Assembly: GCA_038107695.1 (NCBI GenBank)
Contig: JAYNHF010000004.1
Location: 8,576-72,575, forward strand
Source of the DNA: Flavobacteriaceae bacterium
GTDB lineage: Bacteria; Bacteroidota; Bacteroidia; Flavobacteriales; Flavobacteriaceae
Direction of reading: 5' to 3'
Length of the DNA stretch: 64,000 nt
Position 1 is the first letter of the stretch. Every line of letters starts with the position of its first letter. Below, one piece after another: positions 1 through 64,000 of the stretch. Under the pieces are notes generated by a model, which saw only the letters and a list, made by a program, of their open reading frames with translations, did not search any database and was not told where the DNA came from. The position numbers were made by a program, and so were the translations under genes.

Positions 1-63
1 TCACAACCCTCAGTGGTCGGCGCCAAAAGCCCTTGTAGAATTATTCAAAAAAATAGAAAAACA

Positions 64-1527
64 ATGAAAACCAAATCACTAGGCCTTGTGCTTGCCCTCA
101 TTTTTTGTGCCTGTCAGTCTCCTGTACCAGCCGATCTAAGTCCCAATAAAGTAATCCCTAGCCCGATATTGGTTGAATATCAACAAATGGAATTAATCGG
201 TTTCATTCATTTTACGGTCAACACTTTCACAGACAAAGAATGGGGTTATGGTGACGAAAGTCCAGAAATTTTTAATCCAAGTGAATTGAATGTTGAGCAA
301 TGGGTGCAAACTGCCAAAGCTGCTGGGATGAAACAATTGATTCTAACCGCCAAACACCACGATGGTTTTTGCCTTTGGCCCAGTCGATACACCGAACACA
401 GTGTCAAAAACAGTCCTTACAAAGATGGCAAGGGGGATGTAGTAGATGAATTCGTTACCGCCTGCAAAAAATATGGACTCAAAGCTGGTCTTTATCTTTC
501 TCCTTGGGACAGAAACCACAAGGACTACGGCACTCCCGCCTACATTACTTATTACAAAAAACAATTGGAGGAGTTACTCACCCAATACGGAGAAATCAAT
601 GAGATTTGGTTTGATGGAGCCAACGGTGGGGACGGCTACTACGGCGGTGCCAACGAAATCAGAAAAATCGATCGGGACACTTACTACGGCTGGGAAGACA
701 TCATTGCTTTTGTCAAAAACCTTCAACCCAATATTAAAATATTTTCCGATGCTGGACCTGATGTCCACTGGATTGGCAATGAAAAAGGATTTGCAGGGAG
801 TACTTTTTGGTCCACCATCAATACAGACAACTTGACCATAGGAGCCTCCAAAACCGATTATCTCAACTCTGGTGATCCCGAAGGCACCCAGTGGATTGTT
901 GGGCAATGCGATGTTTCGATTCGTCCAGGATGGTTTTACCATGCCGATCAAGACAGCTTGGTCAAAAGCCCACAACAACTTGCCGATATTTATTATAAAT
1001 CGGTAGGACGAAACGCCTTGTTGTTACTCAACTTACCTCCAGACAAAAGGGGAATCATCCATGAAAATGATGTCAAGGCCCTTAAAGAATTCAGAAGTAT
1101 AATCGATGCCTCTTTTGCTACAAACCTAGTGAAAGGACAAACCGCATCTGCCAATAATTATCGATTAAAGCATTCCAAATTTGATCCACAAAATGTTCTA
1201 GATGGAGATACTACTACCTACTGGTCAACCGATGACGGTATTTCTCCTGCAACATTGGAAATTGAATTGAACAAAAAAACCATTTTCGACCGCATCCTCT
1301 TGCAAGAACCCATTCACTTGGGGCAACGCATCAGTCAATTCGAAATTGATGTAATGAAAAATAAGGATTGGGTAAACATTGCCAAAGCAACTACCATTGG
1401 CTACAAAAGAATTCTAAGAATTCCAGAAGTCAATACCCATAAACTTCGAATACGGATAAAAGAAGCCAATAATACTGTAGCTTTGTCTAATGTAGCGCTT
1501 TACAAGTCCTCACCCAGAGAAAAATAA
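64..1527 (+). CDS. alpha-L-fucosidase (GH29) with C-terminal F5/8 type C (discoidin-like) module; probable lipoprotein
   Basis: ORF track 13..1527. The internal ATG at 64 gives MKTKSLGLVLALIFCAC, a signal peptide with a lipobox Cys. GH29 hallmarks are 'AKHHDGFCLWPS', 'YLSPWD' and 'IWFDGA'. The C-terminal 'NVLDGDTTTYWST' is typical of discoidin/CBM32-like domains. Confidence 0.85.
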   Translation: MKTKSLGLVLALIFCACQSPVPADLSPNKVIPSPILVEYQQMELIGFIHFTVNTFTDKEWGYGDESPEIFNPSELNVEQWVQTAKAAGMKQLILTAKHHDGFCLWPSRYTEHSVKNSPYKDGKGDVVDEFVTACKKYGLKAGLYLSPWDRNHKDYGTPAYITYYKKQLEELLTQYGEINEIWFDGANGGDGYYGGANEIRKIDRDTYYGWEDIIAFVKNLQPNIKIFSDAGPDVHWIGNEKGFAGSTFWSTINTDNLTIGASKTDYLNSGDPEGTQWIVGQCDVSIRPGWFYHADQDSLVKSPQQLADIYYKSVGRNALLLLNLPPDKRGIIHENDVKALKEFRSIIDASFATNLVKGQTASANNYRLKHSKFDPQNVLDGDTTTYWSTDDGISPATLEIELNKKTIFDRILLQEPIHLGQRISQFEIDVMKNKDWVNIAKATTIGYKRILRIPEVNTHKLRIRIKEANNTVALSNVALYKSSPREK

Positions 1528-1540
1528 GAAACAAAAAAAT

Positions 1541-3628
1541 ATGAAAATCAAAACCAAACTAGTACTACTACTATCAACATTATTCCTTACCCTTTCATGT
1601 GAACCACAAAATCAATTTGGTGACTTCAAGCTTCTGCCCCATCCTCAGGAGTGGAAAATATCGGGAAACAGTCAGCTTGATGCCAATGACTTAAAATCTT
1701 ACTTTAGTCCTTCGGGGAATGACCTCCCTCCAGGAAGTAACTTTTTAAACGAAGTAACCGCCGCGAAAAGTCAAGAGCAAGCACAGTTGATTTATGTGAT
1801 TGATGAATCACTTGACATCAAAACAGAAGGCTATCTTATGGATATTACCTCCCATCAGGTGCAAATTACTGCAAAAGATCAAGCAGGTTTGATTTACGGA
1901 TTGGCCACCTTGGAACAACTGATGGAAGATGCCCAAGAACAAAAGGTCAAACTTCCACTTTGCCACATCAAAGACTATCCTCTAATTCCTTACCGGGCCA
2001 TTCATTGGGACATCAAACACCACCGAGAGACCTTAGAATATTACTACACCCTTATCGATAAACTCAAAAAATACAAAATCAACGCTGTCATTGCCGAGGT
2101 GGAGGACAAGATCAAGTACAAACGTCAACCATTGGTTGGCTCATCAGATGCTTTGACGATAGAAGAATGGCAAAAATTAAGTGAGTACGCAATAGAACGG
2201 AATATCTCCATCTCCCCACTGGTTCAAGGTTTGGGTCACGCCTCATTTGTTCTCAAACACGAAAAATACAAATCCTTGAGGGATGATCCCCAAAGCGATT
2301 GGGCGTTTGATCCGCTCAATCCCGATACCTACGAGGTGCAATACGATCTTTATCGCGACGCAATGGAGGCATTCCCCCACGGAAAATATTTGCATGTAGG
2401 TGGTGATGAGGTTAAAACTACGGGAAGAAAAAGCGGAAAATCACCCTTAGAGCTGCAATTGATCTGGTTGAATAAAGTCTGTCAATTCGCCGATGAAGCA
2501 GGAAGAACCCCCATCTTTTGGGATGATATGCCCCTAAAACAAACAGGGGTTTACCGCCCAATGTTCAGACCTAAGATGAGCAAAGCAAAAGTGGACAGCG
2601 TTTGGAGTGCCAACCAGCAAAAATTGAAAGCGGTTTTGCCACAATTTCCAAAAAACTGTGTTTACATGCGTTGGAATTACCACAGCCCAGAGGCATATGG
2701 TAACACTAAAACCATGCAATGGTTTAAAGAAAATGGATTGAAGGTCATGGGAGCAACCGCTGGTCAAACCCGATGGGTATTGATGCCTCAGAGGGAAAGT
2801 AATATGAAAAACATACGTTCTTTTGCCCTGTCCACCATTGAAACAGGACTCAATGGACTGTTATTGACACTGTGGGATGACGATTCTCCCCATTTCGAAT
2901 TGTATCATCGAGGGATTATTGCTTTTGCCAACGATACTTGGTCTGGAGATCAACTGAGCATAAGTGAATTAAAGAAGGCTTACCGACAAAGAGAATTTTC
3001 ACAAAGGGTATCGGATGATCAATTTGCTTTTATCGATTCATTGGAGCAACCTGTCAGTCAATGGAAAAACATTTTGCTAAAAGGCAACAAAAGGAATTAC
3101 CTGATGGAAATGGAAAAGCCCGAAGAAGAGGGTCTGATTGGATTACCAGATCCAGCAGAGCCTGGACAATGGACCATCGATCATCTAGATCGGATCGCTC
3201 AAGCAGAAAAAATGATCGAAAGCTCAAAACGAATTGGCCAAAAAATTCAACAGATGCAAAAGTTGAGTCAGCGTAATGCATACACTCTTGAGGTATATCA
3301 AAGGGTCAATGAAATCGTACAATTGACTCCCAAAATTTTATTGGCCTTAAAACAATTTGATCATGCCGCCAATACTGAAGAACGCATCATAGAAAAAGCA
3401 AAAATCATTCAATTAAGAAAAGATTTTTACAATCTCAAAGATGAGGTTGAAAAAACTTATGCTAAAACCAGGGTGATATTCAAACCACAGGATTATCTGT
3501 TGGATCAAGATCACCACCACCATTTGGCCAACCAAACACATACCCTCGATTGGCAGTTTTACCCAGAAATGTTGATGTTTGATAAAATCAACAAAGAACT
3601 GCAGTGGGTAAAGAAAAAAATCGACTGA
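1541..3628 (+). CDS. GH20 family beta-N-acetylhexosaminidase-like glycoside hydrolase; probable lipoprotein
   Basis: Signal/lipobox 'LSTLFLTLSC'. The GH20 catalytic-region motif 'LHVGGDEV' (Asp-Glu pair) and 'TLWDDD' are present. A C-terminal extension of about 200 aa looks helical. It starts 13 nt after the fucosidase stop. Confidence 0.75.
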   Translation: MKIKTKLVLLLSTLFLTLSCEPQNQFGDFKLLPHPQEWKISGNSQLDANDLKSYFSPSGNDLPPGSNFLNEVTAAKSQEQAQLIYVIDESLDIKTEGYLMDITSHQVQITAKDQAGLIYGLATLEQLMEDAQEQKVKLPLCHIKDYPLIPYRAIHWDIKHHRETLEYYYTLIDKLKKYKINAVIAEVEDKIKYKRQPLVGSSDALTIEEWQKLSEYAIERNISISPLVQGLGHASFVLKHEKYKSLRDDPQSDWAFDPLNPDTYEVQYDLYRDAMEAFPHGKYLHVGGDEVKTTGRKSGKSPLELQLIWLNKVCQFADEAGRTPIFWDDMPLKQTGVYRPMFRPKMSKAKVDSVWSANQQKLKAVLPQFPKNCVYMRWNYHSPEAYGNTKTMQWFKENGLKVMGATAGQTRWVLMPQRESNMKNIRSFALSTIETGLNGLLLTLWDDDSPHFELYHRGIIAFANDTWSGDQLSISELKKAYRQREFSQRVSDDQFAFIDSLEQPVSQWKNILLKGNKRNYLMEMEKPEEEGLIGLPDPAEPGQWTIDHLDRIAQAEKMIESSKRIGQKIQQMQKLSQRNAYTLEVYQRVNEIVQLTPKILLALKQFDHAANTEERIIEKAKIIQLRKDFYNLKDEVEKTYAKTRVIFKPQDYLLDQDHHHHLANQTHTLDWQFYPEMLMFDKINKELQWVKKKID

Positions 3629-3666
3629 TGTTTGAATCAGGCAATCTAGTGTTATAAAAAATTATC

Positions 3667-5262
3667 GTGATACAATCCTATAAAAAAAAGTTTAAGGTCG
3701 AAGATAACTATGACACCATAGTCATTGGTTCGGGAATTGGTGGATTGACCACCGCTGCTTTTTTAGCCAAAGAAGGTCAAAAAGTTTTGGTGTTGGAACG
3801 ACACTACACCGCGGGAGGATTTACTCATGTCTTTAAAAGGAAAGGATATGAGTGGGATGTTGGAATTCATTACATTGGAGAAGTACAACGTCCCAATAGC
3901 GCCATCAAGAAAATTTTTGATTACATCAGTAATCAGAAATTAAAATGGGCCGATATGGGAAGGGTGTATGACCGCATTATAATTGGAGAAAAAGAATACG
4001 AACTGGTCAAGGGAGTCGAGGAATTCAAAAAAAAACTCTATTCTTATTTTCCCGAGGAAAAATCAGCCATTGATCAATATGTTGATCTGGTTTTTGCGAC
4101 AGTAAAATCAATGGGGGCTTTTTACAGTGCAAAAGCCCTTCCTCCATTTCTTTCTCGATTATTGGGTGGTAGAATGAGGAAAAAATATTTGGAATATGCC
4201 CGAAAAACTACCCATGAAGTGCTACAATCCATAACACAAAATCAAGTTCTGATCAAAGTACTGACTGGGCAATACGGAGATTATGGGCTACCGCCCAAAC
4301 AAAGCAGCTTTGCAATGCATGCCTCTGTGGTAAAACATTACTTCAATGGAGGTAGTTTTCCCGTGGGTGGATCCTCTCAAATTGTAAAGACCATTGATCC
4401 AGTAATTGAAAAGTCTAATGGTACCATTTTGATTAATGCCGAAGTGAGTCAAGTCCTGATTCAAAATAATAAAGCAATTGGAGTACAAATGACCGATGGA
4501 AAAAAATTCCTTGCCAAAAATATTGTCAGTAGTACTGGAATTTTCAATACCTATGAAAAACTCATTCCATCAGCGATATCCAAAAAACACAAATTGGATA
4601 AACAATTAAAAAAAATCAATCCATCTGTGGCCCATGCCTGTTTGTATGTTGGATTAAAAGAAAGTCCGAAAAAACTAAAATTACCAAAAAACAACTTGTG
4701 GATTTATCCTGAAAAAGGAGATCACGACACCATAGTCGCTCGTTATTTGGAAGATCCCACGTCTGACTTCCCAGTAGTATATGTTTCTTTTCCTGCTGCA
4801 AAAGACCCGAGTTGGACCGATCGATACCCCAATCGCAGTACCATAGACATCATCACGCTTTTACCATTCGACCTGGTTGAAGAGTGGGAAGGAACACAAT
4901 GGATGAAAAGGGGGAAAAAATACGAGAGGTTGAAGGCTGAAATGTCAGAAAGATTACTAGAGGTACTCTTTAAACACTTGCCCCAACTGAGAGGAAAGAT
5001 TGATCATTATGAACTTTCTACTCCCCTAACAACCCAAAACTTTGTGAATTACAAAAAGGGTGAAATCTATGGAATTGACCACAAGCCAGAAAGGTTTGAA
5101 CAAAAATTTCTTCAGCCTCGTACTTCCATCAAAAACTTTTATCTCACTGGGCAAGACATCGTCACTGCTGGTGTGGGAGGAGCAATGTTTGCGGGAGTGG
5201 TTACTGCCTCAGCCATGGCTGGTAAAAACTTAATCAAAAAAGTTTACCGCTCCAAAAGCTAA
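3667..5262 (+). CDS. NAD(P)/FAD-dependent oxidoreductase, phytoene desaturase (CrtI)/retinol saturase-like family
   Basis: N-terminal dinucleotide-binding motif 'DTIVIGSGIGGLTTAAFLAKEGQKVLVLERH'. The 531-aa length and C-terminal 'LTGQDIVTAGVGGA' fit the CrtI-like family. GTG start per the ORF track. Confidence 0.7.
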   Translation: MIQSYKKKFKVEDNYDTIVIGSGIGGLTTAAFLAKEGQKVLVLERHYTAGGFTHVFKRKGYEWDVGIHYIGEVQRPNSAIKKIFDYISNQKLKWADMGRVYDRIIIGEKEYELVKGVEEFKKKLYSYFPEEKSAIDQYVDLVFATVKSMGAFYSAKALPPFLSRLLGGRMRKKYLEYARKTTHEVLQSITQNQVLIKVLTGQYGDYGLPPKQSSFAMHASVVKHYFNGGSFPVGGSSQIVKTIDPVIEKSNGTILINAEVSQVLIQNNKAIGVQMTDGKKFLAKNIVSSTGIFNTYEKLIPSAISKKHKLDKQLKKINPSVAHACLYVGLKESPKKLKLPKNNLWIYPEKGDHDTIVARYLEDPTSDFPVVYVSFPAAKDPSWTDRYPNRSTIDIITLLPFDLVEEWEGTQWMKRGKKYERLKAEMSERLLEVLFKHLPQLRGKIDHYELSTPLTTQNFVNYKKGEIYGIDHKPERFEQKFLQPRTSIKNFYLTGQDIVTAGVGGAMFAGVVTASAMAGKNLIKKVYRSKS

Positions 5263-5271
5263 AAAAAACAG

Positions 5272-6900
5272 TTACAAGATGTAATCCGAGGAAACGAAAT
5301 TGGATTCGTTAGAATTCAATAGCGATTCAAGAATTTCGTTGTTGTAGGGATTGTCTTTCGAAGCCACGAAACTTCTAATGGAGAAAGATCTCAAAGCATC
5401 GAAAACACTAAGCGTACTCACTGCTGAATTTTTCCTACCGGTGAAAGGATAAACATCTGGTCCTCTTTGACAGGCGCTGTTAAGATTCACACGACAGACC
5501 AAATTGGCCAATATATCGATGAGTGGTCCGATTTTGCGTACATCTCTTCCAAACAGACTAACCTGCTGACCGTAGTCTGATACTGCCATAGCGTCCAGAG
5601 GCTCATTAATATCTTTGTAGGGAATGATAGGAATTACTGGACCGAACTGTTCCTCATGGTAAAGGTTCATGGAATCATCTACAGGATACACTACTGCAGG
5701 ATAGGAGTAATTTTCAGACATCTGCCCACCTTTTTCGTTCATAACCTTTGCACCTTTAGAAGTAGCATCGTCAATGAGATCTTTGATGTACTGAGGTTTA
5801 TTGGGTTCGGGAAGTGGAGTCAAAAAGACATCTTTTTCCCATGGCAATCCGTATTTCAATCCATCGACAGCTTCGGAGAATTTTTTGTTGAATTCATCGA
5901 TAATCGACTCATGCACGTAAAGTACTTTTAGGGCGGTACAACGTTGACCGTTGTATGATAAGGTACCTGAAATACATTCCTTAACTGTATGATCCAAATC
6001 AGCATCAGGCAATACAACTCCAGGATTTTTGGCTTCCAATCCCAGTACCAATCGCAGTCTGTTTTTGTTGGGGTGTTCATCTTGCAAAGCCACGGCTGAG
6101 GAACTGTGTCCGATCAACGCCAAAACATCGACATGACCTGTTTTCATGATGGGTTGAGCAATTTTTCTTCCCCTACCAAAAAGGATATTTACCACTCCAG
6201 GAGGAAAACATTCTTGAAATGCCTTAAGTAAAGGAGTGATCAATAATACTCCGTGTTTTGCAGGCTTAAATACTGCTGTATTTCCCATCACAATGGCAGG
6301 AATCAATAAACAGAATGTTTCGTTTAGAGGATAATTGTAGGGACCCAAACACAGAACCACTCCCAAGGGACTTCTACGAATGTGTGCATGAATGCCTCCT
6401 TCTTTTTCAAACTTGGCACTCTTTTGGTCTAATTTTTTATAGGCTTCTACTGTGTCGTAGATATAGTCAACGGTTCGGTCGAATTCCTTCTGTGAGTCGT
6501 TTAAGGTCTTGCCAATTTCCCACATGAGTAGTTTGACAATTTCCTCACGGTGTAATTTCATCTTTTCGGCAAAACGCTCCAAACAATTCAGCCGCTCCCT
6601 TACACGCATGGTAGGCCATTGTCCCTTTCCTCTATCAAAAGCTCTTTTGGCAGATTCTAGGGCCTGAAGCGCAGGCTCAGATTCCATATCGGGAACGGAT
6701 CCCAAAAGTGTAGGAGCCATTTCTCCATTTTGGTTTTCTGTTCGAATGGTGGAGTAGACATTGGCCATATTGCCATTCCATGTTTTTAACTCCCCATCAA
6801 TGAGGTATTTATTGAAATTGGTGATGTCGGGTCTGAATTCCTCTGGAATATCTTTAAAATTCAAGAGGGAGGAGGAGGATTGAGTCAAAACGTTGCTCAT
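5272..6900 (-). CDS. aldehyde dehydrogenase family protein, non-phosphorylating GAPDH (GapN)-like
   Basis: ALDH catalytic Cys motif 'NGQRCTALK', 'FKPAKHG' and '[10 protein letters not shown]'. The C-terminal '[15 protein letters not shown]' resembles GapN 'QRGTDNFPFLGAKKS'. An atypical 'LGLEAKN' replaces 'LELGGK'. Confidence 0.7.
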
Positions 6901-7040
6901 TAGGTTGGTTTTGTTTTATATTTCTCATACAAAGTTAAACAATTTTTAACAGTTAAGGATAGGGAAATTACATTAGCCCGATGTCCTTAACTAAAAATTA
7001 ACTTTGCTAGGTGGTATCGCTTGATATTAAAATATCTTTT

Positions 7041-8516
7041 TTAAACGATTTTTTTCATGGCAGTCATGGATTCCCTCAAGTCATAACCGATGATTTCAAC
7101 AGGATGGAAACGAATGATTTCATTGACATCAATGAGCTGACGATTGTCCACTCCATTGCCTTTGTCTTCTGCGAAAGATTTTCCGATTACATCGGTATCG
7201 ATATCTTTCATAAAGTCAACTAAAAGAGGTTTGGCGGCGTGATCAAACAAATAGCATCCGTATTCTGCGGTATCTGAAATGACACGGTTCATTTCATACA
7301 ATTTTTTACGAGCAATGGTATTGGCGATAAGAGGAGTTTCGTGAAGAGATTCATAGTAGGCTGACTCTTCTTTAATTCCAGAGGCCACCATTGTATCAAA
7401 AGCCAATTCAACTCCGGCACGAACAAATGCTACCATCAAAACTCCATGGTCAAAGAATTCTTGTTCGGTAATCTCTTGTTCAGTGATGGTTGTTTTTTCG
7501 AAAGCGGTTTCTCCTGTAGCAGCTCTCCATTCCAGTAGATTTTTATCATCATTTGCCCAATCTTCCATCATGGTTTTGGAAAAGTGACCCGACATAATGT
7601 CATCCATGTGTTTTTGAAACAGTGGTGTCAGAATTTCCTTGAGATTCTCTGAAAGCTCAAACGCTTTAATTTTAGCTGGATTAGACAACCGATCCATCAT
7701 GTTGGTGATTCCACCGTGCTTGAGTGCTTCGGTGATGGTTTCCCAACCGTACTGAATCAGTTTTGCTGCATAAGCAGGATCAATACCTTTTTCTACCATT
7801 TTATCAAAGCTGAGAATGGAACCCGTTTGCAATACCCCGCATAAAATGGTTTGCTCACCCATCAAATCTGACTTGACCTCTGCCACAAAAGAAGATTCCA
7901 ATACTCCTGCACGATGACCTCCGGTAGCAACCGCGTAGGCCTTTGCATACTCCAACCCATGGCCTTGAGGATCATTTTCGGGGTGAACCGCAATCAATGT
8001 TGGAACTCCAAATCCTCTCAAGTACTCTTCTCTAACTTCCGATCCAGGACACTTGGGAGCTACCATTATTACGGTCAAATCTTTTCGGATGGTCATCCCC
8101 TCCTCTACTATGTTAAAACCGTGAGAATAGGAGAGTGTAGCACCATTTTTCATAAGTGGAACAACAGCTTCGATGACAGAACTGTGATTCTTATCTGGAG
8201 TCAGGTTGATGACCACATCGGCAGTAGGAACCATATCTTCATAATTTCCGACTTTAAAACCATTATCAACCGCATTCTGATAGGAAGCCCTTTTTTGGTC
8301 AATGGCACCTTGACGTAGTGTGTAGCTGATGTCCAATCCAGAATCACGCATATTCAAACCTTGGTTGAGTCCTTGAGCTCCGCAACCTACGATCACAATT
8401 TTTTTTCCTTTTAAGGCGTCTACACCTTGGTCAAACTCTGACTGATCCATAAAACGGCATTGTCCAAGTTGATCTAATTTTTCTGCTAATGAAAGTTGGT
8501 TAAAATAATTGGCCAT
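7041..8516 (-). CDS. ilvC: ketol-acid reductoisomerase, class II (long form)
   Basis: N-terminus '[23 protein letters not shown]' closely resembles E. coli IlvC. NADPH motif '[17 protein letters not shown]'. The 491-aa length fits class II. It is the last gene of the ilv cluster. Confidence 0.93.
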
Positions 8517-8534
8517 TGTAATTCTTAATTTGTA

Positions 8535-9062
8535 TTAGTTATCTGATTTAAATTTTTTTAGTATTTCACTGATGCCCATTTTGGACTTGGTAACTGAGAT
8601 TCTGCCAGATCTGACAAACTGTAGTAATCCAAAGGGAGCAAGGTCTTGTTGCAATCGGTCGGTTTCATTGCGGAATCCAGTCTTTTCAATGACGAAATAA
8701 TCTGGAGAAACCGTTACAATGTTCGCATGACTTTCTTTAATAATGTTTTGGATGTGTCTTTCCTCAAACAAAGCACTAGATTTCACCTTGTAAAGTGCAC
8801 TTTCTTGGAAAATGGTCTCCTCATCGGTATGATAATAAGCTTTGATCACATCTACTTGTTTTTCAATCTGCTGTATGAGTTTTTTTACATTCTCTTCAGG
8901 AACTTTAACAATAATGATAAATCTAAAGACATTTTTTATCTCAGACTGTGATGTCGTCAAACTCTCGATATTGATGTGGCGTTTTAAAAAAATAGCAGAA
9001 ATGCGATTCAACAACCCCACATTGTTTTCGGAATAAATAGAAATGGTAAAAGTTTTCTCCAT
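8535..9062 (-). CDS. ilvN: acetolactate synthase small (regulatory) subunit
   Basis: 175 aa. N-terminal ACT-domain pattern 'ISIYSENNVGLLNRISAIFLKRHINIESL'. It lies directly downstream of the large subunit. Confidence 0.85.
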   Translation of the reverse strand: MEKTFTISIYSENNVGLLNRISAIFLKRHINIESLTTSQSEIKNVFRFIIIVKVPEENVKKLIQQIEKQVDVIKAYYHTDEETIFQESALYKVKSSALFEERHIQNIIKESHANIVTVSPDYFVIEKTGFRNETDRLQQDLAPFGLLQFVRSGRISVTKSKMGISEILKKFKSDN

Positions 9063-9073
9063 TGTTGTTTCAG

Positions 9074-10807
9074 TTATTTAAGACGGATATCAGACACGGA
9101 TGCACCAGTGGGAATCATGGGGAAAACGTTATCTTCTTTTTCCACGCAAACTTCGAGGAAATAGGGTTTTTCTGAAGCGATCATCTCAGCCACAGCAGCA
9201 TCTAAATCTTGTCTTTTGTCCACTTTTTTGGCGTCCAAATGATATCCCTTGGCGATGGTTACAAAATCAGGGTTTACCATTTCTGTAGAGGCATAGCGTT
9301 TGTCAAAAAACAACTGCTGCCATTGTCTCACCATACCTAGAAACTCATTGTTGAGGACCACTATTTTTACAGCGGCTTGGGTTTGAAAAATGGTTCCCAA
9401 TTCCTGTATGGTCATTTGGTAACCTCCATCGCCAATCACAGCGACAACCTCTCTTTCGGGGGTTCCCATTTTTGCACCCAATGCAGCGGGTAAGGCAAAA
9501 CCCATGGTTCCCAGACCACCAGAAGTAACATTGCTTCTCGAGCGAACAAAATCGGTGTACCTACAAGCTACCATTTGGTGTTGTCCAACATCGGTAACCA
9601 ATACAGCATCCCCTTGGGTGTGTTTGTTGATCGACATGATGACCTCCCCCATGGTGAGCCCTTCTTTTTGCGGACGCAAATCTTTGTCGATTACCTGCTC
9701 CACTTCAACTTTCATCAAATCTTCGAAACGTTTCATCCATTGGTTGTGGGATTTCTTCTGAATCAGTGGAAATAGTGCCTCTAAACTTTTTTTGCAATCT
9801 CCCAAAACGGGAACATCGGTCATTACATTTTTATTGATTTCGGCAGGATCAATTTCAAGATGAATGATTTTGGCCTGTTTGGCATAAGTTTTCAAATCGC
9901 CTGTTACACGGTCGTCAAAACGCATCCCCACGGCTATGAGCAAATCGCATTCATTGGTCAATAAATTGGGGCCGTAATTTCCGTGCATTCCTACCATTCC
10001 AACGTTGAGTGGGTGAGCAGTAGGCAAAGCGGAGAGTCCCAAAATAGTCCATGCTGCAGGAATACCAGATTTTTCTACAAATGCTCTAAATTCCTCCTCA
10101 GCATCTCCTAATATGACTCCTTGACCCCAAACAATAAAGGGTCTTTTGGCTTGATTAATCAACTCAGCGGCTTGGGTTATGGCATGGGTATCCAATGCTG
10201 GAACTGGTTTGTAACTTCTTACACCAGTACATTTTTGATAAGCAAAGTCAAAAGTATCAAACTGAGCATCTTTGGTAATGTCAATCAGGACAGGTCCTGG
10301 TCTTCCCGATCTTGCAATGAAAAAAGCCTTGGCAAAAATTTCGGGAATTTCGGATGCCTTGGTGATTTGGTAATTCCACTTGGTCACGGGTGTGGAGATT
10401 CCAATGATGTCCGTTTCTTGGAAAGCGTCTGAGCCCAAAAGATGAGAACCCACTTGCCCTGTGATACAAACCATAGGAGTAGAATCGATCTGAGCATCAG
10501 CGATTCCAGTTACAAGATTGGTGGCACCTGGTCCAGAAGTAGCAATTGCTACACCTACCTTACCAGAAGTTCGTGCATAACCTTGAGCGGCATGAGTTGC
10601 TCCTTGTTCGTGACGGGTCAACACATGAGTAAGTTGATCTTGAAATTTGTACAATTCGTCGTATACTGGCATGATCGCCCCACCAGGGTAACCGTATATC
10701 AAATCCACGTTTTCAGCCAACAAACAACGGATGACTGCTTCTGCACCCGTTATTTTGATACGTTCACCTTCTATTGCTTGCAAGGCAATTTGATCTTTTG
10801 TTTTCAT
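9074..10807 (-). CDS. ilvB: acetolactate synthase large (catalytic) subunit, biosynthetic type
   Basis: ThDP enzyme motifs 'GYPGGAIMPVYD', 'ATSGPGATNLVTGIADA' and the ThDP-binding 'IGDGGYQMTIQEL...NN'. 577 aa. Confidence 0.92.
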   Translation of the reverse strand: MKTKDQIALQAIEGERIKITGAEAVIRCLLAENVDLIYGYPGGAIMPVYDELYKFQDQLTHVLTRHEQGATHAAQGYARTSGKVGVAIATSGPGATNLVTGIADAQIDSTPMVCITGQVGSHLLGSDAFQETDIIGISTPVTKWNYQITKASEIPEIFAKAFFIARSGRPGPVLIDITKDAQFDTFDFAYQKCTGVRSYKPVPALDTHAITQAAELINQAKRPFIVWGQGVILGDAEEEFRAFVEKSGIPAAWTILGLSALPTAHPLNVGMVGMHGNYGPNLLTNECDLLIAVGMRFDDRVTGDLKTYAKQAKIIHLEIDPAEINKNVMTDVPVLGDCKKSLEALFPLIQKKSHNQWMKRFEDLMKVEVEQVIDKDLRPQKEGLTMGEVIMSINKHTQGDAVLVTDVGQHQMVACRYTDFVRSRSNVTSGGLGTMGFALPAALGAKMGTPEREVVAVIGDGGYQMTIQELGTIFQTQAAVKIVVLNNEFLGMVRQWQQLFFDKRYASTEMVNPDFVTIAKGYHLDAKKVDKRQDLDAAVAEMIASEKPYFLEVCVEKEDNVFPMIPTGASVSDIRLK

Positions 10808-10811
10808 CTTA

Positions 10812-12485
10812 TTAATTATCAGTCACACAACCCTGAGAGGCTGTCGATACACTTTTTATGTACTTGTACAAAACTCCTTTTGAGAATTTGTACGGGGGTT
10901 GCACCCATTTATTTTTTCTTTTATCAATTTCTTGATCCGACAAATCCACACTTAAGGTATTGGTTTCTGCATCAATGGTGATTAGGTCACCATCCTCCAA
11001 TAACCCAATAACCCCACCTTCCTGGGCTTCGGGAACGATATGTCCCACCACAAAACCGTGGGTTCCACCTGAAAATCTGCCGTCAGTAATCAAGGCAACG
11101 TCTTTCCCCAATCCAGCTCCCATGATAGCAGCGGTAGGTTTTAACATTTCGGGCATGCCGGGACCGCCTTTTGGTCCTTCGTAACGGATCACCACTACAT
11201 CTCCTTTTTTTACTTTTCCTGATCTGATTCCGTCATTGGCGTCATATTCACCGTCAAAAACACGGGCAGGGCCGATAAATTTCAATCCCTCTTTGCCTGT
11301 AATTTTAGCTACAGATCCTTCTAAGGCCAAGTTTCCTTTCAAAATTCTCAAGTGACCAGTGGGTTTTATGGGGTTATCCAGTGGTCTTAGCAAATCTTGC
11401 CCTTGCTTGAGAGAGGGAACATCTGCAAGGTTTTCTGCCAAAGTTTTTCCCGTAATGGTCATACAATCTCCATGAAGCATATCGTTTTCCAACATGAACT
11501 TTAACACCGCTGGAATTCCTCCAATCGCATGCAGATCTTTCATCAAATATCTTCCACTAGGCTTAAGATCAGCTAAGAAAGGCGTAGCATCGCTGATGTG
11601 CTGAAAATCATCGAGGGTTAAATCGATGTTGGCTGCATGGGCGATGGCCAAAAAGTGGAGTACTGCATTGGTAGATCCCCCTAAAACCGCAATCAAACGC
11701 AAAGCATTTTCAAGTGATTTTTTTGTAACAATATCTAAAGGTTTCAGATCTTTCTCCACCAACTCCTTCATGGCAAGGCCAACGGCCTTACAATCTTCAA
11801 TCTTTTCCTGACTTACAGCTGGGTTAGAGGAGCTATAGGGCAACGACATACCCAAGGCTTCAATGGCGGAGGCCATCGTATTGGCGGTGTACATTCCACC
11901 ACAGGCTCCCGCTCCAGGACAAGCGTTTTGTATTACTTTTTTATACTCTTTTTCGTCGATTTTACCTGCTACTTTCTCTCCCCATGCTTCAAAAGCAGAA
12001 ACAACATCTAGTTCTTTGTCTCGAACACATCCTGAGGCAATGGTTCCACCGTAGACCAAAATTCCAGGTCGATTGAGGCGTAGCATCGCCATCAGTGCAC
12101 CTGGCATATTTTTGTCACATCCTACCACCGTAACAACACCGTCGTAGGACATGGCTTGAACTACTGTCTCAATAGAATCTGCAATTACATCTCTCGAGGG
12201 TAGAGAAAAACGCATTCCAGGTGTTCCCATGGAAATACCGTCACTTACTCCGATGGTATTGAAAATCAAACCCATCATTTGATGCGGTGCAATCCCATGT
12301 TTCACATGAACCGATAAATCATTGAGGTGCATGTTGCAGGGGTTACCCTCATAGCCAGTACTGGCAATCCCGATCAATGGTTTCTCAAAATCCTCTTCCG
12401 TCATTCCAATGGCATGAAGCATGGCTTGAGCGGCGGGTTGAGTGGGATCCTGCGTTACGCGTTGACTGTATTTATTGAGCGGCAT
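10812..12485 (-). CDS. ilvD: dihydroxy-acid dehydratase
   Basis: IlvD/Edd family motifs '[12 protein letters not shown]', '[16 protein letters not shown]' and '[22 protein letters not shown]'. It is the first gene of the ilvDBNC cluster. Confidence 0.95.
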
Positions 12486-12697
12486 ATTGTTAATTTAATG
12501 CTAATTTAATGGCTAACAAACTTTAGCCTTTGTTTATCTTTTTTTTTACACTATGCCCAAATTAATTCAAATCATTATAACTAAATGATTGTCAATAATT
12601 TAGTAGATGTTTATTAACACATTCAAATTATAAAAAATAAAAAGGAGGTTTAATTAGTTTATATTTATGAATTAGTGCCCCTCAAAAATACCAAACA

Positions 12698-14089
12698 ATG
12701 AATAACAAAACAGATAATACGATTGATAATTTACATCAAAAACAAAAATCTTTTTTTGCGACTCAAGTCACCTTATCTAATGCTTTCAGGATTAAAAAAT
12801 TAAACGCGTTAAAAAATGAGATTAACCGCCGGGAAAAAGACATTTTTGAAGCTTTAAAAAAAGACCTTGGGAAGTCGAGTTTTGAATCGATGACTTCTGA
12901 GACTGTTTTGGTGGAAAAAGAGATCAACAAGATGATCAAGATGTTACCTCAATGGAACCGAGTCCACAGAATAAAAAGCAGTTTGATTAATTTTCCATCC
13001 AGAGACTACATCCTGCCTGAACCTTACGGTAATACTCTTGTGATCAGTCCCTGGAATTACCCTTTTCAATTGGCCGTTACACCGCTGGTTGGGGCTATTG
13101 CTGCTGGCAATACTGCTGTTTTAAAACCCTCTGAGTTTGCCCCTTTCACAGGAACTGTCATCAAAGAAATTATTGAAACTGTTTTTGATCCAGGTCATGT
13201 TGCAGTGGTAGAAGGAGATGCAACCACTGCTACCTTTTTACTGGAAAAGAAATGGGATTTTATCATGTTTACGGGCAGTACCGCTGTTGGTAAGATCATT
13301 GCCAAAGCTGCCGCTGAAAATCTCACCCCTACTACCTTAGAGCTAGGAGGTAAAAGCCCCTGTATCGTAGATGAATCTGCTCCCATTGGTATCACTTCCA
13401 AAAGAATCATTTGGGGGAAATTCCTCAACTGTGGACAGACTTGTATTGCCCCTGATTATTTATTGGTTCATGAGAAAATAAAAGATCAATTGATTCAAGA
13501 ATTGATTTTAAATATCGAAAAATCATTTGGTAAAAAGCAAGAAAAGTCAGCAGACTACGGAAGAATTGCCCACAAAAGACATTTCCAAAAACTTAAGACT
13601 TCTCTCAAAGACCAAAAAATCATCTATGGAGGTCAAACGGATGATAAAAATTTATTCTTTGGTCCTACATTGGTTGAAAATCCTGCTTTGGATAGTGAAA
13701 TCATGCAGGAAGAAATTTTCGGTCCTATCCTGCCCATCATCACCTTTAAAGAAGAAAAAGAAATTGATGAAATCTTGGAAAAAAGAGAACGTCCTTTGGC
13801 TTTTTATGTGTTTTCAAAGAGAAAGAAGTTCATCGATCGACTTTTCCATCGCTACTCTTTTGGCGGGGGTGTAGCCAATGACTCAATCATACAGTTCGCT
13901 AATGACAACCTTCCCTTCGGAGGAGTTGGTCATAGTGGTATGGGGGCTTACCACGGCAAATACAGTTTCAAAAACTTTTCTCATGAAAAACCTATTATTA
14001 AGAGAGGTTTTTGGTTTGACATCCCTGGCCGCTATGCACCTTATCCAAAGTCCTTATCTTTGTTAAAATTTTTATTAAAAAACCTTTGA
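12698..14089 (+). CDS. aldehyde dehydrogenase, class 3-like (NAD(P)+)
   Basis: 'LELGGKSPCIV' (general base Glu), 'NCGQTCIAPDY' (catalytic Cys), 'EEIFGPILPI' and 'GGVGHSGMGAYHGK', typical of the ALDH3 family. Confidence 0.85.
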   Translation: MNNKTDNTIDNLHQKQKSFFATQVTLSNAFRIKKLNALKNEINRREKDIFEALKKDLGKSSFESMTSETVLVEKEINKMIKMLPQWNRVHRIKSSLINFPSRDYILPEPYGNTLVISPWNYPFQLAVTPLVGAIAAGNTAVLKPSEFAPFTGTVIKEIIETVFDPGHVAVVEGDATTATFLLEKKWDFIMFTGSTAVGKIIAKAAAENLTPTTLELGGKSPCIVDESAPIGITSKRIIWGKFLNCGQTCIAPDYLLVHEKIKDQLIQELILNIEKSFGKKQEKSADYGRIAHKRHFQKLKTSLKDQKIIYGGQTDDKNLFFGPTLVENPALDSEIMQEEIFGPILPIITFKEEKEIDEILEKRERPLAFYVFSKRKKFIDRLFHRYSFGGGVANDSIIQFANDNLPFGGVGHSGMGAYHGKYSFKNFSHEKPIIKRGFWFDIPGRYAPYPKSLSLLKFLLKNL

Positions 14090-14814
14090 TGTCGGAAAAA
14101 AAAGTAAGCGAGGCCATTAACCATCGTCGTTCTGTTAGGGTCTTTGACAAAGAAAAAGAAATTGATTCTGCCACAGTCAAAAAATGTATTCAGCAGGCTA
14201 CGCTTGCACCCAACAGTAGCAACCTCCAACTTTGGGAGTTTTATCATATCACCCAAAAGGAAACGATTGAAGAATTAGCCAGCGCATGTTTTGGTCAACC
14301 CGCTGCCCGCACAGCCAAACAGCTCGTTATTCCTGTTGTGAGAAAAGACCTTTGGAAAAAAAGGATTGCTTCTAATGTGGCTTTCATCTACGCGGAAGAT
14401 GAAAAATCTAAAAATAAGGATCCAAAGAAGATCAAAGGAGCCATAAGCTACTACGAAAAAATATTACCAAAAATTTATGGTGTTGGAAATTTAGGAGGTT
14501 GGATCAATCATATTTTTATGCAAATCCAAGGGCTTAAAAAAGTGGTTTACCGTCAAGTCAAAAAATCTGACATGCGTGTGGTTGCTCACAAAAGTACAGC
14601 CTTAGCATCTCAAAACTTTTTGGTGAGTATGGCGGCGGAAGGATATGATACTTGTACCATGGAGGGTTTTGATTCCCTTAGGGTAAAAAAAATATTAGGT
14701 TTACCCAAAAAAGCAGAAATCAGTATGATCATTGGCTGCGGTATTCGAACTCCTCAGGGTATTTACGGTCCAAGGTTTAGGGTACCTTTCGAAGAAGTTT
14801 ATTTTCAAAAGTAA
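14089..14814 (+). CDS. nitroreductase family protein
   Basis: 'INHRRSVRVFD' and 'APNSSNLQLWEF' are typical of FMN nitroreductases. The ORF track starts at TTG 14086, but the ATG at 14089 overlaps the upstream TGA by one base (TGATG), suggesting translational coupling. Confidence 0.75.
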   Translation: MSEKKVSEAINHRRSVRVFDKEKEIDSATVKKCIQQATLAPNSSNLQLWEFYHITQKETIEELASACFGQPAARTAKQLVIPVVRKDLWKKRIASNVAFIYAEDEKSKNKDPKKIKGAISYYEKILPKIYGVGNLGGWINHIFMQIQGLKKVVYRQVKKSDMRVVAHKSTALASQNFLVSMAAEGYDTCTMEGFDSLRVKKILGLPKKAEISMIIGCGIRTPQGIYGPRFRVPFEEVYFQK

Positions 14815-14823
14815 ATAAACTTC

Positions 14824-16359
14824 TCAGCCCAACCAGCCTTCACGATCCAAACTACGGTACTGAATGGCTTCAGCGATATGATCTGAGCTAATGTCTTTTT
14901 GGGCTTCGAGATCTGCCAAAGTCCTAGAAACTTTTAAAATACGATCATAAGCTCTAGCCGATAGGTTGAGACTTTTCATAGCGCTTTTTAGCAATTCAAA
15001 TGAATCGGTACTCAATTTACAATATTTTCGAATCTGGCGACTACTCATTTGGGCGTTGTAATGGGTGTTTTTGGATTTGTTAAAGCGAAGCGTTTGTAAC
15101 TTTCTGGCGGAAGTGACTCGGGTTCTTATGGATTCTGAAGACTCTGTCGGTCTATTGTCTGACAATTTTTCAAAGGGAACTGGCGCTACCTCTACATGCA
15201 AATCGATACGATCCAACAGTGGTCCCGAAATTTTACTTAGATAGCGTTGCATCTCAAATGAAGTAATTCCAGTATTACTTTTACCATCATTGAAATAGCC
15301 CGATGGACTGGGGTTCATACTTGCAACCAACATAAAAGAAGCAGGATATGTAACCGTGAACTTGGCACGAGAAATGGTAACCTCTCGATCCTCTAGAGGC
15401 TGTCGCATGACTTCAAGAACAGTCCGCTTGAACTCTGGTAATTCATCTAGAAAGAGTACGCCATTGTGTGCCATTGAAATTTCACCCGGTTGTGGATACT
15501 GACCTCCGCCCACCAAAGCTACATCCGAAATCGTATGATGTGGAGAACGAAAAGGGCGTATGCTGATCAAACCTTGATTTTTGATTTTTCCGACGACCGA
15601 ATGAATTTTAGTGGTTTCCAAGGCCTCCTCCAATGTCATGGGAGGTAATATGGATGGTAGTCGTTTGGCCAACATGGTTTTCCCTGCCCCGGGTGGACCG
15701 ATTAGAATAATGTTGTGCCCTCCAGCGGCAGCAATTTCCATACAACGTTTGATGGTCTCTTGACCTTTGACATCAGAAAAATCGTACAAAGGATGTTTCA
15801 TTTTAAGTTCAAAAGCTTTACGGGTATCCACCACTGTTGGGCTGAAGTGTTGACTCCCTTCAAAAAAAGCAATGACCTCGGTTAGGTCGTTCATACCATA
15901 AACTTCCAAATCTTTGACAATGGCGGCTTCTCTTTCATTTTCTTTGGGAAGAATGATGCCTTTAAAACCGTCTTTTAATGCCTGAATGGCGATGGGCAAG
16001 GCTCCTTTGATGGGTCTGATTTTACCATCCAAGGCCAACTCCCCCATCAATATGTAATCGCCAATTTTGGGTGCTGAAATTTGATTGGAGGCCGCCAATA
16101 TCCCTACCGATAGTGGCAGATCATAGGCAGAGCCTTCTTTCCGTAAATCGGCTGGAGCCATGTTGAGAGTGATTTTTTTTCCCGGAAGCTTGTATCCAAT
16201 GTTTTTGAGGGCAGCAGCAATGCGAAAATTACTCTCACGAACCGCATTATCGGGTAGTCCTACAAGGTGATAACCAACACCTTGATCAATATTGACTTCG
16301 ATGGTAATGCGTTGGGCATCCACTCCAAAAACAGCGCTTCCATATACGGAAACCAACAT
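14824..16359 (-). CDS. comM: Mg-chelatase-like AAA+ protein YifB/ComM
   Basis: N-terminal Lon-protease-like 'GLPDNAVRESNFRI', Walker A 'GPPGAGKTMLA' and 'VLFLDELPEF'. A C-terminal Mg-chelatase subunit ChlI-like region ends in 'HIAEAIQYRSLDR'. The start is placed at the 4th codon (MLVSVYGSAV); the ORF track extends to 16368. Confidence 0.9.
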   Translation of the reverse strand: MLVSVYGSAVFGVDAQRITIEVNIDQGVGYHLVGLPDNAVRESNFRIAAALKNIGYKLPGKKITLNMAPADLRKEGSAYDLPLSVGILAASNQISAPKIGDYILMGELALDGKIRPIKGALPIAIQALKDGFKGIILPKENEREAAIVKDLEVYGMNDLTEVIAFFEGSQHFSPTVVDTRKAFELKMKHPLYDFSDVKGQETIKRCMEIAAAGGHNIILIGPPGAGKTMLAKRLPSILPPMTLEEALETTKIHSVVGKIKNQGLISIRPFRSPHHTISDVALVGGGQYPQPGEISMAHNGVLFLDELPEFKRTVLEVMRQPLEDREVTISRAKFTVTYPASFMLVASMNPSPSGYFNDGKSNTGITSFEMQRYLSKISGPLLDRIDLHVEVAPVPFEKLSDNRPTESSESIRTRVTSARKLQTLRFNKSKNTHYNAQMSSRQIRKYCKLSTDSFELLKSAMKSLNLSARAYDRILKVSRTLADLEAQKDISSDHIAEAIQYRSLDREGWLG

Positions 16360-16484
16360 AAGTAACAATTAAGAAATGGTATCTAAATTTATAAAATATT
16401 TGAACTAAATCAATACCTTTCCCTAGCACAAAAATTGTTTTCCTTATTTGAGGCAATCAAAATTAAGCTTTACATTAGTGCTCT

Positions 16485-17246
16485 ATGCGACCTTACATCC
16501 TATCAGAGAACACTTGGAAAGATCTTAAAACGGAGCGTTTTGAGCTGGCCGTCTTGCCTTGGGGAGCTACCGAGGCGCACAACTATCATTTACCTTATGG
16601 AACCGATGTGTTTGAAGCCGATGCCATAGCCGCTGAATCGGGACGAAAAGCATGGGAAAAAGGTTCCAGGGTAGTGATCCTTCCCACTGTACCCTTTGGA
16701 GTTAACACGGGACAAACTGATATCTATTTGGACATTAATATGAGCCCCAGCACACAATTGGCTGTGCTGAGGGATATTTTGACGGTACTCGACCGTCAGG
16801 GCATCCAAAAATTTTTGATCCTTAATAGCCATGGAGGCAATGATTTCAAAATCCAAATTCGAGAATTAGGATTGGAATTTCCCAAAATGTTTTTAAGCAC
16901 TTGCAATTGGTTTCAATCATTAGAAAAATCGAAATACTTCGAGGAAGAAGGAGATCATGCCGATGAAATGGAAACCAGTATCATGATGCACCTCCATCCG
17001 CAATTTGTCTTACCTCTTTCAGAGGCTGGTAGTGGGAGTGAAAAAAAGAACATCATTAAGGGATTTCGAGAAAAATGGGCTTGGACAGAACGAAAATGGT
17101 CCCAAGTCACTGAAGATACTGGCGTGGGAAACCCCAAAAAATCAACTCCTGAAAAAGGGAAAAAATTTTTTGACGATGTTACCGATAAGATCAGTAAACT
17201 GATAAATGATATTTGTGAAGCTGAACTAAATGCACTTTATGAATAA
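16485..17246 (+). CDS. creatininase (creatinine amidohydrolase) family protein
   Basis: 'LPWGATEAHNYHLPYGTD', 'LNSHGGN' and 'HADEMETS' match the creatininase-fold metal-binding pattern. Confidence 0.8.
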   Translation: MRPYILSENTWKDLKTERFELAVLPWGATEAHNYHLPYGTDVFEADAIAAESGRKAWEKGSRVVILPTVPFGVNTGQTDIYLDINMSPSTQLAVLRDILTVLDRQGIQKFLILNSHGGNDFKIQIRELGLEFPKMFLSTCNWFQSLEKSKYFEEEGDHADEMETSIMMHLHPQFVLPLSEAGSGSEKKNIIKGFREKWAWTERKWSQVTEDTGVGNPKKSTPEKGKKFFDDVTDKISKLINDICEAELNALYE

Positions 17247-17256
17247 AAGCACTTTC

Positions 17257-19431
17257 ATGTCTTTATCTTTCGAAACCATTATGATGGTCTCCTTTTTATT
17301 TTTGGGATTACATGGGGTTATGGGACAAAAAATCAATCAAGATTACGTCCTGAAAATTAATAAAACTGATGAACGTATTATACTCGACGGTCAGTTGAAC
17401 GAGACTGTTTGGGAAACGACCCACGTAGCTGGAGATTTTTCGATGATTCTTCCACAAGACGATCGAAAAGCCACCCAACACTCTGAGGTAAGGGTGACCT
17501 ATGATGACAAGAACCTTTACATTGCTGTGATTTTTTTTAACAATACCATAAAAGGAGATTATGTGGTCGAATCATACAAAAGGGATTTCAGCTTTGGAAA
17601 GAACGATAATTTTCTGGTGGCCATTGATCCCTTCAACAACACGACTACGGGTTTCGCTTTTGGACTCAATACCTATGGTGCTCAGTGGGATGGCACCATG
17701 TATGACGGACGAAGCGTTGATTTGAATTGGGATACAAAATGGTATTCTGAGGTAACTTTTGGTGAAGATAAGTGGACCGCAGAAATCGCCATTCCATTCA
17801 AATCCATTCGTTACAAGGACAACCTAAAACAGTGGGGAATCAGTTTCAGTCGTTTGGATTTGAAAGCCAGTGAAAAATCGGGTTGGACTCCCGTTCCTCG
17901 TCAATTCCCGTCCATAACAATGGCCTATTCTGGGGTTCTAGAGTGGGACAATCCGCCCCCTACTCAGGGCTCTAATGTTTCATTCATTCCCTACCTATCC
18001 GGAGAAATCGACAGCCCTCAAAATAGAAATAGCCAACAACAACTCAATGCAGGAGCCGATGTTAAACTCAATTTGACCTCCTCCCTTAATTTAGACGTTA
18101 CTCTCAATCCCGATTTCTCTCAGGCAGAAATAGACCAACAAGTAACCAATCTCGATCGTTTTGAATTATTCTTCCCCGAAAGAAGGCAGTTTTTTTTAGA
18201 AAATGCCGATCTATTTGCCAATTTTGGCTATGAAAACATCAGACCCTTTTTCTCCAGGAGAATTGGACTCAACAATCCCATAGTGGGAGGAATACGTCTC
18301 AGTGGAAACATAGACGAAAAATGGAGGGTGGGACTACTTGATATCCAAACACAAGAAGATGTGGAAAATGGTTTCGATGCCGAAAACTACGGCGTTTTCA
18401 GTTTACAACGTAAAGTTTTGGATCGATCTTCTATTGGAATGATTTTTGTCAACAAAGAACGACTGGGCAAGCTCGATACACCCTCCTCAAACCCCGATTA
18501 CAATCGAAACTTTGGATTGGAATACAATTACTTTTCGACAGATAATTTATGGAATGGAAAGCTGATGTACTTGAAATCATTCAGTCCAAATGTAACAGAT
18601 GATGATGCCATATTTGCCTCCAACCTCACCTACCGAAACAATCACTTTTTGGGCAGTTTACAAACCGAATATGTCGGAGAGAATTACAATGCCGAAGTCG
18701 GCTATGTTCCCAGAACAGAATATTTCAAATTTCAAGGTGAGTTCAGATATCTATTTTTTCCAGATAACGATTCAAAAATACTCTCTCATGGCCCTACCCT
18801 AGGCAGCGTTCAGTATTTCAATTTGCAAGGCACACCTATTGATCGTGGAACAGAGGTCGGTTACGAACTGAATTTTAAAAACAGAAGTGAGATGCTGTTG
18901 TCTGTCGAGAACCGGAAAATCGTTTTGCAAAACGCCTTCGACCCTATCAGAACCGGAATCCAAAGTCTTGAAGCCCTTACAGAACATCGATGGAATGCTG
19001 TGAAATTAGAATACAATTCAAAGCCCCAAAGTCTTTTTACCTATAATCTTGAGTCCTCTTACGGAGGCTATTATCAAGGAGGGAAAAGATGGTTTGTTTT
19101 CAGTCAAATGGGCTACCGTTTTCAACCCTACGTCGAGTTGAATTCTCTGATCAGCTACAACCACATTTCACTTGAAGAACCTTGGGGGACCAATGGATTC
19201 TGGTTATTGGGAGTAAAGTCCAATTTTACTTTTACCCGTAATATCTTCTTCTCCAACCTCTATCAGTACAATGAGCAACAAAAACTTTGGAACTTCAACT
19301 CTCGTTTTCAATGGCGTTACAAACCAGCTTCTGACATTTTTTTGGTATTCAACAGCAGTGACGCTCGTATGCCAACCGCAAACAGAAATTGGAATCTGAC
19401 CCTTAAAATCAACTACTGGATCAATTTGTAA
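17257..19431 (+). CDS. secreted CBM9-like/DUF5916-type protein (probable outer-membrane associated), function unknown
   Basis: The ORF track starts at 17230, overlapping the upstream gene. The ATG at 17257 gives the signal peptide MSLSFETIMMVSFLFLGLHGVMGQ. N-terminal 'LDGQLNETVWE...AGDF' resembles CBM9-like modules. The remainder is rich in beta-strand-like alternating patterns. Confidence 0.55.
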   Translation: MSLSFETIMMVSFLFLGLHGVMGQKINQDYVLKINKTDERIILDGQLNETVWETTHVAGDFSMILPQDDRKATQHSEVRVTYDDKNLYIAVIFFNNTIKGDYVVESYKRDFSFGKNDNFLVAIDPFNNTTTGFAFGLNTYGAQWDGTMYDGRSVDLNWDTKWYSEVTFGEDKWTAEIAIPFKSIRYKDNLKQWGISFSRLDLKASEKSGWTPVPRQFPSITMAYSGVLEWDNPPPTQGSNVSFIPYLSGEIDSPQNRNSQQQLNAGADVKLNLTSSLNLDVTLNPDFSQAEIDQQVTNLDRFELFFPERRQFFLENADLFANFGYENIRPFFSRRIGLNNPIVGGIRLSGNIDEKWRVGLLDIQTQEDVENGFDAENYGVFSLQRKVLDRSSIGMIFVNKERLGKLDTPSSNPDYNRNFGLEYNYFSTDNLWNGKLMYLKSFSPNVTDDDAIFASNLTYRNNHFLGSLQTEYVGENYNAEVGYVPRTEYFKFQGEFRYLFFPDNDSKILSHGPTLGSVQYFNLQGTPIDRGTEVGYELNFKNRSEMLLSVENRKIVLQNAFDPIRTGIQSLEALTEHRWNAVKLEYNSKPQSLFTYNLESSYGGYYQGGKRWFVFSQMGYRFQPYVELNSLISYNHISLEEPWGTNGFWLLGVKSNFTFTRNIFFSNLYQYNEQQKLWNFNSRFQWRYKPASDIFLVFNSSDARMPTANRNWNLTLKINYWINL

Positions 19432-19437
19432 TCCCAA

Positions 19438-21423
19438 CTAAAAAGCATAAGCTTTGGTTGCTTTTTTACTTTCTTTGAACCGTTCAAAACCCGATTGTAA
19501 CCACTCACTGTAAGTACTAGTATCAGTGTATTGCATCACACCATTGAGCAACGTTCCATCTGCTGAAATCATAACATAGAAAGGTTGGGAGGCAGAAGCA
19601 AAATTAAGGCTTTGGAAAGTAGCCCATTTTTCTCCAACCGTTCGAATGGTTTTGATCCTACCATTGGTATATTTAAAATCGAATTGTTCTGTGGGTGGCA
19701 GTTTATTTCTATCATCCACATACAGAGATATCACAACGAATTCGTCATTCAACAAACGAAATATCTCGGGTTGGGACCATACGTTTTCCTCCATTTTTCG
19801 ACAATTCACACAAGCCCAACCAGTAAAATCCAATAGGATGGGTTTGTCATTGGATTGAGCGAACGCCCTTCCTGTTTCAAAATCTTTAAAGCAATTGAGC
19901 CCTAATGGGCAGTCAGAATCTGAAGGATAAACGCTGTAAAACAATGGCGGTGGAAATCCGCTCAACAACGTAAGCTGTCCTACTTGATTTCTTCCCAAGC
20001 CGGGAATCAAGTAAAAAATAAACAGCAAAACCAGAAAACTAAAAAAGCGTTGTGTTTTTGAGATTTTTGAACCTTTTACATCATGAGGAAAACGCAATCC
20101 TCCCATAAGGTAAATCAACAGTAAAACCGCAATGACCAACCAAATTCCGATAAATATCTCACGCTTGAGCAGTCCCCAATTGCCTACCAGATCAGCATTT
20201 GACAAAAATTTTAACGCCAGTCCCAACTCCAAAAAACCCAATGCAACTTTTACCTTGGTCATCCATCCACCCGATTTGGGAATGGATTTTAGGGCATTGG
20301 GAAAAAAAGCTAACAAACCAAAAGGGAGAGCCAAAGCGAAGCCAAAACCTGCCATGCCCACCGTCAATTGGGTAGCTCCTCCCTCTGCCGATAATGATCC
20401 TGCCAACAGTGAACCCAAGATGGGACCAGTACAAGAAAAGGAAACAATCGCCAAAGTAAGTGCCATAAAAAACACCCCCAATACACCACCTCCGCTTGAT
20501 GCTGTGTCAGATCGGTTTCCCCAATTACTCGGCAATGTCAATTCGTAGTAGCCAAAAAACGAAAAAGCAAAAAGAACGAATACCACAAAAAAGATAAGAT
20601 TCATTACCACATTGGTAGAGAGGGTATTCAAAATCTGAGAGTCTAAAGCATCCAAAAAATGAAAAGGAAAACTCAATACAACATAAATAAGCAGAATAAA
20701 AAATCCGTACAACAAAGCATAAAAAATACCCCTACGGCTACTTCCACTTTGTTTGAGAAAAAACGATACTGTAAGGGGAATCATAGGGAAAACACAAGGA
20801 GTCAACAAAGCGATCAACCCACCAATAAATCCCAATAAAAACAAATTGAACAAGGAATTCTTACTCCTTTGATCTTGCAAATCCACCAGCAAATCTTTAT
20901 TCTTCAAAGGCAATTGCAATGCCGATGATTTTTTTAAACTTTCCGAGTCTACTATCTGCTGCTCCTCTTGTATAGCTTTGCTGGGGTCCAAAACAAAACG
21001 AAAGACCTCATTTCTAAAAATGCAGAGCTTATCATCACAAGCCTGAAAATTGATTTCACCTTTTACAACAGCAAGTTCTGGGTCAATCAGACGTATTTTT
21101 TGTTTAAAGGTTGCCCCTCCTTCAAACCAAGACAAATCAATCTCAAAAATAGGATCAAAGGCAGTAACTGCATCACTCTGCTCGGTTGCTCCAATCAGAT
21201 CAAAAGCAGTACCCACCCCCTCAAAAACAAACTGAGTGGGCAAAGGACCGTCTTCGGGTAAATGTTGTGAATAAAGATGCCATTGGTCCTCTATTGTTGC
21301 TTTAAACTGCAAAAAATATTCGGTATCGGAAAGCTTTTCTAGCTTCGTTTCCCATGTCACAGGTTCTTGAGCCTGAACACCAAAAATCCAAAAAAGAAAC
21401 AACAAAAAAACTTTTTTAATCAT
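19438..21423 (-). CDS. dsbD: thiol:disulfide interchange protein DsbD-like (N-terminal domain, CcdA-type membrane core and C-terminal thioredoxin)
   Basis: Signal peptide. The membrane core carries 'LTPCVFPMIPL' and 'SFSCTGPILG' Cys motifs. C-terminal thioredoxin fold with 'TGWACVNCRKME' (CxxC). Confidence 0.8.
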   Translation of the reverse strand: MIKKVFLLFLFWIFGVQAQEPVTWETKLEKLSDTEYFLQFKATIEDQWHLYSQHLPEDGPLPTQFVFEGVGTAFDLIGATEQSDAVTAFDPIFEIDLSWFEGGATFKQKIRLIDPELAVVKGEINFQACDDKLCIFRNEVFRFVLDPSKAIQEEQQIVDSESLKKSSALQLPLKNKDLLVDLQDQRSKNSLFNLFLLGFIGGLIALLTPCVFPMIPLTVSFFLKQSGSSRRGIFYALLYGFFILLIYVVLSFPFHFLDALDSQILNTLSTNVVMNLIFFVVFVLFAFSFFGYYELTLPSNWGNRSDTASSGGGVLGVFFMALTLAIVSFSCTGPILGSLLAGSLSAEGGATQLTVGMAGFGFALALPFGLLAFFPNALKSIPKSGGWMTKVKVALGFLELGLALKFLSNADLVGNWGLLKREIFIGIWLVIAVLLLIYLMGGLRFPHDVKGSKISKTQRFFSFLVLLFIFYLIPGLGRNQVGQLTLLSGFPPPLFYSVYPSDSDCPLGLNCFKDFETGRAFAQSNDKPILLDFTGWACVNCRKMEENVWSQPEIFRLLNDEFVVISLYVDDRNKLPPTEQFDFKYTNGRIKTIRTVGEKWATFQSLNFASASQPFYVMISADGTLLNGVMQYTDTSTYSEWLQSGFERFKESKKATKAYAF

Positions 21424-22723
21424 CGCAACGAACTAACCATTTATTTTCTGTAGTAGGAGTAGCCAAAAAACGTTGATCGGCTCTTTTACCAATGACCCAA
21501 ACGATGTCTTCTTCAGAGCACAACAGCCACTGGGATTCTTTATCCAAAAGGGAATACTTTTCATCTTTAAAATACTTACTCAATTTTTTCTTCCCTCCCA
21601 ATCCACTAGGGTAAAAATAATCACTTTGTTTCCATTTTCTAAGCGTTAAAGGAAACTTTAACTTTGACTTATCCAACAACAGCTTATTGCAATCCACTTC
21701 AACAAAAGATTTCTCTTCCGAAAAAATCAATTTTTTAGGAGTCTCAACACAGGAGTCCTGAGCATGGATCACGTATGAAATGGACTCAGAAAATTGAATC
21801 GGAGTTAACAAAAAACATTCCCGATCCTTGACCAGTCGGTGACTGTCAGAAAAAAGCTGTTTCCCGCTCTGAGAGCGTAACAATTGTTTGAGGTCACTTA
21901 TCTGTTTAAAACCATATGGAGCAAACAATGCATGCAAGCAGTAATCAGGAGAACCCAAATCCTCTAATGCCTTTACGGCTATTTTAAAACCCCCTTTATG
22001 TTTATGAAAATGATTTTTTTTGAAACCTTGAATCACTTCCTCCAATAAATTTTGTGCCTGAGTCAAATGTTGAAGTGTCTCTCTGAATTGCAAATCAAAA
22101 TTTGAAGCCTTTTCTTTCCACTTTGGAATTACATCATGTCGCAAAGCATTTCTCAAATAATCCGATTGAGCGTTGGAGGAATCCTCACGCCATAGGATCT
22201 TATTTTCCTCAGCATAATGCATGATTTCTTCTCGAGAAAAAGGCAATAATAATCGCAGTATTTTCCCGCGTCGTTCAGGGATTCCCAACAAACCTTTTAA
22301 TCCTGATCCACGCATAGCGTTGATCATAAAGGTCTCCAAAGCATCATCGCCATGATGAGCTAGCAGTATGAAGTCATATCCATAGTCTTGGGACAGCGAT
22401 TCAAACCATTCATAACGGAGATCCCTTGCCGCCATCTGAATCGATATCTTTTTCTCATCGGCATAGGTTCTAGTTTCGAACGTCTGAACATGACACTCTA
22501 ACTCCTTCTGTTGGGCCAAATTTTTGATCCAATCGGCATCGGCATCACTTTCTGAATCCCTCAATTGAAAATTACAATGAGCCACCGCCGGCGACAATCC
22601 TGATTTCAGACAAAGGTCCAACAAAACACAACTGTCCACTCCTCCACTCAAAGCCAACAATAATTTTGAATCTTTGAGTAAAACAGAATTTCCAGTCAAT
22701 ATCTTTTGAAATTCTTCAAACAT
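21416..22723 (-). CDS. tilS: tRNA(Ile)-lysidine synthase
   Basis: PP-loop 'LLLALSGGVDSCVLL' and 'LLAHHGDDALETF'. The start is placed at the 11th codon (MFEEFQKIL...); the ORF track extends to 22753. Its stop overlaps the dsbD start by 8 nt. Confidence 0.85.
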   Translation of the reverse strand: MFEEFQKILTGNSVLLKDSKLLLALSGGVDSCVLLDLCLKSGLSPAVAHCNFQLRDSESDADADWIKNLAQQKELECHVQTFETRTYADEKKISIQMAARDLRYEWFESLSQDYGYDFILLAHHGDDALETFMINAMRGSGLKGLLGIPERRGKILRLLLPFSREEIMHYAEENKILWREDSSNAQSDYLRNALRHDVIPKWKEKASNFDLQFRETLQHLTQAQNLLEEVIQGFKKNHFHKHKGGFKIAVKALEDLGSPDYCLHALFAPYGFKQISDLKQLLRSQSGKQLFSDSHRLVKDRECFLLTPIQFSESISYVIHAQDSCVETPKKLIFSEEKSFVEVDCNKLLLDKSKLKFPLTLRKWKQSDYFYPSGLGGKKKLSKYFKDEKYSLLDKESQWLLCSEEDIVWVIGKRADQRFLATPTTENKWLVRCDD

Positions 22724-22883
22724 GCACAAAATTAACAATTTTGTTACTGCCATTTTCCATTACAAAGCCGAGAAAACGATTTCCATCGATCACCTAAACA
22801 AATACATCATTAAAATTTTGATTTTTTGATTAAGAACTTGTTTGTAAAAAACATCCCTAAAAATTTAAATGTTTTTCATTGAT

Positions 22884-22914
22884 TTTGCCAAAAAAAATAA
22901 AATTCAGATATTTG
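22884..22914 (+). promoter_or_regulatory. candidate Bacteroidota-type promoter for the arg leader/operon (-33 TTTG, -7 GAtaTTTG)
   Basis: TTTG at 22884-22887, a 19-nt spacer, then GATATTTG at 22907-22914. This is one mismatch from the TAnnTTTG -7 consensus. It lies in an AT-rich intergenic region. Confidence 0.3.
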
Positions 22915-22922
22915 CAACTCAA

Positions 22923-23000
22923 ATGAAAGATGCAACGACATACACCTTGGGAATTGCCACTGTTTACAGCCTGGCCCCACTTCGTCCACGCCGCCCCTAG
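22923..23000 (+). promoter_or_regulatory. candidate leader-peptide ORF (25 codons, MKDATTYTLGIATVYSLAPLRPRRP) with three Arg codons near the stop
   Basis: Translated by hand: atg aaa gat gca acg aca tac acc ttg gga att gcc act gtt tac agc ctg gcc cca ctt cgt cca cgc cgc ccc tag. It is a locally GC-rich island 94 nt upstream of the first arg-operon gene. It falls below the 60-aa cutoff of the ORF track. Confidence 0.4.
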
Positions 23001-23093
23001 CGGGTACATTTCTCTCTATGAGACTCAGGTGCGTCCAGTCTCTTCTTACAAAAACTACAACCTATTTTTTCAATCTAATAAAATTTGTCAATA

Positions 23094-23618
23094 ATGGAAT
23101 TGATTATTGCCAATTCTAAACATATCGTTCACGCCCAAGACATAAGTACCTGTATTGGGGAGTCCGCCAAAATGCGAGGCACAGGTATTGCAAGAAGAAG
23201 TCCACAATACATCAGTAAAAAGATGGAAGCAGGAAATGCTGTAATCGCTTTGGAGGATAATAAATTTGCAGGCTTTTGCTACATCGAAATTTGGGGGCAT
23301 GGAAAATACGTCGCCCATTCTGGATTGATTGTCTCTCCCGATCACAGAGGAAAAGGACTCGCCAAAAAAATAAAGCAAAAGGTTTTCGACCTATCATTAG
23401 AAAAGTTTCCCGATGCCAAAATTTTTGGCATTACTACTGGAAAAGCTGTAATGCGAATCAATTATGAATTGGGTTATCAACCCGTTGCTTTCTCAGAATT
23501 AACCGATGACCCAGAATTTTGGAAAGGCTGTCAAACCTGCAAAAATTACGATGTACTCACCAGAACCGAAAGAAGCATGTGCCTTTGTACGGGAATGTTA
23601 CATGATCCTAAACAATAA
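23094..23618 (+). CDS. GNAT family acyltransferase at the head of the arg operon (possible N-acyl-glutamate synthase)
   Basis: GNAT core 'VSPDHRGKGLAKKI' (Q/RxxGxG/A-like acyl-CoA loop). First gene of the arg cluster. The ORF track starts at TTG 23085; the first ATG is at 23094. Confidence 0.7.
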   Translation: MELIIANSKHIVHAQDISTCIGESAKMRGTGIARRSPQYISKKMEAGNAVIALEDNKFAGFCYIEIWGHGKYVAHSGLIVSPDHRGKGLAKKIKQKVFDLSLEKFPDAKIFGITTGKAVMRINYELGYQPVAFSELTDDPEFWKGCQTCKNYDVLTRTERSMCLCTGMLHDPKQ

Positions 23619-23636
23619 ATATAGTAAACAATAATA

Positions 23637-24827
23637 ATGAAACATAAAAAATTAGTATTGGCATACAGTGGTGGGTTAGATACCTCCTACTGTCTGATGA
23701 AACTCTCACAAGAAGGTTATGAGGTTCATGCCATTAGTGTCAATACAGGAGGTTTCGACCCCGCCGAAGTGGAGCAAATGAAAACCAAAGCCATGCAAAT
23801 GGGAGCGCATACCTTTCAATCCATTAACGCTTTAGAAACTTTTTACCAGAAGGTTGTCAAATATTTGGTTTATGGCAATGTACTCAAAAACAACACCTAC
23901 CCCCTATCGGTGAGTGCAGAGCGAATTGTTCAAGCCATGGAAATTGGAGCCTATGCCAAAAAAATTGGAGCAGATGCCATAGCACACGGAAGTACTGGAG
24001 CGGGAAACGATCAGGTAAGATTTGATCTGATCTTTCAGGTTATGGTACCAGAGATTGAGATCATAACTCCCATCAGAGATCAACAACTTTCCAGAGAGAC
24101 AGAAATTGCCTTCCTCAAAGAAAACGGAATCGATCTTTCTTGGGAAAAAGCTCAATACTCAATCAACCAAGGCCTTTGGGGAACCAGTGTGGGTGGCAAA
24201 GAAACTTTAACCTCTCACGATAGCCTCCCCGAGTCGGCTTACCCAAGTCAAATAGAAAAACAAGATGCTGAAAAAGTAAGTTTACATTTTGAAAAAGGGG
24301 AATTAACAGCAATTGATGGGATCAAAGACCGGGCCGTCAATAATATCATCAAGCTTCAAGACCAAGCCAAAAAGTTTGGTATTGGACGAGATATCCATGT
24401 AGGGGATACCATCATTGGTATTAAAGGACGAGTAGGTTTTGAGGCAGCGGCTCCTCTTTTAATTATCAAAGCCCACCACCTATTGGAAAAACATACCTTA
24501 AGCAAATGGCAGCAATTCCAGAAGGAACAGCTGGCCAATTTCTATGGAATGTTACTCCACGAAGGACAGTACTTGGACCCTGTCATGCGAGATTTGGAGG
24601 CTTTCTTGGGGAACAGTCAGCAAATGGTAAGCGGAAAAGTATTTGTCACCCTTCATCCATACAGGTTTGAATTGAACGGTATTGAGTCGGATCACGATCT
24701 AATGAACGCCTCCTTTGGTAGTTATGGCGAGGTCAACAAAGGTTGGACTGCGGAAGATGCCAAAGGGTTTATTAAATTATTATCCAACCAAAACAAAATT
24801 TACGAACACGTAAATCATCAAAAATGA
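23637..24827 (+). CDS. argG: argininosuccinate synthase
   Basis: 'LAYSGGLDTS' ATP-binding motif and 'AHGSTGAGNDQVRF'. 396 aa. Confidence 0.95.
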   Translation: MKHKKLVLAYSGGLDTSYCLMKLSQEGYEVHAISVNTGGFDPAEVEQMKTKAMQMGAHTFQSINALETFYQKVVKYLVYGNVLKNNTYPLSVSAERIVQAMEIGAYAKKIGADAIAHGSTGAGNDQVRFDLIFQVMVPEIEIITPIRDQQLSRETEIAFLKENGIDLSWEKAQYSINQGLWGTSVGGKETLTSHDSLPESAYPSQIEKQDAEKVSLHFEKGELTAIDGIKDRAVNNIIKLQDQAKKFGIGRDIHVGDTIIGIKGRVGFEAAAPLLIIKAHHLLEKHTLSKWQQFQKEQLANFYGMLLHEGQYLDPVMRDLEAFLGNSQQMVSGKVFVTLHPYRFELNGIESDHDLMNASFGSYGEVNKGWTAEDAKGFIKLLSNQNKIYEHVNHQK

Positions 24828-25783
24828 AAAAAGTAGGCATTATTGGAGGATCAGGATATACTGGAGGAGAATTGATACGATTGGTATTGCATCACCCTGC
24901 TCTTGAACTTGATTTTGTGTACAGCACTACCCGTCCGGGTACTCCGCTTCACGATACCCATGCAGATTTACTGGGTGCTGAAACCCCAGATTTTACTGCA
25001 ATTGTAAATCCTGAGGTAGATGTGGTTTTCTTGTGTGTTGGTCATGGAAAATCGGTTGGTTTTCTCGAAGAGCATCAATTCTCTAAAAAAACAGTTATCA
25101 TTGACTTGAGTAATGATTTTAGGTTGAAAAAAGACGCTCAATTTCAAGCATATGATTTTGTTTATGGCCTGCCTGAAAACCAAAAGTCGAACATCGAAGA
25201 CACCAATGCTGTTGCTAATCCTGGATGTTTTGCAACTGCCATTCAGTTGGCTCTATTACCATTGGCGAAGGAGAATTTGATTCAGGAAGCAGTACATGTA
25301 AATGCCACAACTGGGAGTACCGGTGCCGGTGTTGGCTTGAGTCCTACTGGACATTTCAGCTGGAGAAACAACAATGTCTCTTGGTACAAACCTTTTACCC
25401 ATCAACATTTGGGTGAAATAGGCGAAACTTTGGGACATCCCAAAATGTATTTTCTCCCTCAAAGAGGAAATTTTACAAGGGGAATCTTTGCCAGTTGTTA
25501 CACTCCTTTCGAGGGTAAACTCGATCAGGCCGTTGAACTGTACAAAGAATTTTACAAATATCATCCGTTTACTCATGTTTCGGATAAGGAACTCACCTTA
25601 AAGCAAGTGGTCAATACCAACCATTGCGCCATTCATCTCCACCGATATGAAGACCAATTGTTGATTACATCGGTCATTGATAACTTACTAAAAGGTGCCT
25701 CAGGTCAAGCCATTCAAAATTTAAATCTCATCATGGGATGGGAAGAGGATTTGGGATTACAACTCAAAGCAAGTGCGTTTTAA
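24824..25783 (+). CDS. argC: N-acyl-gamma-glutamyl-phosphate reductase
   Basis: 'VGIIGGSGYTGGELIRLL', the catalytic Cys region 'ANPGCFATAIQLAL' and 'DNLLKGASGQAIQN'. ATGA overlap with the argG stop. Confidence 0.93.
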   Translation: MKKVGIIGGSGYTGGELIRLVLHHPALELDFVYSTTRPGTPLHDTHADLLGAETPDFTAIVNPEVDVVFLCVGHGKSVGFLEEHQFSKKTVIIDLSNDFRLKKDAQFQAYDFVYGLPENQKSNIEDTNAVANPGCFATAIQLALLPLAKENLIQEAVHVNATTGSTGAGVGLSPTGHFSWRNNNVSWYKPFTHQHLGEIGETLGHPKMYFLPQRGNFTRGIFASCYTPFEGKLDQAVELYKEFYKYHPFTHVSDKELTLKQVVNTNHCAIHLHRYEDQLLITSVIDNLLKGASGQAIQNLNLIMGWEEDLGLQLKASAF

Positions 25784-25801
25784 AATTTAAAAAAAAATAA
25801 A

Positions 25802-26596
25802 ATGAAAATAGCCATTATCGGATCAGGAAACTTAGGATTGAGTATTGCCAAGGGCTTGGTGTACAATAACACCTACACTTCGCTTTATCTGACCAAAAGG
25901 GACCTAAGTCAAATCAAAAAATGGGAAGAATACAACAATGTAAAAATCAGTACCGACAACCGAGAAGCGGTCAAAAACTCAGACATAGTCATCTTCACGG
26001 TTCAGCCTGGGCAATTTGATGGCATTTTAGAGGATATCAAAGGAGTCTTGACTGACAAACATGTACTGATTTCTGCCATCACGGGCTACAGTATTCAACG
26101 GATGGAAGAAAAATTGGAGGGAGATTACCCCATCATAAGAAGCATGCCCAATACAGCCATTTCTGTTGGTAAATCCATGACCTGTTTGTGTAGTAATAAG
26201 AGTGGGGAAAAAAGAATAGCGATTGCTGAGGCTATTTTTAATGGTTTGGGAACCACGATCAAAATTGCAGAGAAACAGATGCAAGCTGCGACGGTGATAT
26301 GTGCCAGCGGAATTGCTTTTTGGATGAGGTTGATCCGTGCGACCACACAAGGTGGCGTTCAAATGGGCTTTGACGCAGATGAATCCATGAGAATGTCAAT
26401 GAATACCGCCTTAGGTGCTGCAAGTTTGCTAATCGAAACGGACTCCCATCCCGAAACAGAAATCGATAAGGTAACTACACCCCAAGGGTGTACCATTACA
26501 GGGTTGAACGAAATGGAACATCAGGGACTAAGCTCCTCATTGATCAAAGGCTTGATGGCATCATTTGAGAAGATTAATGAAATAAAAATGCAATAA
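25802..26596 (+). CDS. proC: pyrroline-5-carboxylate reductase
   Basis: 'IAIIGSGNLGLSIAKGL' Rossmann motif and a C-terminal 'VTTPQGCTITGL' P5CR signature-like segment. Confidence 0.88.
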   Translation: MKIAIIGSGNLGLSIAKGLVYNNTYTSLYLTKRDLSQIKKWEEYNNVKISTDNREAVKNSDIVIFTVQPGQFDGILEDIKGVLTDKHVLISAITGYSIQRMEEKLEGDYPIIRSMPNTAISVGKSMTCLCSNKSGEKRIAIAEAIFNGLGTTIKIAEKQMQAATVICASGIAFWMRLIRATTQGGVQMGFDADESMRMSMNTALGAASLLIETDSHPETEIDKVTTPQGCTITGLNEMEHQGLSSSLIKGLMASFEKINEIKMQ

Positions 26597-26635
26597 TCCC
26601 CTGTGAAAAATTGGAAATTAATAAAAGAATAACCC

Positions 26636-27757
26636 ATGAAGCTATTTGACGTTTATCCACTCTATGAAGTGTGTCCGGTCAAGGCCAAGGATGTTTATGT
26701 TTACGACAAATCGGGAAATGAATTTTTGGATTTGTACGGGGGGCATGCGGTCATATCAATAGGGCACAGCCACCCCCATTATGTGGATCGATTGCAAGAA
26801 CAATTGAACAAAATTGCATTTTATTCCAATGCAGTAGAAAACCCGCTACAACAGCAATTGGCTGACGAAATAGGAGAACAATCCTGCTTGCACGATTATC
26901 AACTTTTTTTGTGCAGCTCTGGGGCAGAAGCCAATGAAAACGCTCTCAAACTCGCCTCTTTTTATACGGGCAAAAAGAGAGTATTGGCCTTTAAGAATGC
27001 TTTCCACGGAAGGACTTCTGCTGCAGTAGCAGTCACAGACAATCCCGGGATCAACGCTCCCCTCAATCAACAACAAGAGGTGACATTTATTCCTTTTAAT
27101 GATCCTGAAACCTTGGAGGAGGAATTGCAAAAGGAAGATGTTTGTGCTGTTATATTTGAACCCATTCAAGGGGTAGGAGGACTCGATATGCCCGAAGATG
27201 ATTTTGTAATCAAAATGGAGCAATTGTGTACCAAGTATGGTACTGCTCTGATTGCAGATGAAGTCCAGTCTGGCTTTTCCAGATCAGGAACCTTTTTTGC
27301 TTTTCAAAAAAACAATATCAAACCCCATGTGATCACAATGGCCAAAGGAATGGGAAATGGCTTTCCTGTTGGAGGTATATTGGTTCATCCTGATGTCAAG
27401 CCCAAATACGGTATGCTCGGTACCACTTTTGGGGGTAACCACCTTGCTTGTACTGCCTCTTTGGCTGTTTTGGAAGTTTTAAAAAAGGACCAACTCCAAC
27501 AACACGCCAAAGAAATGGAAAACTATTTTAGAAGCAAAGCCAAAAAAATTGAAGGAGTAATAATAAAAGGGCGTGGACTCATGCTCGGCCTAGAATTTGA
27601 CTTTGAAGTAGGCCCCTTGAGAAAAAGGCTCATCTATGAAAAAAATATTTTTACTGGAGGAAGTAGCAACAAAAACGTACTGCGAATTTTACCTCCGTTG
27701 ACCGTTCAAAAGATTCATTTCGATCAACTTTTTGACGCATTAGAAGATTTACTATGA
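26636..27757 (+). CDS. argD: acetyl/succinyl-ornithine aminotransferase (class III PLP aminotransferase)
   Basis: 'CSSGAEANENALKLA', 'LIADEVQSGFSRSG' and PLP-Lys region 'ITMAKGMGNGFPVG'. Confidence 0.88.
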   Translation: MKLFDVYPLYEVCPVKAKDVYVYDKSGNEFLDLYGGHAVISIGHSHPHYVDRLQEQLNKIAFYSNAVENPLQQQLADEIGEQSCLHDYQLFLCSSGAEANENALKLASFYTGKKRVLAFKNAFHGRTSAAVAVTDNPGINAPLNQQQEVTFIPFNDPETLEEELQKEDVCAVIFEPIQGVGGLDMPEDDFVIKMEQLCTKYGTALIADEVQSGFSRSGTFFAFQKNNIKPHVITMAKGMGNGFPVGGILVHPDVKPKYGMLGTTFGGNHLACTASLAVLEVLKKDQLQQHAKEMENYFRSKAKKIEGVIIKGRGLMLGLEFDFEVGPLRKRLIYEKNIFTGGSSNKNVLRILPPLTVQKIHFDQLFDALEDLL

Positions 27758-28701
27758 AAGATTTTATCACCTTAGCCGACCTGCCTGATTTTAACCAAAC
27801 CTTGGATTTGGCGATGAAGCTAAAAAGTCAACCTACACAATGGGATGCTTTGGGAAAAGGCAAAACCCTTGGACTTTTATTTTTCAATCCAAGTCTAAGA
27901 ACCCGATTGAGTACCCAAAAAGCCGCTCAAAATTTGGGACTTCCCACCATGGTTATGAATTTTAGCCAAGAATCGTGGGCATTAGAGTTTGATGACGGTA
28001 CCAAGATGAGTGGATTAAGGTCAGAACATGTCAAAGAAGCAGCTGCGGTAGTTTCTCAATATTGTGATATGGTAGCCATCAGGGCATTTGCTTCTCTTTC
28101 GGATAAGGATAAAGATGAAGCAGAAATAGTATTGAGAAGTTTTGCAAAATATGCCACTGTGCCCATCATCAACATGGAAAGTGCTACTGCCCATCCCCTG
28201 CAAGCTTTGGCCGATGCTATTACACTCAAAGAACATCCTACCTCCCACAAACCCAAGGTGGTATTGAGTTGGGCTCCCCACCCCAAAGCGCTACCCCATG
28301 CAGTAGGTAATTCCTTTGTGAAAATGATGGGACAAATTGATGCCGATTTTGTAATCGCCCACCCTGAGGGTTATGCGCTAAGTCCAAAAGTTACTAATGG
28401 AGTAAAACAAACCACTGATCAAGAGGAAGCATTGAAAGGTGCAGATTTTGTTTATGCCAAAAACTGGTGTTCTTATGAGCAATACGGTCAAATCCTGAGA
28501 ACAGACGAACAATGGATGATCACTGCTGAGAAAATGAAACTTACCAACAACGGAAAGTTCATGCATTGCCTGCCCATCCGAAGAAATATTGTGGCAAGCG
28601 ATGGCGTTTTGGACAGTCCCAATTCTCTGGTGATTCAGCAATCCAAAAATAGAATTTTTTCAGCTCAAGCTGTTCTAAAACAACTGTTGGAAAATGGATA
28701 A
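27754..28701 (+). CDS. argF': N-acyl-L-ornithine carbamoyltransferase (ArgF'-type; N-succinyl- or N-acetyl-ornithine specific)
   Basis: Carbamoyl-phosphate motif 'FFNPSLRTRLSTQKAA' and 'HCLPIRRN'. The overall sequence resembles the Bacteroides/Xanthomonas ArgF' class rather than classical OTCase (no 'SMG'/'HCLPA' context). ATGA overlap with argD. Confidence 0.85.
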   Translation: MKDFITLADLPDFNQTLDLAMKLKSQPTQWDALGKGKTLGLLFFNPSLRTRLSTQKAAQNLGLPTMVMNFSQESWALEFDDGTKMSGLRSEHVKEAAAVVSQYCDMVAIRAFASLSDKDKDEAEIVLRSFAKYATVPIINMESATAHPLQALADAITLKEHPTSHKPKVVLSWAPHPKALPHAVGNSFVKMMGQIDADFVIAHPEGYALSPKVTNGVKQTTDQEEALKGADFVYAKNWCSYEQYGQILRTDEQWMITAEKMKLTNNGKFMHCLPIRRNIVASDGVLDSPNSLVIQQSKNRIFSAQAVLKQLLENG

Positions 28702-29476
28702 ATTATCAGTGGTCAAAATTGGTGGAAATGTAATTGAGGATAAGATCAAACTAGCGTCTTTTCTCAATAATTTCAGTCAAATGCAAGGGCTCAAAATATT
28801 GGTACATGGAGGAGGTAAAAAAGCTACTGAAATGGCAAACCAACTCGATGTTCCAGTAAAAATGGTCGATGGCAGAAGAATTACAGACCTTCAAAATCTC
28901 GACATCATTACGATGCTCTATGCAGGGAAGATCAACAAACAGATCGTTGCACAATTACAGTCTTTGGGCAATAATTCCCTAGGCTTGTCAGGTACTGATG
29001 GTAATTCTATCCAGGCCATTAAAAGACCCGTTAAAGAAATTGATTTCGGTTTTGTTGGAGATGTGGTCGGTGTTAATACATCCTTATTTCAGTTGCTGCT
29101 AGAAAATGGATTTACTCCTGTTTGTTGTGCGATTACCCACGACCAAAAGGGACAATTACTCAATACCAATGCAGATACCATAGCAGCAGCATTGGCTCAA
29201 GCTTTATCTCAGTACTTTGAGGTATCTTTGTGGTATTGTTTTGAAAAATTAGGTGTTTTGGAAAACATTGAAGACAATGACAGCATTGTCGAAATCATCA
29301 CCCCCAATCAATATCAAAACCTCAAATCGCAAAATATCATTCACTCAGGAATGATCCCCAAAATCGATAATTGTTTTGAGGCCTTAAATAATGGAGTGAC
29401 TCAGGTAAAAATTGGTTCTCCAGAAATGATTACAGGAAATATTCAACATACCACTTTAATACAGGAGAATGAATGA
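28694..29476 (+). CDS. argB: N-acyl-glutamate kinase
   Basis: 'VVKIGGNVI', 'ILVHGGGK' and 'LNTNADTIAAALA' are amino-acid kinase family motifs. 8-nt overlap with argF'. Confidence 0.88.
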   Translation: MDKLSVVKIGGNVIEDKIKLASFLNNFSQMQGLKILVHGGGKKATEMANQLDVPVKMVDGRRITDLQNLDIITMLYAGKINKQIVAQLQSLGNNSLGLSGTDGNSIQAIKRPVKEIDFGFVGDVVGVNTSLFQLLLENGFTPVCCAITHDQKGQLLNTNADTIAAALAQALSQYFEVSLWYCFEKLGVLENIEDNDSIVEIITPNQYQNLKSQNIIHSGMIPKIDNCFEALNNGVTQVKIGSPEMITGNIQHTTLIQENE

Positions 29477-30524
29477 GCTAATCACAGCAGCGATTGATTT
29501 ATTAAAGGACTTGATTGCTACACCCTCTTTTTCGGAAGAGGAGGACAAGACAGCAGATAGAATCGGACAATGGTTTGATCATTACGGGATTCCTTATCAG
29601 CGAAATGGAAACAATCTATGGGCTCAAAATAAAGCTTTTGATATAGATAAACCCACTCTTTTGCTGAATTCTCATCACGACACAGTTCAACCCAACTCGG
29701 CCTACACCAGAGACCCCTTTGAGGCTGTAGTTGAAAATGGAAAACTATTCGGATTGGGAAGCAATGATGCTGGTGGTGCATTGGTGTCTCTAATGGCCTT
29801 GTTTACACACTACTATGCTGCCGAAAATCCAAAATACAATTTGGTGATGGCAGCTACTGCCGAGGAAGAAATTGCAGGACAGAAAAGCTTGAGAGGTTTG
29901 TTGCCTCAACTGCCTCATATCGATGTTGCCATCGTAGGTGAACCCACAGAAATGCATCTGGCTGTGGCAGAGAAAGGGCTACTTGTTTTTGATGCAGTCA
30001 TAAAAGGAACTCCTGGACATGCAGCCCATCCCAATGACGATAATCCCATAATGAAATTACCAAAAGTTTTAGAGTGGTTTGAAAATTTTTCGTTGGATAA
30101 GATTTCTGATACTTTAGGCCCTGTCAAGGTCACTGTTACTCAAGTTGCGGCAGGAAAAGAACACAATGTGGTTCCCGCAAGTGTTCATTTGGTAGTTGAT
30201 GTTAGGGTTAATGACCAATACACCAATGAAGAATTGGTAAAAGTGCTTACGGAGGCCGCTCCATGCGAAATGACTCCACGATCCTTGCACCTAAACTCCT
30301 CCTCTATTACGATGGAGCACGAATTGGTACAAGCTGGTATGGCTTTGGGAAGAAAAACCTATGGATCTCCTACCCTATCAGATCAAGCTGCACTGCAGTG
30401 TCCCTCGTTGAAAATGGGCCCCGGACTGTCAACCAGATCGCACTCCGCTAATGAATTTATTTTTGTGGATGAAATTGAGGAGGCCATAAAAATTTACATT
30501 GAACTCTTAGGAAAAATAATTTAG
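29469..30524 (+). CDS. argE: M20-family N-acyl-ornithine deacylase (ArgE-like)
   Basis: M20 motifs 'LNSHHDTV', 'GSNDAGGALV', 'ATAEEE' and 'GHAAHP'. 8-nt overlap with argB. Confidence 0.8.
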   Translation: MNELITAAIDLLKDLIATPSFSEEEDKTADRIGQWFDHYGIPYQRNGNNLWAQNKAFDIDKPTLLLNSHHDTVQPNSAYTRDPFEAVVENGKLFGLGSNDAGGALVSLMALFTHYYAAENPKYNLVMAATAEEEIAGQKSLRGLLPQLPHIDVAIVGEPTEMHLAVAEKGLLVFDAVIKGTPGHAAHPNDDNPIMKLPKVLEWFENFSLDKISDTLGPVKVTVTQVAAGKEHNVVPASVHLVVDVRVNDQYTNEELVKVLTEAAPCEMTPRSLHLNSSSITMEHELVQAGMALGRKTYGSPTLSDQAALQCPSLKMGPGLSTRSHSANEFIFVDEIEEAIKIYIELLGKII

Positions 30525-30526
30525 TC

Positions 30527-31813
30527 ATGAAACTCTGGCAAAAAAATCAAACTTCACACAAAAAAATCGATCACTTCACCGTGGGAAACGATCGCATTTA
30601 TGACCTTCAACTGGCAGCCTATGATTGTGAGGCTTCTATTGCTCATGCTCAAATGTTGTCACAAATAGGGGTTTTAACTTCCTCGGAGGTCAAACAATTG
30701 GTTAAGGTTTTAAAAGATTTAAAAACTGATGCCGAAAAGGGAGACTTTACCATTGAGGATGAGTTTGAGGACATGCACTCCAAGATAGAATTCGTTTTAA
30801 TCGAAAAGTTGGGTGATTTGGGTAAAAAAATCCATACAGCAAGATCTAGAAATGATCAGGTGTTGGTGGCAATGCATCTTTATCTCAAAAAAGAAATTGA
30901 AAACATCAAGGGCATGACCTTCGATTTTTTCAATCTACTCATGGATTTGGCAGCACAACACAAAAATCATTTGCTTCCTGGATACACCCATTTCCAAGTT
31001 GCGATGCCGTCTTCCTTTGGTTTGTGGTTTTCGGCCTATGCAGAGAGTTTGATCGACGATATCAGCTTACTCAATGCTTGTAAAACAATCGTAGATCAAA
31101 ATCCCTTGGGGAGTGCCGCGGGCTATGGCAGTTCCTTTCCTATTGATCGAGAGGCTACCACCGAAAGTTTGGGCTTCGCAGATTTAAAATACAATGTAAT
31201 TGCTGCGCAGATGAGCAGAGGAAAGGCTGAAAAAACAACTGCAACTGCATTGACTGCTTTGGCCAATACTCTTTCAAAAATGGCTATGGACATCTGTATC
31301 TATATGGGACAAGAGCATAATTTCATCAGTTTTCCTGAGGAATTAACAACAGGTTCAAGCATTATGCCCCACAAAAAAAATCCAGATGTGTTTGAACTCA
31401 TCAGGGGCAAATGCAATTTATTACAGGGCTTACCCAACCAACTGGCACTTCTGATGACCAACCTACCTTCAGGTTATCACAGAGAAATGCAATTGGCCAA
31501 AGGCCCCATTATTGATGCCGTTGAAGATTTGAAAAGCTGTTTGGATATGTTCACATTCAGCCTAAAGGAAATACAGATCAGAAAGGATATTTTGGATGAT
31601 CCTAAGTATAAATATGTTTTTAGTGTGGATACGTTAAATGAGTGGGTCAAAGGTGGGATGCCTTTCAGAGATGCCTACAAAAAAATGGGCGAAAATATCG
31701 ATCAAGGAAAGTATGAACCTAATAAAGAATTAGACCATACCCACTTGGGCAGTATTGGAAATTTGGCTTTAGAGGCCATCCGTCAAAAAATGAAAAAAGT
31801 ATTGAAAGGATAA
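30527..31813 (+). CDS. argH: argininosuccinate lyase
   Basis: Fumarate-lyase signature 'GSSIMPHKKNPD', 'TARSRNDQV' and 'GYTHFQVAMP'. Confidence 0.95.
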   Translation: MKLWQKNQTSHKKIDHFTVGNDRIYDLQLAAYDCEASIAHAQMLSQIGVLTSSEVKQLVKVLKDLKTDAEKGDFTIEDEFEDMHSKIEFVLIEKLGDLGKKIHTARSRNDQVLVAMHLYLKKEIENIKGMTFDFFNLLMDLAAQHKNHLLPGYTHFQVAMPSSFGLWFSAYAESLIDDISLLNACKTIVDQNPLGSAAGYGSSFPIDREATTESLGFADLKYNVIAAQMSRGKAEKTTATALTALANTLSKMAMDICIYMGQEHNFISFPEELTTGSSIMPHKKNPDVFELIRGKCNLLQGLPNQLALLMTNLPSGYHREMQLAKGPIIDAVEDLKSCLDMFTFSLKEIQIRKDILDDPKYKYVFSVDTLNEWVKGGMPFRDAYKKMGENIDQGKYEPNKELDHTHLGSIGNLALEAIRQKMKKVLKG

Positions 31814-31957
31814 CAGGTAGTTATTGAACTTACTTTGTTGATTTTAGATGATTAAAACCTTCAAATAAGTTTTCCTCACTTCAATCGTATTGAACTTCTA
31901 AACTTTGAGTTTAAGGGCTTATTGATTTTATGGTTCCTTTACATCCAAACAAATCTT

Positions 31958-33358
31958 TTAGATGTGTAATGGACGATTCTCGGAGGCTGCTAAAGCTGCT
32001 TCTTTGACCGCCTCTGCATAAGTGGGGTGTGAGTGGCTCATCCTGGCAATGTCCTCTGCAGAGGCACGGAACTCCATTGCAACAACGGCTTCGGCGATTA
32101 AATCGGCAACACGAGCACCAATCATGTGAACTCCCAAAACCTCATCGGTCTGGGCATCGGCCAATATTTTAATAAATCCATCGGTATCTCCGCTGGCACG
32201 GGAACGACCAAGGGCACGCATGGGAAACTGCCCAGTTTTGTAATTGACCCCAGCTGATTTGAGTTCCTCCTCGGTTTTACCCACTGCAGCAACCTCAGGC
32301 CACGTGTAAATAACATTGGGAATGAGATTGTAATCAATGTGAGGTTTTTGTCCTGAAAGTATTTCCGCAACCATAACACCTTCTTCTTCGGCTTTGTGTG
32401 CCAACATGGCTCCACGTACCACATCACCTATGGCGTAGATATTTGCCACTGAGGTCTGTAAATGATCGTTCACCTCGACCTGTCCTCGATCGGTTAGCTT
32501 AATTCCAGCTGCAGAAAGGTTCAAACCATCGGTGTAAGGTTTTCTTCCAACCGATACCAAACAATAATCTCCCTCAAAAGTGATTTCCTCTCCTTTTTTG
32601 TCAATTGCCGTCACGGAAACAGTATTACCTTTTCGCTCCACCTTATTGACCTGGTGGGACAGATAGAATTTGATCTTTTGTTTTTTCATCACCTTGGTCA
32701 ATTCACGAGATAAGGCACTGTCCATAACTGGAGTGATACGGTCAGCATATTCGATAACCGATACCTCAGCTCCCAATCTTTTGTAAACTTGTCCCAATTC
32801 TAAGCCAATAACTCCACCGCCAATAATGATCATGTGTTTGGGAATCTCCCTGAGTTCGAGGGCTTCGGTCGAGGTGATAATACGTTCTTTGTCAATGTTG
32901 ATAAAAGGCAAACTCGCAGGTTTAGAACCCGTAGCAATGATGGTGTTTTTGGCGGTGATGTCTTGAGAATTTTCGCCTTCAATGTGAAGGGTCGTAGCAT
33001 CCTTGAACGATCCCAAGCCCCTAAAAACTGTGACCTTATTTTTTTCCATCAAAAAATCAATTCCTTTGGTGGTTTGATCTACCACAGCGGCTTTTCTTGC
33101 AATCATTTTTTCGAGATTGACTTTGACCTCACCGGGAATTTCGATTCCATGGTCTTCAAAATGCTTAACGGCATCCTCGAAGTGGTGGGATGAATCCAAT
33201 AAAGATTTTGAAGGAATACAGCCTACATTGAGACAAGTCCCTCCCAAGGTATTGTATTTTTCTATTAAAGCGGTTTTCATACCCAATTGAGCACAGCGAA
33301 TGGCAGCTACATAGCCACCTGGCCCAGAACCAATAATGGCAACATCAAATGATTGCAT
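31958..33358 (-). CDS. lpdA: dihydrolipoyl dehydrogenase (E3)
   Basis: 'VAIIGSGPGGYVAA', the redox-active disulfide 'GGTCLNVGCIPSK' and the C-terminal 'HSHPTYAEA' dimerisation motif. Confidence 0.93.
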   Translation of the reverse strand: MQSFDVAIIGSGPGGYVAAIRCAQLGMKTALIEKYNTLGGTCLNVGCIPSKSLLDSSHHFEDAVKHFEDHGIEIPGEVKVNLEKMIARKAAVVDQTTKGIDFLMEKNKVTVFRGLGSFKDATTLHIEGENSQDITAKNTIIATGSKPASLPFINIDKERIITSTEALELREIPKHMIIIGGGVIGLELGQVYKRLGAEVSVIEYADRITPVMDSALSRELTKVMKKQKIKFYLSHQVNKVERKGNTVSVTAIDKKGEEITFEGDYCLVSVGRKPYTDGLNLSAAGIKLTDRGQVEVNDHLQTSVANIYAIGDVVRGAMLAHKAEEEGVMVAEILSGQKPHIDYNLIPNVIYTWPEVAAVGKTEEELKSAGVNYKTGQFPMRALGRSRASGDTDGFIKILADAQTDEVLGVHMIGARVADLIAEAVVAMEFRASAEDIARMSHSHPTYAEAVKEAALAASENRPLHI

Positions 33359-33589
33359 AGTTTAATTTTCTATTTATAGCCAAAAATACAAATGTTTCAG
33401 GTGTTAAAACAGTTTTTTATGAATTAGAAAATTTTAAAAAAAATTAGATTTACTGAACCTAACCTACACAACCTGACTTATGTTTTCTTTTTTGGCAATT
33501 GTTTCCTCTTTCAATATTTAGAAAATGAATTAAACTCTCAAAAAACCATTTATTGAAGTTTTATGTGCATTAGCAAATTTTTCACAAGG

Positions 33590-33614
33590 CGATTTTGAAG
33601 ATTCATCAAAATCG
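33590..33614. promoter_or_regulatory. near-perfect 25-nt palindrome (CGATTTTGA-N7-TCAAAATCG) in the lpdA/nhaC divergent intergenic region
   Basis: cgattttgaagattcatcaaaatcg has 9-bp perfect arms, and 2 of the 3 inner pairs can also form. It lies about 85 nt upstream of the nhaC start and is followed by attggttttt. Confidence 0.3.
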
Positions 33615-33697
33615 ATTGGTTTTTCTCTAGGTTACTTATTATTTTAGGCGTTCTTTAAAGAATAATTTTATTAATTGGAAACCATACAAAACATATC

Positions 33698-35131
33698 TTG
33701 ACTCCCCCTAAACTATCTCTCTGGTCGGCATTATTTCCACTTGTTGTTCTGGTCTTATTATTGACCTACAACGTTACCGTATTTGGTGATGATGCTCTGG
33801 GTGGCTCGAACCAATTCATTCTTTTGATCGGTGCAGTCATGGCTGGGCTGGTAGGGATCAAAAATAAGGTAAGCTATGCCCATATGATTCAAAAGGTAGG
33901 AGATAACTTACATTCAGTGACGAGTCCCATTTTGATTTTACTTTTGGTAGGTTCTCTGGCCGGTACTTGGTTGGTGAGTGGTATCATACCCGCAATGATT
34001 GATTATGGGTTACAAATAGCGAATCCTCGTTTTTTCTTGATGGCATGTGTATTGATTTCCGCTCTCGTCTCCTCGGCCACTGGAAGTAGTTGGTCCACCT
34101 CAGCTACCATTGGAATTGCATTGATAGGAATTGGTAAGGCTTTAGCATTGCCCGTGGGTATGGTTGCTGGTGCAGTAATATCGGGAGCTTACTTTGGCGA
34201 TAAACTATCTCCGTTAAGTGATACTACCAATTTGGCACCGGCCATGGCTGGAGGAGAACTCTTTACCCATATTCGTTACATGCTCTACACTACACTTCCC
34301 AGTATTGTTATCACGTTATTGATTTTTATTGTTTTGGGCTGGGGTTTTTCATCTAATGGTGAGGTAAATACCTCGGTCTTGAGTGAGTCCATCCGCGAAA
34401 GATTTAACATCAATCCTTGGTTGTTCCTAGTACCCTTGACTGTGATCTTGATGATCGTAAAAAAAACACCCCCGCTTTTGGCGCTGTTTGTTGGAACACT
34501 TTTGGGTGGAATTTTTGCAATAATTTTTCAACCTCAATTGCTTTTGGAATTATCTGGAAACGATGTGTTGGATTTTGAATCCATTTATCAAAGCCTTCTC
34601 AATGCCATGACCGTAGCATCTCAAATTGAAACAAACAACCCTGTTTTAAACGAACTGTTTTATTCTGGTGGTATGCAAGGGATGCTGGGTACCGTTTGGT
34701 TGATCATTTGTGCCATGGTTTTTGGTGGAATCATGGATGCAATTGGCGCCTTACAAACGCTTAGCAATGCTTTTTTAAGATGGGCAAAAACCACTTTTCA
34801 ACTCATTGCAGGAACCTTGGCATCGAGCCTGACGGTCAACCTAACTGCATCTGATCAGTACCTGGCGATTGTGGTTCCAGGAAAAATGTTTGCAAAGGCT
34901 TACAGTGATCGCAATTTGGCACCCGAAAATTTGAGCCGAACTTTGGAGGATGGTGGAACTGTTACTTCTGTTCTGATTCCATGGAATACCTGCGGAGCCT
35001 ATCATTCAGGTGTATTGGGTGTGGGGGTAGCAGAGTATTTTGTTTACGCCTTTTTTAATTGGCTCAGTCCAATAATGACCTTGATTTATGCTTATTTCAA
35101 TATTAAGATTAGAAGGTTGTTGGTTGATTGA
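33698..35131 (+). CDS. nhaC: Na+/H+ antiporter NhaC family protein
   Basis: A polytopic membrane protein of 477 aa with NhaC-like segments 'SGAYFGDKLSPLSDTTNLA' and 'SVLIPWNTCGAY'. TTG start per the ORF track. Confidence 0.85.
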   Translation: MTPPKLSLWSALFPLVVLVLLLTYNVTVFGDDALGGSNQFILLIGAVMAGLVGIKNKVSYAHMIQKVGDNLHSVTSPILILLLVGSLAGTWLVSGIIPAMIDYGLQIANPRFFLMACVLISALVSSATGSSWSTSATIGIALIGIGKALALPVGMVAGAVISGAYFGDKLSPLSDTTNLAPAMAGGELFTHIRYMLYTTLPSIVITLLIFIVLGWGFSSNGEVNTSVLSESIRERFNINPWLFLVPLTVILMIVKKTPPLLALFVGTLLGGIFAIIFQPQLLLELSGNDVLDFESIYQSLLNAMTVASQIETNNPVLNELFYSGGMQGMLGTVWLIICAMVFGGIMDAIGALQTLSNAFLRWAKTTFQLIAGTLASSLTVNLTASDQYLAIVVPGKMFAKAYSDRNLAPENLSRTLEDGGTVTSVLIPWNTCGAYHSGVLGVGVAEYFVYAFFNWLSPIMTLIYAYFNIKIRRLLVD

Positions 35132-35179
35132 TATCCCCTTAATATGATTAGAATTTCTTATACTGTCAAAGAAAATTAT

Positions 35180-35200
35180 TATCATTTCATTTTAATGATA
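35180..35200. promoter_or_regulatory. inverted repeat TATCATT-N7-AATGATA (Fur/PerR-family-like operator candidate) upstream of katG
   Basis: 7-bp perfect arms at about 35180-35186 and 35194-35200, lying 14 nt upstream of a TAAATTTG -7-like box. AT-rich ATCAT/ATGAT half-sites resemble Fur-family boxes. Confidence 0.35.
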
Positions 35201-35213
35201 GCTTAAATAAATT

Positions 35214-35221
35214 TAAATTTG
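35214..35221 (+). promoter_or_regulatory. candidate -7 promoter box (TAAATTTG = TAnnTTTG) for katG
   Basis: Exact match to the Bacteroidota -7 consensus, about 40 nt upstream of the katG ATG (35262). Confidence 0.3.
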
Positions 35222-35222
35222 A

Positions 35223-37478
<2,256 letters not shown>

Positions 37479-37506
37479 AATTTTAAGACATTCAATACAA
37501 TAATAC

Positions 37507-37540
37507 AGCCCGAGGCAATTATGCTCTCGGGCTTTTTTTT
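37507..37540 (+). terminator. rho-independent terminator after katG
   Basis: 8-bp stem AGCCCGAG / CTCGGGCT with an 11-nt loop, followed by T8. It starts 29 nt after the katG stop. Confidence 0.8.
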
Positions 37541-37589
37541 GAACAAGGATTGCATATGAATTTGTATTTTTGTTGAATATCATACATTA

Positions 37590-39899
37590 ATGGCCAAAAA
37601 GCATTCTCGACCTCGCGTTCCTGAATTTTCGGATGAAAAGAAGTACCGCAAAAGAAGAAGACAAATTCTTTTGGGTAGCTTTTTACTTTTGCTGGGTTTT
37701 TTGATGACCGTATCTTTTATATCTTTTTTCTCTCACCATCAAGCAGATCAAAGTACCTTAGAATTCTTCTTTGAAAAAGAGATTCCTTCCAAAAATCTAT
37801 TGAATAAAGTTGGGGCACTAACAAGTCATTTTTTTATTTATCAACTTTTTGGAATTGCATCCTTCATTCTTCCCTATCTCTTCTATCATACCGGGTATTT
37901 ACTTTTCTTTGATCGCAGCAGAAAACAACTATTAAATTTATGGAGCTGGGCAATGCTTTACTTATTGTGCTTCTCTGTTTTTTTTGGGTTTTACCATATA
38001 GAGTCTCCTCTACTGGGCGGATTGGTAGGTTTTGAAATCAATAGTTTCTTAGCTGCTTACTTGGGAAATGTAGGAGTTTCAGGCTTGTTGATTTTTTCAG
38101 TGATTGCGATCTTGGTTTTGCAATGGCAATTGACTCCAGAAAAAGTAATTTTCTTCTTCCAATCCTTTTTCAAATCAGAGGAGGAAAAATCTGTGGTTAA
38201 TGTAGAAAACAGTTTAGATTTAGAAATAGATGATTTTGTAAAAGACCTCCCTACTACCACTGATAATCCGAAGTCTGAAGTTGTGGAGATCGAAAAATCT
38301 GTGGTGGAAGAAGACGTGACCATGGAGGTTGAGACTTTCAAAGAGGAAGAAAGCTTGACAGACAACTTAGCGCAGTCGTTGGTCGAAAAACACGGTTTTT
38401 TCGATCCCAAATTGGAATTGAGTAAATATCGCTTTCCTGTTCACGATTTATTAAAAGATTATGGTGAAGGCTCAATTACTATTGATCAGGAAGAATTGGA
38501 GTTGAATAAAAATAAAATTGTAGATACCCTAAAGAATTACAACATTGGTATTTCCAAAATAAAAGCCACAGTGGGACCGACTGTTACGCTTTATGAAATT
38601 GTTCCAGATGCTGGCATTAGGATTTCCAAAATCAAAAATTTAGAGGATGACATCGCACTTTCCCTATCGGCTTTGGGAATAAGGATTATTGCTCCTATTC
38701 CCGGAAAAGGAACCATCGGTATTGAAGTACCCAATCAAAAACCCAGCATTGTCTCCATGCGCTCTGTAATCACTTCAAACAAATTTCAGACCGCTGAGAT
38801 GGAACTGCCCATTGCTTTGGGAAAAAATATCAGTAATGAAACTTTTGTGGTGGATTTGACCAAAATGCCCCACCTATTAATGGCAGGAGCCACTGGTCAA
38901 GGAAAATCAGTGGGGCTAAACGCAGTATTGACCTCCTTGCTTTACAAAAAGCATCCTGCTGAAATCAAATTCGTTTTGGTAGATCCTAAAAAAGTTGAAC
39001 TTAATATCTACAACAAAATAGAGCGACATTATTTGGCCAAATTACCCGATACTGATGAGGCGATAATCACTGACAATACCAAAGTAATTCATACGCTAAA
39101 TTCGTTGTGTATCGAAATGGACAATCGTTATGAATTACTCAAAAACGGAATGTGCCGAAATCTCAAAGAATACAATCAAAAATACAGGGAACGAAAGTTG
39201 AATCCTGATGAGGGGCATAGTTTCCTCCCCTACATTGTTTTGGTCGTAGATGAATTTGCGGACTTGATTATGACTGCGGGAAAAGAAGTAGAAACTCCCA
39301 TTGCACGATTGGCACAACTGGCACGAGCGGTGGGAATCCATCTGATCATTGCTACCCAAAGGCCGTCGGTCAATGTAATTACAGGAATCATCAAAGCCAA
39401 TTTTCCGGCAAGAATTGCTTTTAGGGTGACTTCAAAAATAGACTCCCGTACCATTTTAGATTCCGGAGGTGCTGACCAACTCATCGGTCGTGGAGACATG
39501 CTTTATACGCAAGGCAATGAGTTAACTCGTATTCAATGTGCTTTTGTTGATACTCCCGAGGTCCAGAAAATTTCAGACTATATTGGGGCGCAAATGGGCT
39601 ATGGAAGTGCTTATATTTTGCCAGAGTATGTAGAGGAAAATAGTAGTAGCTTGGACTTGGACCCTTCAGAAAGAGATGAACTTTTTAGGGAAGCAGCCGA
39701 AGTCATTGTCATGGCCAAACAAGGCTCAGCCTCTCTTCTGCAAAGAAAACTCAAACTGGGCTACAACCGTGCAGGAAGAATCATTGATCAAATGGAGGTA
39801 GCTGGAATTGTAGGGCCATTTGAGGGCAGCAAAGCAAGACAAGTACTGATCCCCGATTTAAATGCGCTCGATGCACTTTTGAACAATGAAGATGCCTAA
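37590..39899 (+). CDS. ftsK: DNA translocase FtsK
   Basis: N-terminal membrane segments and an acidic linker. Motor domain with Walker A 'GATGQGKSVGLN' and Walker B 'VLVVDEFADL'. C-terminal gamma (winged-helix) domain 'ASLLQRKLKLGYNRAGRIIDQME'. Confidence 0.93.
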   Translation: MAKKHSRPRVPEFSDEKKYRKRRRQILLGSFLLLLGFLMTVSFISFFSHHQADQSTLEFFFEKEIPSKNLLNKVGALTSHFFIYQLFGIASFILPYLFYHTGYLLFFDRSRKQLLNLWSWAMLYLLCFSVFFGFYHIESPLLGGLVGFEINSFLAAYLGNVGVSGLLIFSVIAILVLQWQLTPEKVIFFFQSFFKSEEEKSVVNVENSLDLEIDDFVKDLPTTTDNPKSEVVEIEKSVVEEDVTMEVETFKEEESLTDNLAQSLVEKHGFFDPKLELSKYRFPVHDLLKDYGEGSITIDQEELELNKNKIVDTLKNYNIGISKIKATVGPTVTLYEIVPDAGIRISKIKNLEDDIALSLSALGIRIIAPIPGKGTIGIEVPNQKPSIVSMRSVITSNKFQTAEMELPIALGKNISNETFVVDLTKMPHLLMAGATGQGKSVGLNAVLTSLLYKKHPAEIKFVLVDPKKVELNIYNKIERHYLAKLPDTDEAIITDNTKVIHTLNSLCIEMDNRYELLKNGMCRNLKEYNQKYRERKLNPDEGHSFLPYIVLVVDEFADLIMTAGKEVETPIARLAQLARAVGIHLIIATQRPSVNVITGIIKANFPARIAFRVTSKIDSRTILDSGGADQLIGRGDMLYTQGNELTRIQCAFVDTPEVQKISDYIGAQMGYGSAYILPEYVEENSSSLDLDPSERDELFREAAEVIVMAKQGSASLLQRKLKLGYNRAGRIIDQMEVAGIVGPFEGSKARQVLIPDLNALDALLNNEDA

Positions 39900-39908
39900 A
39901 TTTGTATT

Positions 39909-40550
39909 ATGAAACTGAAAAAGTACTTACTACTCTTCCTTATTGGATCTTCAGTAACGGTTTGGAGCCAGACCTCTATTGAAGCAAAACAGCTTTTGGA
40001 ATCCGCTTCCAAACAAATGGAGGGTTACAAAAATATTGAATTTGAATTTAGCTATGTACTCAATAATCGTTTGGAAAAAATCAATCAGGAAACTTCTGGA
40101 CAGGTTACCGTAGCCGATGAGAAATACAGACTTAATTTTCTGGATGCCATCCAGCTTTTTGATGGAAATAATTTGTACACCATAGTTCCCGAAAATGAGG
40201 AAATCACCATCACCAAAGCCGATGAGGAAGAAGATTTTGGAATTAACCCCAAGGAATTATTGCAATTTTACAAAGAGGGATATGACTACCACTGGGATAT
40301 TGGTCAGCGTGTAAAAGGAAAGGAAATTCAATTTGTGAAATTAATTCCAACTCAAGACGACGGTGATATAAAATCATTACTGGTAGGAATCAATACCCAA
40401 CAAAATCACATCTATAAATTAATAGAAGTCGGGAAAAATGGAACTGTAACGACACTCACCATCGACAGTATGGAAGTGGATCGATCATTGCCAGAAAACT
40501 TCTTTGTTTTCAACGAAGCGGATTATCCCAATTATTACATCAACAATTAG
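39909..40550 (+). CDS. lolA: LolA-like outer-membrane lipoprotein carrier protein
   Basis: 213 aa with a signal peptide. It occupies the conserved position downstream of ftsK in Bacteroidota. The call relies mainly on size, context and beta-rich composition. Confidence 0.65.
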   Translation: MKLKKYLLLFLIGSSVTVWSQTSIEAKQLLESASKQMEGYKNIEFEFSYVLNNRLEKINQETSGQVTVADEKYRLNFLDAIQLFDGNNLYTIVPENEEITITKADEEEDFGINPKELLQFYKEGYDYHWDIGQRVKGKEIQFVKLIPTQDDGDIKSLLVGINTQQNHIYKLIEVGKNGTVTTLTIDSMEVDRSLPENFFVFNEADYPNYYINN

Positions 40551-40554
40551 GGCA

Positions 40555-42009
40555 TTGAAAATAATTGATCGCTATATCATTCTTCAATATTTGATCCGTT
40601 TGTCCAGCGTTTTCGCTATTTGTATGCTGATTTTTGTAGTTCAAACTTTTTGGCTTTACATCGATGATTTGGCAGGAAAAGGCCTGGATTTTGAAACAAT
40701 TTTCAAATTCTTGGTTTACTTTACTCCAAAGCTTATTCCTATTGTTCTTCCATTATCAGTGCTTTTGGCGTCCTTAATGACCTTTGGAAATTTATCAGAG
40801 AATTATGAATTTGCAGCAATGAAATCAACAGGCATTTCACTAATTCGCTGTATGGCTGGACTATTTTTGGTGCATATTGTAATTGGTGTGGGAAGTTTTT
40901 TCATATCCAATCATCTGATTCCAGCAGGCGAAGTAAAATCATATAATCTGAGAAGAAATTTAGCCAAGTTAAAACCTGCCATTGCAATCAGGGAGGGTGT
41001 TTTCAATGATTTGGGACAGATGAGTATCAAGGTGAAGCGAAAATACGGTGACAACAAGAGACTTTTGGAAGATGTGATCATTCACGAAAAAACAGAAGAT
41101 TATAAAAACCGGATTGTAATCAAAGCCAAAAATGGGGAACTAAAAAGCAAAACCACCGATGCCACCCTTCAACTGGTTCTCTACGATGGAAATCGATATG
41201 AAGAAATTAAAGGTAAAAATTATGAAGAACGTTTGAGGTTTCCACATGCCAAGGTACATTTTGAAGAATATGTAATGAATATCGATCTGTCAAAATTCAA
41301 TAATGTGGATTTAAATGAAGAAAATTATACCACTACCTACAGAATGCAAAAGGTAGATCAACTACAAGAGAGTATCGATACTTTGGAACGCGACTTTGGT
41401 AAACAACGAAAAATATTTAGTGAAAATTTTTATAAAAAACATTACAGCAGCCAGATCAAACCACTGGCAGTAAGAGATACGTTCGTCAGTGATTCGCTTG
41501 TCAAGCTAAGTGTTTTGAATCTAATGGATAAAAAAAAAGAAAATTCTTGGAAGGTTAGTCAAGTGGTGGAACGATCCAGTAGCGATTTGAGAGGGATCAT
41601 CAGGTCTTTAGAAAATAAGAAACGTTCATTTTTTGTTTTTCAAAAAGTGATCAACCTTCATAAAATGATCATGTTGGATAAGTTTACTTTAATCTTTGCT
41701 TGTATTTTTCTTTTTTTGATTGGAGCTTCACTGGGAGCAATCATCAAAAAAGGAGGTTTGGGATTGCCTTTGGTTTTGTCGGTTCTTATTTTCTTATCCT
41801 ATCATTATATTGGAATTTTTGCAAAAAACGCAGCAGAGGATCACAGTATCAATCCCGTATTGGCCAGTTGGATCTCTACTCTGGTGTTAGCTCCTTTTGC
41901 TTTTTATTTAACCAAGAGGGCCTCATCAGACGAAGGCATTATCAATCTCGATATCATCATCGTTCCCATTCAGAAAATCTACTCTAAATATTGGGGTACT
42001 AAATCATAG
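40555..42009 (+). CDS. LptF/LptG (YjgP/YjgQ) family permease
   Basis: The N-terminus 'LKIIDRYIILQYL' is typical of the family. It has three N-terminal TM segments, a periplasmic beta-jellyroll region and three C-terminal TM segments. The start is placed at TTG 40555 to avoid a 47-nt overlap with lolA (ORF track start 40504). Confidence 0.8.
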   Translation: MKIIDRYIILQYLIRLSSVFAICMLIFVVQTFWLYIDDLAGKGLDFETIFKFLVYFTPKLIPIVLPLSVLLASLMTFGNLSENYEFAAMKSTGISLIRCMAGLFLVHIVIGVGSFFISNHLIPAGEVKSYNLRRNLAKLKPAIAIREGVFNDLGQMSIKVKRKYGDNKRLLEDVIIHEKTEDYKNRIVIKAKNGELKSKTTDATLQLVLYDGNRYEEIKGKNYEERLRFPHAKVHFEEYVMNIDLSKFNNVDLNEENYTTTYRMQKVDQLQESIDTLERDFGKQRKIFSENFYKKHYSSQIKPLAVRDTFVSDSLVKLSVLNLMDKKKENSWKVSQVVERSSSDLRGIIRSLENKKRSFFVFQKVINLHKMIMLDKFTLIFACIFLFLIGASLGAIIKKGGLGLPLVLSVLIFLSYHYIGIFAKNAAEDHSINPVLASWISTLVLAPFAFYLTKRASSDEGIINLDIIIVPIQKIYSKYWGTKS

Positions 42010-42015
42010 AAAAAT

Positions 42016-43146
42016 ATGTCAAAAAAATTACTCAATACCATTGGAGAAGCCATAGAATCAATAAAGAAAGGAGAGATTATTATTGTAGTAGATGATGAGG
42101 ATCGTGAGAATGAGGGAGATTTTGTAGCAGCAGCTGAGGTAATTACCCCGGAAAAAATCAACTTCATGGCTACTCACGGAAAAGGATTGATTTGTACCCC
42201 TCTGAGTGAAAAGAGATGTAAAAAATTAAAACTAAACCGGATGGTTAATACTACTTCAGACCCTATGGACACTGCTTTTACAGTATCGGTAGACTTCAGG
42301 GGAAGTGGTGTAACAACGGGGATTTCGGCTGAAGATCGCTATCAAACCATACGTTCATTGGTGAATCCAAAGACCCGAGCCATTGATTTAACACGGCCAG
42401 GGCATGTTTTTCCATTGATTGCAAAAGATGGAGGTGTTTTACGAAGAACAGGACACACTGAGGCTGCTACCGATTTTGCACGTTTGGCGGGTTTTGAACC
42501 TGCAGGAGTAATTGTTGAAATTATGAACGAAAACGGTTCAATGGCACGATTACCAGAATTATTAAAAGTGGCCGAAAAATTCAATCTTAAAATTGTTTCC
42601 ATAGAGGATTTGGTTGCCTACAGAATGCAACACGACAGTTTGATTGAAAAAAAGAGTGATTTTCAGGTAGAAACGCGTTTCGGGCCATTTCGACTCAGAG
42701 CCTTTCAACAAACGACAAATAATCAGATACACTTGGCACTCTCCAAAGGAAACTGGGATCAAGAGGAAGCAGTATTGACTAGGATCAATTCACTCAGAAT
42801 CAGCAACGACATACTGGGTATGTTGACAGGACAAATCACCAAAGGATTGGATGATATTTTTTCTCTGATCAACAAGGCCGAAAAAGGAGCTGTCATTTTT
42901 ATCAATCAGCAACAATCTTCGGAAAACCTTTTGTCAAGAATTGATAAACTAGAAGGGATGCAACGAAAAGGACAGCTAGACAAAACACCGCCAATTGTAA
43001 TGGATAGCCGTGATTTTGGAATCGGTGCACAGATATTACACAATCTTAAAATAAAAAAACTAAATCTGATCAGCAATTCCAGCAAAATGCCTCGTGTGGG
43101 TATTACTGGCTATGGTTTGGAGATTGTTAAGCACACCAACTATTAG
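42016..43146 (+). CDS. ribB: 3,4-dihydroxy-2-butanone-4-phosphate synthase fused to a GTP cyclohydrolase II-like (apparently degenerate) domain
   Basis: RibB motifs 'VVDDEDRENEGDF', 'GLICTPL' and 'RTGHTEAA'. The C-terminal half is RibA-like in length but contains no Cys residues at all. Confidence 0.88.
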   Translation: MSKKLLNTIGEAIESIKKGEIIIVVDDEDRENEGDFVAAAEVITPEKINFMATHGKGLICTPLSEKRCKKLKLNRMVNTTSDPMDTAFTVSVDFRGSGVTTGISAEDRYQTIRSLVNPKTRAIDLTRPGHVFPLIAKDGGVLRRTGHTEAATDFARLAGFEPAGVIVEIMNENGSMARLPELLKVAEKFNLKIVSIEDLVAYRMQHDSLIEKKSDFQVETRFGPFRLRAFQQTTNNQIHLALSKGNWDQEEAVLTRINSLRISNDILGMLTGQITKGLDDIFSLINKAEKGAVIFINQQQSSENLLSRIDKLEGMQRKGQLDKTPPIVMDSRDFGIGAQILHNLKIKKLNLISNSSKMPRVGITGYGLEIVKHTNY

Positions 43147-43206
43147 AAAGATAGAAAATTGAAAAGGTTTTTACTTAAAAGCTGTAGATTGAAAATCAAT
43201 AAATAT

Positions 43207-43214
43207 TATATTTG
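43207..43214 (+). promoter_or_regulatory. candidate -7 promoter box (TATATTTG) for tRNA-Ser
   Basis: Exact TAnnTTTG match ending 8 nt before the first tRNA nucleotide. Confidence 0.3.
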
Positions 43215-43222
43215 CACACCAA

Positions 43223-43307
43223 GGAGAAATGGCAGAGTGGTCGAATGCGGCAGTCTTGAAAACTGTTGAGGGTCACACCTCCGGGGGTTCGAATCCCTCT
43301 TTCTCCG
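43223..43307 (+). tRNA. tRNA-Ser (anticodon UGA), class II with long variable arm
   Basis: Acceptor stem GGAGAAA/TTTCTCC. Anticodon stem-loop GCAGT-CTTGAAA-ACTGT gives anticodon TGA. Long variable arm (tgagggtcacacctccg). T-arm GGGGG-TTCGAAT-CCCTC. Discriminator G; CCA is not encoded. Confidence 0.92.
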
Positions 43308-43314
43308 CAATACT

Positions 43315-43357
43315 AATCCCTTTTCTATTGTTTATTAATAGTTTAGGGATTTTTCTT
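43315..43357 (+). terminator. possible terminator hairpin after tRNA-Ser
   Basis: AATCCCT ... AGGGATT (7 bp) encloses a 23-nt loop with an inner CTATT/AATAG stem and is followed by TTTTCTT. The large loop lowers confidence. Confidence 0.4.
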
Positions 43358-43684
43358 ATTGTACGATATTTGTTCGGCTACACTCTTTTAAAACCTAAAA
43401 ACTTTCCTACTTTAATGAATTCCTGGAGGTGAGTTTTTAGAAAAGTTTTTTCTTTGAGTCAATTGGGTGTATTTTCAGATATAACCTAAACCCAAAAGTG
43501 TCTAAAATGGTATTTTTTGATTTACAAGGTTGATATAATTTTCTTTATCTGGTTAATATATACTAAAGTGTTTCTTAGGTGCTTACCATAGATAATTTAC
43601 TGAAAAAGACTACTTAGAGAATAGATGATTGGGAAGCACACATGGGTCTTATGTATTTGTTATTTTTGAAAAGTATCAGGTTAA

Positions 43685-46600
43685 TCACTCTGACATGTCT
43701 TTTTCTTTGATCCTTGTTGGCAATACACCGTAATGATCCTTAAAACACTTGGTAAAATAAGAAGGAGACGAAAATCCAACCTTGTAGGTGACTTCGCTGA
43801 CGTTGAGTTTTTGAATTTTCAAAAGTTGTTTGGCTTTTTTAAGACGAACTTTTCTGATAAATTCATTTGCTGTATCACCAGTTAAGGATTTTATTTTTCT
43901 GTATAGTTTACTTCGACTAAGGGACATCTGACCAGCAAGATTTCCAACGTTAAGTGACTCATCACTAATGTTTTCGTTAATGTACTGGATAACACTATTT
44001 ATAAATTCTTTATCTAAAGATGTTGAATTTTCTGTATTAATTTTTTCTACGATTCCATTGAAGTATTTATCAAACAAGATTTGTCTGCTTTTAATGAGCT
44101 GTTTCAAATGCGATTTGAGAACATCCATACTGAAGGGTTTATTAAGATACACATCGGCTCCAGAGTCAATTCCTTTTAAACGGTCTACCTCCATACTTTT
44201 GGCTGTTACCATTAAAATGGGAATATGACTGGTTTTTATATCATTCTTAATCTGATGGCAAAATTCAAACCCGTCCATCGAAGGCATCATGACATCGGTT
44301 ATGATAATATCAGGAATGTACTTACATGCCATTTCTATACCCTTTTTTCCATCATCAGCTTCTTTGATTTGGTATTCATTTTTTAACTCATTTTTAATGT
44401 AATTTCTCAAATCATAATTGTCCTCAACTATTAATGCGATCTTTTTATTTTTAAAATCTTTCTCACTGTCTAAAATAACAGATTCCTCCAAAGCGAGTTT
44501 AGCGCTTTTATCTGTATTGGAGTATTTTTTCTTTGGCTCATAATTATCCTCTAAATGACTGTTTCCAGCAGGAAGATAAATTTTAAATTTCGATCCTTTA
44601 TTTTCTTTACTTTTCAATACAATTTTACCTTTATTTAGCTCAATAAAATGTTTGACTAACTCTAAACCTATACCTGAGCCTCCTTTGTAAGTATTTTCTT
44701 TTTCATTAGAATGAAAAAAGCGATCGAAAATTTTGTCTTTATTTTCTTTCTTTATTCCAATTCCATTATCCTTAATGACAATTCTAATGGCTTGCACGGG
44801 TTCATTATCATTGACTAATGGCAATAAAACATATTTTAAAGGCTGTTGAATACTTACCGTTATTTTACCTCCGACAGGTGTTGCTTTGAAAGCATTGGAC
44901 AACAAATTAAAAATGATTTTTTCCAACATGGATTGGTCAGTCCAAATGATGATATCTTTTTCTTCATATTCAAAATCAAGGGTGATACTTTTGATGATAG
45001 CTTCCTCTTCAAAATGACTCAGAACTTCATCCACAAAGGGAACGACAAGGATTCGAGATGTATTAATGGCCGTTTTGTTAAATTGTAACTTTCTAAAATC
45101 CATTAACTCATTGATCATTCTGGATAATCGTTTTGCATTTTTATAGATGGTTTTATGTTTTTCTCTAAGTTCCGCAGGTAATTTTGTTAAATCTTTTTTG
45201 ATGATATCTTCTAGCGGGGTTAAAATAAGGGATAAGGGTGTTCTGAATTCATGAGAAATATTCGTGAAAAACTGTATTTTTTTAGCATTCAAAGCTTCCT
45301 GTTGACGATTGTTTTCTCTTTCAAAATTTAAAATTCTTTTTTGATTGATTCTCTCTGCAATGACACTAAAAATTAAATAAGAGAGTAAACACATAATTAT
45401 TACATAGAATATGATGGCATACACACTAATCCACCATGCAGGTAATATTTTGATAGCAATCTCGGCTGGAACTTGATTCCAAATACCGTCATTATTAGCA
45501 GCTTTTACCCTGAAGGTATAATCTCCTGGCGGTACATTTTTATACGTTACCTTTCTGGTGGTGTTTGATTGAATCCAATCCTCATCAAATCCCTCAAGCA
45601 TATATGCGTATTGATTACTTTTACTTCGGGTATAACTAATACCTATAAATCCCAAAGAAAACTGAGATTGAAAGTTCCTTAATGTGATTTGTTTGGATTT
45701 ACTAATCACTTTTTTCAAAGGAGAATTTTTTGATTTAGGTGTTATTATATCACCCGCAAGCTCGAGTTCTGTAAAAAATACGGAGGGAAGCTCTTTATTT
45801 TTGATAATATTGTCAGGAACGAAATAATTTATTCCTTTTGTGTTTCCAAAAAATAATTCGTTGGAAGCACTTCTGTAGACAGAATTGTAATTAAAATTGT
45901 TAGAGAGTAATCCATCATCTTTATTAAAGTTTGTAAAGGTTTTATTCTCCAAATTTAATTTTGACAAACCATTATCTCCACCGATCCAAATAGATCCTCT
46001 TTCATCTTCTATAATAGAGGATACGGAAGAGCTTATGAATCCGTCGGAGGAAGAATAGTAGCGCAATTTGTCCGATTTCTTATCATAAACAAAAAGACCT
46101 CTACCTTGTGAACCAATCCAAATTCGGTTATTTTGATCTTCGAAGAGACTAAAAATGATGGTGGGCTCCGATGGGTTACCCAAAATAGCATTCATTTTAT
46201 CGTTTAAACTTTTTATTTGATATACTTTAGATTGATTGTTTTTTTGTAAGTGATAAACACCTGATCGGGTTCCCAACCAGAGGTCATCGTCTTTATCAAC
46301 AATTATTTTTCTGATATTGCTTGAGTTGATATTAAAAGAAGAAAAAGGCGACTGATTGTGGTGTGTAAAAGATTCATCCTTTGGGTCAAAAGAGTACAAC
46401 CCACTTAAAAAAGTCCCTATCCATATAACTCCTTGGGAGTCCTCTGCAAATGTCATTATACGGTTAGACTTCAATACAGATTTTATAGAACTTTTATTAA
46501 TATTAATAAATGATTTGGCATTCTTTTTAAGTAAATAAATACCGTTGTTCCATGTCCCAACCCATATATTATCTCGACTGTCTTTAAATACACTCTGAAT

Positions 46601-47872
46601 ATCTTGAGCATTTAACCCCTTTGCAATCGTATTTTTTGGATTATTGAGATTGGTGAATTTTTTGGTATTAAAATCATAGACATCAATGCCTCCATCAAGT
46701 AAGCCTATCCATAATCTACTTTTTTCATCGGATATAATACTTGTAACCGAATTTGAATTTAAAGAGTAATTAGGCTGAGCAGGGATGAGTTTAAATGATT
46801 GAAATTTATTGTGATTTTCATCATATACGTCTATACCTTGGTTATAATAACCCAACCAAACACGATCTTTTTCGTCTGTAAAAATTGACCATATAGAGTT
46901 GGACTTAAGTCCATCATTCGTGAATTTATTGTATCTAAGGTTATTGATATTATCGTTTTCGTAATCAATTTCAAAAAGTCCGTCATTCTCTGTACCGCAA
47001 AGGATATTACCGTTGGATTTTTCTGAAAGTGATAAGATTCTATTTTTACTGATTTTAAAATTTTCTATAGTGAATTCACCGAGACTATTTTCCCTTAATC
47101 TAAAAACTCCCGATGAAAAAGTTCCAATCCAGATGGAATGGTCAGTAGTCGTAATCATGGATTGTATTGAAATTGGAAGGATTTCATAACTTTCACCAGT
47201 ATCCAATTTAGCAATACTGAGTTCTTCATTATATTCATCGTATATCATTAACCCCCTGTTGGTTCCAACCAATTGCTTTCCTCTTTTAGATTTCGAAAAA
47301 CAGTTAATTAACAATCCAGCATTAGAAAAACTACTTTTGTTTTTGATTAACTCCATTGTATTACTTTCGATAGCAAATTTGTAGAGTCCATTTCCATGAG
47401 TTCCAAGGAGTAAATGGTCTTCGTCAAAATCAGTTATTGCGTGAACAGCCAACTTTTGGGTTGATATACTATCTTGAATTTCTATTTCCTCAAATTGGTC
47501 GAGATTCGAATTATATTTATTTATTCCTAACTCTGTACCCACCCAAATTCTATTTTTTCTGTCTTTAAGAATGGAGTAAACCAAAGAACTATTGAGAGAA
47601 GTACTGGGCGAGTTGTATTCTTTTTTATAGTTTTTGAAATCGATGCTGTTGAATTTGAATAAACCATCACCATTTGAGGTAATCCAAAGGTATCCTTCAT
47701 CATCTTTAACTATATTGGTGATGCCGTATTGAGTAATATCCTCCTCTACAGTGACAAAACTTTGACTTAAAAACTTTTTTTGAGTATGGGCGATTTGAAA
47801 AAAGAATAGGCTTACTATAAAAAAAATAAAAGCGAATTTAAAATTCCAAAAAGTACAACCCTTACAATTCAT
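43685..47872 (-). CDS. hybrid two-component system regulator (HTCS): periplasmic beta-propeller/Y_Y_Y sensor, histidine kinase, receiver and AraC-type HTH
   Basis: 1395 aa. Contains many 'W(I/V)GT..GL' Reg_prop-like repeats, one TM segment, the H-box 'FFTNISHEFRTPL' and the HATPase motif 'DNGIGI...GSGIGL'. Receiver domain 'ALIVEDNYDLRNYI...DIIITDVMMPSMDG'. C-terminal AraC HTH 'VGFSSPSYFTKCFKDHYGVLP'. It is divergent from susC. Confidence 0.92.
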   Translation of the reverse strand: MNCKGCTFWNFKFAFIFFIVSLFFFQIAHTQKKFLSQSFVTVEEDITQYGITNIVKDDEGYLWITSNGDGLFKFNSIDFKNYKKEYNSPSTSLNSSLVYSILKDRKNRIWVGTELGINKYNSNLDQFEEIEIQDSISTQKLAVHAITDFDEDHLLLGTHGNGLYKFAIESNTMELIKNKSSFSNAGLLINCFSKSKRGKQLVGTNRGLMIYDEYNEELSIAKLDTGESYEILPISIQSMITTTDHSIWIGTFSSGVFRLRENSLGEFTIENFKISKNRILSLSEKSNGNILCGTENDGLFEIDYENDNINNLRYNKFTNDGLKSNSIWSIFTDEKDRVWLGYYNQGIDVYDENHNKFQSFKLIPAQPNYSLNSNSVTSIISDEKSRLWIGLLDGGIDVYDFNTKKFTNLNNPKNTIAKGLNAQDIQSVFKDSRDNIWVGTWNNGIYLLKKNAKSFININKSSIKSVLKSNRIMTFAEDSQGVIWIGTFLSGLYSFDPKDESFTHHNQSPFSSFNINSSNIRKIIVDKDDDLWLGTRSGVYHLQKNNQSKVYQIKSLNDKMNAILGNPSEPTIIFSLFEDQNNRIWIGSQGRGLFVYDKKSDKLRYYSSSDGFISSSVSSIIEDERGSIWIGGDNGLSKLNLENKTFTNFNKDDGLLSNNFNYNSVYRSASNELFFGNTKGINYFVPDNIIKNKELPSVFFTELELAGDIITPKSKNSPLKKVISKSKQITLRNFQSQFSLGFIGISYTRSKSNQYAYMLEGFDEDWIQSNTTRKVTYKNVPPGDYTFRVKAANNDGIWNQVPAEIAIKILPAWWISVYAIIFYVIIMCLLSYLIFSVIAERINQKRILNFERENNRQQEALNAKKIQFFTNISHEFRTPLSLILTPLEDIIKKDLTKLPAELREKHKTIYKNAKRLSRMINELMDFRKLQFNKTAINTSRILVVPFVDEVLSHFEEEAIIKSITLDFEYEEKDIIIWTDQSMLEKIIFNLLSNAFKATPVGGKITVSIQQPLKYVLLPLVNDNEPVQAIRIVIKDNGIGIKKENKDKIFDRFFHSNEKENTYKGGSGIGLELVKHFIELNKGKIVLKSKENKGSKFKIYLPAGNSHLEDNYEPKKKYSNTDKSAKLALEESVILDSEKDFKNKKIALIVEDNYDLRNYIKNELKNEYQIKEADDGKKGIEMACKYIPDIIITDVMMPSMDGFEFCHQIKNDIKTSHIPILMVTAKSMEVDRLKGIDSGADVYLNKPFSMDVLKSHLKQLIKSRQILFDKYFNGIVEKINTENSTSLDKEFINSVIQYINENISDESLNVGNLAGQMSLSRSKLYRKIKSLTGDTANEFIRKVRLKKAKQLLKIQKLNVSEVTYKVGFSSPSYFTKCFKDHYGVLPTRIKEKDMSE

Positions 47873-48061
47873 AATTAATCATGTAAGAATAATGAAAATA
47901 TTCTATTATCATATAAATTATTGTAAATCATAGACTTGTTTGCTTCAAAAATGATATTTTTTTCTTCAAATATTACATTTTCAAATTTACTTTACACATA
48001 TTTTTACTTATTATATATAAAAATCTTTTAAAAATCAGTTAAAAACCAATAACAACGATTT

Positions 48062-51000
48062 ATGAAAAATCTTTTTCTAATACTAATCTTCTCACCCATT
48101 TTGATTTTTTCTCAATCAAGATCTGTGAAAGGAACTGTTTCAGATGATATGGGTATGCCACTTCCAGGAGTAGCGATAGTGATTAAGTCTGATCCATCAC
48201 AAGGCGTCACTACTGACTTTGATGGTAACTTCTCAATAGATATCCCAGACGACCAAGACGGTATTTTAATCTTTACATATGTTGGTTTTTCCAACCAAGA
48301 GATAGATGCCTCAGAGGTTTCTGTAATTAATTTAAGTATGCAACCCGATGAAACATTACTTGAGGAGGTTGTTGTCGTGGGTTATGGTACTGTTCTTAAA
48401 AAGGATGTGACAGGGTCACTTTCGACTGTAGAAGTGGAAAGTGAAGTAGCAAATCAGTCAACTTCTATTGACCAGCTTCTACAAGGAAGAGCAGCCGGAG
48501 TGCAGGTCATACAAAATTCAGGATCACCTGGATCGGGAATCAGTGTTAAGATTCGAGGCACCAACAGCTTAAGGGGTAATAACGAACCATTATATGTTAT
48601 TGATGGAGTCATTATTTCATCTGCTGGAGAGGATGTTATGCCTGCTGGTGGAATTGGGAATTCTGGTCAAGAAATACAGAACGGGCTCAATGGAATCAAC
48701 CCTAGAGACATTGAGAGCGTACAAATATTAAAAGATGCTTCAGCTACAGCCATTTACGGTTCAAGGGGTGCCAATGGTGTAGTATTAATTACCACCAAAA
48801 AAGGGAGCAGTAGCAAAGTGAAAATAAATACTTTCGTGACGAGCTCTATACGATCGGTAACCAAAAAATACGACGTATTGGATGGACTAACATATGCCAA
48901 ATATAGAAATGAAACCCTTGAGTTGGAGGGAAACAACCCAGCTTATCAAATTACTGATAATGAAGTATTTAGAATCAGTTATGGTGATGATGGTGATGAC
49001 CCAGGATCCTCTTCTTCATTGTCTGCTGGCATCTACAAGTGGCAAAATGAGTTGTTTCGTCAAGGTTTTAGTACCAAGGCTGGTTTATCAGCCTCTGGGG
49101 GAAGTGATAAAGGAAACTATTACGTTTCAGCAGGTTTTGATAACCAACAAGGAGTCATTGAAAATTCAAGCCTCAAGAGTGGTGATCTTAGAATTAACCT
49201 AAATCAAGATTTAAATGATAACCTCAAATTAGAAGCTCGAGTAAGTGCCTTTTTTAACGAGACTGATTTTGCAGAGTCAGGGGATTTGATTGGAGCCAAT
49301 CAGAGCTTTATAAGAAACGTTATTGCTTTTAGACCGGTCATTTCTGAAGAGATTGATGAATTTAATGAAGATTTAGAGGCTTCAAACCCTTTTTCATGGG
49401 TAGAGGATTTCTATGATCAGTCAAAAGAAAAAAGATACATCGGTTCTTTGGGATTAACCTATAAACTCCCTTTGAAGGGCCTCAGCTATCAATTCAAGGT
49501 TGGAGGTAATTCAAGAACCAAAGATCGAAGACGTTTTTACGGTTTGACTACTTTTCAAGGTAGTGCAGCAAATGGTGCACTGCAAATTTCCACTCTTAAT
49601 TCCAATTCCTATCAAATCAATAATTTTTTAAGGTTCAATAGGGATTTTAATAATAAACATAGAATCAATGCATTGTTGGGTACTACCTATGATGTAAGGA
49701 ATGTTAACAGTAGCATCTATGCTGTTGAAAGTTTTGTAACTACAGAGTTGACCACATTGCAACCTTATTTGGGGTCTGCCATTACCCAACCGCTCAGGTA
49801 TCTCAAATCTGATCAACAAATATTTTCTTTGCTTGGTCGGATAAATTATACTTTTAATAATAAGTACATTGCTACTGTTTCCTTTAGAAGGGATGGTGTT
49901 TCAAAATTTTCTGAAGAGAATCGCTATGGTAATTTCCCCTCTTTTGCGTTGGCTTGGAGAATGGAAAATGAAGGATTTATTAGCAATTTAGATGCTTTTG
50001 AAGATTTAAAAATTAGGGCTGGTTGGGGACAAATCGGTAACCACGGTATTGGTCCCTATGGTACTTTGTCTAACTATGGTGTGAGTGATAATCTTTACGG
50101 TAATACCAGCAATGGTACTACAGTTCCTCTAAGTTTGAATAACATTGCCAATCCTAATCTAACATGGGAGAAGACAGAACAAATCAATTTTGGATTAGAT
50201 TTTGCCTTAAAAGACAACTTTATTTCGGGATCCATTGATCTTTATGAGAAAACAACCAAGGACTTACTCCAAAATAGTCCCATACCTACTTCATCAGGTT
50301 ACAGTAATATTTTGATTAACAGAGGAAGTGTTTCTAATAAAGGTATGGAAGTTGCATTGAATGTGGCGGCCGTTTCAAAAGAAAACTTCGAATTGAGTTT
50401 AGGAGCCAACATTGCTTTTAATCAAACAAAAATTGAAGAATTAGGGATTCCCAACAATGATTTTTTCATCGATGGAGTTGCCCAACAACGTTCTTTTTAT
50501 TTTGGTCAGAATATCAGTAGGGGTAATATTTTTAAGGCTCCTGCGAATGTATTTGTTGAAGGTGAGGAATCTAGTTTGTTTTACGGATTTAAAACCAATG
50601 GAATATATCAGACGGAGGATACTGATTTGGTGGAAGGAGCTGTTCCTGGTGATGTCAGAATAGTAGATCAAAATCAAGATGGAAAGATAGATTTGGATGA
50701 CAGAACTTTTATAGGAAATCCTAATCCCGATTTTGTTTACGGTTTTAACTTGTCGCTTAGAATAAAAAGAATCTCTGCTAAATTATTATTTAATGGTGTT
50801 CAAGGGAATGATATCGCAAACGGAAATCTTCTTCAGTTGGATAATGCAGAGGGGATTATTACCAATATAAGACCTGATGCATACAACAACGCATGGAGAC
50901 CTGACGCACAGTCGAATACATATCCAAGAATTGGTTTTACCACTAATGGAAGGGTGGCCATATCAGATCGGATCATCGAAGATGGAAGTTATCTTAGGTT

Positions 51001-51223
51001 GAATAATATGACCGTAGGTTTTGATGTACCAATAAGTGAAGGTTCAGATATTGAAAATATGAATATCTTTCTGGCAGGACAAAACTTGTTTACGCTTACC
51101 AAATACAGTGGGTATGATCCCGAGATATCCAACTTCCTCTATACGGGATTAATTAATGGAGTTGATTGGAACGGGCCTCCAAATGCTAAAACAATTTTAC
51201 TCGGTATAAACATAAATTTCTAA
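48062..51223 (+). CDS. susC: SusC/RagA family TonB-dependent outer-membrane transporter
   Basis: Signal peptide and a carboxypeptidase-regulatory-like N-domain 'VKGTVSDDMGMPLPGVAIVIK'. Plug motifs are 'VVVGYGT', 'IRGTNSL' and 'YGSRGANGVVLITTKKG'. The C-terminal barrel ends in '...GININF'. Confidence 0.93.
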   Translation: MKNLFLILIFSPILIFSQSRSVKGTVSDDMGMPLPGVAIVIKSDPSQGVTTDFDGNFSIDIPDDQDGILIFTYVGFSNQEIDASEVSVINLSMQPDETLLEEVVVVGYGTVLKKDVTGSLSTVEVESEVANQSTSIDQLLQGRAAGVQVIQNSGSPGSGISVKIRGTNSLRGNNEPLYVIDGVIISSAGEDVMPAGGIGNSGQEIQNGLNGINPRDIESVQILKDASATAIYGSRGANGVVLITTKKGSSSKVKINTFVTSSIRSVTKKYDVLDGLTYAKYRNETLELEGNNPAYQITDNEVFRISYGDDGDDPGSSSSLSAGIYKWQNELFRQGFSTKAGLSASGGSDKGNYYVSAGFDNQQGVIENSSLKSGDLRINLNQDLNDNLKLEARVSAFFNETDFAESGDLIGANQSFIRNVIAFRPVISEEIDEFNEDLEASNPFSWVEDFYDQSKEKRYIGSLGLTYKLPLKGLSYQFKVGGNSRTKDRRRFYGLTTFQGSAANGALQISTLNSNSYQINNFLRFNRDFNNKHRINALLGTTYDVRNVNSSIYAVESFVTTELTTLQPYLGSAITQPLRYLKSDQQIFSLLGRINYTFNNKYIATVSFRRDGVSKFSEENRYGNFPSFALAWRMENEGFISNLDAFEDLKIRAGWGQIGNHGIGPYGTLSNYGVSDNLYGNTSNGTTVPLSLNNIANPNLTWEKTEQINFGLDFALKDNFISGSIDLYEKTTKDLLQNSPIPTSSGYSNILINRGSVSNKGMEVALNVAAVSKENFELSLGANIAFNQTKIEELGIPNNDFFIDGVAQQRSFYFGQNISRGNIFKAPANVFVEGEESSLFYGFKTNGIYQTEDTDLVEGAVPGDVRIVDQNQDGKIDLDDRTFIGNPNPDFVYGFNLSLRIKRISAKLLFNGVQGNDIANGNLLQLDNAEGIITNIRPDAYNNAWRPDAQSNTYPRIGFTTNGRVAISDRIIEDGSYLRLNNMTVGFDVPISEGSDIENMNIFLAGQNLFTLTKYSGYDPEISNFLYTGLINGVDWNGPPNAKTILLGININF

Positions 51224-51246
51224 TCGTGATTATTAAAAATATAAAA

Positions 51247-52773
51247 ATGAAAAATTATAAAATTATTTTATTAATGATATTCGGTCTTTTTACCGTTTCA
51301 TGCGATTTGGATGAAGACCCTATTTTTTTGGATGTTTCGATGTATGAGAACCCAGAAAGTGCCTCTGCTGCAATTGATGGTATCTATCAATCCTTAACCA
51401 CCTACAATACTCAAGAGAGAAGGTACTTTGTTGTGAATGGATTTTCTGGTTTTTTTACCACTGGGAAAAATGGGAATAACAATAAAAACATTAATAATGT
51501 CAATTTATTCTCACTTAAGCCTGTTTATGATGCTGACTCTGAAGCGGTATGGGGAGGATTGTATCAAGCGATTGCTCAAGCAAACTCTGCCATTAAAAAC
51601 CTTAAAGTCGCAGAATCTCCAAGTACAACCAGTGAATTACAATTGGCAGATTTAGCTGGTCATGCCTACTTTCTTAGGGCTTGGTGTTACTTTTCACTAA
51701 CCAGACTTTTTGGCGATATTCCCCTTTGGCTAGAACTTCCCAGTTCATCAAGCCTCAACCAAGCCAAAACTGCTTCAAAAGACATATATGCTCAAGCAAT
51801 TAATGATGCAATGATGGCCAAAAGCTTATTAAACGGCTCTAAGGGTAAAGGTTATCCCAAAGTTTTTGCTGCCAATATGCTCTTATCCAAACTCTACATG
51901 ACGTTGGCTACCAATGTTTCTTTACAAGCTGATGGTATATCGGAGACGGAGTATTGGCAAAAGGCTTACGATGAAGCTATTGAAGTATACAGAAGTGCTA
52001 ATTACAGTCTGGTTTCAAACTATAGCAGTCTATTTACAGATAGTAGTGAAAATACTTCTGAATCAATATTCGAATTGCAGATATCCCAGGATGCTGCCAA
52101 TTCACAAATGGGAAGAAATTATTCTCCTTGGAAATGGAAAAAAACCCTAGCTTTTGGTTGGTTTAAAGTACACGCCAATATATACGATGATCATGCTGCT
52201 ACCTATCCTAATGATCCCAGGTTAGAAGGTACATTCATCAGTGAGTGGACTAGGGCAGATAATGGTAAGACTGCAAAATTTTATCCATCCAACCCCAGTA
52301 GAAGTAGTTATTTTAATGCCAACCCATTTTTTTTCAAGTTTGCTGAAAAAGATCAAACCAGTACTACTCAATACAACAGTCAAAATATTGTGGTTTACAG
52401 ATATGCTGAATTGTTGATCATGCTCTCTGAAATATCCAATGAACTTCAAAACGGTGAGGAAATGATCTATGTTCAACAAGTTTTGGATCGAGTAGGTATG
52501 ACCCCTCATGCAGGTTACAATGGATCCAAAGAAGACTTTAGAGATGCAATCATGCGTGAATATCGCTATGAATTATTGGGTGAAGGAGAAGATGCTCATA
52601 ATAACCGAAGAAGAGGATTTAATTATTTTCTGGTTAATGTGATTTTAAAACATAACAACAACCCAGGGTTTAAAGCGAATGTTGACTTAACTCTTAGTAC
52701 TGATGAGTCAAAGGTGATGCAATTGCCTATTCCACTAATAGAGGTTAATACTAACGAATTAATCGATAACTAA
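51247..52773 (+). CDS. susD: SusD/RagB family nutrient-binding outer-membrane lipoprotein
   Basis: It lies immediately downstream of susC. Lipobox 'GLFTVSCD'. TPR-like SusD segments 'AYFLRAWCYFSLTRLFGDIPL' and 'VVYRYAELLIMLSE'. The ATG at 51247 is preferred over the GTG at 51226. Confidence 0.85.
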   Translation: MKNYKIILLMIFGLFTVSCDLDEDPIFLDVSMYENPESASAAIDGIYQSLTTYNTQERRYFVVNGFSGFFTTGKNGNNNKNINNVNLFSLKPVYDADSEAVWGGLYQAIAQANSAIKNLKVAESPSTTSELQLADLAGHAYFLRAWCYFSLTRLFGDIPLWLELPSSSSLNQAKTASKDIYAQAINDAMMAKSLLNGSKGKGYPKVFAANMLLSKLYMTLATNVSLQADGISETEYWQKAYDEAIEVYRSANYSLVSNYSSLFTDSSENTSESIFELQISQDAANSQMGRNYSPWKWKKTLAFGWFKVHANIYDDHAATYPNDPRLEGTFISEWTRADNGKTAKFYPSNPSRSSYFNANPFFFKFAEKDQTSTTQYNSQNIVVYRYAELLIMLSEISNELQNGEEMIYVQQVLDRVGMTPHAGYNGSKEDFRDAIMREYRYELLGEGEDAHNNRRRGFNYFLVNVILKHNNNPGFKANVDLTLSTDESKVMQLPIPLIEVNTNELIDN

Positions 52774-52826
52774 AAATTAAGTTAATCAATATGTGTTCTG
52801 AGTTGTTTATGATCTATTGAGCTATT

Positions 52827-53936
52827 ATGAAAGTAATTTCAAATTACATACCAATTGTCGTAACCTTATGGCTACTTAGCGGTTTTAGCTCGCAAGTCGG
52901 CATTGGCTATGATGTAGTCAGTGAATTTAATTTAACCTCACTTTCAGAAACTTTCAAGGATGATTTTGAAATTGGTACTGCCATTTCTACTGAAAAACTG
53001 AATGATAAAATAACTCTCAAAATTGTTGAAAAACATTTTTCAAGTATCACTGCTGAAAATGAGATGAAACCTGTTAATCTACTACGAAAGAATGGTGATT
53101 ACAATTGGAGGCCAGGTAATCGATTGGTTGCTTTTGCACAAAAAAATAATTTAAATCTAAGGGGGCATACCCTTTTGTGGCACAAGCAAACACCAGACTG
53201 GTTTTTTAAAGATGCTCAAGGTAAGTTACTCAACAAAGCTCAGCTCTACATTAAACAATACTCCTACATGAAGTCAGTTATGGGTCACTTCGACAAAGTA
53301 ATGGTTTGGGATGTAGTCAATGAGGCTGTAAATGATCAATCCAATACTGAGTTTATTTACAGGAGAAAAGGTTCTAGGTGGTTTGAAATTTGCGGAAGTG
53401 AATATATTGCCAAAGCTTTTGAAATGGCTCATGCAATTGCACCAAAAAAGAAACTTTTTTATAATGATTATGGTTTACTTTCAAGCAGTAAACAAAAAAA
53501 AGTCTTCCGATTACTCAAGGGCTTAATCGATCATGGGGTTCCTGTTCATGGTATTGGAATCCAAGCACATTGGAGTATCTATGACCATCCCCAAGATGTT
53601 GAAAAACTAATTTCCCGTTTTGCTTCATTGGGATTGGAAATTCACATTACTGAATTGGATGTTTCTGTGTTCAGGGGAGGTGATAAAGCAAAACATCGGA
53701 ATTATATTTTCAGTGAAGAAGATCAAAAACGTCAAGTAGCATTTTACCAATCTATTTTCAAAATTTTCAGAAAATATAAAAACGAAATCTCAAGTGTGAG
53801 CTTTTGGGGAGTTAGAGATAATGAAAGCTGGTTAAACAAACATCCTGTTAAGGGGAGGAGAAATTATCCTCTTTTATTTGATGATCAGGGCATGCCCAAA
53901 AAGAGTTTTTATGCCATTAGTAATTTCTCAAAATGA
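52827..53936 (+). CDS. GH10 endo-1,4-beta-xylanase
   Basis: Signal peptide. GH10 acid/base motif 'VWDVVNEAV' and nucleophile motif 'IHITELDVS'. Also 'GHTLLWHKQTP' and 'FWGVRDNESW'. Confidence 0.9.
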   Translation: MKVISNYIPIVVTLWLLSGFSSQVGIGYDVVSEFNLTSLSETFKDDFEIGTAISTEKLNDKITLKIVEKHFSSITAENEMKPVNLLRKNGDYNWRPGNRLVAFAQKNNLNLRGHTLLWHKQTPDWFFKDAQGKLLNKAQLYIKQYSYMKSVMGHFDKVMVWDVVNEAVNDQSNTEFIYRRKGSRWFEICGSEYIAKAFEMAHAIAPKKKLFYNDYGLLSSSKQKKVFRLLKGLIDHGVPVHGIGIQAHWSIYDHPQDVEKLISRFASLGLEIHITELDVSVFRGGDKAKHRNYIFSEEDQKRQVAFYQSIFKIFRKYKNEISSVSFWGVRDNESWLNKHPVKGRRNYPLLFDDQGMPKKSFYAISNFSK

Positions 53937-53966
53937 TTAAAATGTATTTGAAACAAAAGTGAAGTA

Positions 53967-55391
53967 ATGATGCAATCAAGAATTAACATATTGATTTTTG
54001 GGATATCAATATCGCTATCATTGGCTGGTTTTGGTTTTATACCGGATACGGTTACTGGTGATGAATTGGAGGAGCGTCCCAATATTATATTTTATCTCTC
54101 TGATGACCAAGATCAACTGGATTATGGGTGTTACGGTAATCCCAAAGTAAAAACACCTAATGTTGATCAGCTGGCTCAGCAAGGAATGAAATTTACAAAT
54201 TTCTATACTGCTCAAGCCATTTGCGCTCCCTCAAGATCACAGATTTTTACAGGTATGTATCCCGTTAAAAATGGTTGCATGGCAAATCATATTGGAGTGA
54301 GGAAAGATATTTTAAGTATTACCAAATATTTTAAAGAATCTGGATATGAGATTGTATTGGCTGGAAAAAGTCATGTAAAACCCAATCGTGTGTTTCAATG
54401 GACGCAATACTTTCCTCCCCAAAAAAAGAGATATCTTCCTCTGGATAAAGTTGATGCTTACCTTAAAAATGCCAATAAACCCTTCTGCCTCATATTGGCC
54501 TCTGATTTTCCTCATGGCCCCTACCCTAATGATGGCACTTACACCAAAAAAGACATCTATCCGCTGCCATATAGTGGAGGTCGGATTCCTAATTTTAAAC
54601 CTGGATACTATCAAAACATCGAAAGTGACGATCAGCAATTAGGAGCAGTAATGCGTATGGTAGATCAATACAAGCTAAGGGATAAATCAATGTTTATTTA
54701 TGCATCAGATCATGGAATTTCAGGAAAATGGGGGCTTTCAGAGCAAGGTCTCAAGGTTCCTTTTGTGGTCAGATGGCCAGGAAAAATAAAACCCAATGTC
54801 TCATCAGACGTTTTATTGACATTAGTGGATATTCTTCCAACTCTTTTAGAGGCCATTGGTGCTGAAAAGCCCAGTGGTATTGACGGTAATAGTTTTTACA
54901 AAATATTTAGAGGTGAAAATAAAGAAATAAATCCTTACATATTTGGAGTAGCCACGCAGCAGAATATCAGAGCCTGTAAGGTTTTTCCATCTAGAATGGT
55001 AAGAGGAAAACGATTTAAGCTTATTAAGAATTTTAACGCTACCGAAGTTTACCAGTCGAACTATGGTAGCAATCCAATAGTAAATGAGTTCATTAAATTG
55101 GGAGCAGAAGCCTTCCCCCACATTCCTTATGAGGAGTTGTACGATTTGGAAGAAGATCCTTACCAAACCAATAACCTTGCTAAAAATCCAGAATATCAAT
55201 CTTTAAAGCAAAAGTTATCCTCAGTTCTAGACTCTTGGATGAAAGCGCAAAATGACTTTTTGACTCATCACAAAATGCCCCTTTTAAAACCTAACCTCCA
55301 CCCCTTGGATCAAAATTCTGTATGGAATAAAGTATCAGCTTCGTTAACGGGCAAGTTAAAGGAAGAAGATTATTTAAAATTACATTACTAA
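53967..55391 (+). CDS. S1-family (formylglycine-dependent) sulfatase
   Basis: Signal peptide. Metal-binding 'IIFYLSDDQD', FGly motif 'CAPSRSQIFTG' and 'ASDHG'. It resembles sulfamidase/N-sulfoglucosamine-type sulfatases. Confidence 0.9.
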   Translation: MMQSRINILIFGISISLSLAGFGFIPDTVTGDELEERPNIIFYLSDDQDQLDYGCYGNPKVKTPNVDQLAQQGMKFTNFYTAQAICAPSRSQIFTGMYPVKNGCMANHIGVRKDILSITKYFKESGYEIVLAGKSHVKPNRVFQWTQYFPPQKKRYLPLDKVDAYLKNANKPFCLILASDFPHGPYPNDGTYTKKDIYPLPYSGGRIPNFKPGYYQNIESDDQQLGAVMRMVDQYKLRDKSMFIYASDHGISGKWGLSEQGLKVPFVVRWPGKIKPNVSSDVLLTLVDILPTLLEAIGAEKPSGIDGNSFYKIFRGENKEINPYIFGVATQQNIRACKVFPSRMVRGKRFKLIKNFNATEVYQSNYGSNPIVNEFIKLGAEAFPHIPYEELYDLEEDPYQTNNLAKNPEYQSLKQKLSSVLDSWMKAQNDFLTHHKMPLLKPNLHPLDQNSVWNKVSASLTGKLKEEDYLKLHY

Positions 55392-55394
55392 AAA

Positions 55395-57062
55395 ATGAAT
55401 GGTTTTTTGAAAATACTGATTTTATGTTTGTTGGCAATGTTCCATTTGGATTCTATTGCTCAAAAAATCAATCAAAAACCTTTGAATGTCATATGGTTAA
55501 GTACAGAGGACATGGGACCTTTGTTGGGGTGTTATGGAGTCAAAGGGATTGATACTCCAAACTTGGATAAACTTGCCAGTGAAGGAATCACATACAAAAA
55601 CGCATTTGCTACTGTTGGTGTGTGCGCACCGAGCAGGTTTTCTATCATAACAGGAATGTATCCCATTCGACTTGGAGCTCACAACATGAGAACCGGTGAT
55701 TATCATAATTACAAAACACCCGAGGAAGTCACCCACACAACCTATATTGGGGTAAGAGATAAGAATGGTAACAATGTGCCTGAATATGAGGTGGTTACTC
55801 CAAATGAAGTCAAATGCTTTACAGAAATCCTTCGAGCTGAGGGATATTATTGTGCCAATAGCTTTAAATGCGACTATCAATTCAATGCCCCTTTTACGGC
55901 TTGGGATGATGTCTCGTTTAACGCCACTTATCGCAATGCACCAAAAGGCAAACCTTTTTTCTATGTCAAAAATTTTATGGTTACACATGAATCCAGAATA
56001 TGGATTCGAAAGGAGGAACCGCTTTCAGTAGCTCTTGATGAGGTTGAAGTGCCGTCTTATTTTCCAGATATTGAGCAAGTTCGACACGACATTGCCAGAA
56101 AGTATTCCAATATAGAGGAAATGGATCGTCAACTTGGGGTTTTGATGGCTAATTTAGAAGCTGACGGATTACTTGACAGCACTATTATTATGTTTTGGAG
56201 TGACCACGGTGGAAATCTTTTAAGGCAAAAAAGGGCGGTTGGAAAAAGTGGGCTCAATGTTCCTCTTATCATTCGATACCCTGACAAAAGAATGGCTGGA
56301 ACGGTCAGTGAGAGAATAGTATCACTAATGGATTTAGGCCCAACGGTCATGTCCCTGTTGAATATCAAACCTCCTGATCATTACGATGGAAAACCATTTG
56401 CAGGCAAGTTTGCCAGTACACCTCGGTCATATGCTTATGGCAGTGCAGACCGTTTTGATGAAGCCACTGACATGCAACGCTCTGTAACCGATGGAAGATT
56501 CATGTATATCAAAAATTTCATGACACAATTACCGCTGATTTATCGCAATAGATATCGGGAACAAATACCTATGAATGCTGCATTAATTGAAATGGATAGA
56601 AACAATGAGTTGACCGGAGATGCTGCGTACATATTTATGAAAACCAAGCCTATCGAAGAATTATATGATTTAGAAAACGATCCCTATGAGGTAAATAACT
56701 TGGCTAAAGATCCTAAACATCAAAAGCAACTGATCAAAATGAGAGGGTTGGTAACCCAATGGCAATGGGAGGTTGGAGACAAGGGATACATTCCGGAAAA
56801 TGATTTGGTTGCAATGTTTTGGCCAAACATGATTCAACCTAAAACTGCTGAAGTAAAATTCAGTTCAATCAAAACCAAGAAAATAATTTTGTCTTCTGCA
56901 ACCAAAGGAAGTTCGATAGGTTATCAAACAGGACCCCAAATCGGTTCTAATCATTGGACACTTTACTCAGGACCTATCCAATACGCATCAGAAAAAAAAA
57001 TAGTCGCTAGAGCCATTAAAATAGGGTATCAGGCTTCAGAAATCACATCAAACTTAAACTAA
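55395..57062 (+). CDS. S1-family sulfatase with extra C-terminal beta-sandwich-like domain
   Basis: Signal peptide. 'VIWLSTEDMG', FGly motif 'CAPSRFSIITG' and 'WSDHGG'. The last 80 aa or so ('...WTLYSGPIQYASEKKIVARAIKIGYQASE') resemble a chitobiase/hexosaminidase C-terminal (CHB_HEX_C_1-like) module. Confidence 0.9.
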   Translation: MNGFLKILILCLLAMFHLDSIAQKINQKPLNVIWLSTEDMGPLLGCYGVKGIDTPNLDKLASEGITYKNAFATVGVCAPSRFSIITGMYPIRLGAHNMRTGDYHNYKTPEEVTHTTYIGVRDKNGNNVPEYEVVTPNEVKCFTEILRAEGYYCANSFKCDYQFNAPFTAWDDVSFNATYRNAPKGKPFFYVKNFMVTHESRIWIRKEEPLSVALDEVEVPSYFPDIEQVRHDIARKYSNIEEMDRQLGVLMANLEADGLLDSTIIMFWSDHGGNLLRQKRAVGKSGLNVPLIIRYPDKRMAGTVSERIVSLMDLGPTVMSLLNIKPPDHYDGKPFAGKFASTPRSYAYGSADRFDEATDMQRSVTDGRFMYIKNFMTQLPLIYRNRYREQIPMNAALIEMDRNNELTGDAAYIFMKTKPIEELYDLENDPYEVNNLAKDPKHQKQLIKMRGLVTQWQWEVGDKGYIPENDLVAMFWPNMIQPKTAEVKFSSIKTKKIILSSATKGSSIGYQTGPQIGSNHWTLYSGPIQYASEKKIVARAIKIGYQASEITSNLN

Positions 57063-58547
57063 ATGAAAAATCAAAATTCTAAATATAAGATTATCACACT
57101 ATTAGTTATAGTGATGATTGGGTTCGGATTTAGTGAAATTTCTAATAAAGTTGATTCAGTCCATCATACCGAAAAAGCTGAAGTGAAAAATAGTAATAAA
57201 AATATCCTCTTTATTTCAATTGACGATCTAAGACCACTGATCAATTCCTATGGTGTTTCTAAAATGATAACCCCAAACTTTGACAAATTGGCTTCTGAGA
57301 GTGTTCAATTCAATAATGCCTTTACCAATATAGCCGTATGTGGGGCAAGTAGGGCCAGTATTATGACGGGGATCAGGCCCAGTCAGAAGAGATTTAACGA
57401 TTACAGATCAAGAGCCTCTGTCGATGTACCTAATGCTACTCCTCTAAATAAGTTATTTAAAGACAATGGCTATGAGACCATCTCTTATGGTAAAATATTT
57501 CATTACGTTGACGATCATTACCAACATTGGACAGAGATTGATAATGGAGCTCCTCAAGCTGACTACCAGGATCCCATTTCCCAGGAACGCAAAAGAAATG
57601 GAGAAATGGGCTCACACGGTAGAAAAGGTCCAGCAGTCGAATATCCTGATGTTGATGACTATGCCTATACAGATGGGAAAATCACCAAAAAAGCATTACA
57701 AAAATTGAAAGCCCTTAAAAAAGAAAACAAACCTTTTTTTATGGCCTTAGGCTATGTATCTCCTCACTTACCGTTTATTCAGCCCAAGAAATACTGGGAC
57801 ATGTATGATCACGATGATATTGAATTGGCAGACAATGTCTATCATCCTAAAGGTGCACCTTACATTGCCACTAGGTCACAGCACTTTTCAGCAGAGCTAA
57901 GGAATATGTATTTAGACATTCCTAAATCTGGAAATTTAGATGACGAGTTGTCCAAAAACTTAATACATGGTTATTATGCAAGTGTAAGTTATTTAGATGC
58001 CATGATTGGTGAACTCATTGATGGGTTGGACGAAATGGGATTAAGAGATAGTACCACTATTGTATTGTGGAGTGATCACGGGTACTTTCTAGGAGAACAT
58101 GGGTTTTGGTGTAAGCATAGCACTTTTTATGAGGCTGTCAAAATACCCTTGTGGATTTCCTCTCCTAATTATGCTAAAAATAAAAAAACAGATTCTTTTA
58201 CAGAGCTAGTGGACATCTATCCGACCCTATGTGATATTACTGGAATATCTTCTCCAGAATATCTCCATGGAGAAAGCCTAAAACCTGTGCTTGAAGATCC
58301 TAATATGATATTGAAAACTGAAATTTATACTCGCTACAAACAAGGAGAAGCTGTTATCGATAAGGATTTTTCTTATACCGAATTCTATAATGGTGAAAAA
58401 TATATGGGTAATATGCTCTTTGATCTCCATGAGGATTTAAAACAGAATCGAGATATCTCTGAGAAAAAGGAAAATGAGAAAATTGTAGATAGATACAGTG
58501 AAAAATTGAAAATTATGAGAGAAAAAGTAAACCAAAATCCTATTTGA
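57063..58547 (+). CDS. S1-family sulfatase, iduronate-2-sulfatase-like
   Basis: 'ILFISIDDLRP' and '...NAFTNIAVCGASRASIMTGIRP' are collinear with human IDS 'DDLRP...[22 protein letters not shown]'. The FGly motif is the C-x-A-x-R variant. 'WSDHGYFLGEHG'. Confidence 0.9.
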   Translation: MKNQNSKYKIITLLVIVMIGFGFSEISNKVDSVHHTEKAEVKNSNKNILFISIDDLRPLINSYGVSKMITPNFDKLASESVQFNNAFTNIAVCGASRASIMTGIRPSQKRFNDYRSRASVDVPNATPLNKLFKDNGYETISYGKIFHYVDDHYQHWTEIDNGAPQADYQDPISQERKRNGEMGSHGRKGPAVEYPDVDDYAYTDGKITKKALQKLKALKKENKPFFMALGYVSPHLPFIQPKKYWDMYDHDDIELADNVYHPKGAPYIATRSQHFSAELRNMYLDIPKSGNLDDELSKNLIHGYYASVSYLDAMIGELIDGLDEMGLRDSTTIVLWSDHGYFLGEHGFWCKHSTFYEAVKIPLWISSPNYAKNKKTDSFTELVDIYPTLCDITGISSPEYLHGESLKPVLEDPNMILKTEIYTRYKQGEAVIDKDFSYTEFYNGEKYMGNMLFDLHEDLKQNRDISEKKENEKIVDRYSEKLKIMREKVNQNPI

Positions 58548-58548
58548 C

Positions 58549-59082
58549 ATGAAATTAAAATTCATTTTCATACTATCACTTGTTGCATTAATGATGGTCA
58601 ATGGTTTGTTTGGTCAAAACGTCAAAAGTAAAAATCTAAAAAGATCCAATATTGGAGCTGGTTATTCTTCGGCAAGTATGGTTCAAAACAACAAAACTTA
58701 TGTAATTCAACAATCAATTGGACAAACAAGTGTAATTGGTACCCATAGTAATGATAACTATACCCTAAGACAGGGCTTTATTCAACCAGATATTTTAGAA
58801 AAAATCATTGACAAACAAATTCCAATGATACTTGATCTGGTTTTTTACCCCAACCCTTTCTATGAAAAAGCTAACCTGTCTTTTTCAGAGGTTATTGAGG
58901 GAGGTGTTGAAGTTCAGGTTTTTGATATTCTTGGTAGACTAATTATCTCAAACAAATACCAGCCTTCCCAGCAACTTGAGCTCAATCTCGATCTACCCAA
59001 TACTGGAGACTACATTATCAAGGTAAAAGCCAATAATAAACAATTTATAAAACATATTCTCAAAGGGGGAACTAAAAAGTAA
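58549..59082 (+). CDS. small secreted protein consisting almost only of a T9SS C-terminal sorting domain
   Basis: Signal peptide 'MKLKFIFILSLVALMMVNGLFGQ' and an N-terminal region of about 70 aa containing 'QSIGQTSVIG...YTLRQGFIQP'. The C-terminal region of about 80 aa ('LVFYPNPFYEKANLSF...VQVFDILGRLI...DYIIKVKANNKQFIKHILK') matches the type-A Por/T9SS CTD pattern. Confidence 0.7.
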   Translation: MKLKFIFILSLVALMMVNGLFGQNVKSKNLKRSNIGAGYSSASMVQNNKTYVIQQSIGQTSVIGTHSNDNYTLRQGFIQPDILEKIIDKQIPMILDLVFYPNPFYEKANLSFSEVIEGGVEVQVFDILGRLIISNKYQPSQQLELNLDLPNTGDYIIKVKANNKQFIKHILKGGTKK

Positions 59083-59094
59083 AAACCATAAACA

Positions 59095-59760
59095 ATGAAA
59101 AAACTGATATTAATTTTAACGCTGCTAATAGGAACCAGTATTGTTTCAGCTCAAAAAATACATTTTGAAAGTGGTATTACTACAAGCAAATTCGATTATC
59201 AAAATTCAAATGGAAATCCACTGATGAACCTTAAACAGGTAAATGGTCGCTATTTGGCATTTGGATATAGCCAAAAACTATTTACAGAAAATCTTTATCT
59301 AAAACTCGATTTCAACTATTCCAGTTATGGCTCTATTGGAAGTGATATCGACTTTGGAAATTTTATGGAGTGGGAAGTATCATATGCAGGGGCGGGTCTT
59401 AGTTTTGATCTGGTATTACTTACCTACAAAAAACTTAAATTAACTGCCACTGGGGGCGGTTCGGCTGCTCTCCTTCACCGAGGAAATCAAATCATTAACA
59501 ACACAGTCACCGGTTTGAAAGGAAATCCAGATTTTGATGGGACGCTTTTCACCCCATTCTTTGGAGGAGGATTTTCCTACCCAGCCACAGACAACTTAGA
59601 CTTCTTTGTGAAGTATATTAATGGAAAGAGTTTAGACATTGCCAAGGGAAGAGAAACTTTAAAGTTTGAAAGCAGCACCATTTCATTTGGTGTTATGATT
59701 GGTATAGAGGCAGAAAAGAAAAAACATGTAGGAATTACTAATGAATCAAAAAACAAATAA
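59095..59760 (+). CDS. small outer-membrane beta-barrel (OmpA-N/porin-family-like) protein
   Basis: Signal peptide 'MKKLILILTLLIGTSIVSAQ'. Alternating hydrophobic beta-strand pattern with aromatic girdle residues ('YLAFGYSQ', 'LKLDFNYSSYG', 'VSYAGAGLSFDL', 'PFFGGGFSYP', 'ISFGVMIGI'). Confidence 0.55.
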   Translation: MKKLILILTLLIGTSIVSAQKIHFESGITTSKFDYQNSNGNPLMNLKQVNGRYLAFGYSQKLFTENLYLKLDFNYSSYGSIGSDIDFGNFMEWEVSYAGAGLSFDLVLLTYKKLKLTATGGGSAALLHRGNQIINNTVTGLKGNPDFDGTLFTPFFGGGFSYPATDNLDFFVKYINGKSLDIAKGRETLKFESSTISFGVMIGIEAEKKKHVGITNESKNK

Positions 59761-59761
59761 G

Positions 59762-61594
59762 ATGAAAAAAAGAGCATTTTTATTATTCATATTTCTAATT
59801 ATTGGATTAAATGGTTTTTCACAGACAAAAGCAATAAGTTATCAGGCAGTAATTCTCAATCCTCAACAGCAGGAATTACCTGGTAGTAATATACAGACCA
59901 ATGTACTCATGCATAGGTATGTTAGTATCCAGTTTGTCATTGAAGGACCAGCAGGTGATATTCAATATGAAGAAGTTCACAACACAAAGACAGACCGTTT
60001 TGGGATGATCAATCTTTTGATTGGTAAAGGTCAAAAGGTAAGTGTCAATACTTTTGATGAAATATCATGGGATGGTACAGGAAAAATGTTGAAAGTAGGA
60101 ATTGATTTTTCTGGCGGTTCTAACTTTGAACCTTTAGGTCAGCAAGAGCTTACTTTTTACCCCCAACCTCCCTCTGAGGAAGTAAGGGCACAAATAGATC
60201 AATTAGAGGAAACTGTCTCCAAAAATTCGAAAAAGGTTGGTCTGTCTGACGCACACATTAATACCCTTGAAATTGTCTCGGGCATTACTACTCAAACCCT
60301 TCAGGAAATTAATGACAATAATGAAAAAATTAATGAAATTGAATCTAAGGTTTCAGATTTGGAAGATGACATCGGTAATGTTTCTTTTAATGAATTGAAC
60401 GCAGCAACAAAAGCCTATATAGACCAATTACTTATTAAAGTAGCGGATCCAGCCAAATTGATTGCAGCTGGATTTTCATTTGCTGCAGTAACAGGAGGAA
60501 AAACGGTAGCACAACTGTATGCCGATGGAATTTCGGTTGCTGATCTTATTCAGTCAGGTGCAACAGCCACAGAATTAATTAATGCTGGTGCACCAGTTTC
60601 GGAAATGTTCAACGGTGGTTTAAGTTATACTGAACTGGTCACCGGTGGAGTAAGTGTTTCTGACCTCCAGTCTATTGGGGCAAGTACTTCGGATCTTGTT
60701 GCCGCCAATGCTTCAATATCTGAAATGATCGCAGCGGGAATTAGTGTTGGTGATTTATTGAATGAAAATGTTACTGTAAGCCAGCTTGTCTCTGGAAACG
60801 CTCCCATAAGCGACCTATTGTCTGCGGGGGTTAATGTTGGAGAATTGGTAAGCGCAAATGCTAGCTTGGCAGATATGTTGGCAGCAAATATTAGCATCCA
60901 AGATCTTCTCAATGAAAATGTAACGGTAAATGCCTTGGTTTCAAGCGGAGCCTCTGTTTCTGACCTTATAGCGGCAAGTGTAACAACTGCGCAGTTGGTT
61001 AGTGCAGGCGCTTCAACTTCAGATATGTTGGCAGAAAGTAGTATTAGCGTTCAAGATCTACTCGATGCCGATGAAACTGTACTAAATCTATTGAATGCCT
61101 CCGTAACGGCTTCAAGTTTGATTGGAAAGCTGTACCAAGGAGGTATCATTACCTACGTTAATAACTCTGACGGAACAGGCTTAATTGCAGCACTTTCTGA
61201 TGCCTCTGGATCTGTAATTGATTGGGCAAATCCTGCTTCACAAGTTATGGGTACCAGTGCAGCAATTGGTGCTGGTGCAGACAATACAACTAAAATAATT
61301 ACGGCATTAGGCACTGGAATATCTGCTGCTGCTCAGGCAAATGCATATACTAGTGGCGGATATAATGATTGGTTTTTACCCAGTCCTGACGAAATAAAGA
61401 CCCTTTGGGATAACCTCGCCACACTTAATTCAACTACTGGCTTTACAGATATTAAATATTTTACTTGGACATCTCACAATAATAATGGTGGCACTTACGC
61501 TCAAAGATTAAAAAAACCAGATGGTACGATTGCTGGTGCTGGACAAACAGGAAACAATGGAAATAACTATGTACGACCCATGCGTTATTTCTAA
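59762..61594 (+). CDS. secreted fibre-like protein: N-terminal Ig-like module, coiled coil, ~22 x 10-aa repeat tract and C-terminal DUF1566 (Lcl C-terminal-like) domain
   Basis: The ATG at 59762 gives the signal peptide MKKRAFLLFIFLIIGLNGFSQ. The N-terminal 'ISYQAVILNP...QFVIEG...YEEVH...FGMINLLIGKG...ISWDG...LKVGIDFSGG' pattern is common in Bacteroidota tail-fibre-like proteins. Heptad-like stretch 'QIDQLEETV...INEIESKVSDLEDDI'. C-terminal 'GGIITYV..GTGLIAA...W...IGAGADNT..I...GGYNDWFLPSPDEIKTLW' matches the DUF1566 pattern. Confidence 0.6.
   Translation: MKKRAFLLFIFLIIGLNGFSQTKAISYQAVILNPQQQELPGSNIQTNVLMHRYVSIQFVIEGPAGDIQYEEVHNTKTDRFGMINLLIGKGQKVSVNTFDEISWDGTGKMLKVGIDFSGGSNFEPLGQQELTFYPQPPSEEVRAQIDQLEETVSKNSKKVGLSDAHINTLEIVSGITTQTLQEINDNNEKINEIESKVSDLEDDIGNVSFNELNAATKAYIDQLLIKVADPAKLIAAGFSFAAVTGGKTVAQLYADGISVADLIQSGATATELINAGAPVSEMFNGGLSYTELVTGGVSVSDLQSIGASTSDLVAANASISEMIAAGISVGDLLNENVTVSQLVSGNAPISDLLSAGVNVGELVSANASLADMLAANISIQDLLNENVTVNALVSSGASVSDLIAASVTTAQLVSAGASTSDMLAESSISVQDLLDADETVLNLLNASVTASSLIGKLYQGGIITYVNNSDGTGLIAALSDASGSVIDWANPASQVMGTSAAIGAGADNTTKIITALGTGISAAAQANAYTSGGYNDWFLPSPDEIKTLWDNLATLNSTTGFTDIKYFTWTSHNNNGGTYAQRLKKPDGTIAGAGQTGNNGNNYVRPMRYF
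60452..61125 (+). repeat. in-frame degenerate tandem repeat, 30-nt / 10-aa period (~22 units, consensus S-x-S-D-L-[VIL]-x-A-G-[AV])
   Basis: Protein read-out: ...ISVADLIQSG ATATELINAG APVSEMFNGG LSYTELVTGG VSVSDLQSIG ASTSDLVAAN ASISEMIAAG ISVGDLLNEN VTVSQLVSGN APISDLLSAG VNVGELVSAN ASLADMLAAN ISIQDLLNEN VTVNALVSSG ASVSDLIAAS VTTAQLVSAG ASTSDMLAES... Nucleotide identity between units is only moderate. Confidence 0.8.
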
Positions 61595-61622
61595 AATTAA
61601 CAAAAATCAAAATTAATAAACG

Positions 61623-62171
61623 ATGCAAAATACATCTATAAGATGCTTTATATCCTGTCTAATGATGGGACTACTATCCATATCATTATCTGCTCAAGAT
61701 AAAATTGAACTCAAAAACAGTCAGCTAGAAGGATCCAACGCCCAGGGTGAGTTTTACTGGTGGAAACACCAAGCCAAAGGCGGAGGGGAGGCCAACTACT
61801 CTATTGAGTATAATGATGTAAACGAAGGAAGTAAAAAAGCCTTAAAAGCTGAAATCAAATCCTTGGGAACAAAACCTTGGTTCGTCAGCAGTCAATTCAA
61901 TCAGAAATTTAAAGCCAAAGCTGGAGATGAAATCACGATAACTTTTTTTGGAAAAAAAACTACTGGTAATAAAAGTAAAATAAAATTAGTTTTCCAGTCT
62001 GATATCAAAGGGAGTTTTCAAGGAAAAGATTTTATTATGACTGAGGAATGGAAATCATATTCCCACACATTTGTTGTCAATGAAAAAAGTAGTAATAATC
62101 AAATCAAATTTTGGTACATGGAGGTGGGCGCCACCTATTTGATAGATGATGTCAATATCTATAAAAATTAA
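61623..62171 (+). CDS. stand-alone secreted carbohydrate-binding-module-like protein (CBM4_9/CBM22-like beta-sandwich)
   Basis: Signal peptide 'MGLLSISLSAQ'. 'NSQLEG...W...' at the start and 'TEEWKSYSHTF...IKFWYMEVGATYLIDDVNIY' at the end fit the CBM_4_9 pattern (W/Y platform, terminal 'iDDv'). No catalytic domain is present. Confidence 0.5.
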   Translation: MQNTSIRCFISCLMMGLLSISLSAQDKIELKNSQLEGSNAQGEFYWWKHQAKGGGEANYSIEYNDVNEGSKKALKAEIKSLGTKPWFVSSQFNQKFKAKAGDEITITFFGKKTTGNKSKIKLVFQSDIKGSFQGKDFIMTEEWKSYSHTFVVNEKSSNNQIKFWYMEVGATYLIDDVNIYKN

Positions 62172-62216
62172 TAAACTAAAAATAACTTATTTAAAACTAA
62201 ATTGAATTTTACATTA

Positions 62217-63320
62217 ATGAAAAAGACTTCCTTCTTAATACTATTATTTATCATCCTATTTTTTTCAGAGAAAAAGCTCCAAGCCCAGACAAGTGTTTCC
62301 AATGATAAATTTACTGCCAAAAAATTAACTACTAACACAAAATTCTTAAACCCCCCATTAGTTTCAGAGATCTATACAGCAGATCCGTCCGCTCATGTTT
62401 TTGGTGGTCGCATCTATATATATGGATCGCATGATATCGAAAGTACTGTTATTGACGACGACTGCGGAAGTCAATACAGCATGAGAGACTACAGAGTACT
62501 ATCAATGGATTCTGTTGGAGGTCCTGTGACTGTTCACAAAGTTGGATTAGACCTTGATGATGTTCCATGGGCGACCCGACAATTTTGGGCACCAGATGCA
62601 GCCTATAAAAACGGGAAGCATTATCTGTATTTTCCCTCTAAAGATAAAGACGATAGATTCAGAATTGGCGTTGCCGTTTCAAGTAAACCAGAAGGTCCAT
62701 TTGTTGCAGAACCCAACTTCATTCCCGGAAGTTACAGTATAGATCCTGCTGTTTTTACTGATGATGATGGAAGCTCTTATATGTATTTCGGTGGTATATG
62801 GGGTGGCCAATTACAGAGGTGGGAGAATAACACTTATGAAGACTCCAATTGTAAAAAACAAGACAGAGGAAACCCAGAGACTCCAGCGATCATGCCAAGA
62901 ATAGCAAAAATGTCAGATGATATGCTTACTTTCAGTGAGGAGGTTAAAGAAGTGATGATACTTGATGAAAATGGTAATCCAATACTAACAAAAGACCATA
63001 ATCGTCGTTTTTTTGAAGCAGCTTGGATTCACAAATACAAAGGGGTATATTACTTAAGTTATTCAACAGGGAATACCCATTATCTCCAGTATGCCACAGG
63101 CGATAATCCTTATGGCCCATTTGTGTATCAAGGCATAATGAATCAACCCGTTAAAGGTTGGACTAATCACCACTCAGTGGTCGAAATAAACGATCAATGG
63201 TATCTTTTTTACCATGATATAGAACTTTCTAATCAAACCAACTTAAGAAACATAAAGATGGCCAAGTTAACTCATAATAAAGATGGATCTATTCAAACAA
63301 TCAATACCATATTGGATTGA
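62217..63320 (+). CDS. GH43 family glycoside hydrolase (beta-xylosidase/alpha-L-arabinofuranosidase type)
   Basis: Signal peptide. 'YTADPSAHVFGGRIYIYGSHD' (catalytic base Asp region), 'FWAPDAAYKNGKHYLYF' and 'FFEAAWIHKYKGVYYLSYS' (catalytic Glu region) are typical of five-bladed propeller GH43 enzymes. The ATG at 62217 is preferred over the TTG at 62202. Confidence 0.85.
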   Translation: MKKTSFLILLFIILFFSEKKLQAQTSVSNDKFTAKKLTTNTKFLNPPLVSEIYTADPSAHVFGGRIYIYGSHDIESTVIDDDCGSQYSMRDYRVLSMDSVGGPVTVHKVGLDLDDVPWATRQFWAPDAAYKNGKHYLYFPSKDKDDRFRIGVAVSSKPEGPFVAEPNFIPGSYSIDPAVFTDDDGSSYMYFGGIWGGQLQRWENNTYEDSNCKKQDRGNPETPAIMPRIAKMSDDMLTFSEEVKEVMILDENGNPILTKDHNRRFFEAAWIHKYKGVYYLSYSTGNTHYLQYATGDNPYGPFVYQGIMNQPVKGWTNHHSVVEINDQWYLFYHDIELSNQTNLRNIKMAKLTHNKDGSIQTINTILD

Positions 63321-63350
63321 TATGAAATAAAGCTTGGCCTAATATTAATT

Positions 63351-64000
63351 TTAAAAACGTTTGAAAAACTCCCAAACTTTGACCATTATTTGCGGATCTT
63401 CCCAATGTAAATTATGGGCACCATTTTCAACGCGTAAGTACCTTATTTCCTTTTGCTCATTGCAATTAGTAAAAATATAAAGTGTATCCTCACCAACAAG
63501 TTCAATTTGTGGATCAATCTTGCAATTGAAATGATTGGCCCACAATTGCGCACTTTCTAGTGCGTCCAGAAACACATGTCCCAATTTAGGACCTCCGTCA
63601 ATTGGAATTGTGGCATCGGCACCGCCATTGATCTGAAAAACAGATACAGGTTGTGTGTTTTCTCTTAATGGTGAACTTTCCATTAGTTGAGATACTATGG
63701 GAGCGATTGCATTGAAATGATTAGTTTCTATAGCTAGTTTATTGACCATTCCGGATCCATTGGATGTACCGATGGCATATATTTTATCAAAGTCTAAATT
63801 TCTATAATTTCTGAGTTTAGCAAAAATAAGATCAGCAAAAGCAATATCATCTGCTTTGGAGGGCTCGGTTCCTAAATTCCAAGAATTCAAATGACCTTGG
63901 GGATAAATTCCGATAAACTCTCCACTATCAGTAAAGTTTTTTAACCGATTGATCCAACTGGTGTTGGTACCCCCACGCCCATGAAAAGCAAACACTATAG
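63351..64000 (-). CDS. alpha/beta-hydrolase esterase, PHB-depolymerase/CE1-like (feruloyl or acetyl-xylan esterase type); 5' end beyond the window
   Basis: 'FAFHGRGGT' (oxyanion region) and nucleophile elbow 'AIGTSNGSGM' (G-x-S-x-G). The C-terminal 'GAHNLHW' supplies the catalytic His. The ORF is open to the window edge, so it is partial. Confidence 0.7.
   Translation of the reverse strand, partial: IVFAFHGRGGTNTSWINRLKNFTDSGEFIGIYPQGHLNSWNLGTEPSKADDIAFADLIFAKLRNYRNLDFDKIYAIGTSNGSGMVNKLAIETNHFNAIAPIVSQLMESSPLRENTQPVSVFQINGGADATIPIDGGPKLGHVFLDALESAQLWANHFNCKIDPQIELVGEDTLYIFTNCNEQKEIRYLRVENGAHNLHWEDPQIMVKVWEFFKRF

Follow-up and report, generated by a model that had tools for sequence, protein, structure and literature searches.

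Results

Gene content and borders of the locus

The window analysed here is a 64,000-nucleotide stretch of Flavobacteriaceae DNA whose source contig is the JGI metagenome contig Ga0606699_0000028. From position 43,685 to the end of the window, open reading frames and Pfam matches reveal a divergent HTCS regulator gene followed by genes for SusC, SusD, a GH10 enzyme, three Cys-type S1 sulfatases (A, B and C), four non-catalytic proteins and a GH43 enzyme, and by a convergent esterase gene (Table 1). Every gene that an initial annotation had reported for this region is present in its place according to open reading frames and Pfam, and the very short gaps it described on one strand were confirmed: spacing between plus-strand genes ranges from -20 to 53 bp and is operon-like. 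SusC and SusD genes are 2 bp apart, only 30 bp lie between the GH10 gene and sulfatase A, and the sulfatase genes A, B and C are separated by 0–3 bp. With adjacent SusC/SusD genes, co-oriented GH10, sulfatase and GH43 genes and a divergent HTCS gene, the region has the features of a PUL. Its left border is sharp, since the upstream DNA carries ribBA, LptF/G, LolA-like, FtsK and KatG genes and then a tRNA-Ser (43223–43308). On the other side, 3.7 kb of the parent contig (L001) past the end of the window add the full esterase gene and a gene for a PL9-like T9SS protein, which belongs to the locus.

Table 1. Features of the locus. S1_7, S1_8 and GH43_1 calls are made by proxy from the closest PDB matches.
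Feature	Position	Strand	Evidence
HTCS	43685..47872	-	Pfam Reg_prop, Y_Y_Y, HisKA, HATPase_c, Response_reg, HTH_18
SusC-like TonB-dependent transporter	48062..51223	+	Pfam CarbopepD_reg_2, Plug
SusD-like glycan-binding lipoprotein	51226..52773	+	Pfam SusD-like_3, SusD_RagB
Predicted GH10 endo-β-1,4-xylanase	52827..53936	+	Pfam GH10, E 2.8e-90
S1 sulfatase A (CAPSRS), S1_8-related	53967..55391	+	Pfam Sulfatase 2e-40, SGSH_C 1.4e-20
S1 sulfatase B (CAPSRF), S1_8-like	55395..57062	+	Pfam Sulfatase 9.5e-33; PDB matches
S1 sulfatase C (CGASRA), S1_7-like	57063..58547	+	Pfam Sulfatase 4.7e-37; PDB matches
Small protein with T9SS C-terminal sorting domain	58549..59082	+	Por_Secre_tail 3.8e-11
221-aa secreted protein	59095..59760	+	Signal peptide
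617-aa mosaic surface-fibre-like protein	59741..61594	+	Pfam Decapeptide 6.5e-27
Predicted stand-alone CBM4/CBM22-type module, 182 aa	61623..62171	+	Homology to CBM_4_9; AF2/Foldseek
Predicted GH43 (GH43_1-like) β-xylosidase	62202..63320	+	Pfam GH43 5e-30
CE1-like lipoprotein esterase, C-terminal 215 codons	63351..64000	- (convergent)	Gene runs past the window end

Glycoside hydrolases and accessory proteins

The GH10 protein consists of a signal peptide and a single domain, with a Pfam match spanning 1–309 of 311 positions, and contains both catalytic glutamate motifs, WDVVNEA (acid/base) and ITELDV (nucleophile). Its best PDB matches, Xyn10B (3EMC, 1.2e-83) and IXT6 (2Q8X), suggest an endo-β-1,4-xylanase of the 'intracellular/oligosaccharide' type. 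The GH43 protein, annotated in the source as 367 aa with a start at ATG 62217, matches 5GLK over its full length (4.7e-145) as well as the xylosidase 6XN0 (6e-121) and the β-xylosidase 4MLG (2e-115), all three of which we take to be GH43_1 enzymes. It shares 54–59% identity with the copy in canonical loci of the 'sulfated xylan' family described below and 66–70% with a second lineage. The GH43 of the published family has likewise been annotated as GH43_1 (PMC6794258 supplement).

The initial annotation had also listed a CBM of the CBM4_9/22 type. Pfam itself returns just a weak DUF642 match for the 182-aa protein, but a CBM is nevertheless indicated by homology and fold: the protein shares 37% identity (E 4e-38) with the N-terminal, Pfam-positive CBM_4_9 domain of a GH30 protein from a canonical locus (L029), and Foldseek places its AF2 model (pLDDT 87.3) nearest to CBM4, the xylan-binding CBM4-2 and CBM22 (probability 1.0, TM 0.58–0.70). 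The model thus predicts a β-sandwich fold of the CBM4/9/16/22 group and a carbohydrate-binding function.

A similar qualification applies to the esterase. It is convergent, as had been noted, and its full gene (L001 16289–17818, 509 aa) encodes a lipobox (IISC|GSGG), a pair of FN3/Ig-like repeats and an esterase domain whose nucleophile elbow reads GTSNG. However, the protein has no Pfam match, and the CE1-like character is confined to its C-terminal half, which resembles the PHA/PHB-depolymerase type of NCBIfam (2.6e-16, below the cut-off of that model) and the feruloyl esterase 9J07 in the PDB (4e-15). The esterase domain is 65–68% identical to the esterase that closes canonical loci (L021-23, L028, L029 and L063). 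The neighbouring PL9-like gene, convergent and just past the window end, encodes a β-helix protein that contains TSP_3 repeats and ends in a T9SS tail. The published family has a PL9/CBM22 protein; across roughly half of its length, the protein encoded here shares 29–34% identity with its counterparts in canonical loci, and its similarity to the solved PL9 lyase 5OLQ is weak (E 2e-4). If this protein is truly a lyase, the substrate would contain uronic acid.

Three of the four non-catalytic genes (58549–61594) form a surface-fibre module inserted after the sulfatases. A 173-aa protein similar to its first product also occurs in L088, where it is not part of a PUL and a Decapeptide/Lcl_C protein comes next. 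The 221-aa protein has no Pfam or NCBIfam match even at E 5 and is conserved only in L085 (65% identity), L089 and L090. The 617-aa protein is assembled from a conserved N-terminal domain, a coiled coil, decapeptide repeats and a DUF1566/Lcl_C head, the latter with an Lcl_C match of 1.3e-5, below the curated cut-off, and a C-terminal DW.LPS...VR.VRAF signature visible in the alignment. Its N-terminal ~140 aa recur with 53–59% identity in proteins with collagen, FN3 or FISUMP heads. The module is not specific to the pathway of this locus.

The three sulfatases

All three sulfatases carry the C-x-[PA]-x-R maturation motif (CAPSR, CAPSR and CGASR) inside their Pfam Sulfatase domains, together with the SDHG metal/active-site motif. 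Sulfatase A has only weak PDB matches, the best being S1_8A at 2e-37, and this comparison yielded no informative characterised relative. It shares 27% identity with sulfatase B and a common C-terminal ELYDLE.DPY..NNLAK motif, and its orthologues (57–69% identity) always lead the trio.

The top five PDB matches of sulfatase B are all S1_8 enzymes (S1_8A, B and C, 250–187 bits). These include 9BB9 (the best match), 9BBA and 9BBD and are followed by human SGSH at 112 bits and then by a match at 93 bits, listed as the best non-S1_8 hit. Sulfatase B is closest to S1_8A/B/C from the λ-carrageenan PUL of Pseudoalteromonas distincta U2A (5.9e-73 to 1.5e-55), which are all 2-O-sulfatases, two of them exo-acting on oligosaccharides (bioRxiv 10.1101/2025.01.09.632246). 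The characterised S1_8 enzymes that we encountered all act at position 2, and by this similarity sulfatase B is probably an exo 2-O-sulfatase.

Among solved structures, sulfatase C comes closest to two S1_7 enzymes: P18_S1_7 of Formosa agariphila (6HHM, 1.1e-84, 288 bits, 39% identity over 412 aa) and, second, human iduronate-2-sulfatase (3e-58, 201 bits); the next match reaches 4e-36 and 128 bits. P18_S1_7 is described as an endo-xylose-2-sulfate sulfatase of the ulvan pathway in PMC9096561 and PMC9825549. The initial annotation had speculated that an iduronate-2-sulfatase-like enzyme of this locus removes a 2-O-sulfate from xylose, and this idea has gained real support, as P18_S1_7 surpasses the human enzyme as closest solved relative. 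Sulfatase C is thus probably an endo xylose-2-O-sulfatase. This regiospecificity is a prediction, because S1_7 is polyspecific, including iduronate-2-sulfatase and κ-carrageenan 4-sulfatases, and identity to P18_S1_7 is only 39%. For the ulvan sulfatases, no substrate complex has been reported with which subsites could be compared.

Sulfatase C belongs to a clade (members with at least 50% identity) that is separate from the ulvan enzyme and tied to xylan genes. Orthologues at this level occur in 66 species loci, and GH10 or GH43 genes are found in the fetched flank of 52; the other 14 loci stop at a contig end 2–7 kb downstream. Where the flank was long enough, no orthologue lacked xylan genes.

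Related loci in marine Flavobacteriia

The trio of sulfatases A, B and C occurs in the same order and with 57–74% identity in 48 of 80 species loci from several genera. Its carriers are mostly MAGs and SAGs of planktonic marine Flavobacteriaceae, including Formosa and Polaribacter, and not macroalga-associated isolates. In 34 of the 48 loci the fetched flank contains GH10 and/or GH43 genes, and the remaining 14 stop at a contig end 2–7 kb downstream. The canonical order, represented by L029, is SusC-SusD-CBM4_9/GH30-Sul-Sul-Sul-T9SS protein-β-helix-GH10-MFS_2-GH43-GH11-esterase, which is the string published for a 'sulfated xylan' PUL in the supplement of PMC6794258. SusC and SusD of the window are orthologous to those of about 45 loci with this published architecture. 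SusC identity amounts to 63–72% with canonical sulfatase-trio loci versus 55–58% with single-sulfatase xylose loci, and SusD is 46–65% identical to SusD of related loci. HTCS orthologues with 47–51% identity adjoin the trio in L011, L014, L017 and L050. In several relatives (L005, L010-12 and L015-17) the next genes after GH43 encode xylulokinase, xylose isomerase and a Na+ symporter. A second locus type (L054-L068) has the S1_7 sulfatase gene within the arrangement SusCD-S1_7-GH43-XylB-XylA-SSF-GH10-GH10.

Predicted 'sulfated xylan' PULs are known from Flavobacteriia of the North Sea, including Formosa sp. The locus shares with them the orthologous SusC/D pair, the sulfatase trio in identical order, GH10, a GH43_1-like enzyme, a CBM4/22 module, the HTCS, a T9SS protein resembling PL9 and an esterase at the end. 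It differs from them in several respects. Its GH10 is of another lineage (~30% identity to the GH10 of canonical loci, 74% to that of L085) and directly follows SusD; GH30, canonically located between SusD and the sulfatases, is absent from the window and from L001, and the window also lacks the MFS_2 transporter. The CBM is free-standing, whereas it forms the N-terminus of GH30 in the canonical loci, the locus closes with the PL9-like gene and the esterase in convergent orientation, and the three-gene fibre module follows the sulfatases. The 64 kb contain no genes of xylose catabolism. The nearest relatives, L085, L089 and L090, have the variant found in the window but retain GH30.

Discussion

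Predictions of a 'sulfated xylan' PUL type in ocean bacteria date back to 2018. By gene content and orthology, the locus presented here is a rearranged variant of this predicted family (pattern 2, Krüger et al. 2019), and its interpretation is not new. Sulfated xylan is the substrate we propose for this rearranged PUL of marine Flavobacteriia, and we consider this assignment reasonably likely. Bloom metaproteomes contained SusC/D proteins related to those of such predicted PULs. Members active on β-xylan are known from each glycosidase family that the window or related loci encode (GH10, GH43_1, GH30 and GH11), and GH10, GH11 and GH43_1 are mainly families of β-1,4-xylan enzymes. Together with the S1_7 and S1_8 relatives of the sulfatases and the xylose catabolism encoded in related loci, this makes a sulfated, xylose-based β-1,4 glycan the best reading, in line with the sulfated xylose-rich polysaccharide that the initial annotation had suggested as a possible substrate. 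In contrast, that annotation had started from the premise that classical xylan PULs are not known for sulfatase triplets, and marine Flavobacteriia contradict it. The literature that we searched contained no biochemical test of the substrate of this PUL family, no characterised enzyme from it and no characterised natural sulfated β-1,4-xylan from phytoplankton.

Alternatively, the backbone could be an ordinary β-1,4-xylan and the sulfatases could act on sulfated side-chain sugars (galactose, fucose, rhamnose or glucuronic acid) of a microalgal heteroxylan or another xylose-rich heteropolysaccharide. The polyspecificity of S1_7, the missing subfamily assignment of sulfatase A and the PL9-like protein and esterase, which suggest a decorated and possibly uronic-acid-bearing polymer, would agree with this explanation. 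So would the activity of the nearest S1_8 relatives of sulfatase B, which act on galactose-2-sulfate in U2A alongside GH150, GH110 and GH2 (bioRxiv 10.1101/2025.01.09.632246). However, galactan enzymes are absent from the locus, and no non-xylose glycosidase was found in the window or in some 50 related loci. As only GH10, GH43_1, GH30 and GH11 occur there, a desulfated side-chain sugar would have no dedicated enzyme for its removal. Since sulfatase C furthermore has its nearest characterised relative in an enzyme that acts on xylose-2-sulfate, we regard sulfated side chains as unlikely targets.

Classical xylan PULs of Bacteroidota, as in Bacteroides or Flavimarina sp. Hel_I_48, combine HTCS, SusC/D, GH10, GH43 and a CE1-type esterase and usually encode side-chain enzymes such as GH67/GH115, GH51 and CE6; to our knowledge they have no sulfatases. 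The window has the same core set, which in related loci is accompanied by GH30, GH11, an MFS xyloside transporter and xylA/xylB, but it lacks GH67/GH115, GH51 and CE6 and carries sulfatases. It might be argued that such a locus degrades plain or esterified xylan, that the trio is a passenger block for another pathway and that there is no single substrate. GH10, GH43_1 and the esterase would indeed suffice for the breakdown of xylo-oligosaccharides, and gene order near the trio is plastic, with a swap of GH10 lineage, the loss of GH30 and the insertion of the fibre module. Nevertheless, the trio is tightly spaced between SusD and the xylanases and kept with orthologous SusC/D in the 48 species loci, the second locus type independently places an S1_7 gene between SusD and the GH43 of a xylose operon, and the sulfatase C clade shows the constant association with xylan genes described above. 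We therefore judge a passenger role of the trio to be highly improbable.

None of the further enzyme families known from the ulvan pathway (ulvan lyases, rhamnosidases, GH105/GH88 and S1_25) is among the Pfam matches for the locus. The locus resembles the ulvan PUL of Formosa agariphila KMM 3901 (P18_S1_7, P32_S1_8 and P36_S1_25) in pairing S1_7-like and S1_8-like sulfatases. In that PUL an endo-acting S1_7 and an exo-acting S1_8 enzyme both act on xylose-2-sulfate, according to the summaries of Reisky et al. 2019 in PMC9096561 and PMC9825549. Unlike there, the glycosidases of the window are β-1,4-xylan enzymes and sulfatase C stands in its own clade. The initial annotation had named ulvan fragments, xylomannan and xylogalactan as candidates, and no enzyme family points to any of them. 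Even though the nearest characterised relative of sulfatase C stems from an ulvan PUL, we give hardly any credence to a target of the ulvan type (Xyl2S-Rha3S repeats) or to xylomannan or xylogalactan from red or green algae. Polysaccharide lyases, rhamnosidases, unsaturated glucuronyl hydrolases, mannanases and galactosidases are all missing from the Pfam matches of the locus and of the scanned relatives. The relatives add GH11 and GH30 and run on into xylose catabolism, and the carriers are mostly planktonic.

For a sulfated xylan as substrate, we infer the following sulfate positions, cellular locations and order of steps. The HTCS would sense an oligosaccharide and switch on the operon. At the cell surface, the lipoprotein esterase could strip ester decorations while the T9SS-secreted CBM/β-helix (PL9-like) protein helps to open the polymer. 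The extracellular cutting step is less clear because canonical loci encode a T9SS-secreted GH30 and an MFS_2 transporter that are missing from the window. SusD and SusC would bind and import sulfated xylo-oligosaccharides. In the periplasm, the S1_7-like, endo-acting sulfatase C would then remove 2-O-sulfate from internal xylose and sulfatase A one more sulfate. The desulfated β-1,4-xylo-oligosaccharides could be cut by the IXT6-like GH10, and the GH43_1 enzyme would free xylose for catabolism via xylose isomerase and xylulokinase encoded elsewhere in the genome.

More tentatively, marine Flavobacteriia may possess a dedicated route for xylan desulfation, in which an endo-acting S1_7 clade of xylose-2-O-sulfatases, separate from the ulvan enzyme, cooperates with an exo-acting S1_8 enzyme and with another sulfatase whose lineage is uncharacterised. 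It might act on a phytoplankton sulfated β-1,4-xylan that we did not find chemically isolated in the literature searched, and the lineage of the window may add a T9SS-linked mosaic fibre with a DUF1566/Lcl_C head that captures the anionic glycan.

Gene content of the locus

The candidate sulfated-xylan PUL at the end of the window is a new, rearranged member of a PUL family that has already been described but is still only predicted. The initial annotation had noted that classical xylan PULs are not known for sulfatase triplets, a premise that fails for marine Flavobacteriia: such PULs were predicted by Kappelmann et al. 2018, Krüger et al. 2019 and Avcı et al. 2020. The first of these studies assigned a "sulfated beta-xylan" PUL to Formosa sp. 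Hel3_A1_48 (label sulfated_xylan_GH43_10_5) and reported SusC/D 49-53% identical to those of this PUL in bloom metaproteomes. In 38 North Sea metagenomes, sulfated xylans ranked among the four principal targets predicted for PULs (Krüger et al. 2019), and such PULs occur in Polaribacter clades 1-a, 1-b and 3-b (Avcı et al. 2020). In North Sea spring blooms, this family is reported to be one of a small number of PUL types dominating the glycan turnover of Bacteroidota (PMC6794258). Full-text literature searches, covering papers outside subscription, returned no biochemical characterisation of these loci, their enzymes or their natural substrate.

The gene anatomy first read from the sequence was borne out by ORF listing and Pfam scans (see table). 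From SusC to GH43, the intergenic gaps on the plus strand range from -20 to 53 bp. The longest GH43 ORF opens with TTG; the source gene call (367 aa) uses an ATG at 62217, which gives the enzyme a conventional signal peptide (MKKTSFLILL...).

Genes of the candidate sulfated-xylan PUL, in window positions
Feature	Position	Strand	Basis
Hybrid two-component regulator (HTCS)	43685-47872	-	ORF listing, Pfam
SusC	48062-51223	+	ORF listing, Pfam
SusD	51226-52773	+	ORF listing, Pfam
GH10	52827-53936	+	Pfam E 2.8e-90; WDVVNEA and ITELDV both found
Sulfatase A (S1)	53967-55391	+	CAPSRS
Sulfatase B (S1)	55395-57062	+	CAPSRF
Sulfatase C (S1)	57063-58547	+	CGASRA
Four ORFs without catalytic domains	58549-59082, 59095-59760, 59741-61594, 61623-62171	+	ORF listing, Pfam
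GH43, final plus-strand gene	62202-63320	+	Pfam
Esterase ORF, convergent	from 63351, runs off window	-	ORF listing

An exact-sequence match of sulfatase C identified the parent contig, Ga0606699_0000028 of JGI metagenome 3300063957 (69,970 bp), which extends 3.7 kb past the window. There the convergent gene is complete and encodes a 509-aa lipoprotein (lipobox IISC|GSGG), in which two FN3/Ig-like repeats are joined to an esterase domain that forms the C-terminus and contains a GTSNG elbow. This domain is similar to PHB-depolymerase-type proteins (NCBIfam 2.6e-16) and to feruloyl esterases (PDB 9J07, 4e-15), so that the designation as a CE1-like esterase is fair for the C-terminal half and not for the rest of the protein; a lenient Pfam scan of the N-terminal 280 aa gave nothing credible. 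The gene behind the esterase encodes a beta-helix protein of >960 aa that also bears thrombospondin type-3 repeats and a T9SS sorting domain; in a close relative, the full-length counterpart has, in addition, a signal peptide and a CBM-like N-terminal part. The sole enzyme-like PDB match of the full-length relative is the PL9 rhamnogalacturonan lyase 5OLQ, and this match is weak (E 2e-4). Such beta-helix proteins carry the label PL9/CBM22 in the literature. A lyase activity of the beta-helix protein would be hard to reconcile with a neutral xylan backbone. Its gene occupies positions 17815-20697 of the parent contig locus (L001) and 17947-20946 of the related MAG locus L085, and the thrombospondin type-3 repeats are of the calcium-binding type.

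Closest relatives of the enzymes

In PDB searches, the GH43 aligned nearly end to end with 5GLK (4.7e-145), the xylosidase 6XN0 and the beta-xylosidase 4MLG, all of them GH43_1 enzymes. The GH10 resembles the small single-domain xylanases Xyn10B and IXT6 (1e-83 to 1e-80), an oligosaccharide-active group, and in our locus it carries a signal peptide. In related loci the GH30 enzyme begins with a Pfam-positive CBM_4_9 domain, to which the 182-aa protein encoded before GH43 is 37% identical (E 4e-38). An AlphaFold model of the 182-aa protein, built with 20 homologues, reached a pLDDT of 87.3 and found its structural matches in CBM4, the xylan-binding CBM4-2 of Rhodothermus marinus and the CBM22 of Xyn10C; by sequence and predicted structure, the protein is a free-standing carbohydrate-binding module.

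Two solved relatives of sulfatase C, which is S1_7-like, stand out: 6HHM (1.1e-84; 39% identity over 412 positions) and human iduronate-2-sulfatase (3e-58), with the next match at 4e-36. 6HHM is P18_S1_7, an endo-acting xylose-2-sulfate sulfatase from the ulvan pathway of Formosa agariphila (PMC9096561; PMC9825549). The earlier guess that the iduronate-2-sulfatase-like member removes a 2-O-sulfate gains support from this relationship, although S1_7 is a polyspecific subfamily (PMC9825549). Sulfatase B is nearest to three S1_8 enzymes from the lambda-carrageenan PUL of Pseudoalteromonas distincta (5.9e-73 to 1.5e-55, PDB), each a 2-O-sulfatase acting on galactose-2-sulfate (bioRxiv 10.1101/2025.01.09.632246). 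S1_8 also includes the exo-acting xylose-2-sulfate sulfatase P32_S1_8 and heparan N-sulfamidase, with regioselectivity for position 2 common to them according to SulfAtlas (PMC9825549). Sulfatase A is 27% identical to sulfatase B and has a C-terminal motif in common with it; its PDB matches, weak and split, place it in no subfamily. The supplements of Kappelmann et al. and Krüger et al. give no sulfatase subfamilies in text form for the published sulfated-xylan PULs.

Conservation and gene order in related loci

Scanning species-representative genomes with sulfatase C yielded 80 loci, each of which was compared by tblastn with all proteins of the locus. Orthologues of all three sulfatases (57-74% identity) occur in the same order in 48 of the 80, mostly from MAGs and SAGs of marine Flavobacteriaceae, Formosa and Polaribacter among them. 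These trios are preceded by orthologous SusC (63-72%) and SusD (46-65%). GH10 and/or GH43 lie in the fetched flank of 34 trio loci; the other 14 reach a contig end 2-7 kb past sulfatase C. The canonical order, corresponding to pattern 2 of Krüger et al. 2019, is represented by a Polaribacter MAG (L029), where Pfam resolves 14 genes: SusC, SusD, a T9SS protein combining CBM4_9 with a GH30-like domain, three sulfatases, a T9SS protein, a beta-helix T9SS protein, GH10, MFS_2, GH43, GH11, an esterase and a transaldolase. In L005, L010-12 and L015-17, GH43 is directly followed by xylulokinase, xylose isomerase and a Na+/solute symporter. Fusions of GH10 with a sulfatase (pattern 1 of Krüger et al.) were absent from the flanks of the fetched loci.

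A second architecture was found in Cryomorphaceae-like SAGs and MAGs (L054-L068). Of the trio, these loci keep just the S1_7 gene, whose product shares 50-53% identity with sulfatase C, and sometimes a sulfatase-A-like gene upstream. The order is SusC, SusD, S1_7, GH43, xylulokinase, xylose isomerase, SSF, GH10, GH10 and LacI (e.g. L067 3140-20161); the xylose isomerase matches 4XKM at 2e-189. This arrangement may be a minimal operon for sulfated xylo-oligosaccharides and may offer a cleaner test system. Planctomycete homologues (40-43% identity) have no xylan genes nearby. One metagenome contig (L086 3765-9885) carries the trio next to a Transposase_mut fragment, LacI-type and NrtR-like regulators and only a 186-aa GH10 fragment; this copy of the locus seems to be decaying or rearranged.

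Compared with the canonical form, the GH10 of our locus belongs to another lineage (~30% identity) and is placed directly after SusD. The canonical GH30 is missing, with 30 bp separating GH10 from sulfatase A, and the CBM, fused to GH30 in the canonical form, is a separate gene. Neither the canonical MFS_2 transporter nor the xylose catabolic genes of the relatives are in the 64-kb window. Unlike the canonical form, the locus closes with the esterase and PL9-like genes in convergent orientation. The variant lacks an obvious extracellular endo-xylanase. The same variant occurs in the MAG GCA_028101325.1 (L085; 74-85% identity) and in two metagenome contigs (L089, L090), all of which have kept GH30. 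The locus is thus valuable as a natural variant that sets a core (SusC/D, sulfatase trio, GH10, GH43_1, CBM and esterase) apart from dispensable or exchangeable parts (GH30, MFS_2 and the GH10 lineage).

Predicted substrate and proposed pathway

The sulfated xylose-rich substrate suggested initially gains support. Two gene orders that are independent of each other place the S1_7 clade next to xylan and xylose genes and so tie it to them. We consider this linkage the strongest computational evidence that sulfatases and xylanases share one substrate. The main alternative is a heteroxylan with sulfates on its side-chain sugars. This would agree with the wording "xylose-rich substrates" of the published authors, but the side-chain sugar would be left without a glycosidase across roughly 50 loci, and we regard this reading as rather unlikely. 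That the trio is a mere passenger block is improbable in view of its conserved position, the 0-3 bp between the sulfatase genes and the second architecture. The initial annotation had also entertained ulvan, xylomannan or xylogalactan; these are rejected as highly improbable targets since no matching enzyme family appears among the Pfam hits of the locus or of the related loci scanned.

From gene content, orthology and nearest relatives, we infer the following route for a sulfated xylan. The lipoprotein esterase and the T9SS-dependent CBM/beta-helix protein, at the surface or secreted, would loosen and fragment the polymer, and SusC/D would take in sulfated xylo-oligosaccharides. The three sulfatases, GH10 and GH43 have plain signal peptides, no lipobox and no T9SS tail, and on these grounds would act in the periplasm. 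Sulfatase C (endo) and the S1_8-like sulfatase B (exo) could remove sulfate first, with GH10 cleavage and xylose release by GH43_1 to follow. The putative roles of sulfatases C and B would parallel the division of labour between endo S1_7 and exo S1_8 enzymes in the ulvan pathway.

Matches to a formylglycine-generating enzyme or an anaerobic sulfatase-maturing enzyme were absent among the proteins scanned in window 1-64000, as were tblastn hits for xylose isomerase, xylulokinase and a xylose symporter in the same range. The partners for sulfatase maturation and xylose catabolism must be encoded elsewhere in the genome; many relatives keep the xylose genes beside the PUL.

If this reading is true, sulfated xylan would be a significant, so far uncharacterised algal carbon pool, and the sulfatases of this PUL family would be the first specific for xylan. 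These enzymes could then serve as tools to analyse dissolved organic matter from the sea and to handle semi-synthetic xylan sulfates, for example pentosan polysulfate. Cultured carriers (Formosa sp. Hel3_A1_48, Polaribacter) already offer most of what our locus offers; as these better-sampled members of the family make the substrate question testable, the interest of the locus itself is moderate.

Inserted module and genomic setting

A three-gene insertion specific to this lineage (58549-61594) separates sulfatase C from the CBM. Its products are a 177-aa protein with a T9SS tail, a 221-aa protein and a 617-aa protein, the last of which combines decapeptide repeats with a DUF1566/Lcl_C head. 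The first ~140 aa of the 617-aa protein recur with 53-59% identity in many Bacteroidota proteins with collagen, FN3, FISUMP or Lcl_C heads, and a pair of a small T9SS-tailed protein and a Decapeptide/Lcl_C protein is also found far from any PUL (L088 7420-9731). The insertion looks like a mosaic surface-fibre module with exchangeable heads rather than a pathway component, and it may have a role in binding anionic glycans. Lenient Pfam scans of the 221-aa protein and of the N-termini of the 177-aa and 617-aa proteins gave nothing credible. For the DUF1566/Lcl_C head at the C-terminus of the 617-aa protein, the AF2 model had a pLDDT of 47 and was discarded.

Upstream of the HTCS gene are the housekeeping genes ribBA, LptF/G, LolA-like, FtsK and KatG. 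A tRNA-Ser (anticodon TGA, 43223-43308) flanks the locus between ribBA and the HTCS 3' end, and the G+C content is ~0.40-0.44 among the housekeeping genes and lower, 0.31-0.39, within the PUL (profile 40000-64000). Both features suggest that the PUL could be an island integrated at tRNA-Ser. A second copy of the tRNA-Ser 3' end was absent from the window and from every fetched locus, with the contig ending 3.7 kb past the window. Scans for sigma-70 promoters (61 against 60.5 expected) and terminators (10 against 11.2) stayed at chance level and are uninformative for Bacteroidota.

The remaining window contains ordinary metabolism (ilv and arg genes) and the end of another glycan locus. Among the housekeeping genes, positions 17230-19431 encode a 733-aa protein with a CBM9-like domain and DUF5916 that has no relation to the PUL. 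At the window start (13-5262), a GH29 alpha-L-fucosidase with an F5/8 type C domain, a GH20-like protein and an FAD amine-oxidase-like protein are encoded on one strand, probably the tail of a separate glycan locus cut by the window start.

What the first reader, a model, noticed from the sequence alone, without database searches (positions are those of the whole stretch)
59762..61594. Lcl-like architecture: repeat stalk plus DUF1566 head encoded next to sulfatases
Seen: the protein has a signal peptide, an N-terminal module shared with Bacteroidota 'tail-fibre-like' proteins (ISYQAV...), a heptad-like segment and a repeat tract of about 225 aa. Its C-terminal domain of about 155 aa carries DUF1566 hallmarks (GG.I.YV..GTGLIAA, IGAGADNT, GGYNDWFLPSPDEI). 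Established: DUF1566 is the C-terminal domain of the Legionella collagen-like adhesin Lcl. Lcl sits on a repeat stalk and has been reported to bind sulfated glycosaminoglycans. Inference: by analogy this protein could be a sulfated-glycan-binding adhesin on a non-collagen stalk, which would fit the three adjacent sulfatases. It lacks a recognisable T9SS CTD or lipobox, so its route to the surface is unexplained.
Basis: partly seen in the sequence, partly recalled or inferred. Interest (0 to 1): 0.65.

Follow-up and report, generated by a model that had tools for sequence, protein, structure and literature searches.

The report
Surface fibre cassette inside a xylan/sulfatase locus
The gene encodes a long, probably three-stranded surface fibre with a lectin-like tip; it belongs to a very large, barely studied Bacteroidota family related to the prey-grabbing fibres of Bdellovibrio, it always comes with a small partner protein that carries a type IX secretion signal, and its position next to sulfatases is a local accident of this lineage, not a family trait.

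Summary
The protein has a signal peptide, a 115-aa beta-rich N-domain, two short heptad segments, 22 decapeptide repeats and a 157-aa C-terminal head.

The head is a true relative of the Legionella Lcl C-terminal domain (DUF1566). Its own Pfam score is below threshold, but a family profile hits PDB 8Q4E at E 8.5e-21, and 8Q4E is the only significant Foldseek match in the PDB.

- The repeats are DotG/IcmE-type decapeptides (PF25296), predicted to form an alpha-solenoid.
- The N-domain is homologous to the N-domain of Bdellovibrio 'mosaic adhesive trimer' (MAT) fibres.
- Two genes lie between the sulfatases and the fibre gene: a 177-aa protein with a type A T9SS signal domain and a 221-aa outer-membrane beta-barrel.

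These three genes form a cassette. Across 80 other species, 79 loci have the T9SS partner, 70 have the barrel and none has a sulfatase within 10 kb.

Three of the four lysines that bind glycosaminoglycans in Lcl are certainly absent; the fourth has basic residues only nearby. The head is only 39% identical in the orthologous locus, against 74-83% for the locus enzymes.

The sulfated-glycan reading is therefore weakly supported. The T9SS partner is the best lead for how the fibre reaches the surface.

The parts
58549..59082 (+). Cassette gene 1: a 177-aa mini-protein. It has a signal peptide, a conserved N-part of about 55 aa (R..G..GSS..Y.IQQSIGQ.S.IGT...Y.LRQGFIQP), a short linker and a type A T9SS C-terminal sorting domain.
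   Evidence: PF18962 at E 3.8e-11 and TIGR04183 at E 5.8e-12, both above their cut-offs. All 14 aligned homologues hit TIGR04183. The alignment is A5. A homologue lies upstream on the same strand in 79 of 80 loci.
59095..59760 (+). Cassette gene 2: a 221-aa secreted protein, probably a small outer-membrane beta-barrel.
   Evidence: It has no Pfam hit of its own. Of 20 homologues, 14 hit PF13505 OMP_b-brl (best 1.2e-10) and 11 hit PF13568. It is present in 70 of 80 loci, always on the fibre's strand.
59762..61594 (+). Cassette gene 3: the fibre protein of the finding (610 aa; the coordinates include the stop codon).
59762..59824 (+). Signal peptide (residues 1-21), with Gln as the first mature residue.
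   Evidence: Read directly from the sequence. The Gln is invariant in alignment A2.
59825..60166 (+). N-terminal beta-rich domain (residues 22-135), homologous to the N-domain of Bdellovibrio MAT fibres.
   Evidence: Against NF053851 Bdello_MAT_N the window protein scores E 2e-4 and 21 bits, below the 60-bit cut-off. Of 26 family members, 24 hit it (best 1.7e-13). AF2 predicts beta strands with pLDDT about 77-89. The family has 26,501 cluster representatives.
60170..60448 (+). Helical segment with two short heptad stretches (residues 137-229), the presumed trimerising coiled coil.
   Evidence: Heptad test. AF2 predicts helices at 139-159, 177-205 and 214-227, with the low confidence expected when a coiled coil is modelled as a monomer.
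60449..61120 (+). 22 decapeptide repeats (residues 230-453), consensus S-D-L-(L/V)-x-A-G-(A/V)-S-V, of the DotG/IcmE type. They are predicted to form a solenoid of 6-residue helices joined by 4-residue turns.
   Evidence: PF25296 at E 6e-27. DotG chain of PDB 7muc at E 7e-29. Period of 10 residues. AF2 pLDDT 96-98 across the tract. The DNA copies are only 65-74% alike, so the repeats are old.
61121..61591 (+). C-terminal head (residues 454-610): Lcl-CTD/DUF1566-type C-type-lectin-like fold.
   Evidence: The same fold occurs in predicted proteins of tailed phages carrying DUF1566, S74, collagen or 'tail fiber' labels (TM up to 0.86).
53967..58547 (+). Context only: three sulfatase genes (53967-55391, 55395-57062, 57063-58547). 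They end 1 nt before cassette gene 1.
   Evidence: PF00884 at E 2e-40, 9.5e-33 and 4.7e-37.
43685..53936 (.). Context only: the start of the polysaccharide utilisation locus. It holds a hybrid two-component sensor (43685-47872, - strand), a SusC-like gene (48062-51223), a SusD-like gene (51226-52773) and a GH10 gene (52827-53936).
61623..63320 (+). Context only: a small secreted DUF642-like protein (61623-62171) and a GH43 gene (62202-63320). They follow the fibre gene after gaps of 28 and 30 nt.
   Evidence: Both are conserved in the orthologous locus.

Best explanation
The gene encodes the fibre subunit of a conserved three-gene Bacteroidota cassette (58549-61594).

Shown:
- The fibre is a mosaic protein. 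In order it has a Sec signal peptide, a beta-rich N-domain homologous to that of Bdellovibrio MAT fibres, short heptad segments, 22 DotG-type decapeptide repeats and an Lcl-CTD-type lectin-like head.
- Its gene is almost always preceded by a gene for a mini-protein of about 170 aa with a type A T9SS sorting domain.
- A gene for a small outer-membrane beta-barrel is usually there as well.
- Relatives keep the N-domain and swap the tip.

Inferred mechanism:
1. The fibre trimerises through the coiled coil and the head, as Lcl and the MAT fibres do.
2. Its conserved N-domain docks onto the cassette's own partner or partners at the cell surface.
3. The mini-protein is exported by the T9SS. Its sorting domain is then removed, and the remaining peptide of about 70 aa is either fixed to the outer membrane or held by the barrel protein.
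4. This gives the CTD-less fibre its anchor and possibly its ride across the outer membrane.
5. The solenoid stalk holds the lectin-like head away from the cell, where it binds a surface ligand, most probably a carbohydrate.

In this genome the cassette has been captured inside a xylan/sulfatase utilisation operon. It is therefore probably made together with those enzymes and would tether the cell to its food particle. The ligand is unknown, and nothing in the sequence points specifically to sulfate groups.
For: Architecture:
- Pfam, NCBIfam and PDB hits.
- Head-to-Lcl match by profile (E 8.5e-21) and by fold.
- N-domain to MAT: 24 of 26 relatives hit NF053851, best 1.7e-13.

Cassette:
- Of 80 loci from 80 species, 79 have the T9SS partner and 70 the barrel gene, always upstream on the same strand.
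- The same pairing appears in metagenomic loci, including a tandem array of partner-plus-fibre units.

Tip swapping:
- Relatives carry collagen, fn3, Fib_succ_major, Peptidase_G2/S74 or MopE+Lcl_C tips, or no recognisable domain.

Tip as a binding module:
- Lcl-CTD binds glycosaminoglycans (PMC11162425).
- The same fold caps predicted fibre proteins of tailed phages.
- One MAT fibre, Bd2740, ends in a C-type lectin fold trimer.

Operon embedding:
- Gaps are 1, 12, 1, 28 and 30 nt, and terminators are not in excess.
- The arrangement is retained in a relative whose fibre is 55% identical.
Against: - No experiment or multimer model shows that the N-domain touches the mini-protein or the barrel. 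Gene linkage alone does not prove contact.
- I know of no precedent for the T9SS carrying a CTD-less passenger; that statement rests on my own knowledge.
- Bdellovibrio has related N-domains but, to my knowledge, no T9SS. The N-domain therefore cannot depend on T9SS everywhere.
- Ten of the 80 loci lack the barrel gene, so it is dispensable or encoded elsewhere.
- Trimer formation is inferred, not modelled.
- The window protein scores below the curated cut-offs of both PF07603 and NF053851.
- Co-transcription with the utilisation locus is inferred from gene spacing only.
Confidence: 0.55

Rival explanations
1. The protein is an Lcl-like adhesin whose DUF1566 head binds sulfated glycans through a charged surface, and it works together with the three sulfatases on a sulfated algal polysaccharide.
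For: - The head is homologous to Lcl-CTD.
- Lcl binds sulfated glycosaminoglycans and fucoidan (PMC11162425).
- The gene lies in one tightly packed same-strand block with three sulfatases, GH10 and GH43.
- This arrangement is conserved in a second organism.
Against: - The Lcl lysines K369, K380, K385 and K391 align to H572, P586, A591 and G600.
- The Lcl authors note that these lysines are missing even in other Legionella species and expect other specificities there.
- The head has a net charge of -1, and the mature protein has pI 4.2 and a net charge of -36.
- None of the 80 related loci has a sulfatase within 10 kb, and neither do five metagenomic loci of other DUF1566-headed fibres.
- The head is 39% identical between the orthologous loci, against 74-83% for the enzymes.
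Confidence: 0.15
2. The fibre recognises other cells rather than the food polymer. Like Bdellovibrio MAT fibres and phage receptor-binding proteins, its fast-changing tip would bind surface glycans or proteins of neighbouring bacteria or of an algal host. Its uses could include aggregation, competition or colonisation. Its position in the utilisation locus would then be incidental.
For: - The N-domain is homologous to MAT fibres that bind prey.
- The same head fold occurs on predicted fibre proteins of tailed phages and in two Porphyromonas phages.
- Tips are swapped freely between relatives.
- The head diverges far faster than the neighbouring genes.
- In other genomes the cassettes sit next to regulators, not next to carbohydrate enzymes.
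Against: - The organisms that carry the cassette are not known predators; this rests on my own knowledge.
- The cassette has no intergenic space of its own in this locus, and the arrangement is kept in two lineages. That argues for use together with the locus.
- No ligand was tested.
Confidence: 0.22
3. The fibre is not displayed on the cell surface. It stays in the periplasm or is shed in vesicles, and its linkage to the T9SS mini-protein reflects shared regulation rather than assembly.
For: - The fibre has only a Sec signal. It has no CTD, no lipobox and no barrel domain.
- MAT fibres were first found in a vesicular compartment (PMC10769870).
Against: - A same-strand, adjacent partner in 79 of 80 loci across families and orders is hard to explain by regulation alone.
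- Both Lcl and the MAT fibres are exposed on the surface.
- A lectin-like tip on a long stalk has no obvious use in the periplasm.
Confidence: 0.06
4. The gene is a remnant prophage tail fibre gene.
For: - PHROG phrog_4245 matches residues 403-610 at E 1.7e-15.
- Viral predicted structures match the head.
Against: - The N-domain has no match in 50,697 phage records.
- The protein has a signal peptide.
- No phage genes lie nearby.
- The gene sits in a conserved cellular cassette in 80 species.
Confidence: 0.02

Closest known systems
Bdellovibrio bacteriovorus mosaic adhesive trimer (MAT) chimeric fibre proteins (Caulton et al. 2024, PMC10769870; NCBIfam NF053851)
   Same: [quoted passage not shown]
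- A long fibre region follows.
- The C-terminal tips are interchangeable. They include a C-type-lectin-fold tip (Bd2740) and tips with S74/G2 autoproteolytic chaperone domains.
- No secretion signal beyond the Sec signal peptide is recognisable.
   Different: - The window protein scores 18-21 bits against NF053851, whose cut-off is 60, so it is a distant relative and not a member of that subfamily.
- It is shorter (610 aa against about 1000).
- Its stalk is a coiled coil plus a decapeptide solenoid rather than the beta-rich 'meandering' trimer described for MATs.
- It is found in non-predatory Bacteroidota.
- It is encoded with a T9SS-CTD mini-protein and a barrel protein. To my knowledge Bdellovibrio has no T9SS.
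Legionella pneumophila collagen-like protein Lcl (Rehman et al. 2024, PMC11162425; PDB 8Q4E)
   Same: - The C-terminal head is homologous in sequence and fold.
- The overall plan is a head on a stalk.
- Core motifs are conserved (DW.LP..E, VRAVRAF-like C-terminus, the tryptophan equivalent to W315).
- Lcl relatives with collagen stalks exist in Bacteroidota. Here they turn out to carry the same MAT-like N-domain and T9SS partner.
   Different: - There are no collagen repeats.
- The N-terminus is a beta domain, not a 30-residue helix.
- Lcl is a type II secretion substrate.
- At least three of the four glycosaminoglycan-binding lysines, and the interface arginines R338 and R342, are not conserved.
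[quoted passage not shown]
   Same: Both share the decapeptide repeat (E 7e-29).
   Different: Only the repeat is shared. The window protein has no TrbI/VirB10 domain and scores 66.7 bits against NF033900, whose cut-off is 750.
T9SS cargo with genetically linked helper proteins, such as type B CTD adhesins with PorP/SprF-like shuttles (PMC12618676, PMC9143113)
   Same: A Bacteroidota surface adhesin locus in which a T9SS signal and a small outer-membrane barrel gene are encoded next to the adhesin.
   Different: Here the CTD is of type A and sits on a separate mini-protein, not on the adhesin. The barrel is a generic OMP_b-brl type, not PorP/SprF.

Membership tests
DUF1566 / Lcl_C (PF07603) | Match to the Pfam model at or above the gathering score (34.9 bits) | tested here: not met
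   25.9 bits as part of the whole protein and 29.5 bits as an isolated domain, covering model positions 26-117 only.
DUF1566 / Lcl_C (PF07603) | Homology to Lcl-CTD shown by profile and by fold | tested here: met
   21 of 22 homologous heads hit PF07603 (best 2e-13). Profile A1 against PDB 8q4e gives E 8.5e-21 over both halves of the domain. The AF2 model has 8q4e_A as its only significant PDB match (E 2.7e-5, TM 0.55/0.66).
Lcl family (collagen-like adhesins with DUF1566, as in PMC11162425) | Collagen-like Gly-X-Y repeat stalk | tested here: not met
   There is no PF01391 hit. The stalk is a coiled coil plus decapeptide repeats.
Lcl family (collagen-like adhesins with DUF1566, as in PMC11162425) | Basic surface lysines that bind glycosaminoglycans (K369, K380, K385, K391) | tested here: not met
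   They align to H572, P586, A591 and G600. Only R582, K584 and K585 lie near the K380 position. The alignment is approximate in the last 40 residues.
Lcl family (collagen-like adhesins with DUF1566, as in PMC11162425) | Trimeric head | not testable with these tools
   Only monomer prediction was available. The tryptophan equivalent to W315 at the interface is conserved, but R338 and R342 are not.
Lcl family (collagen-like adhesins with DUF1566, as in PMC11162425) | Export by type II secretion and a short N-terminal helix for surface association | tested here: not met
   The N-terminus is a 115-aa beta domain. The secretion route itself is not testable here.
MAT chimeric fibres (NF053851, PMC10769870) | Conserved beta-rich N-domain of about 130 aa directly after the signal peptide | tested here: met
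   The window protein scores E 2e-4 and 24 of 26 relatives hit the model, best 1.7e-13. AF2 predicts beta strands at residues 25-130. All scores are below the curated 60-bit cut-off, so it belongs to the superfamily and not to the Bdellovibrio subfamily.
MAT chimeric fibres (NF053851, PMC10769870) | Variable, exchangeable C-terminal tip domains on a constant N-domain | tested here: met
MAT chimeric fibres (NF053851, PMC10769870) | Trimeric fibre displayed on the cell surface | not testable with these tools
   The heptad segments and the Lcl-type head suggest a trimer. No localisation data exist.
T9SS cargo | C-terminal sorting domain (type A TIGR04183/PF18962 or type B) | tested here: not met
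   The fibre has none at E<=0.1. The upstream 177-aa protein has one.
DotG/IcmE | Full-length match including the TrbI/VirB10 domain | tested here: not met
   66.7 bits against a cut-off of 750. Only the repeats match.
Pentapeptide-repeat beta-helix proteins | Right-handed quadrilateral beta-helix | tested here: not met
   Only weak hits to designed pentapeptide proteins (E 0.002-0.15). AF2 predicts 6-residue helices with pLDDT 96-98, not strands.
Targets of diversity-generating retroelements (C-type lectin fold) | A template repeat matching the variable region near the gene | tested here: not met
   No repeat matching the head-coding DNA was found in 57000-64000. A reverse transcriptase was not searched for in the rest of the window.

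The most novel reading that the evidence does not exclude
The mini-protein of about 170 aa with a type A T9SS sorting domain is the missing 'surface element' for this class of fibre. It would bind the conserved MAT-like N-domain in the periplasm, carry the CTD-less trimer through the T9SS translocon as a passenger, and then hold it on the cell once its own sorting domain has been removed and it has been fixed to the outer membrane. The small barrel protein would serve as the docking site. This would be the first case of piggy-back secretion by the T9SS. It would assign a display mechanism to a family of more than 20,000 protein clusters, and it would suggest where to look for the unknown anchor of Bdellovibrio MAT fibres.
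Probability: 0.3. Interest if true: 0.8.

Novelty: new variant of a known kind. Interest (0 to 1): 0.55.

Why it matters
Two fibre families studied separately turn out to be built from the same kit of parts. One is the Legionella Lcl adhesin. The other is the set of Bdellovibrio MAT prey-recognition fibres.

In Bacteroidota that kit is very common. A profile of the N-domain finds 26,501 protein clusters. No Pfam model matched the window protein's N-domain, and I found no paper describing the family in this phylum.

The near-universal partner gene with a T9SS signal gives a directly testable answer to two open questions. The MAT authors asked what the conserved N-domain binds.

For marine polysaccharide degradation, a fibre cassette captured inside a sulfatase/xylanase operon is a candidate attachment device deployed with the enzymes. 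Its ligand has to be measured; it cannot be assumed from Lcl.

Tried and rejected
- Single-sequence search of the PDB with the whole protein found only the DotG repeats and designed pentapeptide proteins. The head match appeared only with a family profile.
- The first genome scan, with the broad N-domain alignment, failed because no stretch was conserved enough. A closer sub-alignment worked.
The barrel assignment therefore rests on Pfam hits of its homologues and a marginal PDB hit to NspA at E 0.22.
- Foldseek of the full-length model against the PDB gave nothing at E<=0.001, only generic beta-sandwich domains. The N-domain and the solenoid therefore have no close solved relative.
- Net charge as an argument against sulfate binding was dropped as a main point. 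The known parts of Lcl-CTD are themselves only about +1 by my hand count, which is not a tool result. The argument now rests on the specific lysines.
- Diversity-generating retroelement target: no template repeat.
- Prophage remnant: rejected.
- Pentapeptide beta-helix stalk: rejected on the AF2 result.
- The sigma-70 promoter and terminator scan showed no excess over shuffles, and it does not model Bacteroidota promoters.
- Literature searches found no description of the cassette. The held MAT supplements contain no mention of Bacteroidota or DUF1566.
Full report
**1. What is at the coordinates**

The + strand holds one ORF from ATG 59762 to the stop at 61594, giving 610 aa. An in-frame ATG at 59741 would give 617 aa and would overlap the upstream gene.

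The protein starts with a typical signal peptide (MKKRAFLLFIFLIIGLNGFS|QT). It contains no cysteine, so a lipoprotein signal is impossible. The mature protein is very acidic, with pI 4.2 and a net charge of -36.

**2. Domain by domain**

*N-domain (residues 22-135).*
- It is shared by 66 of the 74 homologues found in the large protein search. Those homologues otherwise differ completely after about residue 140.
- No Pfam model covers it.
- NCBIfam NF053851, the N-domain of Bdellovibrio 'mosaic adhesive trimer' (MAT) fibres, matches the window protein weakly (E 0.002 to 2e-4, 18-21 bits, cut-off 60).
- The same model matches 24 of 26 aligned relatives, best 1.7e-13.
- AlphaFold2 predicts a beta-rich domain with no significant solved relative.
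[quoted passage not shown] The authors presume it binds an unidentified surface element (PMC10769870).
- A profile of the domain finds 26,501 cluster representatives at E<=1e-3 and 23,755 at E<=1e-10. Among the 150 listed the domain almost always starts near residue 10.

*Helical segment (residues 137-229).* Two stretches, 137-160 and 176-206, have clear heptad spacing of L/I/V/M. They are predicted helical.

*Repeats (residues 230-453).*
- There are 22 repeats of exactly ten residues, with consensus S-D-L-(L/V)-x-A-G-(A/V)-S-V.
- They match PF25296 'Decapeptide repeat' (E 6e-27) and the repeat region of DotG/IcmE (PDB 7muc, E 7e-29).
- AlphaFold2 models each repeat as a 6-residue helix plus a 4-residue turn, with pLDDT 96-98. 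That is an alpha-solenoid, not a pentapeptide-type beta-helix.
- The DNA copies are only 65-74% alike, so the tract is old.

*Head (residues 454-610).*
- The window protein scores 25.9-29.5 bits against PF07603, below the gathering score of 34.9.
- The assignment is nevertheless secure. Of 22 homologous heads, 21 hit PF07603 (best 2e-13). Their profile hits the Lcl C-terminal domain, PDB 8Q4E, at E 8.5e-21 over both halves of the domain.
- The AF2 model (pLDDT 83.5) has 8q4e_A as its only significant PDB match. C-type lectins follow at E of about 1.
- The entry 8Q4E is Lcl-CTD (PMC11162425).

**3.

Two genes lie between the third sulfatase and the fibre gene.

The first (58549-59082) encodes a 177-aa protein. 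It has a signal peptide, a conserved N-part of about 55 aa, a short linker and a type A T9SS sorting domain. PF18962 matches at E 4e-11 and TIGR04183 at E 6e-12, both above their cut-offs.

The second (59095-59760) encodes a 221-aa secreted protein with no Pfam hit of its own. Its homologues hit the outer-membrane beta-barrel models PF13505 (14 of 20) and PF13568 (11 of 20).

All three proteins have an invariant Gln just after the predicted signal-peptide cleavage site. From my own knowledge, this is the usual pattern for exported Bacteroidota proteins.

**4. The three genes are a cassette, and sulfatases are not part of it**

A scan of one genome per species found 173 confirmed relatives of the N-domain. 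The best 80 loci, from 80 species, were kept. They come mainly from Flavobacteriaceae and Cyclobacteriaceae, with some Bacteroidales and others.

| Feature in the 80 loci | Loci with it |
|---|---|
| Fibre gene | 80 |
| T9SS mini-protein gene, upstream on the same strand | 79 |
| Barrel gene, upstream on the same strand | 70 |
| Sulfatase within 10 kb (iterative search) | 0 |
| SusD homologue | 0 |
| TonB-dependent receptor | 11 |

- After the cassette genes, the commonest real neighbours are regulators: a TPR/LuxR-type protein in 22 loci, a NarL-type response regulator in 17 and a membrane AraC-type protein in 13.
- Metagenomic loci show the same pairing for more distant fibres.
- One contig carries a tandem array of three partner genes and four fibre genes, some with collagen plus Lcl_C. 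The Bacteroidota 'Lcl homologues' noted by the Lcl authors therefore probably belong to this same cassette family.
- Tips are swapped freely. They include collagen, fn3, Fib_succ_major, Peptidase_G2/S74 autoproteolytic domains, MopE+Lcl_C, or nothing recognisable.
- Only 5 of the 80 genome loci have an Lcl-type head.

**5. The local context**

The window's cassette sits inside a polysaccharide utilisation locus. In order, the locus holds:
1. a hybrid two-component sensor (43685-47872, - strand)
2. SusC
3. SusD
4. GH10
5. three sulfatases
6. the cassette
7. a DUF642-like protein
8. GH43

The gaps around the cassette are 1, 12, 1, 28 and 30 nt. Terminator-like sites are not in excess.

The only other place with the same arrangement is the orthologous locus of a close relative.

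| Gene or region | Identity between the two loci |
|---|---|
| Locus enzymes and SusD | 74-83% |
| Mini-protein | 62% |
| Barrel protein | 65% |
| Fibre, overall | 55% |
| Fibre N-domain | 67% |
| Fibre repeats | 62% |
| Fibre head | 39% |

The cassette was therefore captured by this locus in one lineage and has been kept. Its tip changes much faster than the enzymes around it.

**6. Does it bind sulfated glycans like Lcl?**

In Lcl, glycosaminoglycan binding depends on a basic outer surface formed by K369, K380, K385 and K391. The authors state that these lysines are poorly conserved even in other Legionella species and expect other specificities there.

When the solved Lcl sequence and the window head are aligned to the family profile, these positions fall on H572, P586, A591 and G600. 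The only basic residues nearby are R582, K584 and K585. The interface arginines R338 and R342 are F538 and P542.

Combined with the lack of any sulfatase association in the family and the fast-evolving head, the Lcl analogy gives the fold but not the ligand. A carbohydrate ligand remains plausible for three reasons:
- The fold is C-type-lectin-like.
- The same fold caps predicted fibre proteins of tailed phages, with TM up to 0.86 and labels including DUF1566, S74, collagen and tail fiber.
- One MAT fibre ends in a lectin-fold trimer.

**7. Most likely mechanism**

Shown: the architecture, the cassette and the tip swapping.

Inferred: the fibre is a trimer, based on the heptads, the Lcl-type head and the MAT precedent. 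Its N-domain docks on the cassette's own partner or partners.

The mini-protein is a T9SS substrate. Type A sorting domains are recognised by the PorV shuttle after transport (PMC12618676). Type A cargo is typically fixed to the cell surface (PMC9143113 abstract).

That leaves a surface peptide of about 70 aa as a natural anchor. Because the fibre itself has no export signal beyond Sec, it may also cross the outer membrane bound to this partner. The barrel protein may be the docking site; it is missing in 10 of 80 loci.

In this genome the whole device is probably made together with the xylanase and sulfatase enzymes.

Weak points:
- There is no interaction evidence.
- I know of no precedent for passenger transport by the T9SS.
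- Bdellovibrio has related N-domains but, to my knowledge, no T9SS.

**8. Comparison, novelty and score**

The protein works like a MAT fibre, with a constant base and an exchangeable tip. It carries an Lcl-type head and a DotG-type repeat stalk. It fails the curated cut-offs of NF053851, PF07603 and NF033900. It lacks the collagen stalk, the N-terminal helix and the basic patch that define Lcl.

It is best filed as a new variant of a known kind: a Bacteroidota branch of the MAT-like chimeric fibres, with a T9SS-linked partner. I found no description of this cassette in the searchable literature.

The finding as written, a sulfated-glycan adhesin, is only partly supported. The object behind it is of moderate to good interest. 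The family is very large and unstudied, and the partner gene makes the display question directly testable.

Noticed in passing
window 40001-64000: G+C falls from 0.39-0.44 in the first 40 kb to 0.31-0.39 from about 40 kb onward, with a minimum of 0.31 at 44-48 kb over the sensor gene. The utilisation locus may have been acquired horizontally.
   Followed up: no
L089 5182-15612: A tandem array lies on one metagenomic contig: three T9SS mini-protein genes and four fibre genes. Their products are collagen+Lcl_C, two of collagen+decapeptide+Lcl_C, and Fib_succ_major. A hybrid sensor kinase gene is adjacent.
   Followed up: partly
L005-L007, 4979-5602 and 11200-13500: Three near-identical Polaribacter-like contigs carry a small phage-integrase-family gene just upstream of the cassette. 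They differ from one another only in the 2 kb downstream of the fibre gene, and one has a second integrase-like gene there. This could reflect site-specific recombination or tip shuffling.
   Followed up: no
L040, L061, L063, L067, L068, L073, L079, L085 (about 1.2 kb upstream of each fibre gene): In Aquimarina, Psychroserpens and a few other genomes the barrel gene is about twice as long (410-422 aa against about 215 aa). It may be a duplication or a fusion with another domain.
   Followed up: no
L008-L087, 1.5-3 kb upstream of the cassettes: Many cassettes are preceded by a regulator gene: a TPR/transmembrane/LuxR-type protein in 22 loci, a NarL-type response regulator in 17 and a membrane AraC-type protein in 13. 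This suggests dedicated control of fibre expression elsewhere.
   Followed up: partly
P0075 (916 aa): The best hit of the N-domain profile has six matched stretches (E 1e-101), so it appears to carry several tandem copies of the N-domain. This is unlike all the other fibres seen.
   Followed up: no
L001 2668-4200 versus window 53936-53967: The orthologous locus has an extra GH30/GH59-like gene between GH10 and the first sulfatase. The window lacks it.
   Followed up: no
window 63351-63995 (- strand): A 214-aa ORF has no Pfam hit at E<=1e-5 but contains a G-x-S-x-G-like 'GTSNGSG' motif. It may be a carbohydrate esterase at the end of the locus.
   Followed up: no
window 61623-62171: A small secreted protein has only a weak DUF642 hit (E 6e-4). 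It is 68% identical in the orthologous locus and absent from all other fibre loci. It may be a glycan-binding protein of the locus rather than part of the cassette.
   Followed up: partly
window 58549-61594: All three cassette proteins, and their aligned homologues, have an invariant Gln right after the predicted signal-peptide cleavage site.
   Followed up: no
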